Positions 1 to 64,000 of a DNA stretch of 64,000 nucleotides are shown piece by piece. The notes below the pieces were generated by a model. It was not told the DNA's origin. It did not search any database and saw only the letters and a list, made by a program, of their open reading frames with translations. The translations under genes were made by a program, and so were the position numbers. The DNA is from Negativicutes bacterium. GTDB lineage: Bacteria; Bacillota; Negativicutes; UBA1444. The stretch is taken from the NCBI GenBank assembly GCA_963665275.2, contig CAXXIN010000012.1, forward strand, positions 64,001-128,000, in the 5' to 3' direction. Within the stretch, counting starts at the first letter, position 1. Each line of letters starts with the position of its first letter.

Positions 1-1108
1 ATTCCCACCAGCCACTTAACGGCTTTGTACGCATACATCTGCGGTATCACCAACCGGACCGGGCCGCCCAAGTCGGAGGGAATTTCGCTTCCATCCAGCA
101 GCACCGCCGCCATTACATCCGGCAAGCGCGCTTGCTCCAACGATAAAGCATCGGTATAAATCTTTTCGGCGGAATAAAATTTCACATACTTTGCCTGAGG
201 TTTCACCCCGACCCGCTCCAGCAAATCAGACAGGCGGACGCCCTCGTATGTGATCGTGTACACCGACCAGCCTTCGACGCAGTGAAAATCGCTGACCTGG
301 ACCACCCGCGGCAATTTCAAAAACTCTTCCCAACTGAAAGTCTGAGGCTTTTCCACCAGACCGTTCACCGTGAACTTCCAGTCAGCACTCGTTGTACAAG
401 GAATCTGCGGGTCAATTTTATATACTTTGAACTTCCCTGTGTACCCGCCGCCTTTGGGTGGTGAGGATTCCGGCAGCGGGCTGGGCGCCGGGGTCATCTT
501 GTTGCACTGGGCAAATATCGCCAACGTTTCGGTTTTGATGGTCTCAGCATGTTGCCCGAGCCATTTCCAAGCCACGCCAACACCGGCGAACAAGATGCCC
601 CCGATAACATAGCGCAAAAAACTGCGTCTTCCAGAGTTCGGCTCTGCCGCGACTGTATTTTCTACTGCGGCAGACTGTCGCCGCCGCTTCACAATTGAGT
701 AAAACAAGTGGGGTGAAACGATCAGCGCCCCGAAAAGAGCTGTAACCATGTGCATTTCATATAGTTGGGAACTTCCCTGGCCCAACCAACCCAGCAGCAA
801 CGCCGCAAGTAATCCGCCGCCCGAGATAATTAATCCCGCACCGACAACCAGCAACAGCCATAAATATTCCCGGCGATTGAGTCCATCAGGGGCTCCGCAC
901 CGAAATGCCCACAGATAAGGAATGTTGGCGAAAAACCCTACGATGAACAACGTTCCGGCAGCCAGATGAAAGCCCCGCAACGCGAATCGAAAATCGGAGA
1001 TAGAACCTCGAAGCGCTTCACTGTGGGAAGCGTCATTAAAGCGCCTGTAAGCGCCAAAATCACAAATAGAATGCCCAACAGTTGATGCAACCGGCGTTGA
1101 GCCTTCAT
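1..1108 (-). CDS. Molybdopterin-dependent oxidoreductase (sulfite oxidase/MsrP/YuiH-like) with N-terminal membrane segments; runs off the window start; apparent frameshift near 1015-1030
   Basis: Manual minus-strand translation gives DFHCVEGWSV...GGPVRLVIPQMYAYKAVKWL (Mo-binding Cys motif) and an RRSFL twin-Arg-like segment. The ATG at 1108 after AAGGGGG encodes MKAQRRLHQLLGILFVILALTGALM in a different frame from the body. Confidence 0.8.
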
Positions 1109-1279
1109 TCAAATCCGCCCCCTTTTCGATTTGAAAATTTCGAAAACCATTCACTATTTGGCATATTACGCAATCCTTAGTAAATTCATCTCCTCCAGTC
1201 CAAATTCCTGTCTGACCATAGTATATTCGGCAGATTTATCCATCCACAATCAAGTTAACCTTCATTATTCTTCATAAAA

Positions 1280-1316
1280 CCTGCCTGTTTCGCTGTCAGC
1301 GGGGCAGGCTTTTTTC
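1280..1316 (+). terminator. Hairpin with T-tract in the divergent intergenic region
   Basis: CCTGCC...GGCAGG stem with inner CGCT/AGCG, followed by TTTTTT. Confidence 0.45.
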
Positions 1317-1345
1317 TTGCCATGCATCGGCAAATATTATAAAAT
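1317..1345 (+). promoter_or_regulatory. Sigma70/SigA promoter of the aminotransferase
   Basis: TTGCCA-N17-TAAAAT. Confidence 0.55.
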
Positions 1346-1391
1346 GTCATCGTATATTGTGCAAATGTTCATCAGAAAAGGAGTCTTGCCA

Positions 1392-2552
1392 ATGCGTCCG
1401 TTTTCGAAACTTACTCAGGGCCTTCTCGGGCAACCCATGCTGGAAATTTTGTCTACCGTCACAGCAATGGAAGCGGCCGGTCGCAAAGTGTACCGGTTTG
1501 AAGTCGGCGATTCTGATTTCGACGCACATCCTCATATCATTGAAGCAACCAAGGCGGCTTTGGACGCTGGCCACACCCGATATGTCAACTCTATGGGCAT
1601 CGAGCCTCTACGCCAATCCATCTGCACTTACATCGAGCGCGGCTGGGGCTTCAGGCCGGACCTGGACCAAATCGTCGCAATGCCCTCCAACAGCATCATC
1701 GACTTCGTTGTCCGGTGTCTGGTCGATCCCGGCGATGAGGTTATCTTTCCCGATCCCGGCTTTCCTTCTTATTTTGCCGTTACCAATTATCTCGGCATCA
1801 AGGATGTTCGGGTACCTGTTTATGAGAGCAACGGCTTCCGCCTAAATCCTGACGACCTGGAAGCAAAAATCACTGATAAAACGAAACTGATCATCGTAAA
1901 CACCCCACAAAATCCTACCGGCGCCGTTATGACCGAAGAAGAAGCGGCACAGATCGCAGCTATCGCGAAAAAACACGATCTATGGCTGCTTAGCGATGAA
2001 ATGTACTCCGAAAACCTCTACGAAGGATTGCGGCATTTCTCTCCCGCCTCCCTGGATCAGTGCCGCGAACGCACCATTATCCTCCACGGATTTTCCAAAG
2101 GATTTTCGATGTCGGGCTGGCGTCTCGGCTATGCCGTCGGCCCAGCGCCACTCATGGCCAAAATGGGGACGATGTTTCAGACCATTTACTCCTGCGTGCC
2201 GCCCTTTATCCAATATGCCGGCATCAGCGCACTCGAAGGCGACCCGAAGCTGCTGCGTGACCGTATGAAATTTTACCAACACCTGCGGGATGTCATGGTC
2301 GGGGCTCTGAATACGATTCCGGGCATATCCTGCCCTGCCCCCAAAGGCGCGATCTACGCGTTTCCCAACATCAAGGGAACCGGACTCACCAGCCAGGAGT
2401 TCGCCAAAACCGTATTGGAAAAAGCGGGAGTCGCTACCGTTCCCGGCACCTGTTTCGGCCCGGGCGGCGAAGGCTACGTCCGTTTCTGCTACCTGCGCGA
2501 AGAAGCGATGCTGCTGGAAGCGTGCGAAAAGATGCGCCAGGCGTTGGCCTAA
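1392..2552 (+). CDS. Class I/II PLP-dependent aminotransferase (aspartate aminotransferase-like)
   Basis: NTPQNPTG, SDEMY and GFSKGFSMSGWRLG (PLP Lys) motifs; AAGGAG RBS before ATG 1392. Confidence 0.9.
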   Translation: MRPFSKLTQGLLGQPMLEILSTVTAMEAAGRKVYRFEVGDSDFDAHPHIIEATKAALDAGHTRYVNSMGIEPLRQSICTYIERGWGFRPDLDQIVAMPSNSIIDFVVRCLVDPGDEVIFPDPGFPSYFAVTNYLGIKDVRVPVYESNGFRLNPDDLEAKITDKTKLIIVNTPQNPTGAVMTEEEAAQIAAIAKKHDLWLLSDEMYSENLYEGLRHFSPASLDQCRERTIILHGFSKGFSMSGWRLGYAVGPAPLMAKMGTMFQTIYSCVPPFIQYAGISALEGDPKLLRDRMKFYQHLRDVMVGALNTIPGISCPAPKGAIYAFPNIKGTGLTSQEFAKTVLEKAGVATVPGTCFGPGGEGYVRFCYLREEAMLLEACEKMRQALA

Positions 2553-2578
2553 ACCTTGCACTTCGGGACCGGTAAACG

Positions 2579-2628
2579 AAGGCCGTCTCAAAGCAGGTTG
2601 CAAAACCTGTTTTGAGACGGCCCTTTTT
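2579..2628. terminator. Bidirectional intrinsic terminator between convergent genes
   Basis: Long inverted repeat GGCCGTCTCAAAGCAGGTT-GCAA-AACCTGTTTTGAGACGGCC followed by T run. Confidence 0.8.
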
Positions 2629-2654
2629 AGTCGACATACCTTTTTGCAAAAAGC

Positions 2655-3815
2655 TCAGCTGATTTCCCTGTTCACTACCGGAATCGTTAACAGCAACAAC
2701 GTTCCTGCAAACATCAGCAACGATCCTGCAACAATTGCCGCAGCCAGCGAGCCGGTCTGGTCACGCAGAAAGCCCGAAACCACCGGCGCCACTACTGCGG
2801 AAAACATGATGGCGCAGTTGAAAATCCCCACGGAGGCCCCTGTGAGTCCAGGGTGACGCCGTTCCACAATATCAACAGACCAGGTAAGCATCGAAGGCAC
2901 AAAAGCGGTATTGCTCAACATACCAAACAAAACGAGCATCCCGATCAAAGCCACGTGCCCTTCTAATACCGAGAGAAGCAATAATGCTATTGCTCCTGCC
3001 GGCAAAACAACAGCCGCAATTTTTTTGCGTCCAAAGCGATCCGCCAGCCGTCCCCAGAAAATCGACGCCGGTATGGCGCTTACGGCAATCAGACCGGTAT
3101 AAAAGCCGGATGCCCCCAGCGAAAACCCCCGTTCCACTTTCAGGAAAGTCGGCCCCCAGGTGACAGCGACCCAAAATCCATACAAGGCGGTAAAAGTTGC
3201 CAAGTTGATCCGCCATAAGTCCCAATCCAGCAAAATTGCCCGATACTGAGCCCAAGCCGGGGTCGGGGCTCCGCTAGTGTCCGGCAGATATTTGTAAAAC
3301 AAAAACCACATCAGAACTGTTGGAAGCGCCATCAGCAAAATAGGAATCCTTATGCTATGAAACAGTTCAAACAATGTGCCACCGGCGGTCATGCCAGTCA
3401 ACAGTCCAACAGCCATCCCGATCCCGATCAGCGCCGAACTCAATGCCCGCCTGCCCGGTTCCGTTTTTTGCATCACCATGCCAAACGAAGAGGGGTAGAA
3501 TCCTCCGGCGCCCAGTCCGTGCAAGGCCATGAAGACCAGCATCGCGGTATAATTTCCTACTGACAGCGCCATCCCAATCGCGCCTATCGAAGACAAGGCA
3601 TATGTCCAAAGCAGAACCCGCTTCATGCCGAACCGGTCGCCCAGTATCCCGGCGGGAATCTGTAACAAAAGGTACGTCAGGAAATATACCCCCGTCAGTA
3701 ATCCAGCATCAGCGGAAGACAGGGAATATTCAGCGGCAATGATGGACAATAACGGGTAGATAACCGTACGATTCGCATATGTCAGAGCCCAACCGGCTGC
3801 AAGAAGCATCAACAT
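2655..3815 (-). CDS. MFS transporter
   Basis: About 12 hydrophobic segments; motif A GILGDRFGMKR and repeat GRLADRFGRKK. Confidence 0.9.
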   Translation of the reverse strand: MLMLLAAGWALTYANRTVIYPLLSIIAAEYSLSSADAGLLTGVYFLTYLLLQIPAGILGDRFGMKRVLLWTYALSSIGAIGMALSVGNYTAMLVFMALHGLGAGGFYPSSFGMVMQKTEPGRRALSSALIGIGMAVGLLTGMTAGGTLFELFHSIRIPILLMALPTVLMWFLFYKYLPDTSGAPTPAWAQYRAILLDWDLWRINLATFTALYGFWVAVTWGPTFLKVERGFSLGASGFYTGLIAVSAIPASIFWGRLADRFGRKKIAAVVLPAGAIALLLLSVLEGHVALIGMLVLFGMLSNTAFVPSMLTWSVDIVERRHPGLTGASVGIFNCAIMFSAVVAPVVSGFLRDQTGSLAAAIVAGSLLMFAGTLLLLTIPVVNREIS

Positions 3816-3821
3816 CCAAAT

Positions 3822-4706
3822 TTATTCCTTTTCAAATGATTTCATCACTGCCTGCTGCAGGTCCGGCTGGCGAAATAAATAGTGTATTTCCTGCAAGCGT
3901 TCCGGTAAAACCCGCTGCCCCTGCAGAATCAGTTCATCCGCCATTTCACCGAATAAAAGCCGCAGCGGCAAAGCCGGAACGCGCAGCCAGGAAGGGCGTC
4001 TGAGCGCCACCCCGATGGCTGCCGCCATTTCATCCATAGTCGCCGGTTTTGGCGCCGTTACATTATAAGAATCCTGCATCGCTGAATCAGTGAGGGCATT
4101 GATAATCACCGCCACTACGTCATCCCGATGGATCCAGGAAATCCACTGTCGGCCGCTGCCAGCCGGGCCTCCGGCGAAAAACCGAAAGGGCGGGGCTAGC
4201 TTTGCGAGAAAGCCTCCGGGTCCAAGAACAACCCCAAGTCGTAGAATGACACATCTAACGCCAGATTGCTGCACGCGACACGCTTCCTGTTCCCAATCCT
4301 TTGCCACCTGGGACAGCCAACTGTTTCCGGCCCGACTCTGTTCGGTAAAATTCTCAGATGGGTGAGTGCCATAATAACCGACCGCTGAAAAACTGATTAA
4401 GGTTTTCGGCGGCTCTTTTCCTTTGGCCGCCAAATCCAGACAGGCGTCCACTAGGCTCCGGGTGAGGGGGATACGGCTGTCCCTTATTTTCTTTTTATAG
4501 ACATCTGTCCAGCGGCTGCCGGCAATACTTTCGCCCGCCATATTGATAATGGCCTCGATGCCTGTCAACGTCTCGGGCGGAATAGGCCGTCCAGGCGCAG
4601 GAACATCACGGCGGGTCAGAAGCACGACTTCATGCCCCTGACCCTGCAATGCGCTAACCAACGTTTTGCCGATAAACCCGGTTCCGCCAGTCACCAGAAT
4701 ACGCAT
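3822..4706 (-). CDS. TIGR01777/YfcH-like NAD-dependent epimerase family protein
   Basis: MRILVTGGTGFIG Rossmann start, SAVGYYG, GSGRQWISWIH. Confidence 0.9.
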   Translation of the reverse strand: MRILVTGGTGFIGKTLVSALQGQGHEVVLLTRRDVPAPGRPIPPETLTGIEAIINMAGESIAGSRWTDVYKKKIRDSRIPLTRSLVDACLDLAAKGKEPPKTLISFSAVGYYGTHPSENFTEQSRAGNSWLSQVAKDWEQEACRVQQSGVRCVILRLGVVLGPGGFLAKLAPPFRFFAGGPAGSGRQWISWIHRDDVVAVIINALTDSAMQDSYNVTAPKPATMDEMAAAIGVALRRPSWLRVPALPLRLLFGEMADELILQGQRVLPERLQEIHYLFRQPDLQQAVMKSFEKE

Positions 4707-4725
4707 TCCGGTCACTCTCCCTCGC

Positions 4726-5871
4726 CTATCCTTGACTCCACTCCACCCAGGCCGCACCTACCGCCGCCCCTTGCTGCACCTTTACGCCAAGCGCCGTTAA
4801 CGTTCTTTCCAATGCATAGAGGGTCAATACCAGTTCATTGATGCATATGTTTCCCATATGACCAACCCGGAAGATCTTGCCTTTTAACGGGCCGACGCCG
4901 CCTGCGACAATGATATCGTATTCTTCCATTTTGGCCCGGAAGGCCACATCATCCATTCCTTCGGGGTATTTGATGACAGAGAGCGTCGGAGCGACTGCGT
5001 CTGTTTCTGTGACGAGCGTAAGCCCCAACGCCTTCAGACCGGCCCGAAAACTACGGGCAATCTTTTCATGGCGGGCATACCGCACTTCCAACCCTTCCTC
5101 CAGAATGATCTGCACCGCTTTCGCCAAGGCCTGGATAAGATTCACCGGTGGAGTCGAAAAATACATGGAGGGATTGTCCATAACCGGCAGCCAGTTTTTC
5201 CAGTCCACGTAATAACCGGCCACCGTTCCAAGAGATTCCCGGCGAGCCAGCGCTTTTTCATTGAAAGCCACGATGGTCAGTCCCGGCGGTGTGCCAAAAG
5301 CCTTTTGGCTCGTGGTGATGACGACGTCGATCCCAAAATCTTTCATCGGTTCCGGAATACCGGCGCTCGCACAAACTCCGTCCAGAATGAACAGCGTATC
5401 GTATTTTTTCGCCAGTGCCGCGACTTCCTTGACCTGTCCCATGACCCCGGTCGAAGTGTCCACATGCGTCAACGTCAGCGCCGCATATTTCTTCGACTTC
5501 AGTTTTGCCTCAATGTCGGAGAGGGAAACCCGCGCACCTGCAGGCGCCGTCAAGACATCCGGCACGATCCCCAATGCCTTGGTCAATGGCACAAAACGCT
5601 CGCCAAAATAGCCCTGCGTAATGACGAGAACTTCTTCTCCCGCCCGTACGGTGTTGATGAGGCCCATCTCCATGGAAAGAGTTCCTGCTCCGCCGATTGC
5701 CACTACATGATCAGCCTGGAAGATTGTTTTCAGTCCCGCCAGACAATCTTTATAGATCGTCACGAACGGGCCGTAAGTGTGCCCGTATGTCGGCCCGGCC
5801 AACGCCTGCCTGATCGGTTCGGCCACCGGCGTCGGTCCGGGAATCATCACCAAAGGATTCTGTCTGATCAT
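4726..5871 (-). CDS. Class V PLP aminotransferase (alanine-glyoxylate/serine-pyruvate family)
   Basis: MIPGPTPV, HVDTSTG, TSQKAFGTPPG, FRVGHMG; AAAGGAG RBS before ATG 5871. Confidence 0.9.
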   Translation of the reverse strand: MIRQNPLVMIPGPTPVAEPIRQALAGPTYGHTYGPFVTIYKDCLAGLKTIFQADHVVAIGGAGTLSMEMGLINTVRAGEEVLVITQGYFGERFVPLTKALGIVPDVLTAPAGARVSLSDIEAKLKSKKYAALTLTHVDTSTGVMGQVKEVAALAKKYDTLFILDGVCASAGIPEPMKDFGIDVVITTSQKAFGTPPGLTIVAFNEKALARRESLGTVAGYYVDWKNWLPVMDNPSMYFSTPPVNLIQALAKAVQIILEEGLEVRYARHEKIARSFRAGLKALGLTLVTETDAVAPTLSVIKYPEGMDDVAFRAKMEEYDIIVAGGVGPLKGKIFRVGHMGNICINELVLTLYALERTLTALGVKVQQGAAVGAAWVEWSQG

Positions 5872-5939
5872 TTCACTACACTCCTTTGTCTTCATAATTG
5901 GCACAGCCCAGCAGTTCTTCTTTTCTCGTTTTTTGACCA

Positions 5940-6353
5940 TTATCCTGCCGAATTTCCAACAGTTTTCTGAGGCTTATCGATTTTCTCACGAACCTCCACG
6001 ATCAGCGGGCAACCGATATTGCAACGCCCGCAGCCGATGCACCCGCCGACCTTGCGGCGGACTGTCACATAATCCTCTCCCTCAACTTCCATCTGCCGAT
6101 CCATCCATCCTTTCACATATACCAACGCCAATAGACAAATCAGGGTAAATACGTTGGCAAAAAAAACCGAGGGACTAGCCATATAGTAGCCATAAACCAT
6201 CCAGAGAAAAACACCCGAAGACATCATGACCAACCAGATCCAGGACAGATCTCCGGTTGACCTGCTACGCACCGTTTTGGCAACCTGCGGCAAAAACGCG
6301 CAGGTCGTCAGGGCCCCTGCCACAATACCTATCCATTCAACAGTCATTTTCAT
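5940..6353 (-). CDS. SemiSWEET/PQ-loop transporter with an in-frame C-terminal CxxCxxCxxxCP extension
   Basis: GIVAGALTTCAFLPQV...STGDLS and three TM helices, then GCIGCGRCNIGCP. Confidence 0.8.
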   Translation of the reverse strand: MKMTVEWIGIVAGALTTCAFLPQVAKTVRSRSTGDLSWIWLVMMSSGVFLWMVYGYYMASPSVFFANVFTLICLLALVYVKGWMDRQMEVEGEDYVTVRRKVGGCIGCGRCNIGCPLIVEVREKIDKPQKTVGNSAG

Positions 6354-6377
6354 ACCCCGCTTTGTAAATCATCCTAT

Positions 6378-7280
6378 TCATGGAGTGGAGAAGCCTTTGA
6401 AAAAATTCCAGATCAGGGTATTAGCATCGATATCCTTGGAGGTTTTTCCAATAAACGGCTCAGGCAGATACTGATATCCACCCGGCCAGGTATGTCCGCC
6501 GCCTTCGATGGCAACCAAGGTCACATCAGCTTTGTCGCCGCAATCGGCAAATAGCTCCAGACGCACCCGAGTACCGTCTTGGGGGTCGCGGTCCGGTTCG
6601 CTCATTACCAGGGGCGCCCCTTTGCAAAGATTACGCGATGCCCAGAAACGGGCGGTTTCGGCAGCAGACACCACCTTGCCGAATTCTTCGAAGCCGGCCA
6701 CCGCGCCTCCTCCCCAGGGAATAATCGGATCTGCCGTTCCATGAATGACCATGACGGGTACCGGTCGTGACGGCTTGCACACAGTTGCCATTCCAGCCGG
6801 CATCGTGCCTGCCACTGTCGCAATGGCCGCCACCCGGTTCGAATATTCGCAGGCCATGCGTTGCGCCATCATTCCTCCGTTTGAAATCCCTGCCATATAT
6901 ACGCGTTTTTTGTCGACTCTGGATTCAGCCGCCAGTTTATCCACGATGGCCAGCAAAAATCCGGCATCGTCCACCGTCCCGTCCTGTTCATTCCAACGGC
7001 GCTCCAATGCATCCGGGTATACGACGATGAACTTTTCCTTATCGGCGATGCGTTCAAACCCTCTTTGCGTCACCGTCATCATCACCTCGCCGTTGCCGGC
7101 GCTGCCGTGCAAAACGAACAGAAGCGGCGCCGGGATATTTTTATCGGACCCTGGCGGGGTATAGATCAAAAAAGTCCGTGTAACGCCGTCCAGCACGACC
7201 TCGGACGCCACCGGCTCAGCCGCGTATACTGTCACACCATACACCAGCAGCATGGCCAACAATAGAATTCGACTCCGCAC
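6378..7280 (-). CDS. Secreted PHB depolymerase/LpqC-family alpha/beta hydrolase
   Basis: Signal peptide; VLHG, GISNGG nucleophile elbow, HGTADP, GGGHTWPG. Confidence 0.85.
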   Translation of the reverse strand: MRSRILLLAMLLVYGVTVYAAEPVASEVVLDGVTRTFLIYTPPGSDKNIPAPLLFVLHGSAGNGEVMMTVTQRGFERIADKEKFIVVYPDALERRWNEQDGTVDDAGFLLAIVDKLAAESRVDKKRVYMAGISNGGMMAQRMACEYSNRVAAIATVAGTMPAGMATVCKPSRPVPVMVIHGTADPIIPWGGGAVAGFEEFGKVVSAAETARFWASRNLCKGAPLVMSEPDRDPQDGTRVRLELFADCGDKADVTLVAIEGGGHTWPGGYQYLPEPFIGKTSKDIDANTLIWNFFKGFSTP

Positions 7281-7287
7281 AGATACT

Positions 7288-7968
7288 TCAGCTCCCCTCT
7301 TTTGCAAATCGAACCCAAATGGATGTCAGCACCCGAACCGGTTTTTGTCCCTGTGGTTGACGAGCTGGTTCGAACCTCCATCGCGACACATTTTCCCGGG
7401 CCGCTTCATCCAAAATCTTCGACCCACTCGAGCGACCGAGAACAATTTTGCCGACACTGCCATTTTCCAGCACTTCCACGCTCAGCAGCACGTCGCCTGT
7501 CAATGCGCCTCTTGCTGCTTCCGGAGCCAGCAGTGGCGGTCGTTCTTTGATCTTGGGCGGAATCAGTGCGAATCCACTTGACTCTCCTTCGATCGGGTCT
7601 AACGGTCTTTCAGAAGAATTCTGCGCACCTACAGGTCCAGTTGCAACCTCCGGTGTTTTGGGGGGTGGGACAGGTTTTTGCGAGGGGGTCCCCGTTGCAT
7701 CCGCCGGCGCCGCTTTGCTTTCCTGTCCCGGAACGGATAAATCCGACGGTGCCGGAGTTGACGCGGAACCTTGTTTTTGAGCAGGTTTATCGGGCGCCGG
7801 CTTCTCGGGAGTCGGCGCACTCCATGTCCATTCCACCTCAGGTTCGACGGTTGGCATCGGCGAGAACATCCACGTTCCCCAAAAAAGCACTCCGGCCAGA
7901 ACATGCAGACTCAGCGAAACTCCGAGTGCAATCCAAAAATCATGGGATGCCGCTCCCCTCCGTCTCAC
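7288..7968 (-). CDS. tonB: TonB family energy transducer
   Basis: N-terminal TM with SxxxH (SLSLH), Pro-rich linker, C-terminal SSGSKILDEAA...WRFEPA. Confidence 0.85.
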   Translation of the reverse strand: MRRRGAASHDFWIALGVSLSLHVLAGVLFWGTWMFSPMPTVEPEVEWTWSAPTPEKPAPDKPAQKQGSASTPAPSDLSVPGQESKAAPADATGTPSQKPVPPPKTPEVATGPVGAQNSSERPLDPIEGESSGFALIPPKIKERPPLLAPEAARGALTGDVLLSVEVLENGSVGKIVLGRSSGSKILDEAARENVSRWRFEPARQPQGQKPVRVLTSIWVRFAKEGS

Positions 7969-8372
7969 GGGACGAGGTCCACCGCAACGGTCAATCGCTG
8001 CACGCCGAGCCGGCGCAATAAGTCCAATACTTCAACTACCTTCCCGTAGGCAACGGCTCGGTCGGCCCGGAGCACAAACCGCGTTTCCCGATCTTGCACC
8101 ATTGCCGCACGAATCTGTGCTTCCAGTTCAACGACAGAAACGCCCTTTTCACCGAATTGGACGCTGCCGTCAGCCATCACCGTGATCGGCGCCGTCCGCT
8201 GCGCCTCGGCATCCGGTGCAGATGCCGCAGGCAATGTCACAGGCAGCACTTTCTGTTCCACCATGAACATCGTACTCATCATAAAAAACACCAGCAAAAA
8301 GAACATAATATCAATCATGGGAATGACCATCAACCGAGGATTTTCAGCAAATCTCCGCTCACGGATCTTCAC
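7965..8372 (-). CDS. exbD: Biopolymer transporter ExbD
   Basis: IPMIDIMFFLLVFFM TM with conserved Asp; LRADRAVAYGKVV. Confidence 0.9.
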   Translation of the reverse strand: MKIRERRFAENPRLMVIPMIDIMFFLLVFFMMSTMFMVEQKVLPVTLPAASAPDAEAQRTAPITVMADGSVQFGEKGVSVVELEAQIRAAMVQDRETRFVLRADRAVAYGKVVEVLDLLRRLGVQRLTVAVDLVP

Positions 8373-8983
8373 GATTCCCGCTCCTGGATCGCTGATAACA
8401 CAAGGGAGGCAACCTCTTCCACATCACCCAGCATCCGGTCGAGTCGATTTCGAAAATAGGACAGCAGAACAAGGGCCAGGATGGCCACGCACAGTCCTGC
8501 CGCCGTCGCAATCAACGCCTCACCGACTCCGCCCGTGATCGCGAAGGGCTGCCCGCTGCGAACGTTCAGCACATTAAAAGCACGAATCATGCCGATCACT
8601 GTTCCCAAAAGCCCCAATAGCGGCGCCAACGTCACCATCAGCCCCAGGATATCCAACCGTTGTCGCAACCTCGCCGCGCCGCGGTTGGCCACTCCTTCCA
8701 TCGCCATGTCCGCAGCGCGGCTGCCTCGCATGGCATTTTCAAGCCCTGCAGATGCAACCAGCGCAATCAACGACTCCGTTTCCCCCGCCTCCGTCAGTGC
8801 AGCCTTCCAATCACCCTGTTTCAAAAAAGGCTCCAGCCGTTCCTGTAAAAGAGCGCTGTTTGCATCCCCTCTATGAAAAGCGCGGAACCTATCAACAGCC
8901 ACCGCCACGGATAACACCGACCCCAGAAAAAGCAACGGCATCACAAGGCCGCCTTTTTCAAGCAATGCCCAGAATTCAGCCAT
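8369..8983 (-). CDS. exbB: MotA/TolQ/ExbB proton channel
   Basis: APLLGLLGTVIGMI and GVGEALIATAAGL motifs; AAGGAGG RBS. Confidence 0.9.
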   Translation of the reverse strand: MAEFWALLEKGGLVMPLLFLGSVLSVAVAVDRFRAFHRGDANSALLQERLEPFLKQGDWKAALTEAGETESLIALVASAGLENAMRGSRAADMAMEGVANRGAARLRQRLDILGLMVTLAPLLGLLGTVIGMIRAFNVLNVRSGQPFAITGGVGEALIATAAGLCVAILALVLLSYFRNRLDRMLGDVEEVASLVLSAIQERES

Positions 8984-8994
8984 CCTTACCTCCT

Positions 8995-9474
8995 TTATCG
9001 CCCTGCCGCAGGCAATATGAAAAATTGCCACACGGCAAAATCCTCGCATCCGTATGTCGCCACCCGGCCACGAATCATCGCCTGCCCGTCACCCAGGAAC
9101 ACCTTTCCTTCCAAGCTTACCATCCGGTAACTCGGATCCACAGGTTGGTCGATCCAGTTTTCCGGCTTCAGGAATAGGGCCCGCGTCGCCGGGTCCCACG
9201 TACCCGTCATCCGAAACGACCCGGTTGGCACCTGCGGATTATCCGGGTCCGCCGAGAAAGCGAATTCTGCTTCCATACGGCGTTCACCTCCGCCAGGCAA
9301 CGGCCGGAGCGTCAAGCGCAGTCGGGTCAACCCCTGATTGCATACATACGACCCATGCCAGGGCGCCGACAGCAGCAATGGCATCATATCCGTCGCCGCT
9401 TGCGCTTGGGGAGCAAAAGGGATGGATATCAGAAGAACGCCCAATAGGATCCCCAGCCAATACGTCCTGCTCAT
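8995..9474 (-). CDS. Hypothetical exported protein (two Cys)
   Basis: Signal peptide ending AQA; ATGA overlap with upstream glyoxalase; WHGSYVCNQG...YGCEDF. Confidence 0.6.
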   Translation of the reverse strand: MSRTYWLGILLGVLLISIPFAPQAQAATDMMPLLLSAPWHGSYVCNQGLTRLRLTLRPLPGGGERRMEAEFAFSADPDNPQVPTGSFRMTGTWDPATRALFLKPENWIDQPVDPSYRMVSLEGKVFLGDGQAMIRGRVATYGCEDFAVWQFFILPAAGR

Positions 9475-9836
9475 TTCCGGACCGGAACGATCTCCAGCCA
9501 ATATCCGTCGGGATCCGCGATGAAATAAATCCCCATCGCTTTATTTTCATAGCAGATGCAGCCCATTTTTTTGTGCAGCTCGTAGGCCTTGTCGAAATCT
9601 TCGACCCTGAACGCGAGATGAAATTCGTTTTCTCCCAAATTATAGGCTTCTTTGCGGTCTTTTAGCCAAGTTAGTTCCAGACTGTGGGGCGTTTTACCAT
9701 CCCCCAGGTAGACCAGTGTGAAGTCCGGATTTCCCACCCGGCGGACCTCGGTGAGATTGAGCGCTTCCTTGTAAAAGGCAAGGCTCTGCTCAAGATTCAA
9801 AACATTGAAGTTGTTGTGTGCGAAAGTAAATTCCAT
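9471..9836 (-). CDS. gloA: Lactoylglutathione lyase / VOC family
   Basis: HNNFNV, LELTW, HLAF, DPDGYWLEI metal-ligand motifs. Confidence 0.85.
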   Translation of the reverse strand: MEFTFAHNNFNVLNLEQSLAFYKEALNLTEVRRVGNPDFTLVYLGDGKTPHSLELTWLKDRKEAYNLGENEFHLAFRVEDFDKAYELHKKMGCICYENKAMGIYFIADPDGYWLEIVPVRK

Positions 9837-9918
9837 GATGTTGCCTCCTTGAAGGTTTTTATTATATTATACCTTAAATGCATCAATCAGCACGTCACAT
9901 CACAGGGAGGTTTTTTCC

Positions 9919-10587
9919 ATGAACCGGATTACCACCATCCCACTGGGATTCTCCAATGCCATCCTAGTCCAGGAATCAGGCACGATTCTCGTAGACACTG
10001 GCGCACCAGCCACGCAGCAAAAATATCAGGAAGTGTTCGCGAGTTTGCAGGTCAATCCGCAGGACATCCGACTGATCGTGATCACTCACGGCCACTCCGA
10101 CCATTTCGCCCACGCACGCGAACTACGTGAACTGACAGGTGCGCCCATATTGTGTCATCCAAAAGCTTTGCCCGCTTTGCGAACAGGCAAAAATCCACCC
10201 GTTCATCCGCGAAACGAACTGGGCGAGAGTGTCCTGAAAATGATTACCGGCAAAGAACCCCCTGCCATGCCGGTTGAACCGGACATTGTTATTGATTCGG
10301 ACTATGACCTGGCGTTCTTCGGCATAGCTGGCAAAATCATTTCCACGCCAGGACACAGCGACTGTTCCCTATCCGTACTCCTGGAGTCAGGGAATGCAAT
10401 CGTCGGCGACCTGGTCGTTTCCTCTCCTTTCAACCGCAAGGCAAGCATAGCCTATTTCGCAGACAACCCTGCCGCGCTCTTCGCCAGTGTCCGAAAGTTG
10501 CTCCCGTTTGCCCACACATTTTACAGCGGACATGGCGGCCCTTTTACGCGCGAGCAAGTGGAAACCGCGCTGCAGGAAAAAGGGTAA
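9919..10587 (+). CDS. MBL-fold metallo-hydrolase
   Basis: THGHSDH, TPGHS, GD, SGHG. Confidence 0.9.
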   Translation: MNRITTIPLGFSNAILVQESGTILVDTGAPATQQKYQEVFASLQVNPQDIRLIVITHGHSDHFAHARELRELTGAPILCHPKALPALRTGKNPPVHPRNELGESVLKMITGKEPPAMPVEPDIVIDSDYDLAFFGIAGKIISTPGHSDCSLSVLLESGNAIVGDLVVSSPFNRKASIAYFADNPAALFASVRKLLPFAHTFYSGHGGPFTREQVETALQEKG

Positions 10588-10594
10588 CGCTTTT

Positions 10595-10641
10595 TTGTTT
10601 ATTTGCACAACAATATTTCGTTTTTTTGTACTCACAGACAT
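10595..10641 (+). promoter_or_regulatory. Two tandem TTGT-N8-ACAA/ACAT boxes, putative PucR-family operator
   Basis: TTGTttatttgcACAA (10595-10610) and TTGTactcacagACAT (10626-10641), 31 bp apart, abutting the -35. Confidence 0.4.
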
Positions 10642-10669
10642 AGACGTTGAAAATCATTTTTGTTATGAT
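10641..10669 (+). promoter_or_regulatory. SigA promoter with extended -10 for the pucR operon
   Basis: TAGACG-N17-TATGAT with TG one base upstream of the -10. Confidence 0.5.
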
Positions 10670-10711
10670 ACATGCATAGGTGTGGTTGCTCAAGTCGACA
10701 TCATACAACAG

Positions 10712-10751
10712 CAGCAATGAGGCTGGCAGAGAATTCTTCTGCCGGCTTTTT
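10712..10751 (+). promoter_or_regulatory. ANTAR-type RNA hairpin overlapping a leader intrinsic terminator
   Basis: CAGC-AATGAG-GCTG (hexaloop with A1 and G4); its 3' arm is the 5' arm of terminator GGCTGGCAGA-gaattct-TCTGCCGGCT-TTTT. Confidence 0.65.
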
Positions 10752-10803
10752 CATTAAGGTGTTTCGCGCAAACATTCCTGGCGATGAAAGAAAGGGGCAC
10801 ACG

Positions 10804-12015
10804 ATGGCTCTCAAATTGAAAGACCTTTTCGGGTTGCCCCAACTGAAGAACCTTAAACTGGTGGCCGGTTCCGCTGGTCTGGACCGCGCCCTTCACTGGG
10901 TTCATGTAGTGGAGCTGCCTGATGTCATGCATTGGACTCTGGGCGGCGAACTGCTTTTCATGACCGGTATCGGGATTCGGGACAACCTGGCAATCCTTTC
11001 ACGGATTGTCGAAGAATGCTCGCGCCGCAATATCGCCGGCCTGGTCCTTAACGTTGGTCCCTATATCCCAGCCACCCCGCCCGAGGTGATCGAATTGGCG
11101 GATGCGCTGGGGTTCCCTGTGTTCGAGCTGCCCTGGGAAGTGAAGTTAGTCGAAGTCACGCGGGAAATTTGCAACCATATCATGAACCAACAGGTCGAAG
11201 AAAAGTCGATCCAGGACATCATCGAAAACATCCTCTATGGCGACTGCTCCAATCCCGAGCTCCTATCAACCCGGGCCGCGCTATATGACTACGACCTCAC
11301 CAAACCCCATCGGGTGCTGTTTGTAAGATACAGCCGTGTTCTTCCTTCGAACAGACCTGATATGAATACCGAGCAGAAAGTTCTGGAAGACAAGCAAAAA
11401 ATCCAGCAAATCGTCCAGGATGCTTTTCGACGATCCGCAAAGAAAGTGCTGTTCACCAGCCGTTCCGACCGCATCGTCCTGTTGGTTCCCTCTGATGGCA
11501 GCATGCAGGAATCTCAACGTGTTGAGTCTATTGCGCATAGTATCCTGCAAACCGCCGCCGAGCAGATGAAAAACATCCAGATGCATATCGGGTGGGGAAA
11601 TCCTTTCGAAGCCCTGCAGGATGGCAAAAAAAGCATGGAACAGGCCGAACTGGCTCTGAAGGTGGGCATCACATCAGGCCGGAAAAAGTTTTTCGGCTAT
11701 GAATCACTCGGTTTTTACAAAGTGCTGTTCAACGTATCCAACCGCAAGGAACTGGAGACTTTTCGCTTGGAAGTTTTGGGCCCGCTGAATGACTACGACC
11801 AACGGCACAAAGGGGAACTGCTGCCGACCTTGACCGCCTATCTGGAAGACACCGAGAACCTGGCCCTCGTTGCCGAGCGGCTCCATATTCACCGCAACAC
11901 GCTCCGCTACCGGATGCAAAAAGTGGAAGAACTCACCGGACGCAACCTCAATGACACTCAGGACCGGATGCATCTGTATTTCGCAACGGTTGTCGACAAA
12001 TACCTCAGTTTATAG
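10804..12015 (+). CDS. PucR family transcriptional regulator
   Basis: N-terminal LVAGSAGLDRALHWVHVVE...GGELL purine-catabolism regulator domain; C-terminal LHIHRNTLRYR HTH. Confidence 0.92.
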   Translation: MALKLKDLFGLPQLKNLKLVAGSAGLDRALHWVHVVELPDVMHWTLGGELLFMTGIGIRDNLAILSRIVEECSRRNIAGLVLNVGPYIPATPPEVIELADALGFPVFELPWEVKLVEVTREICNHIMNQQVEEKSIQDIIENILYGDCSNPELLSTRAALYDYDLTKPHRVLFVRYSRVLPSNRPDMNTEQKVLEDKQKIQQIVQDAFRRSAKKVLFTSRSDRIVLLVPSDGSMQESQRVESIAHSILQTAAEQMKNIQMHIGWGNPFEALQDGKKSMEQAELALKVGITSGRKKFFGYESLGFYKVLFNVSNRKELETFRLEVLGPLNDYDQRHKGELLPTLTAYLEDTENLALVAERLHIHRNTLRYRMQKVEELTGRNLNDTQDRMHLYFATVVDKYLSL

Positions 12016-12034
12016 CAAGGAGCGAAGGCGATCC

Positions 12035-13255
12035 ATGGATACTAAAATCATTGACGCAGCAGCCAAACTAAAAGAAGAAATGTTCACTTTTGCCCAAAGA
12101 CTGATTCAGACGCCCAGCCTCAGTGGTGAGGAAAAAGCATTGGCCGAATTATGTGAGTCCGAGATGGTCCGCCTCGGCTATGACGAAGTTTTTATCGATG
12201 GTATCGGGAATGTTGTGGGAATCATCCGCGGCTCCGGTGATGGCTGCAACCTTATGTACAACTCCCATATGGATCACGTCGACCCTGGCAATGAAGCGCT
12301 TTGGGACTACCCGCCCTACGGCGCGGTAATGGCTGATGGGTATATTCACGGGCGCGCCGCCAGCGATGTCAAAGGAGGTCTCGCCGCCCAGATTTACGCC
12401 GGAGCCTTGCTGCGCCAGGCTGGAATTCCGCTGCGGGGCGATTACATCGTCACCGGCGTTGTTCAGGAAGAACCGGCGGAAATGCTGGGCATCCAGTACT
12501 TATGCGATAAAACGTTTCCTGCACATGGACTCCGTTTTGATCTGATGATCAGTTCCGAAGCTACCGGTCTGAATTTATTTCTGGGCCATCGCGGTCGTGT
12601 GGAACTGGAAGTCGTGACTGAAGGGCGCACCAGTCATGGTAGCGCTCCCTGGAGGGGCATCAATGCCGTAACTAAAATGCTGCCTGTGCTCGATCAGGTC
12701 AATCGCCTGGCCGAAAGTCTTCCCACTCACCCGATCCTTGGGCAGTCCACCCTCGCATTGACCAATATTACCTGCAGTCCCGGCCGATTGTCGATCATTC
12801 CGGATATTTGCACCGTTTCCCTCGACCGTCGATTGCTGCCGGAAGAAAGCTGCGAATTGGCATTGGCTCAAATCGAGGCCATCTTAACCGATCTCTCGGC
12901 AAAGGATCCCGAATTCAAGGCTCAGGTCCGCATCCGAACGGTTCGTGAAACTTCTTGGACCGGCGTATCGATGGACTGCGAGAAAAAAATGGCAGCCTGG
13001 ATAATCCGTCCCGATCATCCCCTGGTTATCGAAACGGTGAAAGCGCTCAACTCCATCGGCCAGACACCCGATTTCGGCAAATGGGATTTTGGCACCGATG
13101 CCAGCTATGTCACGGGCGTACTCGGCATCCCCACGATTGGCTATTCTCCTATGGAAGAACAGTATGCACATACGCCCCAGGACCGGGTCAGTACAGAAAT
13201 GATGCTCAAAGCTCTGGCAGGCAACGCAGCCATTGCCCGGCGCATCGCCGGATAA
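12035..13255 (+). CDS. M20 family metallo-amidohydrolase, YgeY-like
   Basis: SHMDHV, GRAASDVKGG, VQEE, GHRGR, HGSAPWRG, WDFGTD. Confidence 0.85.
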   Translation: MDTKIIDAAAKLKEEMFTFAQRLIQTPSLSGEEKALAELCESEMVRLGYDEVFIDGIGNVVGIIRGSGDGCNLMYNSHMDHVDPGNEALWDYPPYGAVMADGYIHGRAASDVKGGLAAQIYAGALLRQAGIPLRGDYIVTGVVQEEPAEMLGIQYLCDKTFPAHGLRFDLMISSEATGLNLFLGHRGRVELEVVTEGRTSHGSAPWRGINAVTKMLPVLDQVNRLAESLPTHPILGQSTLALTNITCSPGRLSIIPDICTVSLDRRLLPEESCELALAQIEAILTDLSAKDPEFKAQVRIRTVRETSWTGVSMDCEKKMAAWIIRPDHPLVIETVKALNSIGQTPDFGKWDFGTDASYVTGVLGIPTIGYSPMEEQYAHTPQDRVSTEMMLKALAGNAAIARRIAG

Positions 13256-13289
13256 CCGTCTGAAATTAAAATTACTGGAGGAGATCAAC

Positions 13290-14447
13290 ATGTCCATCGA
13301 TCTGTTTCAATCCCCTGAACGTCTTTTGTTCGGCTGGGGCAGCGTGGAAAAATCCGGGGAGGAAGCGTTGCGTTATGGAACCAAAGCAATGCTTGTCAGC
13401 GGCAAAACTTCTTCCCGCGCCAGCGGAGCGCTTGACGCGGTGTGCGCTTCCCTGAAATCGGCCGGTATCGCCGTGACGTTGTTTTGTGAAGCGGAATCCG
13501 ATCCCAGCGTCCGCACAATCACCGCCGGTACCGCGCTTGCCAGAGAAATCGGCGCCGAGGTGATCATCGCACTCGGCGGTGGCAGTCCTCTTGATGCCGG
13601 CAAAGCCATTGGCCTCATGGCCGCCAATGACGGCAACATCACCAACTATGAAAAAACTGCGCCAACGAAGCCCGGTCTACCGGTCATCGCCATCCCCACG
13701 ACCGCCGGTACCGGCAGTGAAGTGACAAAATTCGTTGTAATTACCGACACCGAACGAAAAGTGAAAATGTTGATCAGCACTCCTTTCCTAATCCCCAGAG
13801 TCGCGTTGCTCGACCCCCAGCTCACGCTGAGCATCCCGTCCGCTTACACAGCCGGACCGGGAATGGACGCACTGACCCATGCCATTGAAGCTTTTCAATC
13901 CAGCCTCGCTTCCCCCACCACCGATGTGTTTGCCCTCTCTGCCATCCGCCTGATCGGAGGCCATCTCGTCAAGGCAACCTTAAACGGCGCCAACATCGAG
14001 GCCCGCACCGCCATGTTGCTCGGTCAGATGCATGCCGGTCTTGCCTTCGGCAATGCTTCGGTAGCTCTCGTCCATGCCATGTCCCGACCGCTCGGCGCGC
14101 ACTTCGGCATTCCTCATGGTCAAGCCAATGCCATTTTGTTGCCTTGGGTCATGAAATACAACAGGCCTGCCTGCCCGGAAAAATTCGTCCGAATTGCCGA
14201 AGCTCTTGGCTGTGAGGTAAAGGGACTGTCGCTAAGAGAATCCAGTCAGCTCGCCGTGGATACCGTACGCGAAATTTATGCCGATACCGGGCTGCCGCTT
14301 ACACTCGCCGAACTCGGCGTTCCGGCAGACGCCTTGCCCCAGCTCGCCAAAGATGCGTCGCAAAGCGGCAGCGTGCTCTTTAATCCCCGCAAACCGACCT
14401 TAAGTGAAATCGAACAACTCTATCATTCATGCCTGAACGGCAAATAA
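13290..14447 (+). CDS. Iron-containing (family III) alcohol dehydrogenase
   Basis: GGGSPLD, PTTAGTGSE, DALTHAIE, HAMS, PHG. Confidence 0.92.
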   Translation: MSIDLFQSPERLLFGWGSVEKSGEEALRYGTKAMLVSGKTSSRASGALDAVCASLKSAGIAVTLFCEAESDPSVRTITAGTALAREIGAEVIIALGGGSPLDAGKAIGLMAANDGNITNYEKTAPTKPGLPVIAIPTTAGTGSEVTKFVVITDTERKVKMLISTPFLIPRVALLDPQLTLSIPSAYTAGPGMDALTHAIEAFQSSLASPTTDVFALSAIRLIGGHLVKATLNGANIEARTAMLLGQMHAGLAFGNASVALVHAMSRPLGAHFGIPHGQANAILLPWVMKYNRPACPEKFVRIAEALGCEVKGLSLRESSQLAVDTVREIYADTGLPLTLAELGVPADALPQLAKDASQSGSVLFNPRKPTLSEIEQLYHSCLNGK

Positions 14448-14464
14448 GAAGGGAGCGAAGCCGT

Positions 14465-15847
14465 ATGACAACCCCAATCAACGTAGAAGAATTGATTGCC
14501 CAGGAAAAGGAACATCTCTGGCTCCATCTGACCAACCACAAAATGATGGAGACTCAGGAACCTCAAATCATGGTATCAGGCAATGGTTGCAACATCACGG
14601 ACGCCCGGGGCAACGAATACCTTGATATGCTCTCCGGCGGCGTATGGTGCGTCAATGTCGGCTATGGACGCGAATCGATGGTGCAGGCCGCTGCCGACCA
14701 GCTTCGCACCCTTCCCTACTATGCCGGGACAGTGGCTACCCCTCCCTACATCCATCTGGCAACCAAGCTCGCTTCCCTGCTGCCAGCGCTCCCCAAAGTC
14801 TACATTTCAAACAGTGGATCTGAAGCCAATGAAAAAGCGTTCAAAATGTCTCGCCTGTACTTCGGCGTCACCGAAACGCAAAAAGAGAAACATAAAATCA
14901 TTTACCGTGACCGGGATTATCATGGCAGCACCCTGGCGGTCCTCGCCGCCGGCGGACAAAAGGAAAGAAAGGCCGGTTACGGCCCTTATCCGGAAGGGTT
15001 CGTGGAAATCCCCCACGCATGCTGTTATCGCTGTCCGTTCGGCAAGGAATATCCGAACTGCGAGATCGACTGCGCCCGTGCTCTGGAAACAACCATTCTA
15101 AAGGAAGGTCCCGACACCGTGGCGGCGATCATTCTTGAACCAATCACTGCCGGTGGCGGCATCATACCGCCGGTTCCGGAGTATTTCCCGCTCATCCAGT
15201 CTATCTGCCGCAAATACGAGGTGCTCCTCATTATCGACGAAGTAGTCGCCGGGTTCGGGCGGACAGGGAAAATGTTCGGCCATGATCACTACGATGTGCA
15301 ACCTGATATGGTGACTCTCGCCAAAGGCATCGCAAGCTCCTACATGCCGCTCTCGGCTACGCTCGCCACCAAAGCGGTTTTTGACCGATTCCTGACCTCG
15401 CCGACCGATACCTTCGGTTATTTCCGTGACATCAGCACTTACGGCGGCTGCACTGCAGGCTGTAGTGTAGCACTGGAAAACATCCGCATCATCGAAGAAG
15501 AAAAGTTGGTTGAAAACAGCGCCGTGTTGGGCCGCTACCTGCTCGATCAACTGAAGCAGTTCGCCGATCACCCGATGGTTGGGGACATCCGCGGCCTGGG
15601 CCTGTTCGCCGGCATCGAGATCGTCGACGACAAAAAGACCAAAGCACCTTCCGCAGAAGGCACTTTGGCCGGCATCGTGGCTGATGTTAAAAAGCAGGGC
15701 ATTCTGATGGGACGGATGGGACGCAGCGTTCCTGGACTCAACAACGTTCTCACGCTCGCCCCTGCCCTCATCGTCACCAAAGAGCAGATCGACTCAACCG
15801 TCAAAGCGATCGGCGTTGCTCTGGGCAACCTGAAAGCTGCAAAATAG
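14465..15847 (+). CDS. Class III aminotransferase, taurine/beta-alanine:pyruvate aminotransferase-like
   Basis: YLDMLSGGVWCVNVGYGR, SNSGSEANEKAFK, IIDEVVAGFGRTG, TLAKG, YFRDISTYGGC; strongly resembles Tpa-type enzymes. Confidence 0.85.
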   Translation: MTTPINVEELIAQEKEHLWLHLTNHKMMETQEPQIMVSGNGCNITDARGNEYLDMLSGGVWCVNVGYGRESMVQAAADQLRTLPYYAGTVATPPYIHLATKLASLLPALPKVYISNSGSEANEKAFKMSRLYFGVTETQKEKHKIIYRDRDYHGSTLAVLAAGGQKERKAGYGPYPEGFVEIPHACCYRCPFGKEYPNCEIDCARALETTILKEGPDTVAAIILEPITAGGGIIPPVPEYFPLIQSICRKYEVLLIIDEVVAGFGRTGKMFGHDHYDVQPDMVTLAKGIASSYMPLSATLATKAVFDRFLTSPTDTFGYFRDISTYGGCTAGCSVALENIRIIEEEKLVENSAVLGRYLLDQLKQFADHPMVGDIRGLGLFAGIEIVDDKKTKAPSAEGTLAGIVADVKKQGILMGRMGRSVPGLNNVLTLAPALIVTKEQIDSTVKAIGVALGNLKAAK

Positions 15848-15858
15848 TACGAACCGAC

Positions 15859-18800
15859 TTAGCCTGCGTCCGGTCTGGACAACTCAAGCAGCAAATCTCC
15901 GGATTCAATTGAGTCACCGGGTTTGACGAAAATTTCTTTCACGAAGCCATGAATGGGCGCCTGAATCGAGGTTTCCATCTTCATGGCTTCTGTTGCAACC
16001 AACGGGGTTCCTTTTTTTACCTTGGCGCCTGTTTGCACCATCACCTTGACAACAGAACCGGACATTGTCGCCGCCACGTGCTCCGGGTTAGCGGGGTCGG
16101 CTTTGCGGCGCTCGGCAACCGTGGTTTCCACGGCCTTGTCCTTGATCAACGTTTCCCGCACCGATCCATTCAACTCAAAACTGACTACCCTAACTCCGGC
16201 GGCATCAGGAGCACCAACGGACAGCAGCCGGATATTGAGCGTTTTTCCTTGCTGAATATCCACACTGATTTCTTCTCCCGGCAGCATGCCATAGAAGAAG
16301 GTTGGGGTATCCAGCATCGACATATCGCCATATTCCTGCATGAATCCGACCCATTCCTTGAATACCTTGGGATATAGGGCATAAGAAAGCACATCTTTTT
16401 CCGTCACATCACGGTGAGGAATTGCTCCGACGGCAACCCGCAGCGCGTCGAAATCAACCGGCGCCATCAGTTCGCCAGGCCGACAATCCAGAGGTTTTTT
16501 GCCCTTGAGGATGATTGCTTGCAGTTTTTCAGGGAAACCTTGATACGGTTGCCCGATCTGACCTTCAAAGAATTCGACCACCGACTGTGGGAAATTGAGC
16601 CGGTCTCCTTTGGCGTAAATGTCGTCTTCTGACAGACCATTCTCCACCATGAACAGGGCCATGTCGCCCACAACTTTGGACGAAGGAGTAACTTTCACGA
16701 TATCGCCGAACAGGTCGTTGACCCTGCGGTACATCTTTTTGACTTCTTCCCAACGCGGTTCCAGTCCCAGCGCCTTGGCCTGCTGTTTGAGATTGCTGTA
16801 TTGGCCGCCCGGCATCTCGTGCTCGTACACTTCCGGATTGGGAGAAAACAGTTTCGCGTCAAAGTCTGCGTAATAGGAACGAACATCTTCCCAGTAATGG
16901 GATAGCTCATTCAATCCCAGAATTTCGGCATCCGGTTGGCGTTTGTGACCCGAAAGGGCATAATAAAGACTGTTGGCGCTTGGCTGAGAGGTCATGCCTG
17001 CCAGCGAAGAAATCGATACATCCACGATATCCACGCCGGCATCAATCGCCCGCGCATACGTATAGACCCCGTTGCCGCTCGTGTCATGAGTATGAAGGTG
17101 AACCGGAATGTCGACCGCATCTTTGATCGCCGACACCAGCTGATAAGCCGCTTCCGGTTTCAAGAGGCCCGCCATGTCCTTGATGCCCAGAATATGAGCA
17201 CCGGCTGTTTCCATCTCTTTCGCCATGTTCACGTAATATTTCAGGTCATATTTGCTGCGATCAGGGTTTAGAATATCCCCTGTATAACATAGCGCCGCTT
17301 CCGCGACCTTGCCTGACTCGCGCACGGCCTCGATGGCGACTCGCATGCTGTCCAGCCAGTTCAGGCTGTCAAATATCCGAAATACATCGATCCCGGCTGC
17401 AGCGGACTCAGCCACAAAATTTCTTACCACATTGTCGGGATAATTCGTGTACCCTACGGCATTGGCGGAGCGCAGCAGCATCTGGAACAAAATATTGGGG
17501 GATTTTTTCCGCAGGACGGCCAGCCGCTCCCACGGATCTTCATGCAAGAACCGGTAGGCTACGTCAAAAGTGGCGCCGCCCCACATTTCCAGGGAAAACA
17601 GCTGGGGCATCAGACTCGAGGTAGGCTCGATAATATCGATGATATCCCTTGAACGGACACGGGTGGCCAGCAAGGACTGATGCGCATCACGCAACGTCGT
17701 ATCTGTCAGCAGCACCTTGTCTTGCGCTTTGATCCAGGAAATCAATCCACCGACGCCGCGTTCATCCAAAATCTGCTTGGTACCGGACGGAGCCTCTCCC
17801 ACCGGCACTTCCGGCATGCGTGGCGTTTGATAGGCCGTCTTTTCCTTGCGTGAAATTCCTTCGTAGCCATTGACAGTGATGTTCCCCAGATATTTGAGCA
17901 ACTTGGTCGCCCGGTCTTTACGGTCAGGAAAAACGAATAATTCCGGCGAACTGTCGACAAAAGAAGTATCATAGGAACCTTGCAGAAATTTTTCATGCCC
18001 CACCACGTTGGCCAAAAAAGGAATATTGGTCTTGACTCCGCGAATGCGGAACTCTCCGAGGCACCGCTGCATCTTGGCGATGGCTGCTTTGCGGGTCAGG
18101 CCCCAAGTCATGGCCTTCACCAGCAGCGAATCGTAATAGGGCGTGATCACCGAGCCAGTGAAAGCATTACTGCCGTCCAGACGCAGACCGAACCCGCCGC
18201 CGCTGCGGTAGGTGGTCAGTTTCCCGGTGTCCGGCAGGAAGTTGTTGGCAGGATCTTCTGTGGTCACCCTGCACTGGATGGCATGTCCGTAGCAGTGGAT
18301 GAGCTCCTGGGCCGGGATCCCGATCTCATCGCCGTGCAGGGCATACCCATCGGCGATGAGCAGCTGCGACTGAACGATATCTATGCCTGTGACCATTTCC
18401 GTGATGGTATGCTCCACCTGGACGCGGGGGTTGACCTCAATGAAATAGAATTGATGCTCCGGCGTCACCAGGAATTCCACCGTTCCGGCATTTACGTACC
18501 CAACGTTTTGCATCAGCCGGACAGCGGCCTGGCAGATATCCAGCCTCAGCGAATCAGGCAGCGCGGCCGGCGCGACTTCCACCAATTTCTGATGGCGTCG
18601 CTGAACCGAACAGTCCCGCTCATAAAGATGAACGATGTTGCCGTATTGGTCTCCCAGTATCTGCACTTCAATATGTCGGGGGTTCTCCAGAAGTTTTTCC
18701 AGGTATACCTCATCGCTGCCAAACGAAGCTTTCGCTTCGGATCGTGCTTGGTTGTAGAGACCTTCCAGCGATTCGGCGTCGCGTACAACCCGCATGCCGC

Positions 18801-19305
18801 GACCGCCGCCGCCCAAAACCGCCTTGATCATGATCGGGAACCCATGCCTGGACGTGAAGTCCCTGACTTCTTCCAGGCTGGCAACAGGTCCGTCAGTTCC
18901 CGGAATCATCGGGATTCCGGCGTTTTTCGCCTGGATCCGGGCATTGATTTTATCACCGAACATGGTCAAATGACGCAGCTCAGGCCCGATAAAAATCAGG
19001 TTTTCTTCTGCACAGCGTTTGGCCAGCTGCGCATTTTCGGCGAGAAAACCATATCCGGGGTGAATGGCGTCCACATTATTTTCTTTCGCAATTTTCAGGA
19101 TTCCTTCAATGTCCAGATACGCCTCAATGGGGCCCTTCCCCTCGCCGATCAGATAGGTTTCGTCCGCTTTGTAACGATGCAGGGACAAAACATCCTCCTG
19201 CGAATAAATAGCCACGGTTCGAATCCCCAGCTCGGTGCAGGCCCGAAAGACACGTATGGCTATTTCGCCGCGATTCGCAACCAACACCGTTTTAATTCTG
19301 TTCAT
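15859..19305 (-). CDS. pyc: Pyruvate carboxylase
   Basis: VANRGEIA, ERDCSVQRRHQK, DTTLRDAHQSL, and EAMKM biotin attachment site; 1148 aa. Confidence 0.97.
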   Translation of the reverse strand: MNRIKTVLVANRGEIAIRVFRACTELGIRTVAIYSQEDVLSLHRYKADETYLIGEGKGPIEAYLDIEGILKIAKENNVDAIHPGYGFLAENAQLAKRCAEENLIFIGPELRHLTMFGDKINARIQAKNAGIPMIPGTDGPVASLEEVRDFTSRHGFPIMIKAVLGGGGRGMRVVRDAESLEGLYNQARSEAKASFGSDEVYLEKLLENPRHIEVQILGDQYGNIVHLYERDCSVQRRHQKLVEVAPAALPDSLRLDICQAAVRLMQNVGYVNAGTVEFLVTPEHQFYFIEVNPRVQVEHTITEMVTGIDIVQSQLLIADGYALHGDEIGIPAQELIHCYGHAIQCRVTTEDPANNFLPDTGKLTTYRSGGGFGLRLDGSNAFTGSVITPYYDSLLVKAMTWGLTRKAAIAKMQRCLGEFRIRGVKTNIPFLANVVGHEKFLQGSYDTSFVDSSPELFVFPDRKDRATKLLKYLGNITVNGYEGISRKEKTAYQTPRMPEVPVGEAPSGTKQILDERGVGGLISWIKAQDKVLLTDTTLRDAHQSLLATRVRSRDIIDIIEPTSSLMPQLFSLEMWGGATFDVAYRFLHEDPWERLAVLRKKSPNILFQMLLRSANAVGYTNYPDNVVRNFVAESAAAGIDVFRIFDSLNWLDSMRVAIEAVRESGKVAEAALCYTGDILNPDRSKYDLKYYVNMAKEMETAGAHILGIKDMAGLLKPEAAYQLVSAIKDAVDIPVHLHTHDTSGNGVYTYARAIDAGVDIVDVSISSLAGMTSQPSANSLYYALSGHKRQPDAEILGLNELSHYWEDVRSYYADFDAKLFSPNPEVYEHEMPGGQYSNLKQQAKALGLEPRWEEVKKMYRRVNDLFGDIVKVTPSSKVVGDMALFMVENGLSEDDIYAKGDRLNFPQSVVEFFEGQIGQPYQGFPEKLQAIILKGKKPLDCRPGELMAPVDFDALRVAVGAIPHRDVTEKDVLSYALYPKVFKEWVGFMQEYGDMSMLDTPTFFYGMLPGEEISVDIQQGKTLNIRLLSVGAPDAAGVRVVSFELNGSVRETLIKDKAVETTVAERRKADPANPEHVAATMSGSVVKVMVQTGAKVKKGTPLVATEAMKMETSIQAPIHGFVKEIFVKPGDSIESGDLLLELSRPDAG

Positions 19306-19669
19306 TTCAAGCCCACTCCTTTTGCTTCATTTTCAGGCGCGCCTTGCAACACACTTTTAAAGTCTACCACAAATATTTTTCCGCCTCAAGAAAAAAAAAC
19401 ACCGAAATGTCCGTATTTCATTTCGTGATAATTGATGTTTTTATTAAAAAAATACCTTACTCAAATCCACAATTTTTCTTTGTAAAATTTGACTTTAATG
19501 CGTTTTTTTATTCGCGCCATTATTTATTTTTTCTTGAATTTTCTTTGCGGAAATTTCCTTAATTCAAAAAAAGTTGCCGTATAACCAGCAATCGTTTCTC
19601 CCACGTAACACACCCAGCCATTTTTCACACTTTAACAATATTATCGACGCGCCCGCCTAATCCAGAGCG

Positions 19670-19713
19670 AAAAAATGCCTGGTATGGGTTTTTTCCCTAC
19701 CAGGCATTTTTTT
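19670..19713. terminator. Intrinsic terminator of the urt-amidase-ygeY operon
   Basis: AAAAAATGCCTGGTA...TACCAGGCATTTTTTT inverted repeat. Confidence 0.8.
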
Positions 19714-19725
19714 GCTCTATTATTT

Positions 19726-21030
19726 TTACTCCAGCTTGAAATCTTCCTGCGGCACTTTCCCCAATTCCAGAAATATCGCCGCATATCCGGCAATCGCTTT
19801 TCCCATGTAATCAGTGCGGACTTTATCAATCGGCCGATGGCAGTAAAACTCCTGCATGGGAGAATAACCGATAGCCGGTTTCTGGTCGCGCCCGCAGATA
19901 ACGGAAAGGTCAGTGCCGAAATCCCAGTAGCCGTATTTGACCGGCTGGTCGACCTGAGTCAGGCCCGACGCTGCCGCCTTGACGAAGGGATGGGACGAGT
20001 CAATCTTCCAGGGCTGCTTCACGTTCGGGATCGTGGCCGATTGGCCGGTATAGGAAGTCCGGGGCACGGCCGCGATCTCCACCTTCGCCCGGAAATCTTT
20101 ATCGCTGGCCGCCAATTCGTCAATAACGCTCTGGATTTGTTTCACGCAATCCTCAGCCGATTCACCCGGAACCATCCGCCGATCATAAGTGATATGGCAA
20201 CGGTCCGGCACGATGCACATCGCCCCCGGCGTACAGCTGATGATCGTCAGGGCGATGCTCGATTTGCCGAGCTGCGGATCCTCAAGCGCGTTCGCCGCCA
20301 CGACCTGTTCCACCCGGTCAATGAAGGCTGTCGCTTTGTTCACTGCATTGACGCCGAGCCACGGCGCGCTGCCGTGCGAGGTCACGCCTTCGATCGTCAC
20401 CAGCAGTTCGACCCGCCCCCGATGCCCCAGATAGAGTTTGAGCGAAGTCGCTTCGCAGGAAACAACGCCGTCATAGTCCAGCCCCCGGCCTGGCAAAGTT
20501 TCATCAATCAGTTTGATCATGCCGAGCTGTTCGGCTGGTTCTTCCAATACGACGCCCGTAAACATGTAATTGCCGTAGAGATCCTGACCCTGCTCCCGCA
20601 GCTTCAGCAGCAAGGCTCCAGCGTAAACCTGACAGGCTCCGCCGCCTTTCACATCGGAGGCGGCCCGGCCATGAATGACTTCAACCTGCTCCGTCCCGGT
20701 GCGGTCCTGATTCTCCATCTCATCGATATCGAGGGCTGCGCCGTAGGGGTCATAACCCAACCATTCGGAGTGATCGCCTGGCGCCACATGATCCAGATGG
20801 GCATTGTACATGATCGTCGGGCCCGGTTGGTTCCCCCGGACAATCCCCACGACACTGCCCCATTCATCCCGGAACACTTCGTCATAGCCAAGCTTCTCCA
20901 TCTCGGCCAGATACAGATCCGCTACGCCCTTTTCCTCACCCGGCAACGCCGGTACCCTGATCAGCCGGCGACAAAACTCCACTGCCGCCGGTTTCAGCTC
21001 GGCGGCAAGTTTATTCAACTCACTCGACAT
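19726..21030 (-). CDS. Second YgeY-like M20 amidohydrolase
   Basis: AHLDHV, HGRAASDVKGG, VLEEPAE, GHRGR, HGSAPWLG, WDFGTD; clear paralog of 12035-13255. Confidence 0.85.
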   Translation of the reverse strand: MSSELNKLAAELKPAAVEFCRRLIRVPALPGEEKGVADLYLAEMEKLGYDEVFRDEWGSVVGIVRGNQPGPTIMYNAHLDHVAPGDHSEWLGYDPYGAALDIDEMENQDRTGTEQVEVIHGRAASDVKGGGACQVYAGALLLKLREQGQDLYGNYMFTGVVLEEPAEQLGMIKLIDETLPGRGLDYDGVVSCEATSLKLYLGHRGRVELLVTIEGVTSHGSAPWLGVNAVNKATAFIDRVEQVVAANALEDPQLGKSSIALTIISCTPGAMCIVPDRCHITYDRRMVPGESAEDCVKQIQSVIDELAASDKDFRAKVEIAAVPRTSYTGQSATIPNVKQPWKIDSSHPFVKAAASGLTQVDQPVKYGYWDFGTDLSVICGRDQKPAIGYSPMQEFYCHRPIDKVRTDYMGKAIAGYAAIFLELGKVPQEDFKLE

Positions 21031-21043
21031 GGTTATCCCTCCG

Positions 21044-21238
21044 TTACTTGGTCGGCGGTTTCAGTGAAAATACCGATGCGGGCGCCAGCTCCGCCGGAAA
21101 CTCTTGCGCCGCCGCGCGCACCGCCGCCAATAATCCCGCCACTTCTTTCGCATATTGGGGAAGGTGTGCGTCAATCGCAGGGTTCACCGTTCGACCGGAT
21201 AGCTCGACTGTCATGCTGCGCAGTGTACTTACTTCCAC
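21044..21238 (-). CDS. Small protein (~64 aa), possible amidase accessory subunit (GatC/AtzG-like)
   Basis: GTG start overlapping the amidase 3' end after GAGAGGA; helical, ends ELAPASVFSL; fills the operon gap. Confidence 0.5.
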   Translation of the reverse strand: MEVSTLRSMTVELSGRTVNPAIDAHLPQYAKEVAGLLAAVRAAAQEFPAELAPASVFSLKPPTK

Positions 21239-22653
21239 AATCCACACTTCCTCTCGCTGATTTCCGGGTGCGCCTGTTCATAGGCATAAGCCACTTGAAA
21301 CACTTGATTTTCCGCAAACGGTTTCCCCTGAATCTGAAACCCGATCGGCAAGTCCCCGGCAGCAAATCCGCACGGCAGCGACAGCACCGGGTGCCCGTTG
21401 AAATCGCCAAGGGAGGTCAAAAACATCAGTACCGCATTCACACGGGGATCTACCGCGTCGTTGCCGAACATCACCGTTTTTTCACCGATGGGGAAAGCCG
21501 GCATAATGACGGTGGGCGACAAGAACACATCAATCTCCTGATAAACCTCCGCCCAGATCTGTCGGTCCTTGTTGCGCAGCCGTTGCGCGTTGACATAAGC
21601 CGACGCTGGCAGGTACTGGCCCTTCTCGAGTCGATATCGGATACTGGGGCCGTATTTCTCGCCGCAGTTCTCCAAATTCTGTTCGTGGTAAGCATAGGCT
21701 TCCGCCATCGTGAGAACGCTGCCGATATTGAACGCATCCCTGTTTGGATAAGACAGTTCCTTCAAAACAGCGCCATTAGCCTCGAACCATTGGAGTACCT
21801 GTAAAAAAGCCTGCTCGACTTCCGGTTGCAGCAAACCCTCATAATAACGCGGGCAAATTCCAACTCGCAGACCTTTGACGCCGGGATTATTTTGATCCAG
21901 CCCAACCGTATAATCCTGGGCGGCTACATTAGCAGATCCCGCATCGATTTCATCATAGCCAGCCATGACATTCAGTACGGCAGCGGCATCCCATACGGAC
22001 TGCGCCAGCGGTCCGGCGTGGTCCATCGACCAGCTCAGGGGAATGATCCCCCGCTTGCTCACCCGGCCATACGTCGGTTTGATGCCGACCACGCCGCAGA
22101 AGGAAGCAGGAATCCTTATCGACCCGCCGGTATCCGTTCCCAGCGAAAAAACCGAACTGGCGGCAGCCACCGATGCCGCCGATCCCCCGCTGGAGCCGCC
22201 GGTTACCATGCGGGAATCCCACGGGTTGCGACAGGGACCGAAGTGGTCATTCTCACTGGTCGTGCCATAGGCGAATTCATGCAGGTTGTTTTTGCCGACC
22301 AGAATGGCCCCGGCTTCTTCCATCCCTTCAATCACGGCAGCATTCGAATCCGGTATGTTGTCGGCCAGAATCGCCGATCCCGCCGTTGTCCGCACGCCCC
22401 GAGTCATATACAGATCTTTGGCTGAGTACGGGATTCCATGTAGCGGGCCGCGGTAACGCCCCTGCAGGATTTCTTTTTCCGCCTGCGCCGCTTTTTGCAG
22501 CGCCGGCTCAGCTGTCACCGTAATATAAGCGTTAAGTACGGGTTCAGTTGCTTCGATGCGTTGCAGACATTCCCGGGTCAGCTCCACCGGCGATATTGTT
22601 TTTGCTTGCAGCAGCGGCGCCAATTCCCGGATAGATTTTTGCATTAGCGACAT
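21229..22653 (-). CDS. Amidase signature family enzyme (GatA/AtzE-like)
   Basis: GPLHGIPYSAKD, TGGSSGGSAA, GTDTGGSIRIPAS (Ser-cisSer-Lys triad). Confidence 0.92.
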   Translation of the reverse strand: MSLMQKSIRELAPLLQAKTISPVELTRECLQRIEATEPVLNAYITVTAEPALQKAAQAEKEILQGRYRGPLHGIPYSAKDLYMTRGVRTTAGSAILADNIPDSNAAVIEGMEEAGAILVGKNNLHEFAYGTTSENDHFGPCRNPWDSRMVTGGSSGGSAASVAAASSVFSLGTDTGGSIRIPASFCGVVGIKPTYGRVSKRGIIPLSWSMDHAGPLAQSVWDAAAVLNVMAGYDEIDAGSANVAAQDYTVGLDQNNPGVKGLRVGICPRYYEGLLQPEVEQAFLQVLQWFEANGAVLKELSYPNRDAFNIGSVLTMAEAYAYHEQNLENCGEKYGPSIRYRLEKGQYLPASAYVNAQRLRNKDRQIWAEVYQEIDVFLSPTVIMPAFPIGEKTVMFGNDAVDPRVNAVLMFLTSLGDFNGHPVLSLPCGFAAGDLPIGFQIQGKPFAENQVFQVAYAYEQAHPEISERKCGLWK

Positions 22654-22693
22654 GTCATCGGCTCCTTCCACGGTATTGATCCATTCGACTTAA

Positions 22694-23389
22694 TTATACC
22701 GTAAGATACCGATGAATGACTTCATCCGACAATTCTTCCGTTGCTCCGCAAGCAACAATTTCGCCTTTTTGTATCACAATGAAGCGATCCGCCAGTTTCT
22801 TGGCAAACTTCAGATTTTGTTCCACGATCACGATCGGAATCTGCATCGCCTTGTGGATGCGTTTCAAAATATTGCCGATCTCCGCCACCACATTCGGTTG
22901 AATTCCTTCGGTCGGTTCATCCAAAAGCAATGTTTTCGGATGGCTCATCAGCGCGCGGGCGATGGCCAGCTGTTGCTGCTGCCCGCCGGAGAGCACGCCG
23001 CCCTTGCGGTGCAGATGTTCAGGCAGGATCGGAAAATAGTCGAATACTTCCTCCATCCGTTCTTTGACCTCGCTCGTGTGCGCCAGGGCGCCAAGTTCCA
23101 GATTTTCTTTGACAGTCAGATTGGGAATGATCTCTCGTCCCTGCGGCACATAGGCAATCCCGCTGCAGGCCCGTTCGTAGGCTTTCATCTTCGTCAGGTT
23201 GACACTGCCGAGACTGATAGACCCCGTCTGCATCGGCAACAGTCCAATCATGCTTTTGAGCAGAGTCGTCTTGCCAACGCCATTGCGGCCGAGAATCGCC
23301 AGTTTCTCCGTGGAATCGACAGCGAAAGAGACTTTGTTCACGATACGGCTTTTGCCGTAACTGACCGAAACCGCGTTCACTTCCAGCAT
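22694..23389 (-). CDS. urtE: Urea/amide ABC transporter ATPase UrtE
   Basis: GRNGVGKT, LSGGQQQQ, LLLDEPTEGIQP. Confidence 0.88.
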   Translation of the reverse strand: MLEVNAVSVSYGKSRIVNKVSFAVDSTEKLAILGRNGVGKTTLLKSMIGLLPMQTGSISLGSVNLTKMKAYERACSGIAYVPQGREIIPNLTVKENLELGALAHTSEVKERMEEVFDYFPILPEHLHRKGGVLSGGQQQQLAIARALMSHPKTLLLDEPTEGIQPNVVAEIGNILKRIHKAMQIPIVIVEQNLKFAKKLADRFIVIQKGEIVACGATEELSDEVIHRYLTV

Positions 23390-23390
23390 A

Positions 23391-24143
23391 TTAAGCCACT
23401 TCCTCGTCATCATCTTTCAGATACACTTGCACCACTTTGGGGTTGCGCTTGACCTCGGCAAAGGTTCCCTCCGCCAATACTTTTCCCTGATGCAGCACGG
23501 TCACGGTTTCCGCGATCTGCTCGACAAAATCGATATCATGTTCCACCACGATGACGGTCTTGTCCTTCATCATAGTCTTGATCATTTCGCCGGTTTTATA
23601 GGTTTCATCAGCGGTCATTCCTGCTGTGGGCTCGTCCAGTGTGATCAGTTGGGGCTTCTGGGCAATGACCATGCCCATCTCGAGCCACTGTCGCTCGCCG
23701 TGTGACAGGGAGGTGGAAATCACATCCCGTTTGCCGTATAAATTGATCTGTTCCAGAATTGTTTTGATTTCATCGGCAATCGATTTGTTCTTGCGGTAGA
23801 GAAAGGTCTTCAGGACACTACTGTGCCCTGCCAGCGCCACTTCAACGTTTTCATACACACTGAGAAAATCAAACAGATTGGGCCCCTGAAATTTGCGTCC
23901 CACTTTATATTTCCCGGCAATTTCATGCGGGCTGCAACCAGTGATATCCGCTCCGCCGAGAAATACTTTACCGCTCGTCGGTGCTGTTTTGCCTGTGATC
24001 ATATCGATAATGGTAGTTTTTCCTGCGCCGTTTGGCCCAATGACTACCCGGGTTTCGCCTTTTTCCACTGATAGGGAAACCCGATCCACCGCCAGAAATC
24101 CGCTGAAACTCACGCTCACATCCCGCAATTCCAAGAAAGCCAT
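23391..24143 (-). CDS. urtD: Urea/amide ABC transporter ATPase UrtD
   Basis: GPNGAGKT, GRKFQ, LSHGERQWLEMGM, VEHD. Confidence 0.88.
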   Translation of the reverse strand: MAFLELRDVSVSFSGFLAVDRVSLSVEKGETRVVIGPNGAGKTTIIDMITGKTAPTSGKVFLGGADITGCSPHEIAGKYKVGRKFQGPNLFDFLSVYENVEVALAGHSSVLKTFLYRKNKSIADEIKTILEQINLYGKRDVISTSLSHGERQWLEMGMVIAQKPQLITLDEPTAGMTADETYKTGEMIKTMMKDKTVIVVEHDIDFVEQIAETVTVLHQGKVLAEGTFAEVKRNPKVVQVYLKDDDEEVA

Positions 24144-24146
24144 TCC

Positions 24147-25259
24147 TTACACCTTTCCCTTCGCCGTGGCAAAATCGCTTTCCCGCAATCCCACAGAATC
24201 GTCGGTTTGAACCAGTCCCATTTGCCGGTCAATCTTCCGGTTATACTGCCAATCCAGTAAGGTTCCGACCAGCCCTTTGGGGAAGAACATCACGACCGCC
24301 AGCATCGCGGCGCCGAGCAACAACAGCCAGACATTTTCAAATTGCTCGGACAACAGGCTTTCCATCCAGGTGATCAGAAAGGCGCCGACCATGGCGCCGG
24401 TCAGATTGCCCCGGCCGCCAACCGCCAGCCACACCAGTACCGACGTGGAAAAAGCCACGCCGATGTTGCCGGGGGAAATGAAGGAATGGATCGGAATGTA
24501 TAACATGCCGGATAAGCCGGCGATCATGCCCGAAATCACAAAAATCGTCAATTTGAATGCCGCCGGATTGAATCCGAGAAACTGTAGCCGGCTCTCATTA
24601 TCGCGCACCGAACGCAGAATCATGCCGAACCGGCTGTGCGTCAACCAGCGGCAGAAGAGATACACCAACACTCCGACAGCCAGCATCAGATAATAGTGCG
24701 CGGTGATCGACAACGGCTCCGAACCCAGGGTGATCGGCGGCAGTCCGCTGATCCCGTTCGCGCCGCCGGTATATTTCTGCTGATTGTTAAAGAACATTTC
24801 GATCAAAGAGGCCAGGGACAGGGTGATGATGTTAAAGAACACCCCCTTGACCTTGCTGGTGAAAATGAAATAACCGAGCAGGCCTGCCACTACGCCAGGA
24901 ACGACCATTCCCAGCAACACCGCCAACGGGGTGTTTTGCAGTATCTGCATGAACCAGGGAACTTCCGTCACGCCAAATCCGGCCATGAACGCAGGCACTC
25001 CGTCGCGGGCGGCATAAGACAATGCCAGCACATATCCGCCCAAGCCGAAGAACATCGCCTGCCCCAGATTCATCAAGCCCGCACTGCCCCAGAGAATATC
25101 GAGAGACAAAGCAAAGATGATGTACACGATGCATTTGCTCATCATCTCCACCCGGAACAGCGACCCGACCAGTGGAAACCCGATCAGAAAGGCAAACAAC
25201 AGCACGTCGATATATTTGTCCCAGCCAATATTTTTCATTTCCTTCATCATGACGCTCAC
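24147..25259 (-). CDS. urtC: Urea/amide ABC transporter permease UrtC
   Basis: LDILWGSAGLMNLGQAMFFGLGGY, VRDNESR, VWLAVGGRG. Confidence 0.85.
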   Translation of the reverse strand: MSVMMKEMKNIGWDKYIDVLLFAFLIGFPLVGSLFRVEMMSKCIVYIIFALSLDILWGSAGLMNLGQAMFFGLGGYVLALSYAARDGVPAFMAGFGVTEVPWFMQILQNTPLAVLLGMVVPGVVAGLLGYFIFTSKVKGVFFNIITLSLASLIEMFFNNQQKYTGGANGISGLPPITLGSEPLSITAHYYLMLAVGVLVYLFCRWLTHSRFGMILRSVRDNESRLQFLGFNPAAFKLTIFVISGMIAGLSGMLYIPIHSFISPGNIGVAFSTSVLVWLAVGGRGNLTGAMVGAFLITWMESLLSEQFENVWLLLLGAAMLAVVMFFPKGLVGTLLDWQYNRKIDRQMGLVQTDDSVGLRESDFATAKGKV

Positions 25260-26116
25260 CTCTTCTCGCTTGTAAACAAGCCTTCCGGCTTGAACCGGAT
25301 CAGTACGATGATAATGAGGAACACCAGGACTTTGGCCGTGATCTCACTGATGTAACCGGCCATCACCGTGACGGATTCGCTGATAACCACCGAGCTGGCG
25401 GCCGTGCCGGCGATGGAGGCGAAGCCTCCCAGCACAACGGTCAGAAATCCATCCACAATGTAATAGGAACCCATCGAAGGCATGACGCTCTTTACCGGCG
25501 CGATCAGCGCTCCCGCCAGGCCCGCCAGGCCGGAACCGCAGGCGAAAGTCAGGGTATCAATCCGTGCGGTATTCACGCCCAGGCATTGCGCCATGCTGCG
25601 ATTCTTCGTCACTGCCCGCAGCTGCATGCCAAAACCAGTCTTGTAAAAGAGCGCCAGCGTGGCCGCGAGGATTCCCAACGCAACCATGATCAGAAAAATG
25701 TTGTAGTGCGGTATCACGATGCCTTGCAATGAAAAATGCCCTTCCATCGGCAGACCAACGAACTTGTCTTCAGGACCGAAGGCCATACGCACCAATTGCT
25801 GCAAAATGATGGAAAGGGCAAAGGTCGCCAGCAGCGTTTCCGCAACTTTTCCATACAAACGCTTGATTAACGTCACTTCAATCACAATACCCATCAGAGC
25901 AGTGACCAGAAACGCCAGCAGCATCGACACAGCAAACGGCAAGTGAAAAACGGTGGTCGCGAAATAGGTAACATACGCACCAATCATGATGAACTCTCCG
26001 TGCGCCATATTGACTACATCCATCAAGCCGAAAATGATCACCAAACCCAATGCCGTGATGAACAACATGGCCGATACGCTCAGTCCGTTGATGCTCTGTG
26101 AAAGGAGAAGTTCCAT
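25256..26116 (-). CDS. urtB: Urea/amide ABC transporter permease UrtB
   Basis: GLVIIFGLMDVVNMAHGEFIMIGAY. Confidence 0.85.
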   Translation of the reverse strand: MELLLSQSINGLSVSAMLFITALGLVIIFGLMDVVNMAHGEFIMIGAYVTYFATTVFHLPFAVSMLLAFLVTALMGIVIEVTLIKRLYGKVAETLLATFALSIILQQLVRMAFGPEDKFVGLPMEGHFSLQGIVIPHYNIFLIMVALGILAATLALFYKTGFGMQLRAVTKNRSMAQCLGVNTARIDTLTFACGSGLAGLAGALIAPVKSVMPSMGSYYIVDGFLTVVLGGFASIAGTAASSVVISESVTVMAGYISEITAKVLVFLIIIVLIRFKPEGLFTSEKR

Positions 26117-26164
26117 GCACCGATCACTCCCCTACCCTTGATTCATTGTGGCTAAAAGCATTAA

Positions 26165-26205
26165 TGCGCCTGCCAAAAGCTATCATTAAACTTTTGGCAA
26201 GCGCA
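26165..26205. other. Intergenic stem-loop between urtA and urtB (mRNA stabiliser or partial terminator)
   Basis: TGCGCCTGCCAAAAG...CTTTTGGCAAGCGCA inverted repeat. Confidence 0.6.
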
Positions 26206-26264
26206 CTTCGTCGTGTCAGATTATCCTATTCGTTTGTAAAAAACCGCTAATTGATTCGAAGAGC

Positions 26265-27461
26265 TTACAGTTCCGGTTTCACCCATTCTTTGGAGCTGTA
26301 TACGATTTCAAACGTTCCGTCGGGTTTGACCTTGCCGATACGGGACTGTAGCCAAGTATGGTTATTGGTCGGATCAACCTTGATTTTCCCTTGCGGCGAT
26401 TCGATTTCCAACCCCTTGAAAGCGCTGAGCAGAGTCGGTCCGTCATAGGCAGTCGCTTTTTCCAATGCTTTGGCCAGCAAATAGACACCATGGTAAGCGC
26501 CTTCAGCCAGATTGGTTACGGTGGTGTTGTCCTGGAATTTACTGTTGTAAGCAGCGACGAACTTCTTACTCGCAGCGGTTTCATCTACCTGGAAGTAATC
26601 GAAAGAGCTGTAGTGTCCGGCTGCGGCTGCCGCGCCGATCCCCTTGACCGTCGCTTCATGGGTCGCGATCGAGCAGATTGGGATATCTTTGGCGGAAAGT
26701 CCGTACTGTTGATATTGTTTGTAGAAAGGAACCACGCTGTCACCGGCGACCGCCGAGAAGATCACATCCGGTTTAGCCTGCTTGATTTTATTGATCAGGG
26801 AGGAGAACTCCGTATGACCCAGCGGTACGAATTCTTCGCCGACGATTTCACCACCGGCTTTCTCCAGCATCGCTTTGGCCTTCTTGACGCTCGTTACGCC
26901 AAACACATAGTCTGAACCGACGAAGAAGACTTTCTTGCCGAGGTTCTTCACGATCCAGGGGATGAAATCAGCGCTCTGCTGGCTGGGAACCGAGTTGGTA
27001 TAGATGACATTGGGGGAAGGTTTTTCACCTTCATAATAAGTATTGTAGACCAACACCGACTTGTTGCGCTCCACATCCGGGATAACGGCCAGGCGGGAGG
27101 CGGAAGAATTGGTGCCGACGGTGGCGACGACTTTGTCCTGCAGAATCAGCTTTTTGATTTTCTCTGTGGCCTTCGCCGGATCAGAAGCGTAATCTTCATA
27201 AACAGGAATCAGTTTTTTGCCTTTGATTCCGCCAGCGGCGTTGATCTCATCGATCGCCATTTTCGCGGCGTTAAGCATCGGCTTTTCCGAAATAGAGAAA
27301 GGCCCGGTGGTCGAGTAAAGCACGCCGATTTTGATTCCATCAGCCGCAGCGGCGTCTGTCCCGCCTTTGGCCGGGGTCGTTTCCGACTTGCCGCAGCCGG
27401 CGAGCACCGTTATTGCCATTGCCGCCACCAAAAGTAATATCAGCCATTTCTTTGTCGCCAT
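26265..27461 (-). CDS. urtA: Urea/short-amide ABC substrate-binding lipoprotein (UrtA/FmdD/AmiC family)
   Basis: Lipobox LAGC; IKIGVLYSTTG, EINAAGG, SASRLAV, YEG, GSDYVF. Confidence 0.85.
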   Translation of the reverse strand: MATKKWLILLLVAAMAITVLAGCGKSETTPAKGGTDAAAADGIKIGVLYSTTGPFSISEKPMLNAAKMAIDEINAAGGIKGKKLIPVYEDYASDPAKATEKIKKLILQDKVVATVGTNSSASRLAVIPDVERNKSVLVYNTYYEGEKPSPNVIYTNSVPSQQSADFIPWIVKNLGKKVFFVGSDYVFGVTSVKKAKAMLEKAGGEIVGEEFVPLGHTEFSSLINKIKQAKPDVIFSAVAGDSVVPFYKQYQQYGLSAKDIPICSIATHEATVKGIGAAAAAGHYSSFDYFQVDETAASKKFVAAYNSKFQDNTTVTNLAEGAYHGVYLLAKALEKATAYDGPTLLSAFKGLEIESPQGKIKVDPTNNHTWLQSRIGKVKPDGTFEIVYSSKEWVKPEL

Positions 27462-27492
27462 CGATTCTTCCTCCTAACGCTATTGCACCTTT

Positions 27493-27538
27493 AAAAACAA
27501 AACAGACTTTGTTCCTGCGAACAAAGCCTCATTGCTTT
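27493..27538 (-). promoter_or_regulatory. ANTAR-type RNA hairpin overlapping a leader terminator upstream of urtA
   Basis: Minus strand AAAGC-AATGAG-GCTTT overlapping GGCTTTGTTC-gcag-GAACAAAGTC-TGTTTTGTTTTT. Confidence 0.65.
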
Positions 27539-27581
27539 TACCTGTGTCCATTATATCGGGGCGATTGCCCTGTTGAGATAG

Positions 27582-27610
27582 ATTATAGCATCGTAAAATT
27601 TCAAACACAA
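27582..27610 (-). promoter_or_regulatory. SigA promoter of the urt operon
   Basis: Minus strand TTGTGT-N17-TATAAT with extended TG. Confidence 0.6.
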
Positions 27611-27705
27611 TAGATGCAGCAAACAAACAACCCTGTGCGGACGCACAATCGATCATAAAACAGATACTATCCGAAAGTATACTATTTATCTTTTCCCAGC
27701 CAGTT

Positions 27706-27789
27706 TCAGACTCCCGCAATATGGTCATTAATTCCACAAATTTCATCCACAACGATGATTGCCGTATCGGAGTTGTTTTGAATTCGCAT
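27706..27789 (-). pseudogene. N-terminal remnant of a dienelactone hydrolase-like gene
   Basis: MRIQNNSDTAIIVVDEICGINDHIAGV* resembles the DLH IVxHEIyGiN motif; TGATG coupling to the upstream gene. Confidence 0.5.
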
Positions 27790-28381
27790 CATGGGTGATT
27801 GCTCCTTGCTTCCTCGACGGCCATCATCAGAAAGCCGCCAAAAGCAGCATTATCAACGCGTAGCAGTTCATTTACTTCCTGTTTCATCAGCATGATCTGC
27901 TCACGGCATGCCTGCTAAAATGCGCGATGATTCCATTCACGGTTGTCGGCTTGATGAATGCCTCGATACTGGGCCGGTAATAGATCGGGTAACCCGTCAA
28001 CAGCGGCCATTTCGCAACTTTATATTCCTGCAGCAGGCCCGTCGTCAACCCAAACCCCTTTGCCTGGTCTCCATGCAGAAATCCTTTCAGCCCGTAGGCC
28101 AAGTGTTCTTTTTCATCGGCACTCATGGAATGCACCGCATCACGAAATTTTGGCTTTTCAAAAATCGAGACTAAAGATGACTGGCTGACAATTTTGATCA
28201 TAGATTCGGCAATGGAGGTAGCACTGTGGAATTGTTCCGGCGCGAAGCTTTCCTGCGCCATTTTTATCATCTTCGGCACCTTGTGCTTCTTCACGATTTC
28301 AAGCATGTCCGGGTGGGAAAACCCGCCTGGATACTGAGCCAGAAAGCGACCTTCGGCTTCTCTAAGTTTCGTGCTGTTCAT
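27789..28381 (-). pseudogene. Hypothetical protein gene with internal frameshift/deletion
   Basis: The ORF stops early at 27887; a plausible C-terminus (REQIMLMKQEVNELLRVDNAAFGGFLMMAVEE) continues in another frame to 27789. Confidence 0.55.
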
Positions 28382-28450
28382 TCTTTCATCTTCCCATCAA
28401 TGATGCCACTGTCAGCGTTTACTTTCTCTCCTGTTAGCTTTGTCGCAAGG

Positions 28451-28924
28451 TTATTCTGACGAATCGACAGACTCTGCGATCAGTTCTTCTTCACGCTCAT
28501 TCAACGATGAATATATTTTGAACCGTTGTTTAGTCTGTCGATGCGTGGCGTATCCGATAAAGACAGAGTCGTTGCCATCGTCTTTGCGACTACTCTTTTT
28601 TAGGCTGCCAATGTTGGACAGCTTAAGAATAGTCTTATTGAGTTGTTGAATCCGCTCCTCAAGTCGCTTGGCTGCAGATTCCAGCGTGAAACCTTGATCC
28701 AAAAAGTCTTTCAGTAATACAATTTTCTCGATAGTTGGGTAGTCGTATCTCCGATTGGTGCTGTCGTTGTCGCCTATCGCGCGGATGATCCCTTTTGTTT
28801 CCCAGTACCGAAGCTGCCTAGCCGATACGCCGGTGATTTCGGAAGTTTCACCAATCCCGACAATGATTCGTGACAGGATCGGTGAATCAAGTATCGTTGA
28901 AAGTGATGTTGATTTTTTTGCCAC
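28451..28924 (-). CDS. MerR family (GlnR/TnrA-like HTH) transcriptional regulator
   Basis: GIGETSEITGVSARQLRYWETKGII...RRY. Confidence 0.88.
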   Translation of the reverse strand: MAKKSTSLSTILDSPILSRIIVGIGETSEITGVSARQLRYWETKGIIRAIGDNDSTNRRYDYPTIEKIVLLKDFLDQGFTLESAAKRLEERIQQLNKTILKLSNIGSLKKSSRKDDGNDSVFIGYATHRQTKQRFKIYSSLNEREEELIAESVDSSE

Positions 28925-28963
28925 AATATCAGTCCTTTACGCAGTTTTGCTTATTATAATATA

Positions 28964-29024
28964 TGTTAGAATGTTTTTCAACCTTGTAAGATATATTGAC
29001 ATTAATGTAAGATTCGATTACACT
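28964..29024. promoter_or_regulatory. Three tandem TGTNA-N7-TNACA boxes overlapping the TTGACA-N17-TACACT promoter
   Basis: TGTTAgaatgttTTTCA (28964), TGTAAgatatatTGACA (28985), TGTAAgattcgaTTACA (29006); 21-bp period. Confidence 0.65.
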
Positions 29025-29055
29025 AAAAATAGTTCTATTTAGGGAGGCGATTGGC

Positions 29056-29472
29056 TTGGATATTCGATTTAAAAAGGGATGGGACAAACTCCGGGAAATT
29101 GATGGCGAAGCAGGAGAAGCTGTGGTGCAATCACTACACGACATTGCTCCGGATTTGGGGAAGTATATCATTGAGTTCGCGTTCGGCGACATTTACTCAC
29201 GACCCGGGTTGAATTTGCAGCACAGACAATTGGTAACGATTGCGTCTTTGACTACACAGGGCAACTGTGAACCGCAACTTGAGGTTCATATCAATGCAGC
29301 GTTAAATGTAGGCTTGTCGCCCAATCAAATTATTGAAGCGATCCTGCACTGTAGCCCGTACATCGGATTCCCACGTGTAATAAATGCCGTAAAAGTGGGA
29401 CAAAAAGTTTTTGACAAAAGAGAAGTACAGCCTGTTTGGGAGGAGGGAGCGGACAATGCGTCTTCGGACTAG
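29056..29472 (+). CDS. Carboxymuconolactone decarboxylase family protein
   Basis: FAFGDIYSRPGL, RQLVTIASL, HINAALNVG, PYIGFP. Confidence 0.9.
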   Translation: MDIRFKKGWDKLREIDGEAGEAVVQSLHDIAPDLGKYIIEFAFGDIYSRPGLNLQHRQLVTIASLTTQGNCEPQLEVHINAALNVGLSPNQIIEAILHCSPYIGFPRVINAVKVGQKVFDKREVQPVWEEGADNASSD

Positions 29473-30325
29473 GTCAACCCAATGGGTGGTTGGAAGCCTG
29501 TTGTTGTTTTTGGCACTACTGTCAGGATGCCAGTCTGCTACTAGTCAAATGACGGGGAAAAGGCCGGATTCACAAGCGGCAATGACAGCAAGTAAACCGA
29601 AAGGAACCATGATGGCAACAATAACAGCAAAAACAGGTTTTAATGCCCCAACGGCGATAACGTTTGATCCCGCAGGGAATATGTATGTTGCAAACTGGAA
29701 TGACGGCACGGTATCGAGAGTGGACAGCACCGACAATAGGAAAACCTTCGCTTCAATCGACGGATCACCTGCAGGACTTGCTTTTGACAAGCAGGGAAAC
29801 CTATATGTGTCGGATTATAGAGAAAATATTTATCGCGTCAGTCCCGATGGGGCTACAACTATTTTTGCAACAGGATTGCATACTCCGACAGGGATCGCCT
29901 TCAACAAAAGTGGAGAGTTGCTTGTGACAAACCGGAGTAGTAATGAACTGGTAAAAGTATCGCCGACAGGAAATGTTTCCGTTTTAGAACGGGGATTGCG
30001 AACTCCAGTGGGTGTCGTGGAGCATCCTGACGGCACGCTTTATGTTTCGAATTACGGCGGCGGTATTACCAAAATTTCACCTGGTGGTTCTGCAACGACG
30101 ATAGGAGCTAATTTTGTTACACCAGGATGCGGGATTGTAATTTTCCATGGCGATGTTCTGGTTGTCGATTATGGACAAGGAACGATTAAAAATCTAGGAC
30201 CGGATGGGACACAATTGAGTGTGGTTGCACAAAATCTCAAACAGCCGGTTGCGCTGGGAGTACATCCACAGGGCAATTTATATGTTGGCACCTGGGGTGA
30301 TGGCTCGGTTTATTTATTAGATTAA
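29456..30325 (+). CDS. NHL-repeat beta-propeller lipoprotein (Vgb/SMP-30-like)
   Basis: Lipobox LSGC; repeated PxGxAFDxxGNLYVxD units. Confidence 0.8.
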   Translation: MRLRTRSTQWVVGSLLLFLALLSGCQSATSQMTGKRPDSQAAMTASKPKGTMMATITAKTGFNAPTAITFDPAGNMYVANWNDGTVSRVDSTDNRKTFASIDGSPAGLAFDKQGNLYVSDYRENIYRVSPDGATTIFATGLHTPTGIAFNKSGELLVTNRSSNELVKVSPTGNVSVLERGLRTPVGVVEHPDGTLYVSNYGGGITKISPGGSATTIGANFVTPGCGIVIFHGDVLVVDYGQGTIKNLGPDGTQLSVVAQNLKQPVALGVHPQGNLYVGTWGDGSVYLLD

Positions 30326-30364
30326 CTAGATTATGAGGCGAGTTCGAATCGCGTTGTCGGACAC

Positions 30365-30401
30365 AAAAAAGCGCTTTCGGTTTTTCGCCGGAAGCGCTTT
30401 T
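30365..30401. terminator. Bidirectional terminator
   Basis: AAAAAAGCGCTTTCGG...CCGGAAGCGCTTTT between convergent genes. Confidence 0.75.
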
Positions 30402-30450
30402 ACATTATATTCAGCCGAAAAAATCAAAAGAAATTGCATCGTTACCGTCT

Positions 30451-31482
30451 TTATATCGTATTCTTTTTCGCGGCAGCCTCTCGTACCGATTCCCTATCGC
30501 ACCGGATAAAAGCCATCAGTTCTTTGGCCGTCTGCGAATACAGTTTCGTTTCCTCATAATCAGGTTCTCCGCCGGACAAATGCTGCATCAATACTCCGTC
30601 CGTCCCAAACCAGCGGGGTGCAAGTCCTCCGAAGAAAAAGCCGTTATGCCGCAGCAATTCGACCGCTTCGCCAATTGCTGGGCAAGCTGCGTTCAGCACT
30701 ACCTGCAAACTGACCACCTGCCGCCTGTCGGCCTCAGTCAGCAGTTCCTCCACCACCGTCGCCCAATCGCCGCCGATCGAGCTCACCGCTACTTTCCAGG
30801 TTTTCGCAAAGTCATAATACTTATCCTCTCGGACTGTATCGCCTGCCGCCGGCAAGGCTGCCGACGACGTCAGAAAAGTCCGGGGTCGTAGCGGCGCGGC
30901 CAGTCGTCGCAAATACTCATCATACCTGGCAGGCAAATACTCTGGCGCCACAGGGTCAGAAAGTTCCGAAAAATTCAGTACGCAGGATACTCGTGCCATG
31001 CCTGCCTTATTGCTTTTTCCGTCTTTAAAACTGGCGCCGTCCAATTGATCCAGCTCCAGCGCACAGTCGACAAATCCTGACTTTATTGCGCTGACTTGGG
31101 TGAAATAATGACAGCAGACCGCTTCGCTGAAAATCCCGTCATTGCCAGACATTCTACACATTGTCGGATCAAAATAAAAGCACGCCAATTCCAATGACAC
31201 AGCAGACTGGGCATAAGCCGGATCAACCAACATATTTCCGGCTTCCCACAGCCGGAAGTTAGGGGCTGACTTGAAGAAAGAAATGTAACCTGCGGGATGC
31301 CCCTCGGCAGTCAACGCCAAAGCGGCCGTCAACTTTTCAGCTTGAATATCCCGCCACAACACGTCAGGTTGATACACGTCCTTGACGGGAAAGTCCTCAC
31401 CATACAGCGCACGAAAAACAGCGCCCACATGGTGTGCATTGTTTTTCCCTACCGCAACAATTTGAAACATTTTTTCCAACAT
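30451..31482 (-). CDS. GNAT-like (tandem acyltransferase-fold) protein
   Basis: FRALYGEDFPVKDVYQP, EAGNMLVDPAY, EAVCCH, GFFFGGLAPRWF; homologous to aa 1-335 of the ligase at 44063-46648. Confidence 0.65.
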   Translation of the reverse strand: MLEKMFQIVAVGKNNAHHVGAVFRALYGEDFPVKDVYQPDVLWRDIQAEKLTAALALTAEGHPAGYISFFKSAPNFRLWEAGNMLVDPAYAQSAVSLELACFYFDPTMCRMSGNDGIFSEAVCCHYFTQVSAIKSGFVDCALELDQLDGASFKDGKSNKAGMARVSCVLNFSELSDPVAPEYLPARYDEYLRRLAAPLRPRTFLTSSAALPAAGDTVREDKYYDFAKTWKVAVSSIGGDWATVVEELLTEADRRQVVSLQVVLNAACPAIGEAVELLRHNGFFFGGLAPRWFGTDGVLMQHLSGGEPDYEETKLYSQTAKELMAFIRCDRESVREAAAKKNTI

Positions 31483-31510
31483 TGGTCTTACCCCTTTTCT
31501 TCCGCGACTA

Positions 31511-31753
31511 TTATTTTGCGATTCGTTTATCCAGATAGGCCACTGCATATGCGATAGTCGTCATTTCTTTTACATCTTCCTGTGGAATCGTTATCGCAAA
31601 GGTTTCTTCCGCCATTACCAGAAGTTCGGTGTAATCAAGCGAATCCAGTTTGAGGTTCTCCACCAGCAAAGCTTCCGGTTTCAAATCCGCCTCTGTGATA
31701 TTTTTCTTTTTTAGTTTCAAAATGATTGCCTTTACTTTTTCCAATGTTGTCAT
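31511..31753 (-). CDS. Acyl carrier protein
   Basis: 80 aa; LKLDSLDYTEL phosphopantetheine Ser motif; EETFAITIP. Confidence 0.88.
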   Translation of the reverse strand: MTTLEKVKAIILKLKKKNITEADLKPEALLVENLKLDSLDYTELLVMAEETFAITIPQEDVKEMTTIAYAVAYLDKRIAK

Positions 31754-31880
31754 GTTCATCCATCCTTTCATTTTTAGCTTGTCTTTTTTCATGAACTTTA
31801 TCCGGAATAATTTCTGCAACCTATGGCATTCCCCCTTTAAATTGAAAACCAAATTAACTCCTTGCCGGAATTGGCAGAAG

Positions 31881-32870
31881 TCAAATCCAACGCATAATGA
31901 TGGACCCCCAGGCTAGTCCTCCGCCAAATCCGGTCAGCGCAATCACATCGCCGGACTCAATCCGTCCGGTTTCCAACGCCTCGAAAAGAGCTATTGGAAT
32001 GGTGGCGGATGATGTATTTCCGTACTTCTCCACATTGACCATAAATTTTTCCATCGGTAAGTCCATGCGCCGGGCGGCAGCTTCAATAATCCGACGGTTT
32101 GCCTGGTGCGGGATGATCAGTTTCAGATCTTCCCTGCGCAAATTCGCCAGCGTTAATGCCTGATCAGTGACTTCCGGCAACATTTTCATCGCAAATTTGA
32201 AAACCTCCGGCCCGTTCATCTGTATCTTATTCATTTTGTCCGCTATCACTTCCGCCGTCGCCGGCTTCCGCGACCCGCCTGCCGGAACCATCATAAAGTT
32301 GGCCCCAGACCCATCCGCGCCGAGCTTCGCCGACAATATGCCATAGCCGGAAGGAACCTGACGCAATACCACCGCACCGGCCCCATCTCCGATAAGCATG
32401 CAGGTATCCTTATCCGACCAATTAATTACCCGGGACACCGCCTCGGTTCCAATCACCAACACCGTCCGGGAAAATTCATTGGCAATAAACTGGGCGCCGA
32501 CTGTCAGTGCATACACAAACCCCGAACAAACTGCAGTCAGGTCAAACGCCGGAATATTTTTGATTCCCAAACGCTCCTGAATGATACAGGCAGTCGACGG
32601 GAACTGCATATCCGGGGTTGAGGTGGAAACGATGATCAGATCCACTTCGTCCGGAGACACTCCCGCCCGGGCCAACGCCCGCTGTGCGGCAATAACGCCC
32701 AGATCGGAGGCTGCCTGCGAGGGCGCGGCGATATGGCGCTCCCTGATCCCCGACATGGATTCGATCCATTCTTCTGTGGCATCTATCATCCCTGCCAACT
32801 CAGCATTGGTCAATACTTTTTCCGGCGCATACATCCCAACGCCTATGATCCCGGCACTAATCTCAGACAT
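31881..32870 (-). CDS. fabH: Beta-ketoacyl-ACP synthase III (copy 2)
   Basis: AVCSGF, PHQAN, GNTSSA: intact Cys-His-Asn triad. Confidence 0.93.
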   Translation of the reverse strand: MSEISAGIIGVGMYAPEKVLTNAELAGMIDATEEWIESMSGIRERHIAAPSQAASDLGVIAAQRALARAGVSPDEVDLIIVSTSTPDMQFPSTACIIQERLGIKNIPAFDLTAVCSGFVYALTVGAQFIANEFSRTVLVIGTEAVSRVINWSDKDTCMLIGDGAGAVVLRQVPSGYGILSAKLGADGSGANFMMVPAGGSRKPATAEVIADKMNKIQMNGPEVFKFAMKMLPEVTDQALTLANLRREDLKLIIPHQANRRIIEAAARRMDLPMEKFMVNVEKYGNTSSATIPIALFEALETGRIESGDVIALTGFGGGLAWGSIIMRWI

Positions 32871-32903
32871 GTTAATTCTCCCCCTCTTTCCAAGACAATC
32901 GAG

Positions 32904-33899
32904 TCAAATCCACCGCATCACAATCGATCCCCAGGTCAAGCCTGCGCCAAATCCGGTTAACACTACCACGTCACCCGATTTTATCCGACCGCTCTCCAAT
33001 GCCTCATGCATCGCAATCGGAATGGAAGCCGAAGAAGTATTGCCATAGCGATCCAAATTCACCATAAACTTTTCCATAGGCAAGTCAAGACGTCGGGCCG
33101 CCGCCTCAATGATTCGAATATTGGCCTGGTGCGGAACAATCAGGTCGATATCATCTTTGCGCAAACCAGCAAGCGCCAGTGCCTGTTCCGTAACTTCCGG
33201 CAACATCTTCATGGCAAATTTAAATACTTCCGGCCCATCCATATGGAGTTTATTTCGGTTGGCTTCGATCAACTCCGGTGTCACAGGCAGCCGTGAACCA
33301 CCCGCCGGCAGCTGCAGATGTTTGCCGCCGGCGCCATCCGAGCCAATCTTCATCGACAAAATTCCGCTACCCTGCGCAGTCGGCTGCAACGCAACAGCAC
33401 CCGCTCCGTCCGCCAACAATATGCAGGTCTCGCGATCCGTCCAATTCGTCACTTTCGACAAAACTTCGGTCCCAATAACCAATACGGTCCGGCAAAAATC
33501 ATTCGCAATAAATTGCGCCGCAATCGTGAGTGCGTAAATGAAACCCGTGCAACCCGCCGTCACATCGAAGGCCGGTATATTTTTGATGCCCAAACGATCC
33601 TGAATGATGCAGGCTGTCGAGGGAAACTGCATGTCAGCCGTCGCTGTCGCGACGATGATCAACCCCACTTCATCTGCAGAAACACCGGCCTGCGCCAACG
33701 CCCGCTGCGCCGCTATCACGCCTAGGTCAGAAGCCGCCTGTGAATCTTCTGCTATTCGTCGTTCCTTGATCCCGGTACGTTCCTGAATCCATTCATCACT
33801 GGTGTCGACCATCTTTGCAATTTCATCGTTCGTCAGCACTTTATCAGGCAGACACACTCCAATTCCGACGATTCCTGCTTTGACTCTTTTGTTTATCAT
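32904..33899 (-). CDS. fabH: Beta-ketoacyl-ACP synthase III (copy 1)
   Basis: AGCTGF, PHQAN, GNTSSA; GGAGGA RBS before ATG 33899. Confidence 0.93.
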   Translation of the reverse strand: MINKRVKAGIVGIGVCLPDKVLTNDEIAKMVDTSDEWIQERTGIKERRIAEDSQAASDLGVIAAQRALAQAGVSADEVGLIIVATATADMQFPSTACIIQDRLGIKNIPAFDVTAGCTGFIYALTIAAQFIANDFCRTVLVIGTEVLSKVTNWTDRETCILLADGAGAVALQPTAQGSGILSMKIGSDGAGGKHLQLPAGGSRLPVTPELIEANRNKLHMDGPEVFKFAMKMLPEVTEQALALAGLRKDDIDLIVPHQANIRIIEAAARRLDLPMEKFMVNLDRYGNTSSASIPIAMHEALESGRIKSGDVVVLTGFGAGLTWGSIVMRWI

Positions 33900-34006
33900 T
33901 CCGATATCCTCCACCAACAAACTTCACTTATCTTCGATAAAATCTTCTAATATATATTTTTTTGTTCTAGCTATTACCCTGCGGTTTTTCAGGATGGTGA
34001 TCGACT

Positions 34007-35944
34007 TTATTCATTCTCGCAATTGGGTCCAAAATAGCGCAGCGCAAGCATCGTAATATCGTCGGACTGTTCCGCCCCTGCGGTGAACCGCGCCAGTTCT
34101 TCGGTCATTCCATTCACCAGTCCGACACAATCCTGTTGCCGTAATCTGGATAAGGTCTCTTGGGTCCGATCATTGCCGAATAAGCGATTTTCTTTATCCA
34201 TCGCTTCATTGACTCCGTCCGTGTAAAGATACAGCGAATCGCCAGCCTGCAACACCAGCTCCGCCTCATCGAAGCTCATATCCTCCATAGCTCCGGCCAG
34301 GGTTCCCTTGGTGCGGGGCAAAAAGTTCGGTTCCCCTGCCGCCTCCGTTAAAAACGGCAGATTGTGTCCGCCGTTGGCCCAACGGAATTTTCCTGTCGGC
34401 AGATGCACCACCCCGCAGAATAACGTCACGAACATGTTGGCATCATTGTTGCGGGCCAGTTCATTGTTGACCCGCACCAGCACTTTCCCTGGCGAGCGTT
34501 CCTCCTGTACGAAAGCGCGCAAGAATGTCCGCGTAACCGCCATGAACAGAGCCGCCGCAATTCCCTTGCCGGAGACATCCCCGATGACGATCCATAAATG
34601 GTCTGAATCAGGCATCATAAAATCATAGAAATCGCCACCCACTTCACGGGCCGGCGTCATCATCGCGTGAAGATCAAAGTCCTTTCGTGCAGGGAACGGC
34701 GGGAACGTTTTGGGTACCAGTTCCATCTGAATGCTCTGCGCGATTCGAAGCTCGCTTTCGATCCGTTCTTTGGCTGTAGCCGCATCCTGCAGCAACACAA
34801 TATGTTTTTCCAACTCATCACGCATGGCCGCAAAAGAATTTGCCAGATTCGCCACTTCATCCTGCCCTGGAATCTGCGGCAGCGGAGCATTCAGGTCTCC
34901 TCCAGCCAGCGCCCGTGTGGCGTCGGCCAATTTACGCAGCGGCCCGGTAATGGAGCGGGAAATCAACAGAATCACCGGCAACAGGAACAGAAAGCCGACG
35001 AACCCGATAGCGCTTTCCTTACGACTAAGTTCAGCGACTTTCGCCATCACTTCCGCCTCCGGAAAAAAAATGCCGATAGACCAACCGGTTGATTGAATGG
35101 GACGATACATCAGCCACCCTTCCTGCCCGGAAAAGATACTCCCGGTAGCAACGAACCCACTCCGCCCCTGGACCATCTCACGTCCGAGACTTCGCAGCTG
35201 GCTATTATGCTGCTCTTCCGCCTGGCTGAAAATGTTTTCCTTCAGGATCAGCTCTCGATTGGGGTGAGTGATAAAGGTACCGTTTTTCGAAAGCAGAAAT
35301 GCATAACCGCCTTTGCCGAGAGGCAATGAATCCAGCAAATCAGACAGCCATTCCAAAGAAATATCACTGGCAACCACGCCTCGGAAAACACCCGCACTAT
35401 CGCGAATCGGCGAAGAGTAAGTGACCATGAGCGTGTTCCCTCTCGACTCCGCCCGGTAGGGTTCACTCCAACCCGCCTGCTTCATCATCTGCGGAATTGA
35501 GTACCAGTCCTGAACAAAATAGGGCGTTGCCTGTTTCCCGCGATCAGCCTGCACCAACTGGTTCCAGGAACGGAAAACATAAGGCGATGTATAGGCTTCG
35601 TTATAACCGAAGGCCCCCGGTTCCAAAGCCACAGAGGCGCCATAAATCTCCTCATTGTCCCGAACCAGCCGCTCCAGCAAAGCGTAAACTGTATCCTGAC
35701 GAGACGGCGCCTGCAATTCCATCCGGCCATCCATGCCACTGACTATTTTTCGCACCGCCACTTCAATCAGTTCGATCCGAGCAGTCGTCGCACGGGCCAG
35801 TTGTTCAGCCTTTGCTTCCTGTTCCTGCTCCAGGATCTGACGCGCCACGACATATCCGTAGCCGATCACAGCGGCTAAAGTGAGAACGGACGCCAACAAA
35901 ACCGACACCGACAGCCGCCAGGTAATACTCAATTTACGGAACAT
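34007..35944 (-). CDS. Membrane SpoIIE/RsbU-type PP2C phosphatase with Cache and HAMP domains
   Basis: TM-Cache (WYSIP...WSEPY)-TM-HAMP (DEVANLANSF)-PP2C (VGGDFYD, GDVSGKG, YTDGVNEA, SDDIT). Confidence 0.92.
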   Translation of the reverse strand: MFRKLSITWRLSVSVLLASVLTLAAVIGYGYVVARQILEQEQEAKAEQLARATTARIELIEVAVRKIVSGMDGRMELQAPSRQDTVYALLERLVRDNEEIYGASVALEPGAFGYNEAYTSPYVFRSWNQLVQADRGKQATPYFVQDWYSIPQMMKQAGWSEPYRAESRGNTLMVTYSSPIRDSAGVFRGVVASDISLEWLSDLLDSLPLGKGGYAFLLSKNGTFITHPNRELILKENIFSQAEEQHNSQLRSLGREMVQGRSGFVATGSIFSGQEGWLMYRPIQSTGWSIGIFFPEAEVMAKVAELSRKESAIGFVGFLFLLPVILLISRSITGPLRKLADATRALAGGDLNAPLPQIPGQDEVANLANSFAAMRDELEKHIVLLQDAATAKERIESELRIAQSIQMELVPKTFPPFPARKDFDLHAMMTPAREVGGDFYDFMMPDSDHLWIVIGDVSGKGIAAALFMAVTRTFLRAFVQEERSPGKVLVRVNNELARNNDANMFVTLFCGVVHLPTGKFRWANGGHNLPFLTEAAGEPNFLPRTKGTLAGAMEDMSFDEAELVLQAGDSLYLYTDGVNEAMDKENRLFGNDRTQETLSRLRQQDCVGLVNGMTEELARFTAGAEQSDDITMLALRYFGPNCENE

Positions 35945-36941
35945 AGCCAAGCCCTCCGCCGGTGAAATCATCATAGAATGGCGACTGTTGCAGCAACCCC
36001 TGTTGACGCATCACCTGAACAGTTCTGGAGTAGTCTTGCCGGGATAACCTGCCGAAAGCCCATGAATCCTGTGCCCCCGGAATCACGCTGGTCAGGATCT
36101 TTTCCAGCATCCATTTCATGTGGGGCCGATTCGTCGGCACATTATCTTTGATAACATACTGCATCACAATATCGAGCGCCTCGTCCGGATTCTCAGCCGC
36201 ATACTTCCACCCGGCCAACGAAGCTTCGCGGAAATTGCGCGCCTGTTCAGGATTTTTCGTCAAGGCATCCCTGGTTGTATAAATCCCGTCCTCCGGAAAG
36301 CCAAACTCATCATCCCGCAGAAAGAACAGTTTCAGTTCGTCCATATCGATGCCTGTTTGATAAGCCATGTGAACTTCGTTGTAGTTCATTGCTGAACATG
36401 CCACGACTCCCTGCTGCAGGAAAAGGTTCACAGAGTAGTACTGGGGTACAACCTCCGGGCGGGCATTCATTGCTTGCAACCAGGCGGCATACGGTGCGCG
36501 GAAGTCTCCGCCCCAGACACTGATTTTTTTGCCGGACAAATCGGACAGCGTAGAAATATTGTCCTTCTTCCAAGTCATCAACACTAAATTCGAGGAGTTA
36601 ACGACCTGGGCCAGGTTCACCAGCGGGATATCCTTTTCACTGCGAGCGAGAGCCGCGCTCAGCCATAACGAAGCAAAATCCACTTCGCCCCGGATGAGAA
36701 AATCCGCAGCATCCAGTCCCGGACCGCCGGGGACGATGGAAACATCAAGTCCCTTATCCTTATAAAAACCTTTTTCCAGAGCGACGTAATACCCTGCGAA
36801 CTGAGCCTGATGACTCCATTGCAGCATGAGACGTACCGGTTGAAGCTCAGTTGCCTGCACCGGAAGCATCCATAACAGCACCAGTATCAAAACAACCAGA
36901 GAAACCGGCAACCGCCCGGATGTTCGACTATTTATCACCAT
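35934..36941 (-). CDS. NMT1/THI5-like periplasmic substrate-binding protein
   Basis: Signal peptide; LQWSHQAQFAGYYVALEKGFY; no permease or ATPase adjacent. Confidence 0.88.
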   Translation of the reverse strand: MVINSRTSGRLPVSLVVLILVLLWMLPVQATELQPVRLMLQWSHQAQFAGYYVALEKGFYKDKGLDVSIVPGGPGLDAADFLIRGEVDFASLWLSAALARSEKDIPLVNLAQVVNSSNLVLMTWKKDNISTLSDLSGKKISVWGGDFRAPYAAWLQAMNARPEVVPQYYSVNLFLQQGVVACSAMNYNEVHMAYQTGIDMDELKLFFLRDDEFGFPEDGIYTTRDALTKNPEQARNFREASLAGWKYAAENPDEALDIVMQYVIKDNVPTNRPHMKWMLEKILTSVIPGAQDSWAFGRLSRQDYSRTVQVMRQQGLLQQSPFYDDFTGGGLGYVP

Positions 36942-37344
36942 AACGCACAGCCAATGACAGGATGTTGCGGTCCCCGCTGCGACTGTAGTGCACCTCGTCC
37001 AGCATCCTGCGAATCAGAAAAATACCCAGACCGCCAACTTCACGGTTTTCCAGCTCCGACTTGATATCCGGCGCATCCGCCGCCAATGGATCGAAAGGAA
37101 CGCCGACATCAGTCAACTCAATGCGAACAACCTCCGCTTCCCGCGAAATCCGGATCGTAACTTCGCCGGGCGGAATTTCATAGGCATAGCTGCAAATATT
37201 GACAGCCGCTTCTTCCACCGCCAGTTCCAAATGCATTACCCGTTTTGGGTGAACGCCCATTGCGGTTGCAGTTTCTGAAACGAATCCCACAATATCGGGT
37301 ATCGTTTCCATAGTGGCCGCAAAAGTTTTTTCCACACCGTCCAT
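36928..37344 (-). CDS. RsbW/SpoIIAB-like anti-sigma factor Ser kinase
   Basis: LAVEEAAVNICSYAY, DVGVPFDP, GGLGIFLI. Confidence 0.9.
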   Translation of the reverse strand: MDGVEKTFAATMETIPDIVGFVSETATAMGVHPKRVMHLELAVEEAAVNICSYAYEIPPGEVTIRISREAEVVRIELTDVGVPFDPLAADAPDIKSELENREVGGLGIFLIRRMLDEVHYSRSGDRNILSLAVRYGDK

Positions 37345-37682
37345 TATTTGTCCTCCCCGGCAGTTGCCTGCTCTACATCAGCATATACCGTCAGAATATT
37401 GTCGAAACCGGATATCGAGATAACCTCCTCAACCAAACCGGATAGGGAACAGAGGGATAGACTACCGTTAAGGGGTTTCACTTTTTTGGTAGCGGCAAGA
37501 ATACTGCGGAGACCGGCGCTGCTGATATACTCCAGGCCGCCGAAATCGAGTACGAGTCGGTGATGTCCCTCGGCAATCCAGTCCAGACAAGCTTTTTCAA
37601 ACTGCGCTGCATTTCCGATATCAAGGCGCCCCTCCAAACGAATCACCCAAAAGCCGTTTTTCTCTTTTGTGCTTAAATTCAT
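37344..37682 (-). CDS. STAS anti-sigma factor antagonist (RsbV/SpoIIAA-like)
   Basis: GRLD, LDFGGLEYISSAGLR with phospho-acceptor Ser; TAATG coupling to rsbW-like gene. Confidence 0.92.
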   Translation of the reverse strand: MNLSTKEKNGFWVIRLEGRLDIGNAAQFEKACLDWIAEGHHRLVLDFGGLEYISSAGLRSILAATKKVKPLNGSLSLCSLSGLVEEVISISGFDNILTVYADVEQATAGEDK

Positions 37683-37723
37683 GTTGTTCAACCCTCCATA
37701 TTTTATATTCATGCAAGCTCATA

Positions 37724-38842
37724 TTATGGCAAAATGTTTTTCAATGCCGCAACCAATTTCTCCATGACCGGCAACATTCCGAGCGTCACCCTAATGTGGT
37801 TGGGAAAACGGAATCCCGTCATCGACCGCACCATGATTCCCTGGCGCATCAACTTTCGATACGCCAGCGTATCGCTCATCGGCAACCGAATCACCATATA
37901 GTTCCCTTCGCCGGAAATATACGGCAATCCCATTCGGGTCAGTTCCGTTTCGAGAAAACGCCTTGCTTCCCCCACCATCCGGCGGGTCCGTGCAACATGC
38001 TCTTCTGCGTCAAGAAGGGACCCCAGAGCGGCCTGCTGTGCTATGGAATTGACCGAGTACACCACGCAGGTTCGCCGGATCACATCCACCAATTTTTCTT
38101 GCCCGGCTAAAAAGCCAATTCGCAGCGCCGCCAGCGCAAACATTTTCGAAAAAGTCCGAAACACCAATAAATTCGGGTATTCCCGCATCAGCTCCATTCC
38201 GTTGGGAAAATCCGGTGCATCAACAAATTCGCCATAGGCCTCATCAACCACCACGATCTGTCGCCCATCCACCTGGTCGAGAAACTTGCGCAACCGTTCT
38301 TCGTTCCAATAAGTTCCGGTCGGATTGTTCGGATTGCAGATAAAAATGATTTTGGTGCGCGCATCGACCGCCGCCAGCATCGCCGCTTCATCATAGCCAT
38401 AATCAGCTGCCAGTGGAACGAGCCGGGCTTCATAGCCGGAAAACTCCGCCACCCACTCATACACTGCGAACGTCTTGTCGGTGGTGATGATATTATCGCC
38501 TACCTGACAAAAAGCATTGATTACAAACGCAATGACTTCGTTGGCGCCATTGCCGACAATAAAAGAGTCCGGCGAATGTCCGAACTTCTCCGCCAGCTTC
38601 CGCCGCAAATGATAGGCGTCGCCGCTCGGATAGATCGCTGCCTGAACCGGGTCCATCGCCCGGATGGCTTCCAAAGCTTTGGGCGATGGGCCGAGAGCAT
38701 TTTCATTATTGTTCAGACGATAAAGAACCGGGCAGCCGAACATCTGTCGCAGCACATCATCGGGCTTATTGGGAATATACGGCTCGATTTTTTGAATGTG
38801 ACGGGGAACCAGCGTCTCCAGCGGCGGAAATGGATGATTCAC
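37724..38842 (-). CDS. HisC/CobD-like PLP enzyme (class II aminotransferase fold)
   Basis: LNNNENALGP, GNGANE, CNPNNPTG, DEAY, RTFSK. Confidence 0.85.
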   Translation of the reverse strand: MNHPFPPLETLVPRHIQKIEPYIPNKPDDVLRQMFGCPVLYRLNNNENALGPSPKALEAIRAMDPVQAAIYPSGDAYHLRRKLAEKFGHSPDSFIVGNGANEVIAFVINAFCQVGDNIITTDKTFAVYEWVAEFSGYEARLVPLAADYGYDEAAMLAAVDARTKIIFICNPNNPTGTYWNEERLRKFLDQVDGRQIVVVDEAYGEFVDAPDFPNGMELMREYPNLLVFRTFSKMFALAALRIGFLAGQEKLVDVIRRTCVVYSVNSIAQQAALGSLLDAEEHVARTRRMVGEARRFLETELTRMGLPYISGEGNYMVIRLPMSDTLAYRKLMRQGIMVRSMTGFRFPNHIRVTLGMLPVMEKLVAALKNILP

Positions 38843-40110
38843 AGGGTTTCACCCTCCCGAAGCATCAACACCAGAATATCCCCTCGGCCTCCCCACGGCA
38901 AAATCCACTGGGGAACAAAACCGGCTGCCGACAAAGCCGGGCTGAGCATCGCCTGTTCCGCTACGCCTGTATCCAGATGAAACTGAATTTCCGTGAACCC
39001 TTCCTGCCTCAGTGCCCGAACATGCTCCAGCAATACCGGAGCCGCGTCCTGTCCTACCCAGATGGCTGTCAGCGTCACCCGCCCAACCGGCCGGTTCATC
39101 TGTGCAGCAAAGGCCGAGCAGGGAGACAGACTTTCCCCCTGATGTTCAACAGGATGCGCCGCTCGCGGCAAATAGAGCTGCTGATAGCATTCTTGTAAAA
39201 AAGCAGCAAACTGCGGGTGTGCATAGGCCGTCGTCCCATTGTCTTCTTCCAGTTGCCTGTATAGCACCGATCCATCCTGCGCAAGCTGTTCGAAGTATCC
39301 CGGCGGCATATCCGCTGTCGGATCAAGCACCACCATGCAAACAGCAGAAGTTCGGGCCATTTTTCGCAAACAGGCTTCCACCGCAAGAATCGACAAATGC
39401 GATGGATCATAAAAAGCATAAGGACCAAAAGCCTCCACCAGTTTTTGTCCCCGCCGCCAGAGCATCCCTGCGCCGACATTGCCTTTGCCGTCCGCCAGCA
39501 ATACAGCGCCATACTCACCACAGGCAACCATGTCGGCGACTTTTCCGGGAAAAGTGAAGAAGAAAGGCGCTTGCGTTCCATATTTCGCCGTTACGCGAGA
39601 GGCAAATTGTTTCAGCAGTTCCGTTTCCGGCTCAACTTCCTGGAAATTTCCTGACGATGCCAACTCCGGCAGGCGCTCCTGCAAAGAGGGATACCGCTTG
39701 TTTTTGACAAAACAAATTTTCATTTCGCCGTTTTCTGCTGATATCCCCAATTGATCGACAGTCCGCGCCGCGAGCAGCAGGCCCATCTCATCCAGGGATT
39801 GCTCGTCGTCCGAAGAAACCGTCGAGGTAATGTTGAAGGCGCCGACCGGCAACGCATGCTGAGGAAACCGGCAGACGACTTCCGCATAATACCCGCCATT
39901 GCGGCACAGCAGCTTCAACCGCTGATCCGCGGCGATGCGGGCTGCCAAAAACGAATACACCTCTTCCACCGCCAACGTCAAATGCATGGCTTCGGCCCGT
40001 CCCATGTCGAAAGCCTGCACCGACTGTTCAACACAACCTGTTGCGATCGGCAAAAATTCCGCTTGCAGAGGCAGGTTCAACTCGATATTTTGTCGATTTG
40101 GCACCTTCAC
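38839..40110 (-). CDS. Hybrid protein: degenerate RsbW-like N-terminal domain plus GNAT-like C-terminal region
   Basis: LTLAVEEVYSFL...MGLLLAARTVD mirrors RsbW without the N-box Asn; the C-terminus (GFVPQWILPW) parallels the cluster's GNAT-like proteins. Confidence 0.55.
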   Translation of the reverse strand: MKVPNRQNIELNLPLQAEFLPIATGCVEQSVQAFDMGRAEAMHLTLAVEEVYSFLAARIAADQRLKLLCRNGGYYAEVVCRFPQHALPVGAFNITSTVSSDDEQSLDEMGLLLAARTVDQLGISAENGEMKICFVKNKRYPSLQERLPELASSGNFQEVEPETELLKQFASRVTAKYGTQAPFFFTFPGKVADMVACGEYGAVLLADGKGNVGAGMLWRRGQKLVEAFGPYAFYDPSHLSILAVEACLRKMARTSAVCMVVLDPTADMPPGYFEQLAQDGSVLYRQLEEDNGTTAYAHPQFAAFLQECYQQLYLPRAAHPVEHQGESLSPCSAFAAQMNRPVGRVTLTAIWVGQDAAPVLLEHVRALRQEGFTEIQFHLDTGVAEQAMLSPALSAAGFVPQWILPWGGRGDILVLMLREGETL

Positions 40111-40120
40111 ATCCCTCCGT

Positions 40121-40963
40121 TCATTTTAGTCCAGCCTGCGCGAGCCGCAACAACAGATTCCCGGCAACGCATCTCCGGTAATCGGCGCTTGCCCGAAGGT
40201 CATCAATGGGACAAACGGCAGCGGCCGCGAGCTGCCCTGCGTCGCGCACGCACTCCACCGACAGGACTCGCCCCAATAGATACTCCTCCACCGCCGGCGC
40301 TATTGTCACAGTCGGACCGACGCTACCCCAGGCCAGCTTCACAGCTGTTATCGTTCCGTCGTCGTCGGTCGTCAGGCTGGCCGCCATACTCGCCACCGAG
40401 ATCGCCATTGCCTTACGTTTTCCCACCTTGTAATACACGGAGCGCATCGCGGCGGCGGGCCTGGGCACTCTGACAGCGGTTACCATTTCGCCGGCTTGCA
40501 ATGTTGTTTTGCCCGGACCGGTGATAAAATCAGCCACCGGTTGACGGCGGGATCCGGTCGCGCTGCACACTTCAACCGCGGCGTCCAAAACATAGAGCGG
40601 CGGCAAGGTATCGCCAGCCGGCGAGGCCGTGCAAACATTGCCGATCAAGGTTGCGCTATGGCGAACCGGCGGGGATGCAAGTTCTGCTATTGCTTGATGC
40701 AAAGCAGTCAGCTCCTGCTTAATGGTCTCGCATTCCAGCAGGCTTTGGAGAGTTACGGCAGCACCGATAACAAATTCCTCTTCCAAAATGTCAAGTCTCT
40801 GCAGTTCCTCAATGCGTTCGATACAAAAAACTGCCGACGGTTTCTGCCCGTTGCGGCGCAATCTGACCAGCAGATCAGTCCCTCCCGCCATTATGAGTCC
40901 GTCAGGACTGTCCGCTCTCATTGTATTCAATTCTTCCAGCGTTCGGGGAAACAGCACTTCCAT
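40121..40963 (-). CDS. Xanthine dehydrogenase family FAD-binding subunit
   Basis: MAGGTDL, ASPPVRHSATLIGN, ASPAGD, PIDDLRASADYR. Confidence 0.92.
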   Translation of the reverse strand: MEVLFPRTLEELNTMRADSPDGLIMAGGTDLLVRLRRNGQKPSAVFCIERIEELQRLDILEEEFVIGAAVTLQSLLECETIKQELTALHQAIAELASPPVRHSATLIGNVCTASPAGDTLPPLYVLDAAVEVCSATGSRRQPVADFITGPGKTTLQAGEMVTAVRVPRPAAAMRSVYYKVGKRKAMAISVASMAASLTTDDDGTITAVKLAWGSVGPTVTIAPAVEEYLLGRVLSVECVRDAGQLAAAAVCPIDDLRASADYRRCVAGNLLLRLAQAGLK

Positions 40964-41436
40964 CAGCTCATCCCCCCATTCAGGATCCGAGCTGCAGCCA
41001 TAACAGCGTCCACGATTTTTTGGTAGCCGGTGCAGCGGCACAAGTTACCGCTCAATTCCCGGCGAACTTCTTCGCGCGTCGGATCAGGAATGCGGCGCAG
41101 CAAATCCAATGTGGCCAAGATCATTCCCGGAGTGCAAAAGCCGCACTGCACGGCGCCGTGGTCGACAAAAGCCTGTTGAACGACATGAAGTTCTCCATTT
41201 GAAGCAAGTCCTTCGATCGTCAGAAGGGTCCGGCCCTCGAGTTGCGCTGCCAGCATCAGGCACGACAGCCGACTTTCCCCATCGACCAAAATCGTGCAGG
41301 CGCCACATTCTCCCGAGCCGCAGCATTCTTTCGTACCGCCCAGCCCCAGATCCTCACGCAGCAAATCAACTACCCGCCGGTCGGGCGCCGTTTCCACACT
41401 CATGGATTTTCCGTTTAAAATAAAATTCACCTTCAC
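40963..41436 (-). CDS. Xanthine dehydrogenase family 2x[2Fe-2S] subunit
   Basis: CGSGECGACT...SC, QCGFCTPG, NLCRCTGY. Confidence 0.93.
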   Translation of the reverse strand: MKVNFILNGKSMSVETAPDRRVVDLLREDLGLGGTKECCGSGECGACTILVDGESRLSCLMLAAQLEGRTLLTIEGLASNGELHVVQQAFVDHGAVQCGFCTPGMILATLDLLRRIPDPTREEVRRELSGNLCRCTGYQKIVDAVMAAARILNGGMS

Positions 41437-43778
41437 GGCCTACCCTCCTGCCCTGTCTGACGCAATGCCGCCAATACGTTTTCCGCATTCATCGTTTCGG
41501 CGGCAATTCGGAATCCCGCAGCGTCCGCAATCGCATTGGCGACAGCCGGCAACACCCCGTCAATTCCGATTTCACCGACGCCCTTCATCCCAAAGGGACC
41601 TTCCTTTTCATTTGGGGTGACAGGCACCGTCACCATATCCGGAACATCCAGCGCCGTCGGCAAAATATAGGTGCTGAAATCATTCGTCAGAATCCGTCCG
41701 TCCGAAACGGCAAATTCCTCAAACAGTGCGTAACCCAGCCCCTGGGCTGCGCCGCCCTGAACCTGCTGTTCATAGACCTGCGGGTTCAGGACCCGCCCTG
41801 CATCCACACAATTCAACATATCGACGGCCGTAGTTTCACCTGTCAGGGTATCGATTTCCACCGCGACAAGTTGTACCCCATAGGTTATAACCCGGTGAGG
41901 AAATCCGTGCATGCGCAAATTTTCGCCACTGGCTATCGGTTGATCATTTACCGGGCAAGTATAGCTGTAAGTAGTCGTTCGTTCCGACGCATCCATCACC
42001 GAAGCAACCAGCGCCAACGGAACACTGCGCCCGGAAGGCAGATGCCGCGCCAGGCCCGGCAGCAAAATAATCTCTTCTATGGAAACACTATGAAGCAACT
42101 GGAAAGAAATCATCAAGGCCGCCCGGGCGCGAATCCTGTCTAGCAATAATTCCGCCGCTCCAATCATCGCATTGCCATAGGTGAAGGTTGTGCGACTGGC
42201 AGATGAGGACGCCGAAGGCAAGGTTCGGGACGTATCCGGCATAACGAGCTCCATCGTTTTTTGGGGCTGACAGAGGATATGCCCTGCGATCTGCGCATAG
42301 GTGCTGGCATTGCCCTGTCCCATATCGGACACCCCTACATAGACGCGAATCTTGCCATCGGTCAGGAGCTCCAGTTTGGCATTGGCATAGTCGGCAATAG
42401 CCGGACCAAACCCGACGCTATGATAAACCGCCGCCACCCCAACGCCTCTGCGCTTGAAGTCCGGCGCGCCAGCGCACCATTTTTTCCGGCGCCGCCACAA
42501 AGGATGCCGCTCTGTTTCATCCAGACATCCCAGTAATCCTGTCGTCTGTGTCAGCAATACGCCGGTCGGTGAAGTATCCCCGCGCGAAACCGCATTTTTT
42601 CGCCGCAGTTCGAGCGGGTCAAACCCTCCCGCCTTAGCCAGTTCATCGATCGCCTGCTCCATGGCAGCAGCCGCCTGCGGCACACCAAATCCCCGAAATC
42701 CGCCTGAAACCGGATTATTGGTATACGCGACCGAACCACGGACCAGCACATTGGGGATCCGGTAAGGTCCACCCGCATGTTCCATGGCCAAGGCAAATAC
42801 TTCGCTGCCAAGAGAAGCATAAGCGCCAGTATCAAACAAAAGCTTACAGGATAAAGCCTGCAGAACCCCGTCCTGATCACAGCCCACCGTGTACTCCGCA
42901 CGCATCGGATGCCGTTTTACTCCCGTCAGTATACTCTCTTCACGCGAATACCACAGTTTCACCGGACGTCCTCCGCTGTGCATCGCCGCCAGCGCCAGGA
43001 ATCCCTGAACGGTAACGCCGTCTTTGCCGCCGAAGCCTCCACCGAGGCAGGGTGCGACAATATGAATCTTTGCCGGTGACAAGCCTAAAGCCTCCGCCAG
43101 TTCCAACCGGTCGCGAAAAGGGGTCTGGGTGGAAACCGTCATCGACAGGGTTCCATCCTCTTCCATCCAGGCAACTCCGGCCTGTGTCTCCAGAAAGGCA
43201 TGTTCCTGCCAGCCGGTCCGAATCTTCACCGTGGCCTGAAACGTACATTTCCCCAGATTCGCCGCTCCGTCGCCGCAAACGATCTCACTTTGGATCAGCA
43301 CATTCCCGGCCGGACGGGTTGGGTGCAAAATCGGCGCACCCTCTTCCAGCGCCGCTTCGGGATCGAACACAGGCGGCAACGGCTCATACTCAACCCGGAT
43401 AGCCGCCAAAGCCGCCGCGAGGGTCTCCTTGCCCTCCGCCACCACCAAAGCCACGGCATCGCCATAATGGCGCACCCGTTCATCGGCCAAAATCGGTTGA
43501 TCCTTTTCGAAAATCCCCAGGCGATTTTTTCCCTTGATATCGCGGTGCGTTTGAACAGACACGACTCCTGCGAGGGCAGTCGCTCCTGTTGTATCAATCG
43601 CCAGAATTCGCGCATGAGCATGTTCGGACCGCTTGACCCCCGCCCACAGAAGGCCCTCCGGGTACAGATCCGCTGCAAAAACTTCAGCACCCGTCACCTT
43701 TGTCAACGCATCCAGTCGCGGAGCATTGCAGCCGATTTCCCACACCTGAGCGGTCTTCCTCTGCCTATTTTCCGACAT
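41433..43778 (-). CDS. Xanthine dehydrogenase family molybdopterin-binding subunit
   Basis: EHAFLE, GGGFGGK, FRGFG, MGQG, QVQGG, KGVGE. Confidence 0.92.
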   Translation of the reverse strand: MSENRQRKTAQVWEIGCNAPRLDALTKVTGAEVFAADLYPEGLLWAGVKRSEHAHARILAIDTTGATALAGVVSVQTHRDIKGKNRLGIFEKDQPILADERVRHYGDAVALVVAEGKETLAAALAAIRVEYEPLPPVFDPEAALEEGAPILHPTRPAGNVLIQSEIVCGDGAANLGKCTFQATVKIRTGWQEHAFLETQAGVAWMEEDGTLSMTVSTQTPFRDRLELAEALGLSPAKIHIVAPCLGGGFGGKDGVTVQGFLALAAMHSGGRPVKLWYSREESILTGVKRHPMRAEYTVGCDQDGVLQALSCKLLFDTGAYASLGSEVFALAMEHAGGPYRIPNVLVRGSVAYTNNPVSGGFRGFGVPQAAAAMEQAIDELAKAGGFDPLELRRKNAVSRGDTSPTGVLLTQTTGLLGCLDETERHPLWRRRKKWCAGAPDFKRRGVGVAAVYHSVGFGPAIADYANAKLELLTDGKIRVYVGVSDMGQGNASTYAQIAGHILCQPQKTMELVMPDTSRTLPSASSSASRTTFTYGNAMIGAAELLLDRIRARAALMISFQLLHSVSIEEIILLPGLARHLPSGRSVPLALVASVMDASERTTTYSYTCPVNDQPIASGENLRMHGFPHRVITYGVQLVAVEIDTLTGETTAVDMLNCVDAGRVLNPQVYEQQVQGGAAQGLGYALFEEFAVSDGRILTNDFSTYILPTALDVPDMVTVPVTPNEKEGPFGMKGVGEIGIDGVLPAVANAIADAAGFRIAAETMNAENVLAALRQTGQEGRP

Positions 43779-44010
43779 GTTGCTCCACATAATCGACCGC
43801 CGTCGCCAATGTCTTGAGTTTCATAACATCCGAACCGCGCAGAACAAAATCGAAAGTATCCTCCATATCCGCCAATATCCAGCTGAAAGCCAGCGAATCC
43901 ACTCCCATCGTTGCCAGTTCCTGCGCAGGGATAATTGTATCGGGGTTAACTCCTGATATCCGCTTGGCAATAATTTTACGCAACTCGCTCTCAATCTTTT
44001 GTCGTTCCAT
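43765..44010 (-). CDS. Acyl/peptidyl carrier protein
   Basis: 81 aa; MGVDSL Ser motif; MEDTFD. Confidence 0.82.
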   Translation of the reverse strand: MERQKIESELRKIIAKRISGVNPDTIIPAQELATMGVDSLAFSWILADMEDTFDFVLRGSDVMKLKTLATAVDYVEQHVGK

Positions 44011-44062
44011 CTTTAGAAAACCTCCCAACACTCCTATCAATTTGATCCCCAGACCAAGGCCA

Positions 44063-46648
44063 TTACTGCTGCGCCATTTCTTCTACCGCCAGGTCGCGCA
44101 GTTTGAATTTCTGCACCTTACCGCTGGCTGTCAGCGGATACGCATCCACAAAAAAGAACATAGCCGGAACCTTGTTAATGGCAATTCTTTCCCGGCAATA
44201 TCGTTTCATTTCCAGCACGCTAGCGCTCTCTTCCTGTTGGAGACGCACAAAAGCTACCAGGTCTTCTCCGTAATAATCACAGGGAATCCCGACCACCTGA
44301 GCATCCAAAATTTTGGGATGCGTCATCAGAAACGCCTCGATTTCAGCCGGATAAATGTTCTCGCCGCCCCGGATGATCAAGTCTTTGATCCGGCCGGTGA
44401 TGACGCAATACCCCGAGGAGTCAAGCGTCGCCAAATCTCCAGTATGGAGCCGGCCTGCCGAATCAAGAGCCTTGGCCGTCTGTTCTTCCATTTTGTAATA
44501 CCCGGTCATCATCGAGGTCCCCCGGACGCACAGTTCCCCTGCAACTCCCACTGGCGCGATTTCATCGGTTTGCGGATCAACAATCTTCACTTCATAGCCG
44601 GGCATGGCGTTACCCACACTGCCGACCCTTCGTCCCACAGAATCTGACGGCGCATTCATGAGACTGACCAAAGCCTCCGTAGATCCATATAAAATTCCGA
44701 ATTCCGGCGCACCCATCTTCTCAATCACTGCTCTGACTAATTCCGGCGGACAAAAAGCTCCCGCCACGTTTCCTCCGCGCAGCGCCGACAAGTCATAGGG
44801 GCGGCGCGACATTTCTTCGAGGGCAGCCACGAACATTGTCGGCGTTCCCGACACCGCGGTTGCCCGACTCGTCTCCATCACCTGCAGCATTTCCTGCGCC
44901 CGGAAACGTTCCACAACCGCCACCGCTGCCCCCACGATTAAGGAGGAAATAGTGGTGAGACAGCCATATGCATGAAAAAACGGCAACGGCACACATACAA
45001 TATCTTCCGACGTCAATCCCTGCCGCTGTGCAATAGCCCGGGTGTTTTCAATATAAGCCGCATGGCTGAGCATTGCGCCCTTCGGCGCTCCGGTAGTTCC
45101 GGACGTATATTGAAGGGTAAAAATATCGCTTCCAGATACAGACTGTTCTCTTTCCGTCAAAGAATCGTCAGCAATCTTTGATCCGCCTGCTAAAAACTCC
45201 GTCCAACTCAGCATTCCCGGCTGGGACGTTCCATCCAACAGCACAACCTGCTGGAGCTGCGGCAGTTGCTTCTTTATTTCTTGCAGAGCGTCCAAATATT
45301 CTCCTGGCCGTCCAACGCCGCTGACTAAAAACAACAAACGGGTATCCGACTGCTGCAAAACATATTCCAACTCACAGGCGCGATAGTTGGTATTGATCAT
45401 CACCAGCGGGACACCCGCCAGCGCGCAGCCAAACTCTATCATCATATACTCCGGAATATTCGGCGCCCAGATCGCAGCATGGTCTCCCCGTTCAATCCCG
45501 AGCCCCATGATAGCTTTAGCCGCCTGCATTGCTGCACACTGAAATTCCACATAGGTCAGGGCCAGCTGTCGTTGTGGAAATAGCAACGCCACCTTGTTCG
45601 GATAGTCTTGCGACGTTTTGTGCAACAAATCGCCCATCGTCCGAATGCAGACCGTCTCCCGATCCTGCCGAACCATCTCCCGCAACTTTCGGGCCCGTTT
45701 GGTGAGTAAAAAGATTTGCTCAAAATCAGGAGCGTGCAGAGTTTTCTGCATCAACAAGCCATCCTCATCGAACCACCGGGGTAATGCGCCGCCAATAAAA
45801 TAGCCACGCTGCCGGAGAATCTCCACGGCCCTCCCGACCCACGGTTCGCTCAGTCGCAAAAACACCTGCCGAATGAGGGTCCCTGCGGAGGAAGCTTCGC
45901 TCTCCAGCGCCGCCAACCGGTCTTCGAAGTCATCCCCAACCCGCTCAAAAGTCATCCTTGCCACCCCGGCTTCGCCAAACACGCGCAAAGAGGCCTGCGT
46001 TTCCACATGCTCCGGCAGCGGGGCGGTAGACACTTCAAACGTATGCCCCCACTCCGGCGAATCATAAAGGAACCGCAGGACTTCTTCGTATACCGACGGC
46101 AAATACAGGGTCTGCGGGCGCGGCTGAAACGACCGGTACACCACCAGCGCCGACACCCGCCCCTTGTAAACCGGAGGTCCGCTCAATGCCTTGGCATAGG
46201 ACTCGGCAGGCATCAGATCCACTTCCAGCGCCATCTCGATGAACTGATTGTCCCGGACCATCTGCTGTGTGAAAGGGTGATTGCATACCGCTTCGCCCCA
46301 AATCGACTCCAAGCCTCTTTGGCGGGGGATGACGGCCAACGACTGTTCCATCAGCTGAAATGCAACATCCGTTTGTCTGAAGTCATGACGCACCAGCAAC
46401 TGACCGTGCTCATAAAGTCCCGGGTTCGGCGGCGACGACCGATAGAACGCGACGTGCCCTACGACAGCTCCGTCCGGCGTTCGGGCCACCATCCGCCACG
46501 CTTCTTTCGCCTCCTCCTGACGAACCTTGGCCTCGGGATCGTAAACCGTCCTCACCGGATAATTTTCCCCATAGACTGCCCGATACAGTTCTGTCACTCC
46601 ACTGGCGTCCTGCGGGCGAAAGGCATCGATCTCCCAGGCCTGCTCCAC
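44063..46648 (-). CDS. Fusion of a GNAT-like domain and an AMP-dependent acyl-CoA/acyl-carrier ligase
   Basis: N-terminal LYRAVYGENYPVRTVYDP, EAVCNH; C-terminal YTSGTTGAPKG, YGSTE, TGD, GRIKDLIIRGGENIYP, SGKVQK. Confidence 0.9.
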   Translation of the reverse strand: MEQAWEIDAFRPQDASGVTELYRAVYGENYPVRTVYDPEAKVRQEEAKEAWRMVARTPDGAVVGHVAFYRSSPPNPGLYEHGQLLVRHDFRQTDVAFQLMEQSLAVIPRQRGLESIWGEAVCNHPFTQQMVRDNQFIEMALEVDLMPAESYAKALSGPPVYKGRVSALVVYRSFQPRPQTLYLPSVYEEVLRFLYDSPEWGHTFEVSTAPLPEHVETQASLRVFGEAGVARMTFERVGDDFEDRLAALESEASSAGTLIRQVFLRLSEPWVGRAVEILRQRGYFIGGALPRWFDEDGLLMQKTLHAPDFEQIFLLTKRARKLREMVRQDRETVCIRTMGDLLHKTSQDYPNKVALLFPQRQLALTYVEFQCAAMQAAKAIMGLGIERGDHAAIWAPNIPEYMMIEFGCALAGVPLVMINTNYRACELEYVLQQSDTRLLFLVSGVGRPGEYLDALQEIKKQLPQLQQVVLLDGTSQPGMLSWTEFLAGGSKIADDSLTEREQSVSGSDIFTLQYTSGTTGAPKGAMLSHAAYIENTRAIAQRQGLTSEDIVCVPLPFFHAYGCLTTISSLIVGAAVAVVERFRAQEMLQVMETSRATAVSGTPTMFVAALEEMSRRPYDLSALRGGNVAGAFCPPELVRAVIEKMGAPEFGILYGSTEALVSLMNAPSDSVGRRVGSVGNAMPGYEVKIVDPQTDEIAPVGVAGELCVRGTSMMTGYYKMEEQTAKALDSAGRLHTGDLATLDSSGYCVITGRIKDLIIRGGENIYPAEIEAFLMTHPKILDAQVVGIPCDYYGEDLVAFVRLQQEESASVLEMKRYCRERIAINKVPAMFFFVDAYPLTASGKVQKFKLRDLAVEEMAQQ

Positions 46649-46663
46649 TTCGTTTCTACCCCT

Positions 46664-48055
46664 TTATCCTTGTTCTTGTGAAATGGCTGATTGCAAAGTT
46701 GTTAATTTTTCCGTTTCAATGCGTTGCCTGCTAGCCGACAGCAACCGCTGCAAGAGAAATGCGGCAAATAGAGCCGTTCCTGCGGTGGCTGCCGGATGAC
46801 TCCAATATACCCCGGTCTGTCCCCAATGCCCGGCAAACGCATTGGCCAAAGGAATCCGCAGGCAAATCACATACAAAAAGGCCATAACCATTATGTATAT
46901 AGGATGCTTGGTTCCCTGCGACATTCCGTTCACGGCGTATAACAGCGGTGAAAAAAGCATGGATATGCCGGATGCTTGCATAGCAATGCCGCCCAACAAT
47001 TGAAGTTCCGCCGTTGGGCGAAACAAGCCGATCAGTTCCTGTGGGAAAAAGAAAAACAGCGCCGCAAGCGGCGTGATGATTGCCCAGGCGACCCGAAGGA
47101 AAAAGTTCAATCCCTGGCGCACCCGGTTGTAATCAAGCCGTCCCAAATTGAATCCGGTAAAAGTAGCCAACGCATTACTCAGACCCATGACAGGCAACAT
47201 TACCATCATTTCCGAGCGGGACATCAAATTCCAGGCGCCGATTGCCCCCGGACCGAAGCGCGACAAAATCCCGTTCAACATTATCAAGGCAACAGGGCTG
47301 ACCAGGTAGGCTGCGGTCACGAACATTCCCTGTCCCAGAATCTGTCTCCACGCCCGCAGAAATCCTGGATAAGGAAAGAAAACCATTTTCTCAGCGAACA
47401 ATTCTCGCAGCTTGTGGCTGAGATAGATGGCGGAAACGCTTTGTCCAATCAGCGTTCCAACGGCGGCCCCAGTCACGCCCCAACCCAAAACAAAAATGAA
47501 CAGTGGATCGAGCGCCATATTCAGTAAATTTCCCCACAGCATCGCTTTCATCGGGGTCATCGTGTCGCCGCGCGAAGTAAACAACGCTTCAACCGTCATC
47601 ACATAGCCCATCACTGGAAACCCTGCAACCAGCCAGAATATATATCCGCTCCCCTGGTCGGCAATCGATGCGTCAGCGCCGATTCCCAAGTAAAACAAAC
47701 GGCACAGACTCGGAGCCATCAAGGGTAGAAACAATCCCATGAATAGGGTCATCAGCGGCAATACCGCCGAGGCCGTGCGGCGGGCGCCATCCTCGTCACC
47801 TTTGCCCCTGGCGTAGCTCATCAGAATCACGCTACCCATGGCAATCCCTTTGGCCATCGACAAAGCCAGATAGCTCAGCGGCAATGCCATCGATACGGCA
47901 GCCAGCGGGACTTCACCCAACCAGGACACAAAGATGGTTGATACGTATGAATAAAGATTTTGAAAAAAAAGAGACACCATCAGAGGAAGCGCCAAGCGCC
48001 CAAGCACATGGGACACTTTTCCCTGAGCCATATCTACTGCATGCGCCACGTCCAC
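46664..48055 (-). CDS. MATE family efflux transporter
   Basis: LALPLM, GDTMTPM, NMALDPLFIF, GVTGAAVGT; GGAGGAG RBS before GTG 48055. Confidence 0.9.
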   Translation of the reverse strand: MDVAHAVDMAQGKVSHVLGRLALPLMVSLFFQNLYSYVSTIFVSWLGEVPLAAVSMALPLSYLALSMAKGIAMGSVILMSYARGKGDEDGARRTASAVLPLMTLFMGLFLPLMAPSLCRLFYLGIGADASIADQGSGYIFWLVAGFPVMGYVMTVEALFTSRGDTMTPMKAMLWGNLLNMALDPLFIFVLGWGVTGAAVGTLIGQSVSAIYLSHKLRELFAEKMVFFPYPGFLRAWRQILGQGMFVTAAYLVSPVALIMLNGILSRFGPGAIGAWNLMSRSEMMVMLPVMGLSNALATFTGFNLGRLDYNRVRQGLNFFLRVAWAIITPLAALFFFFPQELIGLFRPTAELQLLGGIAMQASGISMLFSPLLYAVNGMSQGTKHPIYIMVMAFLYVICLRIPLANAFAGHWGQTGVYWSHPAATAGTALFAAFLLQRLLSASRQRIETEKLTTLQSAISQEQG

Positions 48056-48098
48056 TTCACGCTCCTCCGCTGTTAATTTCGCGCCGCTGTCGTTAATT

Positions 48099-48128
48099 TC
48101 CTGCGTATGATCATTCTCTACCGCAGGA
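48099..48128. promoter_or_regulatory. Inverted repeat upstream of the MATE-led operon (possible operator)
   Basis: TCCTGCG-N16-CGCAGGA. Confidence 0.35.
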
Positions 48129-48151
48129 TTTTCAAGCAGTTCCGGACAACA

Positions 48152-48195
48152 CAAAAGCAGAGCCGCAATGAACTCAAGGTTCATAGGGCTCTGCA
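48152..48195 (-). terminator. Terminator of the DASS-hydro-lyase operon
   Basis: Minus strand GCAGAGCC..ATGAAC-cttga-GTTCAT..GGCTCTGC-TTTTG. Confidence 0.7.
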
Positions 48196-48217
48196 AAGTG
48201 GAAGCTGCTATGTTAGT

Positions 48218-48778
48218 TTATTCCTGAATGTACGGAGCCTGCCCGACTTTGTAAAAATCCTTGCCTTCCGCATCCATAACTACGATGACCGGGAAATCTT
48301 CCACGACCATGCTGGCAATCGCTTCCGGACCGAGGTCCGCATAAGCCAGTACTTTGTACTCTTTGACCCGTTTGGCAATAAGCGCCCCTGCGCCGCCTAC
48401 GGCGGCAAAATATACCACACCGTGTTTTTTCATGGCATCAACGACTGCCTGGCTCCGGTTGCCTTTGCCGATCATTCCCCGCAGCCCTTCTTCAATCAAC
48501 CGGGGCGTGTAGCTGTCCATGCGCCCGGAGGTGGTAGGACCAGCCGATCCGATCGGTTCGCCGGGCTTGGCGGGTGAGGGACCAACATAGTAGACTACTT
48601 GATTTTTCAGATCAACCGGTAGAGGCTCCCCTCTGTTCAAGGCTTCCACCATCAGCTTGTGCGCCGCATCGCGGGCGGCAATGATCGTTCCTGAAATCAA
48701 TACGCTGTCGCCGGCTTTCAGTGAGCGGGCAACGGATTCATCAAAAGGAGCAGTGATACGGATCGGTTCTTTAGCCAT
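48218..48778 (-). CDS. Class I fumarate hydratase / tartrate dehydratase beta subunit
   Basis: ARDAAHK, GPTTSGRMD, MIGKG. Confidence 0.9.
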   Translation of the reverse strand: MAKEPIRITAPFDESVARSLKAGDSVLISGTIIAARDAAHKLMVEALNRGEPLPVDLKNQVVYYVGPSPAKPGEPIGSAGPTTSGRMDSYTPRLIEEGLRGMIGKGNRSQAVVDAMKKHGVVYFAAVGGAGALIAKRVKEYKVLAYADLGPEAIASMVVEDFPVIVVMDAEGKDFYKVGQAPYIQE

Positions 48779-48792
48779 GTTCCCCATCCCTC

Positions 48793-49638
48793 CTACAACT
48801 CTACTTCGGCATGCCGGGCTGCATGGCAGTTGATGTTGACAGCTACCGGCAGGCTGGCGATGTGAGTGGGATACCATTCGATGTTGACTTTCAGCGCAGT
48901 CGTAAGACCGCCGAGTCCCTGCGGCCCAATGCCGGTCTTGTTGATCAGCGTCAGTAGTTCCTCTTCCAGCGCAGCATAACGTTCATCAGCGTTTCGGCTG
49001 GTGATATCCCTCGCTGCGGCGCGTTTGGAGCAAATAGCCGCCATTTCCATGGTGCCGCCCAGTCCCACTCCCACAACCATCGGCGGGCAGGAGTTGGATC
49101 CGGCTGCTTTCACGACTTCCAGAACGAACTTCTTCACTCCGGCGACTCCGTCGGCCGGAACCATCATTTTGACGGCGCTTTTGTTCTCCGAGCCGGCCCC
49201 TTTGGGCGCCAGTTTGATTTTCACTTTGTCACCCGGCACGATACGGGTGTGGATCACTGCAGGAGTGTTGTTCTTGGTGTTTTTGCGGTCGAACAGGGGC
49301 TCCGCTACAGCGGATTTGCGCAGATAGTAGTCGACATAGCCCTTGGCCACTCCCGCATGAATCGCTTCATCCAGAGCACCGCCGGTGAGATGAACATCCT
49401 GGCCGACATCGATGAACACGATGGCCAACCCGGTATCCTGACAAATCGGCATGTCTTCGTTGCGGGCTATGTCAGCGTTCTCCATCAATTGGCCGATAAT
49501 TTCCTGGCCACTGGGGGATGGTTCGCTGGCCCGGGCTTTCTGAAACGCCTCATAAACATCCTTTGGCAGATAACAGTTGGCTTGCTTGGCCAGTTCAGCC
49601 ACGGCTGCCGTAATCTGGGAAACAGGCAATTCACGCAT
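48793..49638 (-). CDS. Class I fumarate hydratase / tartrate dehydratase alpha subunit (Fe-S)
   Basis: PICQDTG, KGAGSEN, CPP, GPQGLGG, NINCHA. Confidence 0.92.
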   Translation of the reverse strand: MRELPVSQITAAVAELAKQANCYLPKDVYEAFQKARASEPSPSGQEIIGQLMENADIARNEDMPICQDTGLAIVFIDVGQDVHLTGGALDEAIHAGVAKGYVDYYLRKSAVAEPLFDRKNTKNNTPAVIHTRIVPGDKVKIKLAPKGAGSENKSAVKMMVPADGVAGVKKFVLEVVKAAGSNSCPPMVVGVGLGGTMEMAAICSKRAAARDITSRNADERYAALEEELLTLINKTGIGPQGLGGLTTALKVNIEWYPTHIASLPVAVNINCHAARHAEVEL

Positions 49639-49702
49639 AAACGATCCTTCCTTTCCACATTTTCATATCGTCGCTTTGATCCCGGTTATTTGAAAGCTCG
49701 AC

Positions 49703-51106
49703 TTACCAGAGGCCGAGAACCTTCCACCAGAAAGAGCCGAAGCCGATGAAAATAACCATGTTGACAACTGAAATGACAAAGCCGAGCTTCCACCACGTTC
49801 CCTGTGGAGTATAGCCGGCGCCGAAATAAATCGGTGCGGGCCCGGTAGAGTAGTGGGTCAATCCACCAAACAAAGCAGAGATAACGCCCAGTCCCATTGC
49901 GGCGAGGAAGGGGGGCGCACCGGTTCCGACTGCTACAGCCAAAAACGCAGCATACATGGCTGTAACGTGAGCCGACAGACTGGCGAATGCATAGTGGGAA
50001 TACATGTAAACAGCCAGAAGGATGCCGAGTGCGGCCATCCAGGAGATGCCGGCCAATGACGCACCAACCAGTTTGGCAAACCAGGCGATAAGGCCGACTT
50101 TGTTCAAGGCCCCGGCCATACTAATCAGGCCGCCCATCCAGATAAGAGTATCCCATGCGCCCTTTTCTTCGAGAACGTCTTTCCATTCAATGGCCTGTCC
50201 CAAAAGCATGAGACCGACGCAGACAACGGCAACAACTGTGGCATTCAGCTTGGTGTATCCCGAAGTTGCCCAGAGGACAAGCGCCAACACGAACACGCCA
50301 GCCACGACCTTTTCACCGAAGGACATGGGACCCATTTTCGCAATTTCGGTGCTTGCAATATTTTTCGCCTCAGGAGTTTTAATGATTTCCGGCGGGTAAA
50401 TTTTATACATGATATACGGCATTACCGCCAGCGCGATTAATCCAGGCAGAACGGCCGCCATAGCCCAGGTTCCCCAGTTCAGGTCGACTTTGGCTGTCTG
50501 CATGGCCATTGCCGCCACCAAGGTATTCGGTGCGACAGAGGTCAGGAACATAGCCGAAGTGATGGTATTGCCCTGAAAGGCGGTTGTCATGAGGTAGGCG
50601 CCGAGTTTGCGGGAACTCGGTCCCGGTTCGGAGCCAAATGCCGCAGCCAGACTGCGGACAATCGGATACATGATGCCGCCGCCACGGGCGGTATTGGAAG
50701 GAGTGGCAGGGGAAATGATCAGGTCGCTGAGCACCAGGGCGTAGCCGAGTTTCAACGAGCTGTCACCAATGGCTCCCATGATCTTGTAGGCGATACGCCG
50801 CCCAAGGCCGGTTTTGATAAAACCCTTTGCAAATAGGAAGGCGGACACGATCAGCCACATGGTGACATCGCCGAATCCAACCAAAATCTCTGCTGGTGAC
50901 ATGACTTTCAGCAGGGCCGCCGCGCCAAGCGCGATAAAGGCGACCGCGCCGATGGGGAGAGGCTGCAGAATAAAACCGAGGATCGTCGCGGTAAATACCG
51001 CAAACAGATGCCACGCCTGCGGTTTCAGGCCGGCCGGGGTCGGAATGAACCAGATGATGAGTCCTACAACAATAGCGATGAGTCCGTTTCTCAGGTTCTT
51101 GTTCAT
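49703..51106 (-). CDS. DASS family di/tricarboxylate transporter (CitT/TtdT-like)
   Basis: KTGLGRRIA, PSNTARGGG, THYSTGPAP. Confidence 0.92.
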   Translation of the reverse strand: MNKNLRNGLIAIVVGLIIWFIPTPAGLKPQAWHLFAVFTATILGFILQPLPIGAVAFIALGAAALLKVMSPAEILVGFGDVTMWLIVSAFLFAKGFIKTGLGRRIAYKIMGAIGDSSLKLGYALVLSDLIISPATPSNTARGGGIMYPIVRSLAAAFGSEPGPSSRKLGAYLMTTAFQGNTITSAMFLTSVAPNTLVAAMAMQTAKVDLNWGTWAMAAVLPGLIALAVMPYIMYKIYPPEIIKTPEAKNIASTEIAKMGPMSFGEKVVAGVFVLALVLWATSGYTKLNATVVAVVCVGLMLLGQAIEWKDVLEEKGAWDTLIWMGGLISMAGALNKVGLIAWFAKLVGASLAGISWMAALGILLAVYMYSHYAFASLSAHVTAMYAAFLAVAVGTGAPPFLAAMGLGVISALFGGLTHYSTGPAPIYFGAGYTPQGTWWKLGFVISVVNMVIFIGFGSFWWKVLGLW

Positions 51107-51323
51107 GTATTCTCCTCCTTTTTAATAGTAAAATAAATTCGCCTGAATTTGCATTCCCCATTGATCAAATTCGCGAATCTTAGGATGACAAAAACAAAAG
51201 ATAAAGATTTCAGAATTTCACTTACATTTACTATAACATTCAGACTCTTCATTAATCCAATATATGAAGAACATGATATAATAAATTATTATAATGATTC
51301 ATCCGAAAGAGCGAGGGCAATTC

Positions 51324-52238
51324 ATGGAAATAAGACAGCTAGAGTATTTTGTTTCCGTTGTGGAGACCAGCAGTTTTACCCGCGCGGCGGAAAAGCAATA
51401 TGTCAGCCAGCCTTGCATTACTCACTCCATCCGAAAATTGGAGGAGAATCTCGGCGTCGATTTGTTCGACCGCAGTCAAAAAAAAGCCGTGCTGACCGAT
51501 GAAGGCAAATTGTTTTACACACGCGCCTGCAAACTCTTGCACGATATGCAGGATACCATGACCGAGATGAATGACTTGCGCACCCTGGCCAAAGGAACGA
51601 TCAAGCTGGCAATCCCGCCGATGATAGGTTCCTGCCTGTTTCCATATCTTTTTACCAGTTTTCAGACCCAGTACCCTCACCTGACGCTGAATGTTTATGA
51701 GGAAGGTTCCTTTGCCGCCAACCGCTTGATCGAGCAGGAAGAGCTCGATTTGGGCATCATCATTCTGCCGGAAGAAAATCTGGGAACTCTTGAGACAGTT
51801 CGACTGACCGAGCAGGAAATCCTGCTGACGGTTTCGCGGAACCACCCGCTCGCAAAAGCGAAGTCAGTCACTTTTGCCGATTTGCGTCAGGAAAAATTCA
51901 TCTTGCTGAAAAACAACTTTTTCCAGCGTCATGCGGTTCTGAAACGTTGCCAGGAAGAAGGGGTAGAACCTCAAATTGTGTTCAACTCGGGGCAGATCGA
52001 AACGGTGAAATCGCTGGTTTCTCATGGCGTAGGCATTTCATTCCTGATGCGGATGGCGCTTGAGGGGTTAGTGGAAATCGTCGGGGTCCCGCTCAACCCT
52101 CCCATTCATGTACAAATCGGCCTGGCCTGGAAAAAGGGGCGGCAGTTATCCCCCTCGTCCCGAGCTTTTATTAACTTGGTTTCCTCGCAAACGGAGAATG
52201 CACTGTCACTGCCAATGGAGCGTACAGTCGCCCGTTAG
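51324..52238 (+). CDS. LysR family transcriptional regulator
   Basis: SFTRAAEKQYVSQPCITHSIRKLEENLG HTH; divergent from DASS. Confidence 0.93.
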   Translation: MEIRQLEYFVSVVETSSFTRAAEKQYVSQPCITHSIRKLEENLGVDLFDRSQKKAVLTDEGKLFYTRACKLLHDMQDTMTEMNDLRTLAKGTIKLAIPPMIGSCLFPYLFTSFQTQYPHLTLNVYEEGSFAANRLIEQEELDLGIIILPEENLGTLETVRLTEQEILLTVSRNHPLAKAKSVTFADLRQEKFILLKNNFFQRHAVLKRCQEEGVEPQIVFNSGQIETVKSLVSHGVGISFLMRMALEGLVEIVGVPLNPPIHVQIGLAWKKGRQLSPSSRAFINLVSSQTENALSLPMERTVAR

Positions 52239-52266
52239 AACAATCTACTCTGAGATAACTAGTGTA

Positions 52267-52310
52267 AAAGGCGCGGCCTTCCGTCAGGAGGACCGCGTCT
52301 TTATTTATTT
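52267..52310. terminator. Bidirectional terminator
   Basis: AAAAGGCGCGG...CCGCGTCTTT between convergent genes. Confidence 0.65.
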
Positions 52311-52320
52311 AAACTGATAG

Positions 52321-52833
52321 CTAATCCTGTCCGTACTGTTTCTTGATCAGAGGTTTGATTCCGCCGCTGTCGAGAATGTTCATCACATAATCGGACAAGG
52401 GCTGCGCCTGTGCCGTGGCCCCGGTCGTTTCATTCGTCACTTTGCCTGTGGTCATGTCCACGGTCAATTGATCGCCACGTTTGACGATTGCACTGATTCC
52501 GGGGCAAACGATCAACGGCACGCCGAGATTGATGACATTGCGATAAAAAATCCGGCCGAAGGAATCTGCGAGAATCGCACCGACTCCCGCGGCTTTGAGC
52601 GTAACGGCGGCATGCTCCCGGCTGGAGCCGCAGCCGAAGTTGGTAGACGCCACAATGAGATCGCCGTTCTGAACTTCTTTCACGAAGTTCGGATCTGCGC
52701 CTTCCATCGCATGTTTGCCAACCTGATCGGGATCCGTAAGGTCAAGAAACCGGCCCGGATAAATCTGGTCGGTGTCGATATTCGGTCCATAGACGAAGGC
52801 TTTTCCTGTCAATACCTTTTGCACAATTCTCAC
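52321..52833 (-). CDS. Aconitase-family (LeuD/HacB/DmdB-type) hydratase small subunit
   Basis: NIDTDQIYP, NFGCGSSREHA, RIFYRN. Confidence 0.9.
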   Translation of the reverse strand: MRIVQKVLTGKAFVYGPNIDTDQIYPGRFLDLTDPDQVGKHAMEGADPNFVKEVQNGDLIVASTNFGCGSSREHAAVTLKAAGVGAILADSFGRIFYRNVINLGVPLIVCPGISAIVKRGDQLTVDMTTGKVTNETTGATAQAQPLSDYVMNILDSGGIKPLIKKQYGQD

Positions 52834-52835
52834 CC

Positions 52836-54089
52836 CTACTTCAGATATTCGGTTGGATCAACGATTTTCCCCTCAAGCGCCGCAGCAGCGACGGAAGCTG
52901 GCGATCCCAGATAAATATTCGCCTTGCCAGAGCCCATACGGCCGGGGAAATTCCTACTGGAAGCGGTGATACAGGTTTCGCCTGAGCCCAACATCCCTTC
53001 GTGCGTTCCCAGACAGGCTGCGCAACCGGGTGTGACGAACGTAGCTCCAGCTTCAACCAACGTTTTCATCGTGCCGTTGGCCATTGCTTCCAGCAAAACA
53101 GCTTTGGAGGCCGGGACCACAATGAAACGGGTGTGGGGGTTTATTTTTTTGCCCTGCAGAATTCCGGCGGCGATCGCAAGGTCGTCAGCGCGACCGCCTG
53201 TGCAGGTACCGAGGAAAGCCTGATTTACAGGTGTTCCAATGTATTTTGCAATGGGAGCTACATTATCAACGCTGTGCGGTGCGGCGATTTGCGGCGTCAT
53301 TCCGGTCACGTCAAAGGTATGCTCTGCTGCATATTTGTAGCCAGGATCCGTTGTGAAAATTTCGTATTCGTGCTGAACTTTTCCCTTCAGGAACTCCAAT
53401 GTGATCTCATCCGGTTGGATATAGGCGGTTTTTGCGCCCAGCTCGGTCGTCATGTTGCACAGTGCCATCCGTTCGGATACGCTGAGTTGTTTGAGAACCG
53501 GGCCTGTAAATTCCACCGCCTTGTAAACGCCATAGTCTGCGCCCAGCTCTCCAATAACCTTGAGAATGACGTCCTTGGCATACACGCCTTTGGGGAGCGT
53601 TCCGTCAAGCTCTATGCGAATGATCTCAGGGATGCGGAACCAAAGCTGGCCCGTCACCATGATAATGGCCAGATCTGTAGCACCAACGCCAGTTCCGAAA
53701 GCGCCAAATGCTCCGTGGATGGTGGTGTGGGAGTCAGTGATGACCAGCACCTGCCCTGGATAGACAAGTCCTTTATCGGCCATGACCTGGTGGCACACGC
53801 CCTGGTCTACGTCCATCAACAGGTCGATCCCCTGTTCCCAGCAAAATTCGCGGAAAAGTTTCTGATTGTCTGCCTGCATGATCGTTGAAGCCGGCGCATA
53901 GTGATCCAGGAACACCACGACTTTTTTCGGATCGTAAACTTTTTTGCCGCCCATTTCGTGAAACGAGCGAATGGTTTGCAAGTATAAATCGTTGATCCCT
54001 GCCATGTCTACCTTGCAATTAACGATTTCGCCTGTTGTAACCGTCGGTTTACCGGCCGCTTTGGCCAGGATTTTTTCTATTGCATGCAT
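52836..54089 (-). CDS. Aconitase-family (LeuC/HacA/DmdA-type) hydratase large subunit
   Basis: GVCHQ, DSHT, GTCTGGR, PGCAACLG, RNFPGRMG. Confidence 0.9.
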   Translation of the reverse strand: MHAIEKILAKAAGKPTVTTGEIVNCKVDMAGINDLYLQTIRSFHEMGGKKVYDPKKVVVFLDHYAPASTIMQADNQKLFREFCWEQGIDLLMDVDQGVCHQVMADKGLVYPGQVLVITDSHTTIHGAFGAFGTGVGATDLAIIMVTGQLWFRIPEIIRIELDGTLPKGVYAKDVILKVIGELGADYGVYKAVEFTGPVLKQLSVSERMALCNMTTELGAKTAYIQPDEITLEFLKGKVQHEYEIFTTDPGYKYAAEHTFDVTGMTPQIAAPHSVDNVAPIAKYIGTPVNQAFLGTCTGGRADDLAIAAGILQGKKINPHTRFIVVPASKAVLLEAMANGTMKTLVEAGATFVTPGCAACLGTHEGMLGSGETCITASSRNFPGRMGSGKANIYLGSPASVAAAALEGKIVDPTEYLK

Positions 54090-54109
54090 GAAACAGCATA
54101 CCTCCTTGT

Positions 54110-55381
54110 TTACTTTGTGGGTCTGGCATTAAGAGGAACTGTGATCGCACCCATAGGCATCAACGTAATCGTCGGTTTGGGTCCGAGTTTTTTATAGGCA
54201 AGCTCCAGGGCTTCTTCGATACTCTTGGCTGGTGTAAATAAAAGCATCTGCGAAAAATCCGGCTCCATGCAGGATACCAGGATAAACTGGGCTTTCTTCA
54301 TCAGACGGGTTACTGCGTAAGCCTTGTGGGCACCAATTTCAAAGTTTTTTCGCAGCGCAGTCTCGATCCCCTCCGGCGTCTTGTGTTCTTTCATCATTTT
54401 TTCATACTGAGCGGAGCCCGAACCCTCGCGGCACTCGCCGAGAATGATGACCACGCCGCCTTCCTTAACGGCGCACCAGGCGTTGTCCATAGTCTTTTGC
54501 AGCTGATACACGTTAATGTCCTTCGGGAACCCGCCGCAGGACGCAATGACAAGATCAGCTTCCTGTTTCACTTGGGCGCCATACACTTTGTCAACCATCT
54601 TGCAGGCTTCCTTGTGAGCCTCGATATAATCGCCTGCATATACCGCAAGGAACCGTTTTTCCTCATCAAGTACGATGTTGATCAGGAATGAAGGCCGACA
54701 CATTTCCACACCTTCGACTTGATCATGATACACCGGATTCCCTTCCAGTTTACCGATCACAGCATTCGCGTCGAACATCATGCTGTGGTTGTGGCGGATG
54801 GTTTCATAGGCAGCCACTCCAGGCAACATCGCCTTGCGGCCGCCGCCGAAGCCGGAGAAAAAGTGATGCACGATACCGCCGGTGCAGATAATATGGTCCA
54901 CTTCCGTCACGAGTTTGCTGAAACCGACCTTCGTTCCCCGTGAAGTCGTGCCAAAATATTGAAGTGTGCTTTCATCGTGACAGTCGGGATTATACATCTT
55001 CACCCTTTTGGCAACTGCTTCGCCGACTTCCTCCACCATTTCCGCTTCGGTCATCGCCCGGTGGGTTCCCAGAGCAAAAACGATTCGCATGTTGGCGTCC
55101 GGAATTCCGGCCGCATTCAGTTCATCCATCATTACAGGCAAGAACACATAGCTTTTGGCAATCCGGGTAGGATCGTTAACGATAAATGCTACGGTCTGTC
55201 CTGGTTTCACAATGTCCCTCAATGCAGGAGTTCCGATCGGATTACGGATAGCCTCAAGTACTGCCGCCGCCGGATCAGGAAGCGCCGGGAATTCGTTGAT
55301 AACCAGTTCGTCCAATACCAGTGCCGGATCAAGCGAAAACTTCACTTCGCCTTTGCCATAATGCATACTATACTCTTTCAT
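54110..55381 (-). CDS. LarA family nickel-pincer 2-hydroxy acid racemase/epimerase
   Basis: VNDPTR, ALGTHR, HFFSGFGGGRK, NVYQLQK. Confidence 0.88.
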   Translation of the reverse strand: MKEYSMHYGKGEVKFSLDPALVLDELVINEFPALPDPAAAVLEAIRNPIGTPALRDIVKPGQTVAFIVNDPTRIAKSYVFLPVMMDELNAAGIPDANMRIVFALGTHRAMTEAEMVEEVGEAVAKRVKMYNPDCHDESTLQYFGTTSRGTKVGFSKLVTEVDHIICTGGIVHHFFSGFGGGRKAMLPGVAAYETIRHNHSMMFDANAVIGKLEGNPVYHDQVEGVEMCRPSFLINIVLDEEKRFLAVYAGDYIEAHKEACKMVDKVYGAQVKQEADLVIASCGGFPKDINVYQLQKTMDNAWCAVKEGGVVIILGECREGSGSAQYEKMMKEHKTPEGIETALRKNFEIGAHKAYAVTRLMKKAQFILVSCMEPDFSQMLLFTPAKSIEEALELAYKKLGPKPTITLMPMGAITVPLNARPTK

Positions 55382-55502
55382 TCGTTTCCGTCCTTTCATT
55401 CATGGATTTTACAGGTTTCTTCCTGTTTTCTCCTCTGTTTGCCATCACATCCTTATCAGCTCTTGTCCATTTTGTCAAAATTATCAACTAATTTATTTAC
55501 TA

Positions 55503-55518
55503 TGCAAAAATGATGCCA
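55503..55518 (-). promoter_or_regulatory. Sigma54 -24/-12 promoter of the larA-leuCD-like operon
   Basis: Minus strand TGGCATCATTTTTGCA matches TGGCAC-N5-TTGCW. Confidence 0.8.
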
Positions 55519-55563
55519 ACACTGTTTTTGCGCCTATTTCAGGGATATTACCAAACATTCGTG

Positions 55564-55609
55564 TTGCACTGAAACATTTTTCGAGCTATGATTGTTTCAT
55601 AACGTTTCA
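55564..55609. promoter_or_regulatory. SigA promoter of the regulator overlapped by putative enhancer half-sites
   Basis: TTGCAC-N17-TATGAT; half-sites TGAAACA (55570), TGTTTCA (55593) and CGTTTCA (55603). Confidence 0.55.
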
Positions 55610-55632
55610 TTATGTCGCACGGGAGGTTTCCG

Positions 55633-57507
55633 ATGATTGTTTTCATGGCCCCGGATGAAGAAATATTCGCCACCGCCCAAGCAACTTTATCGTCCCGCCA
55701 TCCTGATATCCGAATCGAGAAGGGACTCCTGAGCGCAGGCGTTGTCCGCGCCCGCGAATTGGCGGGCCAAGGCGTGGAAATCATCATCACGCGCGGCGGA
55801 ACCGCTTCCGCCATTAAAGAAGCCCTGCCGGACATGATCGTAGTCGAAGTCCCCATCACCGGATTCGACGTTCTGCGCACGGTAGAGGAAGCCAGTCGTC
55901 ATGGCCGTCGCATCGGAGTGGTCGCGTTTCCTTCGATGGTCATCGGAATCGACTGCCTGGCGCCGATTTTGGATGTGGAACTTCGCCACTATCTCCTGCA
56001 AAACGAATTCGAAGCAGACTCCCGCGTCCTTGAGGCGATTCACGCGGGAGCCGAAGTTGTGATCGGCGGCGTCATCACCGGACAGGCAGCGCGCAAGCAT
56101 AACGTTCCCTACTTTCGGATTCGCAGCGGCGCCGAAGGTATTTTGCAGTCCGCACTGGAAGCAAAACGGATTTTTGAAGCCCGCTTGTTGGAGAAACTGA
56201 AAGGCACTCTGTTTCGCACCGTGCTGGATTATTCTTACGAGGGAGTCGTATCCATCGACTCGGAACAGCGCATCGTCATTTTCAACCCTGTAGCAAGCCG
56301 AATCACTGGAATTGCGGCACAGGATGCCCTCGGAAAACAGATTGGCCAGGTCTTACCGCCGCTCAACCTGGACCGATTGCTGCATACCGGTCGCGAGGAA
56401 CTCGGTCAAATCATCGAGTTGCACGGTACGCAAATCCTCTGCAACAAACTTCCCATATTGGTCAATGAAAAAATAGCCGGTGTCGTCGCCACTTTTCAGG
56501 ACACAGGAAAAATCCAGCAGTGGGAAGCCGCTATCCGTAAAAAAATTTATGCCGGCGGCCACACTGCCTCCTTTGAATTTTCCGATGTGATCGGCAGCAG
56601 CCGGGCCATACTCGATGCCGTCGCCGTCGCCAGGGAATTTGCCGCCACCGACTCGTCCGTTCTCATCACCGGCGAAACCGGCACAGGCAAAGAGGTCTTC
56701 GCGCAAAGCATCCACAACGCCAGCACACGCGCCCAAAAGCCCTTCGTGGCAATCAACTGCGCAGCTCTCCCCGCCCAGATCCTCGAAAGCGAACTGTTCG
56801 GCTACGTCGGGGGCGCCTTCACCGGCGCCAATCAAAAAGGAAAGCCCGGCCTGCTGGAAATCGCCCACGGCGGTTCACTATTCCTGGATGAGATTGGCGA
56901 GATGGATTATGCGATCCAAAGCAAATTGTTACGGGTAATTCAAGAAAAAAAAGTGATGCGGCTTGGCAGCGACCGGGTTCTTCCAGTCGATGTCCGCATC
57001 ATCGCCGCCACCAATAAAAATTTAAAGCAGCGGGTATCGGAGCGTCAGTTCCGCGCCGATCTTTATTATCGTCTCAATGTTTTGCGTCTGCGTTTGCCGC
57101 CTCTGCGGGAACGCCGCGAAGATATCGGAGCTTTCGCCCGCAACCTATTGCGCCGTTTTGAAAAAAATCCCCTGCAGCCACTACAGTGGAGGACCGATTC
57201 TTTGGAACGCCTCACACAGTATGAATGGCCAGGGAATGTACGCGAACTGCAAAATACGGTCGAAAGGTTGGTGGCCGTCTGCCGGCAGCCGCTCATCCCC
57301 CCTGACCTCGTGACCCGGATGATGCGCGACGATGACGACGAAGAAACTGCTGGCGTGACGGCGCTCGAGCCGATTGTCAATGGCGCCGAAGAAATCCGGC
57401 AAGCCTTGAAACAAACACGGGGCAAACAGCTGGAAGCCGCCCGGCTGCTCGGCATCAGCCGTTCCACCCTCTGGCGGCGCATGAAAGCTTTGGGTCTGCG
57501 CAACTAG
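55633..57507 (+). CDS. PrpR-like sigma54-dependent activator (PrpR_N-PAS-AAA+-Fis HTH)
   Basis: IIITRGGTA, GETGTGKE, ESELFG, GAFTGA, WPGNVRELQN, LGISRSTLWRR. Confidence 0.93.
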   Translation: MIVFMAPDEEIFATAQATLSSRHPDIRIEKGLLSAGVVRARELAGQGVEIIITRGGTASAIKEALPDMIVVEVPITGFDVLRTVEEASRHGRRIGVVAFPSMVIGIDCLAPILDVELRHYLLQNEFEADSRVLEAIHAGAEVVIGGVITGQAARKHNVPYFRIRSGAEGILQSALEAKRIFEARLLEKLKGTLFRTVLDYSYEGVVSIDSEQRIVIFNPVASRITGIAAQDALGKQIGQVLPPLNLDRLLHTGREELGQIIELHGTQILCNKLPILVNEKIAGVVATFQDTGKIQQWEAAIRKKIYAGGHTASFEFSDVIGSSRAILDAVAVAREFAATDSSVLITGETGTGKEVFAQSIHNASTRAQKPFVAINCAALPAQILESELFGYVGGAFTGANQKGKPGLLEIAHGGSLFLDEIGEMDYAIQSKLLRVIQEKKVMRLGSDRVLPVDVRIIAATNKNLKQRVSERQFRADLYYRLNVLRLRLPPLRERREDIGAFARNLLRRFEKNPLQPLQWRTDSLERLTQYEWPGNVRELQNTVERLVAVCRQPLIPPDLVTRMMRDDDDEETAGVTALEPIVNGAEEIRQALKQTRGKQLEAARLLGISRSTLWRRMKALGLRN

Positions 57508-57539
57508 GACTGCTTGTCGGCGACCCATCCCAATCGTCT

Positions 57540-58310
57540 CTATTCTGCCTGATATCCGATCAAATCCTTAATGACTTCCCCGGCCAGAATCAGCCCTGCT
57601 ACCGACGGAACAAATGAAATACTGCCGGGGATCTGGTTCCGAGTGGTACACGTCCGCGTGGACCCCGATGGGCACACACAATTCGCGCGACAGCCCGACT
57701 CAGCATTATCCTGCGGCTTCAGGGGCTTTTCCCTGGAATAAACTACCTTCTGAGACTTGATGCCGCGCGCCTTCAGCTCATAACGCATGACTTTTGCCAA
57801 AGGACACACCGAAGTCTTGAAAACATCCGCCACTTCAAACTGAGTCGGATCCATTTTGTTCCCCGCTCCCATACAGCTGATCACCCGGACTCCCTTCGCC
57901 TGGGCTCGCACGATGAGATCGATCTTCGCTGTTACCGTATCGATGGCATCGATAATATAGTCACATTCCGCGGCAAAGAACTCTTCGGCATTCTCCGGCA
58001 GATAAAACTTTTGAATGACTGCCACGTTTGCCTGCGGGTTTATCTCCAATATGCGTTCCTGCATCACTTCCACCTTGGGCCGGCTGATCGTCCGGGTCGT
58101 TGCGATCAGTTGCCTGTTGATATTCGTGAGGCAGACACAATCATCGTCAACCAGCGTCAGACGGCCCACCCCTGCGCGAGCCAATGCCTCCACCGCGAAA
58201 CTTCCCACTCCGCCAATCCCGAACACCATCACGTGGCTGGTAGACAATTTTTCCATTGCGGTCGACCCAATCAACATTTCAGTCCTTGAAAAAAAACCTG
58301 ATCCAGCCAT
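57540..58310 (-). CDS. tcdA: tRNA threonylcarbamoyladenosine dehydratase
   Basis: GIGGVGS, TNINRQ, DAID, MGAGNK, CPLAK. Confidence 0.88.
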   Translation of the reverse strand: MAGSGFFSRTEMLIGSTAMEKLSTSHVMVFGIGGVGSFAVEALARAGVGRLTLVDDDCVCLTNINRQLIATTRTISRPKVEVMQERILEINPQANVAVIQKFYLPENAEEFFAAECDYIIDAIDTVTAKIDLIVRAQAKGVRVISCMGAGNKMDPTQFEVADVFKTSVCPLAKVMRYELKARGIKSQKVVYSREKPLKPQDNAESGCRANCVCPSGSTRTCTTRNQIPGSISFVPSVAGLILAGEVIKDLIGYQAE

Positions 58311-58361
58311 TCGAATAATCCGCCTCACTTTTCCCAGCCCTGCCTGAAGCATGGGCTTTTT

Positions 58362-59252
58362 TTAATGCGAACTCCGCGTTGTCAACAAGACACCGGACAT
58401 AACGAAAACCATTCCCACAACGTGGGGCCAAGTCACCGTCTCACCGTACAACAACGCCGCAATCAGCACCGCATTGACCGGCATCAGGTTGATGTAGGCG
58501 CTGGCCTTGCCCGCCCCGATTTCGCGAACCCCCATGTTGAAAATCAAAAAAGCGATAAACGACGCAAAAATCGCCAAATAAATCAGCTCAGCCGCAACCT
58601 GGAATGAAACATCCGGCAGCTTCGCCCAGCCTTTTTCAGGCAGTGACGCAATCAACAGCATCATCGACCCCGTCAGCATTGATACCGCCGTTGCCAATGT
58701 CGGCGAAATACGCCGCATGATGATCTTTCCCAATATGGCATACGTCGTCCAAGTTGCAACAGCAGCCAACAATAGCAGTTCACCTCGGTTAAGGGAAAGG
58801 GAGAGCAGGGTTGACAAATCCCCCCTGGTTATCACGATCAGGACTCCTACCGCCGAAATCACGGCTCCCAGCCCCTGCCTGAGCGACCAGCGTTCCCCAA
58901 GGAACAGCACTGCCAACAGCGAAGTGGTCACCGGGTTGATGACGATCACCAACGCTCCGTTGATCGCCGAAGTATACTGCATGCCAATGTTGAACAACGC
59001 ATTGTAACCGAGGATCCCCGTCGCTCCCAAGCCAAGCAGTCCAGGCCAGGAAGCCCAGATGGCTCTCCAGTCCCACTCTCCCCGCCAAATTGTCCAAAGC
59101 GTCATCAGCAAACCGGCGCATAAAAAACGAAACGCCGCCACAGTCAGTGGCGGCAGTTCAGTCAGCACATGTTTTGTAGAGCCGAATGCACCACCCCAGA
59201 ATAACGGAACCAATAGCATCAATAGATAGATCCCCACTCGATTTTTTGCCAA
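58362..59252 (-). CDS. DMT/EamA family transporter
   Basis: About 10 TM segments in two EamA repeats; LFLGER, LYGE. Confidence 0.88.
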   Translation of the reverse strand: MAKNRVGIYLLMLLVPLFWGGAFGSTKHVLTELPPLTVAAFRFLCAGLLMTLWTIWRGEWDWRAIWASWPGLLGLGATGILGYNALFNIGMQYTSAINGALVIVINPVTTSLLAVLFLGERWSLRQGLGAVISAVGVLIVITRGDLSTLLSLSLNRGELLLLAAVATWTTYAILGKIIMRRISPTLATAVSMLTGSMMLLIASLPEKGWAKLPDVSFQVAAELIYLAIFASFIAFLIFNMGVREIGAGKASAYINLMPVNAVLIAALLYGETVTWPHVVGMVFVMSGVLLTTRSSH

Positions 59253-59285
59253 CCAACATCATCCTATTCTTCCAAATTCGCTTCG

Positions 59286-60152
59286 CTATTCTTGACGCTC
59301 CCATTCCTCGACGGGATAGGAACCCAGGCTCTTGAACCAGATGCTTTTTGCCTCCACCGCCGCCAGGACCTCCTTGATACGCGCTTCCCTGCAGTCGCCT
59401 TCCATGTCGAGGAAGAAAAGATACGCTCCCAGACCGGTACGAGCTGGCCTTGATTCAATCTTCGTCAGGTTGACCTCCCGATCGGCGAATTCCGATAAGA
59501 TCCGATATAAATCTCCAGGGCGGGAGCCGTCGATCTGACAGACAATCGAGGTTTTCCAGCGCTTGGATTCGATCCACGCCGCCGGGGAAACCTTCAAAGT
59601 CACAAAGCGGGTACAGTTGCTGGCCGTGTCCTGAATATCCGCAGCGATAATATCCAGGCTGTAGAGTTCGGCCGCCGTCCTGCTGCCAATGGCGGCCAGA
59701 CCGCTCTCCCCTGCGGCAACCCTGCGGGCCGCTTCCGCGGTACTCTCCACTGCAAGGCAGGCAGCTGAAGGGAATAGACGCGCCAGCGTCCGGCGGCACT
59801 GCGCCAAAGCCTGCGAATGCGACAAGATCAGCTGCACGCCTCGTCCAGCTTCACGCACCAGCAAATTGTGCCGCACGGGCATTACGATTTCACTGGCGAT
59901 CAACAGCTCAACTTCATGCGCCAAGGTATCCAGCGTAACATTTACAGATCCTTCCAGTGAGTTTTCAATCGGCACGACGCATTCGGAAATTTCTCCCGCA
60001 GCCACCGCCCGAATCGCCGCATCGATGGATGCATAAGGTTCCAAAACTGCCGCGCCGCCGAAAAGTTTCAGGGCCACTTCCTGGCTATACGTTCCCTGTG
60101 GACCTAAAAATCCCACCCGATAATTGGACTTTTCAATATGCTCCCGTATCAA
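59286..60152 (-). CDS. pheA: Prephenate dehydratase
   Basis: FLGPQGTYS, PIENSLEG, SHSQALAQC, NCTRF, ACT domain LTKIESRP. Confidence 0.93.
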   Translation of the reverse strand: MIREHIEKSNYRVGFLGPQGTYSQEVALKLFGGAAVLEPYASIDAAIRAVAAGEISECVVPIENSLEGSVNVTLDTLAHEVELLIASEIVMPVRHNLLVREAGRGVQLILSHSQALAQCRRTLARLFPSAACLAVESTAEAARRVAAGESGLAAIGSRTAAELYSLDIIAADIQDTASNCTRFVTLKVSPAAWIESKRWKTSIVCQIDGSRPGDLYRILSEFADREVNLTKIESRPARTGLGAYLFFLDMEGDCREARIKEVLAAVEAKSIWFKSLGSYPVEEWERQE

Positions 60153-60196
60153 TGGCCTGTCGCCCCTTTCTACTCATGGCTCGCAGGCCAACGTTT

Positions 60197-61534
60197 TTAT
60201 TGCAGTTCCGCCCATGTTGAACTTTCCCGGCTCATTAGGCGGGCATTATGGATCAGCGCGTCCATCGGCGTCAGTTCTTTCGCGTTACTGCCATACAGCC
60301 CCACGTTCAGCACCGTTCCGTCGCGGACCCGGTACACAGTCTGATTCAGGGAAATATAGTACGTGTTTTCCGCACGGACTTGCACGGCCTGAATCTCCGG
60401 CACTACCAACAAGGAACAACCTGCCGCAGCCGCTTTTTCCAGATTCGACAAGGTGCTTTTTTCGCCCGGGTCCACCACATATCCCGGCAAAATTCCGTCA
60501 TATTGCTCCCAAAGAGCTTCCTGCATATAAGGAAATTCGCTTTGCAACGCCGCTGGGAGGCTGTTTTTTATCTGAGCCACATAGAGGCGATTTTTTCCGG
60601 CAACCGGCTCGGAACGGGGCGCCAACCCTTCGTTTATGGCCCTCCGCAGTTTGGGATAATAATTTTTCAGAGCCAAGTCCAGATAGACCGGCATGTCATG
60701 GCTGAAGTAGCTTTTTAGGTCATCCGGCACCGTCCACTCCAGTACGGAGCCCATCTGCCGATATCCGCCATAGACCCGCCGCAGGGCGAACGGAACTGGG
60801 TCCCCGTCCGCTACGATCCGCGTTTGGGCGAACTTTCCATCATATTTTTGCACGAAAGCTTCATTGCCAACCGACGGCGCACCAAAATTGATGACTTCAA
60901 TCTGGCTGGCCTTAACGCCCATATCAATTAGCCGGGCCGCAAGCAGTGTCGCAACGGCGCCTCCCATGCTATGTCCCACCAGATAGATCTTGTCGTTATG
61001 ATCTTCCCGCAAAATATTGGAAATCGACCGCTCAGTGCCGGCCTGACTGTCATTGGCGAGCACCGTTCCAGCTGACAATAACAGCTGCGCAGCCTGGTTG
61101 AATCCTTCATGTACTCGCGGCACATCCGACGGCAAATCGGCTCGCGCCGCATTAGCTGCAAATTCATCAAGCGTCGAACCGGCAAAATAAACCTTCTTGG
61201 TTCTGAGATCGACTTTCGCATCCCTGACACTCTCGGTTCCGCCGATTGCCAGCAAATAAACGTCGCGATCCTGCTCGGAATTCGGGTTCCAGGCCAACAG
61301 ATATCTGGCGTCAGCCTTTTCGCCAACCAATTTCTTCGGCTCCACTTTCCAGCCTTCCTGCTCGAATGCCGTCACAGCAATACCGCCGATGCGGTTGCTG
61401 TAAGAAGCCATACAAGCGGCTGCCGCCGAATAGATTCTTTTCGCCTCCATATATTCAGCCAAGGTTCCCGCCGAGACGGCTGAAGTCCATGAAAAGGTAA
61501 ACAACATTAACAAAACACCAGTAATGAGCCTCAT
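60197..61534 (-). CDS. Secreted lipase class 3 family protein
   Basis: Signal peptide; VHEGF, GHSMGG, FGAPSVGN, DPVP. Confidence 0.85.
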   Translation of the reverse strand: MRLITGVLLMLFTFSWTSAVSAGTLAEYMEAKRIYSAAAACMASYSNRIGGIAVTAFEQEGWKVEPKKLVGEKADARYLLAWNPNSEQDRDVYLLAIGGTESVRDAKVDLRTKKVYFAGSTLDEFAANAARADLPSDVPRVHEGFNQAAQLLLSAGTVLANDSQAGTERSISNILREDHNDKIYLVGHSMGGAVATLLAARLIDMGVKASQIEVINFGAPSVGNEAFVQKYDGKFAQTRIVADGDPVPFALRRVYGGYRQMGSVLEWTVPDDLKSYFSHDMPVYLDLALKNYYPKLRRAINEGLAPRSEPVAGKNRLYVAQIKNSLPAALQSEFPYMQEALWEQYDGILPGYVVDPGEKSTLSNLEKAAAAGCSLLVVPEIQAVQVRAENTYYISLNQTVYRVRDGTVLNVGLYGSNAKELTPMDALIHNARLMSRESSTWAELQ

Positions 61535-61564
61535 TTTCTCACTGTCCTTTGTCCAATCGTTTTT

Positions 61565-63079
61565 TCACTCAACCAAATGCTCCTTTTGCTGCAGAAATTC
61601 GCAGAAGACGTCCACCAAAGCCGGATCAAATTGTTTGCCGGAACATTTTTTCAGCTCCTGAAGCGCGTTATTGATCGGCATCGCCTTGCGGTAAGGACGG
61701 TCGCTCGTCATGGCGTCATAAGCATCCGCAATCGATAGAATACGGCATTCCAACGGAATGTCCTCACCTGCGAGTCCAATCGGATAACCGCTGCCATCCC
61801 ACCATTCATGATGACGCAAAATCCATTCTGCGATATGCAGCAGATCCACCGACGACAACGCGATTCGATAGCCGATTTCGCTGTGCCGTTTCATCTCTTC
61901 CCTTTCCGCTTCATTCAACGCACCCGGTTTGAACAAAATAGCATCACTGACGCCAACCTTCCCGATATCATGAAACTTCGCGAACAGCTTCATGGCTCCC
62001 TGTTGGCTGGAACCAAATCCGATCTTTTCCGCCAGACCGCCAACCCATACTTCCAACCGCTCCGCATGTCCTTCCGTTATAAAATCTCTCGCTTCCAGCA
62101 AGGTCATGACCGTGTTTACGATACCACTGCGCGTACTTTGGGAGCGCAGCAGCTTTTCACGGCGCACCTGATGATCAGCGTCCCGCAGCAGCACATTCAG
62201 CTCTATCGGCTTGCTTTCAGCAACCGCATGGCCAACGGACAGGCTGAGAAAGCTGTCATTATTGCTCAAATTGTAGGATTCCACCGACTCGCGCAAATGC
62301 CGACAAATACCCTCAGCCTCTTTACGTCCGGTTCCCGGACAGATGAGGGCAAATTCGTCGCCCCCGACCCGGGCTAATATCGCTCCCGTTTCTACCAGCT
62401 CGCTGAGAAGTACTGCCGTCATAATGAGACGCTGGTCACCAGATGCATGGCCCAGCGTTTCATTGGTCATCTGCAGTCCGTCGATATCACAGGCAATCAG
62501 AGCACAGGGCATCGATAGCGAATCGCGTCGCCGTTGAAACTCGTATTCCAGATATGCCCGGTTATAGAGACCCGTCAATGAGTCGTGCGTGCTCACATGA
62601 TGCAACATGGCATCAGCCCGCTTGCGTTCGGAGACATCCCGCAAAATTACTACGGCAAAAATCGTTTCGCCCAGCGCTACCACATCAATGGAACCTTCAA
62701 TCGGAACCTGTGAACCATCCCGACGTCGGAACTCCGTTGAAAACTCCTGCCGCAACCCCGCCTTATCCGATCTCCCTTCCAGGTGCTGCAGCACCGCTCC
62801 GGCTACAGGGAACAAATCCGTCAGCTTGGATTCGAGCAATTTGCTGCGAGAAAAGCCCAAGACGCCGCATGCCGATTCATTGGCATCGACAATGGCACCG
62901 GAAGGCAAGCGAACCGTCAGGATTCCGTCGTTCACCTTGTCAAGCAAATTACGGAAAGTCTCCAGTTCTTCCAACCGTTTCTGCAGCTCCGGATAATAGT
63001 TTTTGCGGATCGAATTCTCGCCCAACCCAATCAATTTTTCCCGGATAAAATCAGGTTGTTTGTCAGAGAACCGCTTCAT
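61565..63079 (-). CDS. PAS-GGDEF-HD-GYP c-di-GMP turnover protein
   Basis: PAS, DSLTGLYNR, GGDEF, HDIGK, HHEWWDGSGYP; N-terminal LIGLGENSIRKNYYPEL. Confidence 0.92.
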   Translation of the reverse strand: MKRFSDKQPDFIREKLIGLGENSIRKNYYPELQKRLEELETFRNLLDKVNDGILTVRLPSGAIVDANESACGVLGFSRSKLLESKLTDLFPVAGAVLQHLEGRSDKAGLRQEFSTEFRRRDGSQVPIEGSIDVVALGETIFAVVILRDVSERKRADAMLHHVSTHDSLTGLYNRAYLEYEFQRRRDSLSMPCALIACDIDGLQMTNETLGHASGDQRLIMTAVLLSELVETGAILARVGGDEFALICPGTGRKEAEGICRHLRESVESYNLSNNDSFLSLSVGHAVAESKPIELNVLLRDADHQVRREKLLRSQSTRSGIVNTVMTLLEARDFITEGHAERLEVWVGGLAEKIGFGSSQQGAMKLFAKFHDIGKVGVSDAILFKPGALNEAEREEMKRHSEIGYRIALSSVDLLHIAEWILRHHEWWDGSGYPIGLAGEDIPLECRILSIADAYDAMTSDRPYRKAMPINNALQELKKCSGKQFDPALVDVFCEFLQQKEHLVE

Positions 63080-64000
63080 AAATCGCCTCAACATCCTGCT
63101 TTTTCAGGAGGATAGGATTCGTCGCCATGCAGGCATCCCGCATGGCAAATTCGGTGAGCCTTGGAATGTCCGATTTTTTCACACCCAACCGCCCGATAGT
63201 GGGAAGAATTCCAACGGTTTCCCGCAGCTCGGAAAGCTTTTTGACCAACAGTTGCGAACGTTTCCCTGCATCGCAACCCTGCAAAGGGATTCCCAGGACT
63301 TCCGCGATCCGGTCATAGCGTTCCGGGCAGCCGGGATAATTGAAAGCAACGACCGCTGTCAGCAGAATCGCATTGCATTCGCCATGCGGCAGGTCCAGAT
63401 ATCCGCCGAGGCTGTGCGCCAAGGCATGGACCGCGCCAAGAATCGCATTGGAAAAAGCTAACCCTGCATTCAAACTGGCCAACATCATCGGCCCCTGAAA
63501 CTGAAGCAACCAAGGCTGGGCGACCGCACCAGGCAAATTGGCGGCAACCAGACGAATCGCCTCCAGTGCATGCAAGTCGGTAATGGGGGAATGGGCGCTC
63601 GAAACATACGCTTCAATGGCATGCGTCAAGGCATCCATCCCGGTACAGGCAACTCCATAAGGCGGCAACGTAGTCAAGGTCTGGGGATCGATCAGCGCAA
63701 CATCAGGCACCACCGTTTTGCTGACGATAGCCATTTTGGTCCGACGACGGGTGTCTGCAATAATCACGAATTGAGATACCTCAGCGGCGCTGCCGGCTGT
63801 TGTCGGGACACAGACAATCGGCGGAGTCGGGTATTCGACCAGATCCACCCCTTCAAATTCCTCAATGTCACGCCCGTGGCTGGCCACAATGCCAATCGCC
63901 TTGGCGCAGTCCATCGGGCTGCCGCCGCCCACTGCGACGATCGCGTTACAGCCAGCCGCCTCATAAAAACGCTCTCCCGCACGAACTTCCTCGGCCTTGG
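63063..64000 (-). CDS. Iron-containing ADH-like protein (ErcA-like), 5' end outside the window
   Basis: GGGSPMDCAK, PTTAGSAAEVSQF, DALTHAIEAYVS, HSLGGYLDLPHGECNA, DACMATNP. Confidence 0.88.
   Translation of the reverse strand, partial: KAEEVRAGERFYEAAGCNAIVAVGGGSPMDCAKAIGIVASHGRDIEEFEGVDLVEYPTPPIVCVPTTAGSAAEVSQFVIIADTRRRTKMAIVSKTVVPDVALIDPQTLTTLPPYGVACTGMDALTHAIEAYVSSAHSPITDLHALEAIRLVAANLPGAVAQPWLLQFQGPMMLASLNAGLAFSNAILGAVHALAHSLGGYLDLPHGECNAILLTAVVAFNYPGCPERYDRIAEVLGIPLQGCDAGKRSQLLVKKLSELRETVGILPTIGRLGVKKSDIPRLTEFAMRDACMATNPILLKKQDVEAIYEAVL

What the first reader, a model, noticed from the sequence alone, without database searches (positions are those of the whole stretch)
30451..48055. Candidate undescribed make-export-sense system: acyl-carrier biosynthetic cluster wired to a partner-switching sensor
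Seen: 16 co-oriented genes bounded by terminators at ~30380 and ~48170, many with overlapping or abutting start/stop codons. The order is MATE, GNAT-ligase fusion, ACP, XDH-family Mo/FeS/FAD, RsbW-GNAT hybrid, HisC-like, STAS, RsbW, NMT1/THI5 binding protein, Cache-HAMP-PP2C, fabH, fabH, ACP, GNAT-like. Known: ligase+ACP+FabH+acyltransferase sets make acylated small molecules (FabH-like ketosynthases build photopyrone and dialkylresorcinol signals), and PP2C/STAS/RsbW modules control alternative sigma factors. Inference: the locus makes an acylated amine or heterocycle, exports it via MATE and senses it through the binding protein and Cache phosphatase. That would be a quorum-sensing-like circuit with a partner-switch output rather than LuxR or a two-component system. 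I know of no characterised system with this architecture.
Basis: partly seen in the sequence, partly recalled or inferred. Interest (0 to 1): 0.9.

Follow-up and report, generated by a model that had tools for sequence, protein, structure and literature searches.

The report
Partner-switch sensor wired to acyltransferase pathway
A 16-gene operon in an anaerobic bacterium joins small-molecule-making enzymes and an exporter to a phosphorylation switch whose likely target is an enzyme carrying a dead copy of the switch kinase, not a sigma factor, and the core recurs in distant anaerobes.

Summary

The link between enzymes and sensor is real. Around 80 homologues of the central 423-aa protein, in Negativicutes, Desulfobacterota, Syntrophomonas, Pelotomaculum and others, the conserved core is unk423, a HisC-like aminotransferase, a three-subunit Mo-hydroxylase, a MATE or MFS transporter and a tandem-GNAT protein (G2). 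A STAS/RsbW/PP2C gene lies in 46 of the 80 loci.

In 151 genomes of the class, full-length orthologues of the Cache-HAMP-PP2C sensor occur in 22 of 25 unk423-positive genomes and in 0 of 126 negative ones. This holds even where the two operons are unlinked.

The ligase, ACP and FabH genes are a lineage-specific add-on.

unk423 is an RsbW-fold pseudokinase fused to a G2-like acyltransferase module. A complex model docks the STAS phospho-serine loop onto its conserved face.

Best reading: an extracytoplasmic signal acts through PP2C on STAS, which regulates this enzyme after translation. The product, and whether the sensor reads it (the quorum-sensing idea), remain untested. My literature searches found no description.

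The parts
48147..48194 (-). Terminator hairpin plus U-run. It ends the upstream fumarate-hydratase genes and marks the upstream edge of the operon.
   Evidence: Sequence read. Fold of -24.9 kcal/mol, z -4.0, with 0 of 200 shuffles folding as well.
46664..48059 (-). MATE-family efflux transporter. The ORF is open from 48196, but the likely start is the GTG at ~48059 after a GGAGGA.
   Evidence: Pfam MatE 117 bits; TIGR00797 161.8 against a cut-off of 147.4. Homologue alignments begin at residues 46-65. Sequence read.
44063..46648 (-). Fusion protein: an N-terminal G2 module (tandem GNAT-like, residues 1-335) joined to an acyl-AMP/acyl-CoA-type ligase (residues 336-861).
   Evidence: AMP-binding 288.9 bits plus AMP-binding_C. 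The N-terminus is 33% identical to the stand-alone G2 (E 8e-51) and keeps its Cys-x-His (EAVCNH).
43765..44010 (-). Acyl carrier protein 1 (contains a DSL motif). Its end overlaps the start of the Mo subunit.
   Evidence: PP-binding 31.6 bits. Homologues align from residues 6-11.
41433..43790 (-). Molybdopterin subunit of an XDH-family hydroxylase. It is not a canonical xanthine dehydrogenase.
   Evidence: MoCoBD_1/2 and Ald_Xan_dh_C. Best equivalog is pucD at 562.8 bits against a cut-off of 783.65. Closest solved structures are nicotinate dehydrogenase and 4-hydroxybenzoyl-CoA reductase. Residue comparison.
40963..41436 (-). [2Fe-2S] subunit of the hydroxylase.
   Evidence: Fer2_2 117 bits and Fer2.
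40121..40963 (-). FAD subunit of the hydroxylase. The ORF is open from 41041; the likely ATG overlaps the stop of the FeS gene.
   Evidence: FAD_binding_5 143.9 bits and CO_deh_flav_C 85.5 bits, with the match starting at residue 28.
38839..40110 (-). unk423: an RsbW/SpoIIAB-fold pseudokinase domain (residues 5-141) fused to a G2-like GNAT module (residues 153-423). It is the proposed output of the partner switch.
   Evidence: No Pfam or NCBIfam hit. Model pLDDT 93.8. Z 16.5 to 1l0o_A and Z 13.2 to GNAT. hhalign to G2 gives 91%, E 1e-6. ATP-binding motifs are absent in 72-73 of 73 family members. STAS docking scores ipSAE 0.82 against 0.15 for the best control.
37724..38842 (-). HisC-family PLP aminotransferase. 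It overlaps unk423 by 4 nt and is its near-constant neighbour.
   Evidence: Aminotran_1_2 187.7 bits; TIGR01141 298.7 against 276.55. Next to unk423 in 76 of 80 loci. A higher-scoring hisC paralogue lies elsewhere in the genome.
37344..37712 (-). STAS anti-sigma-factor-antagonist-type protein with an invariant YISSAGLR phospho-serine loop.
   Evidence: STAS 77.9 bits; TIGR00377 85.5 against 53.45. Orthologues from other phyla are 31-74% identical, with Y52, S54, S55, A56, G57, L58 and R59 invariant.
36928..37344 (-). RsbW-type serine kinase with intact N, G1 and G2 boxes.
   Evidence: HATPase_c_2 87 bits. N-box Asn, G1 Asp and G2 Gly are present in 29 of 29 stand-alone copies in related loci.
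35934..36941 (-). NMT1/THI5-family solute-binding protein with an N-terminal signal or anchor sequence. No ABC permease or ATPase lies beside it. It overlaps the sensor gene.
   Evidence: NMT1 130.6 bits. Sequence.
34007..35974 (-). Membrane sensor phosphatase with dCache, HAMP and PP2C (SpoIIE) domains.
   Evidence: SpoIIE 172.5, MCP-like_PDC_1 90.2, dCache_1 79.2 and HAMP 60 bits. Full-length orthologues occur only in unk423-positive genomes.
32904..33920 (-). FabH (beta-ketoacyl-ACP synthase III), copy 1.
   Evidence: TIGR00747 429.8 against 292.1. 52.6% identical to the copy on contig C9 that I take to be the housekeeping one.
31881..32870 (-). FabH, copy 2, 69% identical to copy 1.
   Evidence: TIGR00747 399.4 against 292.1.
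31511..31750 (-). Acyl carrier protein 2 (contains a DSL motif). The ORF is open from 31852.
   Evidence: PP-binding 28 bits; TIGR00517 57 bits, below its 70.45 cut-off. Homologues align from residues 25-33.
30451..31482 (-). Stand-alone G2 protein: an N-terminal GNAT fold plus a C-terminal domain, with invariant Glu79 and Cys122-x-His124.
   Evidence: No Pfam or NCBIfam hit. 183 homologues, all named 'hypothetical'. Invariant residues. Model pLDDT 89.8. GNAT Z 11.8 over residues 4-174.
30367..30401 (.). Bidirectional terminator hairpin (15-bp stem, A-run and U-run). It is shared with the convergent NHL-repeat gene and marks the downstream edge.
   Evidence: Fold of -18.8 kcal/mol, z -3.15.

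Best explanation
The 16 genes form one operon. It encodes a pathway for a small, probably acylated and exported, nitrogen-containing metabolite, together with a dedicated partner-switching module that controls the pathway after translation.

Proposed mechanism:
- The secreted NMT1-family binding protein and the periplasmic dCache domain of the membrane phosphatase detect an extracytoplasmic ligand.
- Through the HAMP domain, the PP2C domain dephosphorylates the STAS protein. The intact RsbW kinase re-phosphorylates it.
- Unphosphorylated STAS docks, through its phospho-serine loop, onto the N-terminal RsbW-fold pseudokinase domain of unk423. This changes the activity of unk423's fused G2 acyltransferase-like module, or of the HisC-like aminotransferase translationally coupled to it.
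- A phosphate on the serine would face the invariant Glu49/Glu50 of unk423 and release STAS.

Proposed chemistry:
- The conserved enzymes are the HisC-type aminotransferase, a non-xanthine Mo-hydroxylase, the G2 acyltransferases and a MATE or MFS transporter.
- In this lineage, acyl donors come from a ligase loading ACP1 and from two FabH enzymes working on ACP2.

Status of each step:
- Shown: gene content, folds, loss of the kinase motifs, and conservation and co-occurrence.
- Modelled: the STAS-unk423 contact.
- Inferred: the direction of regulation, biosynthesis rather than breakdown, and the identity of ligand and product.
For: 1. One operon. There are 16 co-oriented genes with overlapping or abutting ends between two hairpin terminators. 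The flanking genes are unrelated: fumarase, a DASS transporter and LysR on one side, an NHL protein and MerR on the other. The same order is found in 5 of 5 same-genus loci.

2. Linkage of pathway and switch, in 80 loci around unk423 homologues:
- HisC in 76, XDH in 53, G2 in 48, and an MFS or MATE transporter in 53.
- A STAS, RsbW or PP2C gene in 46.
- Such a gene within 500 bp of a core gene in 38, of which 2 are self-overlap artefacts.
- The arrangements differ: HisC-STAS, G2-STAS, RsbW-unk423, STAS-unk423, CachePP2C-unk423, and divergent pairs.
- Among the 30 non-Negativicutes loci with at least 9 kb on both sides, 16 carry STAS or PP2C. This is a lower bound, because many loci end right after STAS.

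3. Phyletic pattern in 151 class genomes. unk423 is in 25. Full-length Cache-HAMP-PP2C orthologues (E <= 1e-180) are in 22, all of them among the 25. The best match in the 126 negative genomes is 1.2e-90 over part of the protein. In G128 the enzyme operon and the STAS-RsbW-NMT1-CachePP2C operon lie 3.7 Mb apart on one contig (0.6 Mb if it is circular), yet both are present.

4. unk423 is an RsbW fold plus a G2 module. In its N-domain the N-box Asn is present in 0 of 73, the G1 Asp in 0 of 73 and the first G2 Gly in 1 of 73. All three are present in 29 of 29 neighbouring stand-alone RsbW proteins.

5. Complex model of unk423 residues 1-150 with STAS:
- ipSAE 0.82, 0.81 and 0.82 in three runs, against 0.15 for the best of 3 controls.
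- The runs agree in at least 96% of contacts, and the partner pLDDT is 91.
- The mark was reached by 58 of 80 solved complexes and 2 of 110 mismatched pairs.
- The interface uses unk423 residues 42-53 and 106-117. These hold the family's conserved residues L46, A47, E49, E50, A114 and R116.
- It also uses the invariant STAS residues Y52, S54, S55, A56, L58 and R59 of the 51-59 loop; G57, invariant too, is not among the listed contacts.

6. No sigma factor lies in the cluster or its flanks. No SigB/F/G-subfamily sigma scores over the cut-off in the genome (best 134 bits against 234). No other RsbW and only one other STAS were found by tblastn.

7. The biosynthetic look rests on two dedicated ACPs, a ligase, two FabH and a MATE exporter. 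G2-ligase-ACP(-MATE) and FabH-G2-ACP also occur as free-standing modules in relatives.
Against: - The complex model may pass from memory. SpoIIAA-SpoIIAB and RsbV-RsbW complexes are solved (1th8, 6m36), so it shows likeness, not binding. My own alignments were used, so the calibration holds only roughly.
- An intact RsbW is present. It could hold an unlinked sigma factor or another target. A sigma-70-family gene lies upstream in 5 of the 80 loci.
- 34 of 80 loci show no switch gene. About a dozen of these have full flanks, for example L037, L065, L072, L078, L081, L083, L084 and L092. Three of the 25 unk423-positive class genomes lack the sensor orthologue. The pathway can therefore run without this switch.
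- The genomes are related, so the counts overstate independence. The 22 co-occurring genomes fall in 5 genera.
- unk423 lacks the Cys-x-His that is invariant in G2. It may be catalytically inactive, or an adaptor.
- Neither G2 nor unk423 shows the usual GNAT CoA-binding motif by eye. Their donors and acceptors are unknown.
- Nothing shows that the pathway is biosynthetic in the lineages that lack ACP, FabH and ligase. Some Desulfobacterota loci carry an adenosine-deaminase-family gene, which would fit catabolism of a purine-like compound.
- No expression data were available.
Confidence: 0.5

Rival explanations
1. Classical partner switch. RsbW is an anti-sigma factor for a sigma factor encoded elsewhere. 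STAS frees that sigma when the phosphatase is activated, and the sigma transcribes this operon or a wider regulon. unk423 is merely an enzyme that carries a decayed kinase-like domain.
For: - PP2C, STAS and an RsbW with intact ATP-binding motifs are all present.
- A sigma-70-family gene lies upstream of unk423 in 5 of 80 loci.
- The genome is only 92.6% complete.
Against: - No sigma gene lies in the operon or its flanks.
- No SigB/F/G-subfamily sigma is over the cut-off in the genome: 3 matches, best 134 bits against a cut-off of 234.
- This reading does not explain why switch genes sit directly beside unk423 in several different arrangements.
- It does not explain why the residues conserved in unk423's dead kinase domain are those of the modelled STAS-binding face rather than the ATP site.
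Confidence: 0.2
2. A catabolic or detoxifying operon. An N-heterocyclic or aromatic amino compound from the environment is sensed by the binding protein and Cache sensor. It is then taken up or expelled by the transporter, hydroxylated by the Mo enzyme, transaminated and acylated. The switch turns the enzymes on when substrate appears.
For: - XDH-family enzymes are mostly catabolic. The closest solved structures are nicotinate dehydrogenase and 4-hydroxybenzoyl-CoA reductase.
- An adenosine-deaminase-family gene and XdhC/MobA maturation genes lie in some loci.
- The sensor orthologue never occurs without the enzymes, but the enzymes do occur without the sensor. This fits a substrate sensor as well as it fits a product sensor.
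- The core cluster of Desulfobacterota lacks ACP, FabH and ligase.
Against: - Two dedicated ACPs, two FabH, an acyl ligase and a MATE exporter are building and exporting parts, not degradative ones.
- No ring-opening, amidohydrolase or beta-oxidation genes were seen among the recurring neighbour families.
- MATE proteins are efflux pumps by general knowledge of the family. This was not tested here.
Confidence: 0.2
3. Chance juxtaposition of an unrelated sensor operon inside a metabolic gene cluster.
For: Switch modules are common and mobile. In genus g44 the two halves are in different places.
Against: - Linkage recurs across phyla in rearranged forms.
- The phyletic pattern is 22 of 25 against 0 of 126.
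- The STAS proteins of these loci are mutual orthologues, 31-74% identical to the window's STAS.
Confidence: 0.02

Closest known systems
SiaABCD of Pseudomonas aeruginosa (search listing and abstracts of PMC8457831 and PMC7647112 seen; further details recalled)
   Same: - A membrane PP2C phosphatase with a HAMP domain, an RsbW-like kinase and a STAS-like protein.
- The unphosphorylated STAS-like protein binds and activates an enzyme rather than freeing a sigma factor.
- SiaA is the best named NCBIfam hit of the sensor's phosphatase part (83.9 bits).
- SiaB-SiaC (6kko) appears among the fold matches of unk423's N-domain (Z 11.3).
   Different: - The output here is not a diguanylate cyclase. It is a pseudokinase-acyltransferase fusion inside a metabolic operon.
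- The docking site is proposed to be a dead copy of the kinase itself.
- The sensor has a dCache domain and a partner NMT1 binding protein.
- The SiaA score is far below its cut-off (83.9 against 700), so this is not an orthologue.
RsbU/RsbV/RsbW and SpoIIE/SpoIIAA/SpoIIAB partner switching, including the Chlamydia RsbU with a periplasmic sensor domain (listing and abstracts)
   Same: - PP2C, a STAS protein with a conserved serine, and a GHKL serine kinase.
- The folds of RsbW and of unk423's N-domain match SpoIIAB and RsbW.
- A transmembrane sensor phosphatase, as in Chlamydia.
   Different: - No target sigma factor was found.
- There is a second, kinase-dead RsbW-like domain fused to an enzyme.
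- The module is embedded in, and co-inherited with, a metabolic cluster.
FabH-type and ligase/ACP-dependent small-molecule pathways (dialkylresorcinol DarB, photopyrone PpyS, alkylquinolone PqsA/D/BC; recalled) and the GNAT loading domain of CurA (2ree)
   Same: - An acyl-AMP ligase, dedicated ACPs, KAS III enzymes and an exporter in one operon.
- A GNAT-fold module next to carrier proteins. The CurA GNAT-L domain matches unk423 at Z 11.0.
   Different: - Both FabHs are canonical FabH, over the TIGR00747 cut-off. DarB scores 50.7 and 48.4 bits against a cut-off of 550.
- No PKS or NRPS modules are present.
- The G2 family has its own invariant Glu and Cys-x-His residues and no named relatives.
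LuxP/LuxQ-type sensing, a periplasmic binding protein plus a membrane sensor for an autoinducer (recalled)
   Same: A secreted solute-binding protein is encoded next to, and overlapping, a membrane sensor, with no ABC transporter genes beside it.
   Different: - The output is a PP2C phosphatase and a partner switch, not a histidine kinase phosphorelay.
- The ligand is unknown, and nothing shows that it is self-made.

Membership tests
Partner-switching system (RsbU/V/W type) | PP2C-family serine phosphatase | tested here: met
   Pfam SpoIIE 172.5 bits over residues 457-647.
Partner-switching system (RsbU/V/W type) | STAS antagonist with a conserved phosphorylatable serine | tested here: met
   STAS 77.9 bits; TIGR00377 85.5 against 53.45. 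S54 and S55 are invariant in 25 orthologues. Phosphorylation itself was not tested.
Partner-switching system (RsbU/V/W type) | GHKL serine kinase / anti-sigma factor with N, G1 and G2 boxes | tested here: met
   HATPase_c_2 87 bits. The motif residues are present in 29 of 29 stand-alone copies, including the window's. The motif definitions are recalled.
Partner-switching system (RsbU/V/W type) | A target sigma factor | tested here: not met
   None in the operon or its flanks. TIGR02980 gives a best score of 134 bits against a cut-off of 234 in the 92.6%-complete genome.
SiaABCD | SiaA-equivalog phosphatase and a SiaD diguanylate cyclase as output | tested here: not met
   NF038263 scores 83.9 bits against a cut-off of 700. 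No GGDEF domain is present in the operon.
GNAT acyltransferases (G2 and unk423) | GNAT fold | tested here: met
   G2 residues 4-174: Z 11.8, rmsd 2.6, 149 aligned residues. unk423 residues 156-287: Z 13.2, rmsd 2.5, 125 aligned residues.
GNAT acyltransferases (G2 and unk423) | Sequence membership and the CoA pyrophosphate-binding motif (Q/R-x-x-G-x-G/A, recalled) | tested here: inconclusive
   Only a weak Acetyltransf_1 hit on the fusion protein (16.7 bits against 20.7), and none on G2 or unk423. The motif was not seen by eye after strand beta-4. No binding test was done.
FabH (KAS III) | Score over the TIGR00747 cut-off, and a Cys-His-Asn triad | tested here: met
   429.8 and 399.4 bits against 292.1. 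Cys (TAGCTGF / TAVCSGF), His (PHQAN) and Asn (YGNTSSA) were read. The triad identity is recalled.
DarB/StlD or pyrone-forming ketosynthases | Score over the family cut-off | tested here: not met
   NF053539 DarB: 50.7 and 48.4 bits against 550. NF005293: 62.7 and 55 bits against 450.
Xanthine dehydrogenase (sensu stricto) | Equivalog score, and the purine-binding Glu and Arg (bovine Glu802 and Arg880, recalled) | tested here: not met
   pucD 562.8 against 783.65; XdhA 480.4 against 780. In the alignment to rat XDH, the Glu after GGGFGGK is Asp and the Arg of 'IMERAL' is Ala. The catalytic Glu of the GVGE motif is kept.
XDH/aldehyde-oxidoreductase superfamily (Mo-hydroxylases) | MoCo-binding, 2x[2Fe-2S] and FAD subunits | tested here: met
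   All the Pfam domains score over their cut-offs.
Histidinol-phosphate aminotransferase (hisC) | Score over the TIGR01141 cut-off | tested here: met
   298.7 against 276.55. A second copy elsewhere in the genome scores 329.9, so the substrate of the operon's copy is open.
LuxI/LuxR or other described quorum-sensing synthase families | A recognisable autoinducer synthase or receptor domain | tested here: not met
   No Autoind_synth, LuxR-type or similar Pfam or NCBIfam hit on any of the 16 proteins.
Anti-phage defence systems | A match to a PADLOC model | tested here: not met
   0 hits for the 8 proteins tested.

The most novel reading that the evidence does not exclude
The cluster is a self-sensing (autoinducer-type) circuit of a new design, widespread in syntrophic and fermenting anaerobes.
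- The pathway makes an acylated nitrogen compound that the MATE or MFS pump exports.
- The NMT1 binding protein and the dCache phosphatase read its outside concentration.
- The STAS protein feeds the signal back directly onto the pathway's own pseudokinase-acyltransferase.
- The result is a quorum-sensing-like loop that acts on enzyme activity rather than on transcription.
Probability: 0.2. Interest if true: 0.9.

Novelty: new variant of a known kind. Interest (0 to 1): 0.75.

Why it matters
Partner switches are textbook regulators of sigma factors. Only a few are known to act on enzymes; SiaABCD is the clearest case.

Here a switch with an outside-facing sensor is co-inherited with a metabolic pathway and a transporter in Negativicutes, Desulfobacterota, Syntrophomonadaceae and other anaerobes. 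These organisms are typical of digesters and sediments. The pathway carries what looks like its own docking domain for the switch, a kinase-dead RsbW fused to an acyltransferase.

If confirmed, this would give three things:
- a new way of wiring extracellular sensing to metabolism without transcription;
- functions for two sizeable families of 'hypothetical' proteins, with 351 representative clusters for unk423 and 183 hits for G2;
- a candidate chemical signal or secreted metabolite in syntrophic communities, where signalling is poorly known.

Tried and rejected
- Riboswitch or other RNA in or before the operon: Rfam at E <= 1 over 29500-49000 gave 0 matches.
- Defence system: PADLOC gave 0 hits for 8 proteins.
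- Named relatives of G2:
  - A profile search against PDB sequences gave only one chance-level hit (E 0.073).
  - The ESM Atlas gave only 'hypothetical' or GNAT clusters (run on the stored homologue P0056).
  - The Atlas for unk423 showed hypothetical clusters, some carrying HATPase_c_2 plus Acetyltransf_1.
- The C-terminal domain of G2 (residues ~180-342) got no fold assignment, because the search lists were filled by the N-domain. I do not claim it is a new fold.
- Expression: no RNA holder was listed among 23 runs.
- Literature: searches found no paper on this architecture. These searches cover only the open library and no supplements.
- Sigma-factor target. The two best matches (134 and 108 bits) were not analysed further.
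- Xanthine as the substrate was rejected on equivalog scores and two substrate-binding positions. The identity of those positions is recalled.
- 4-hydroxybenzoyl-CoA reductase: similar in score to nicotinate dehydrogenase. Neither is decisive.
- Housekeeping role of the HisC copy: a second, higher-scoring hisC exists, but it is not in a his operon either. This is left open.
- RsbW counts are inflated, because the iterated RsbW profile also hits unk423's N-domain. I did not use them. The same cross-hit explains 96 'unk423' ORFs in 80 loci.

Full report
**Observation**

The window carries 16 consecutive minus-strand ORFs from 48196 (likely start ~48059) to 30451.
- a MATE transporter;
- an 861-aa protein, which is an AMP-binding ligase with a 335-aa N-terminal extension;
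- an ACP;
- the Mo, [2Fe-2S] and FAD subunits of an XDH-family enzyme;
- a 423-aa protein without any hit ('unk423');
- a HisC-family aminotransferase;
- a STAS protein;
- an RsbW-type HATPase_c_2 kinase;
- an NMT1/THI5-family binding protein;
- a dCache-HAMP-PP2C membrane protein;
- two FabH, 69% identical to each other;
- a second ACP;
- a 365-aa ORF (343 aa from the likely start) without any hit ('G2').

Neighbouring genes overlap or lie at most ~130 nt apart. The operon ends at a 15-bp bidirectional hairpin at 30367-30401. It begins after a hairpin plus U-run at ~48147-48194 that closes the upstream fumarate-hydratase genes. The flanking genes are unrelated. No Rfam family matches the region.

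**The two unknown proteins**

G2:
- It is 33% identical to the N-terminal extension of the ligase (E 8e-51).
- It has 183 database relatives at E <= 0.001; every source name shown among the 120 listed is 'hypothetical' or a generic domain label. They come from Negativicutes, Syntrophorhabdaceae, Desulfobulbus and 'Proteobacteria' MAGs.
- Its model (pLDDT 89.8) has an N-terminal GNAT fold (Z 11.8, rmsd 2.6, 149 residues) and a second domain that I could not assign.
- Invariant residues include Trp78-Glu79 on the fourth strand and Cys122-x-His124 at the end of the fifth strand. By general knowledge of GNATs, these strands flank the acyl-thioester. The ligase-fused copy keeps the Cys-x-His.

unk423:
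- It has 351 representative relatives, almost all 420-450 aa.
- Its model (pLDDT 93.8) shows residues 5-141 as an anti-sigma-factor kinase fold: SpoIIAB Z 16.5, RsbW Z 15.0, and Foldseek E 5e-8.
- Residues 153-290 are a GNAT fold (Z 13.2).
- Its C-terminal 260 residues are homologous to G2 (hhalign 91%, E 1e-6), but without the Cys-x-His.

The operon therefore holds three G2 modules: one fused to a ligase, one fused to an RsbW-like domain, and one free.

**The RsbW-like domain of unk423 is a pseudokinase**

I aligned 73 unk423 N-domains with 29 stand-alone RsbW proteins from the same set of loci.

| Motif residue | Stand-alone RsbW | unk423 N-domain |
|---|---|---|
| N-box Asn | 29 of 29 | 0 of 73 (Tyr or Phe instead) |
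| G1-box Asp | 29 of 29 | 0 of 73 |
| First G2-box Gly | 29 of 29 | 1 of 73 |

What the unk423 family does conserve is the LA-EE helix and the helix around Ala114 and Arg116.

**Conservation and linkage**

In the window's own genus the whole order recurs in 5 of 5 loci examined. One locus has an extra ligase plus ACP inserted.

I then collected 80 loci around unk423 homologues from one genome per species. By their titles these are Negativicutes MAGs, Desulfobacterota (Desulfomonile, Syntrophus, Smithella, Syntrophobacteraceae, Desulfobacteraceae), Syntrophomonas, Pelotomaculum, Dethiobacter, Formimonas, one contig binned as Methanoculleus, and others. Counts from profile searches of all ORFs in these loci:

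| Gene | Loci (of 80) |
|---|---|
| HisC-like gene directly after unk423 | 76 |
| XDH-family trio | 53 |
| G2 | 48 |
| Recurrent MFS_1 transporter | 39 |
| MATE | 14 |
| Either transporter | 53 |
| Ligase | 16 |
| ACP | 14 |
| FabH | 11 |

Ligase, ACP and FabH occur nearly only in Negativicutes or Bacillota. FabH was found in 0 of the 30 non-Negativicutes loci with full flanks.

A STAS, RsbW or PP2C gene is present in 46 of the 80 loci. It lies within 500 bp of a core gene in 38, of which two are artefacts of self-overlap. The arrangements differ: HisC-STAS, G2-STAS, XDH-STAS, RsbW-unk423, STAS-unk423, CachePP2C-unk423, and divergent pairs. Many loci end right after STAS, so these are lower bounds. 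About a dozen loci with full flanks have no switch gene. The STAS proteins of these loci are mutual orthologues, 31-74% identical to the window's STAS, with an invariant Y-x-S-S-A-G-L-R loop.

**Phyletic pattern**

I searched 151 genomes of the window's class.
- unk423 occurs in 25 of them, in 7 of 67 genera.
- Full-length orthologues of the Cache-HAMP-PP2C protein (E <= 1e-180, at least 47% identity over the whole length) occur in 22 genomes. All 22 are among the 25.
- The best match in the 126 unk423-negative genomes is 1.2e-90 over part of the protein.
- In genus g44 the two halves are unlinked. In G128 the enzyme operon (G2-ACP-G2-FabH-MATE-ligase-ACP-XDH-unk423-HisC) and the sensor operon (STAS-RsbW-NMT1-CachePP2C) lie 3.7 Mb apart on one 4.36-Mb contig, or 0.6 Mb if it is circular.
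- The enzymes occur without the sensor in 3 genomes. The sensor orthologue was not found without the enzymes.
- These genomes are kin (5 genera carry both halves), so the figures are not independent trials.

**Output of the switch**

No sigma factor lies in or next to the operon. The genome is 92.6% complete. It has no SigB/F/G-subfamily sigma over the cut-off (best 134 bits against 234). By tblastn it has no second RsbW and only one further, isolated STAS.

A complex model of unk423 residues 1-150 with STAS gave these results:
- ipSAE of 0.82, 0.81 and 0.82, against 0.15 for the best of three controls;
- at least 96% contact agreement between runs, and a partner pLDDT of 91;
- the mark was reached by 58 of 80 solved complexes and 2 of 110 mismatched pairs.

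The interface joins the STAS phospho-serine loop (residues 51-59) and helix 82-91 to unk423 residues 42-53 and 106-117. These are the very residues that the pseudokinase family conserves. Because SpoIIAA-SpoIIAB and RsbV-RsbW complexes are solved, this pass may reflect likeness only. It supports binding but does not show it.

The conserved-surface argument does not rest on the model's confidence score, though the interface itself comes from the model. Together they make STAS docking onto unk423 the most economical reading. The closest precedent is SiaABCD, where the unphosphorylated STAS-like SiaC binds and activates the enzyme SiaD (abstracts of PMC8457831 and PMC7647112).

**Chemistry**

- Both FabHs are canonical (430 and 399 bits against 292). 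They are 52.6% and 49% identical to the genome's other FabH copy on contig C9, which I take to be the housekeeping one, and they are not DarB-like.
- The Mo subunit falls below every equivalog cut-off. It is about equally close to nicotinate dehydrogenase and 4-hydroxybenzoyl-CoA reductase.
- It keeps the catalytic Glu (GVGE). It has Asp and Ala where rat XDH has the Glu and Arg that, as I recall, bind purines. It is therefore a hydroxylase of unknown substrate.
- The HisC copy passes the hisC cut-off, but a higher-scoring copy exists elsewhere.
- G2-ligase-ACP(-MATE) and FabH-G2-ACP also occur as free modules in relatives. This suggests that G2 transfers carrier-bound acyl groups.

From this I infer, but did not show, an N-acylated amino compound that is exported. 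A catabolic reading stays possible, especially for lineages without ACP and FabH and for those with an adenosine-deaminase-family neighbour.

**Comparison and novelty**

The module meets three of the four defining features of a partner-switching system and fails the fourth, a sigma target. It works like SiaABCD but is not a member of that family: SiaA scores 83.9 bits against 700, and there is no diguanylate cyclase.

Five literature searches found no paper describing this architecture or a kinase-dead RsbW fused to a GNAT. Those searches cover the open library only.

I rate it a new variant of a known kind: a partner switch with an enzyme output, here hard-wired to a metabolic operon through a pseudokinase fusion.

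**Limits**

- There are no expression data and no experiments.
- Product and ligand are unknown.
- The counts come from my own ORF calling and iterated profiles.

Noticed in passing
L013 (G010:C46:164500-184499), about 2900-4500: In one same-genus relative, an extra ligase-like gene and a third ACP are inserted between FabH2/ACP2 and the terminal G2 gene. The acyl-supply part of the operon is therefore modular.
   Followed up: partly
Relatives G001-G012 and G023; loci L017-L023: The G2 family is multi-copy in this genus, with 3-6 matches per genome. It includes further G2-ligase fusions with their own ACP (and MATE in L022) and a FabH-G2-ACP trio (L018). All of these lie away from unk423 and away from any switch genes.
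   Followed up: partly
L037 (contig titled Methanoculleus sp. MAG), 10001-19000: A contig binned as a methanogenic archaeon carries unk423-HisC-G2-ligase-ACP and a convergent XDH trio. This is either gene transfer into an archaeon or a binning error.
   Followed up: no
Desulfobacterota loci, e.g. L058:951-2153, L080:6681-7688, L080:11849-12802, L084:7697-8959, L100:15010-15627: Recurrent extra neighbours of the core cluster, named by Pfam and counted:
- a cNMP-binding histidine kinase, in 25 loci;
- an adenylate or guanylate cyclase directly upstream of unk423, in 6 loci;
- an adenosine-deaminase-family gene, in 4 loci;
- XdhC, in 8 loci;
- a MobA-like Mo-cofactor gene, in 9 loci.
   Followed up: partly
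L085:8044-~9900 (minus strand): A second unk423-like gene (RsbW-like plus G2) is encoded divergently from the first in a Syntrophobacterales MAG. The pseudokinase-G2 fusion has paralogues.
   Followed up: no
window 48218-52238: Upstream of the operon lie the class I fumarate hydratase beta and alpha subunits, a DASS-family (Na_sulph_symp) transporter and a divergent LysR regulator. This is an ordinary dicarboxylate unit that ends at the hairpin bounding the operon.
   Followed up: yes
window 29411-30325 (+) and 28451-28924 (-): An NHL-repeat beta-propeller protein converges on the operon and shares its terminator. A MerR-family regulator lies beyond it.
   Followed up: yes
L109 (G000:C18:114000-124000), 4798-5118: The genome's only other STAS gene stands alone. 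By NCBIfam it has no RsbW, PP2C or sigma gene beside it.
   Followed up: partly
window 34007-35974, residues ~150-160 of the sensor: The first PDC module of the dCache domain reads VQDWY, where (as I recall) amino-acid-sensing dCache domains have an R-x-W-Y carboxylate-binding motif. This is a hint that the ligand is not a plain amino acid. It was not tested.
   Followed up: no
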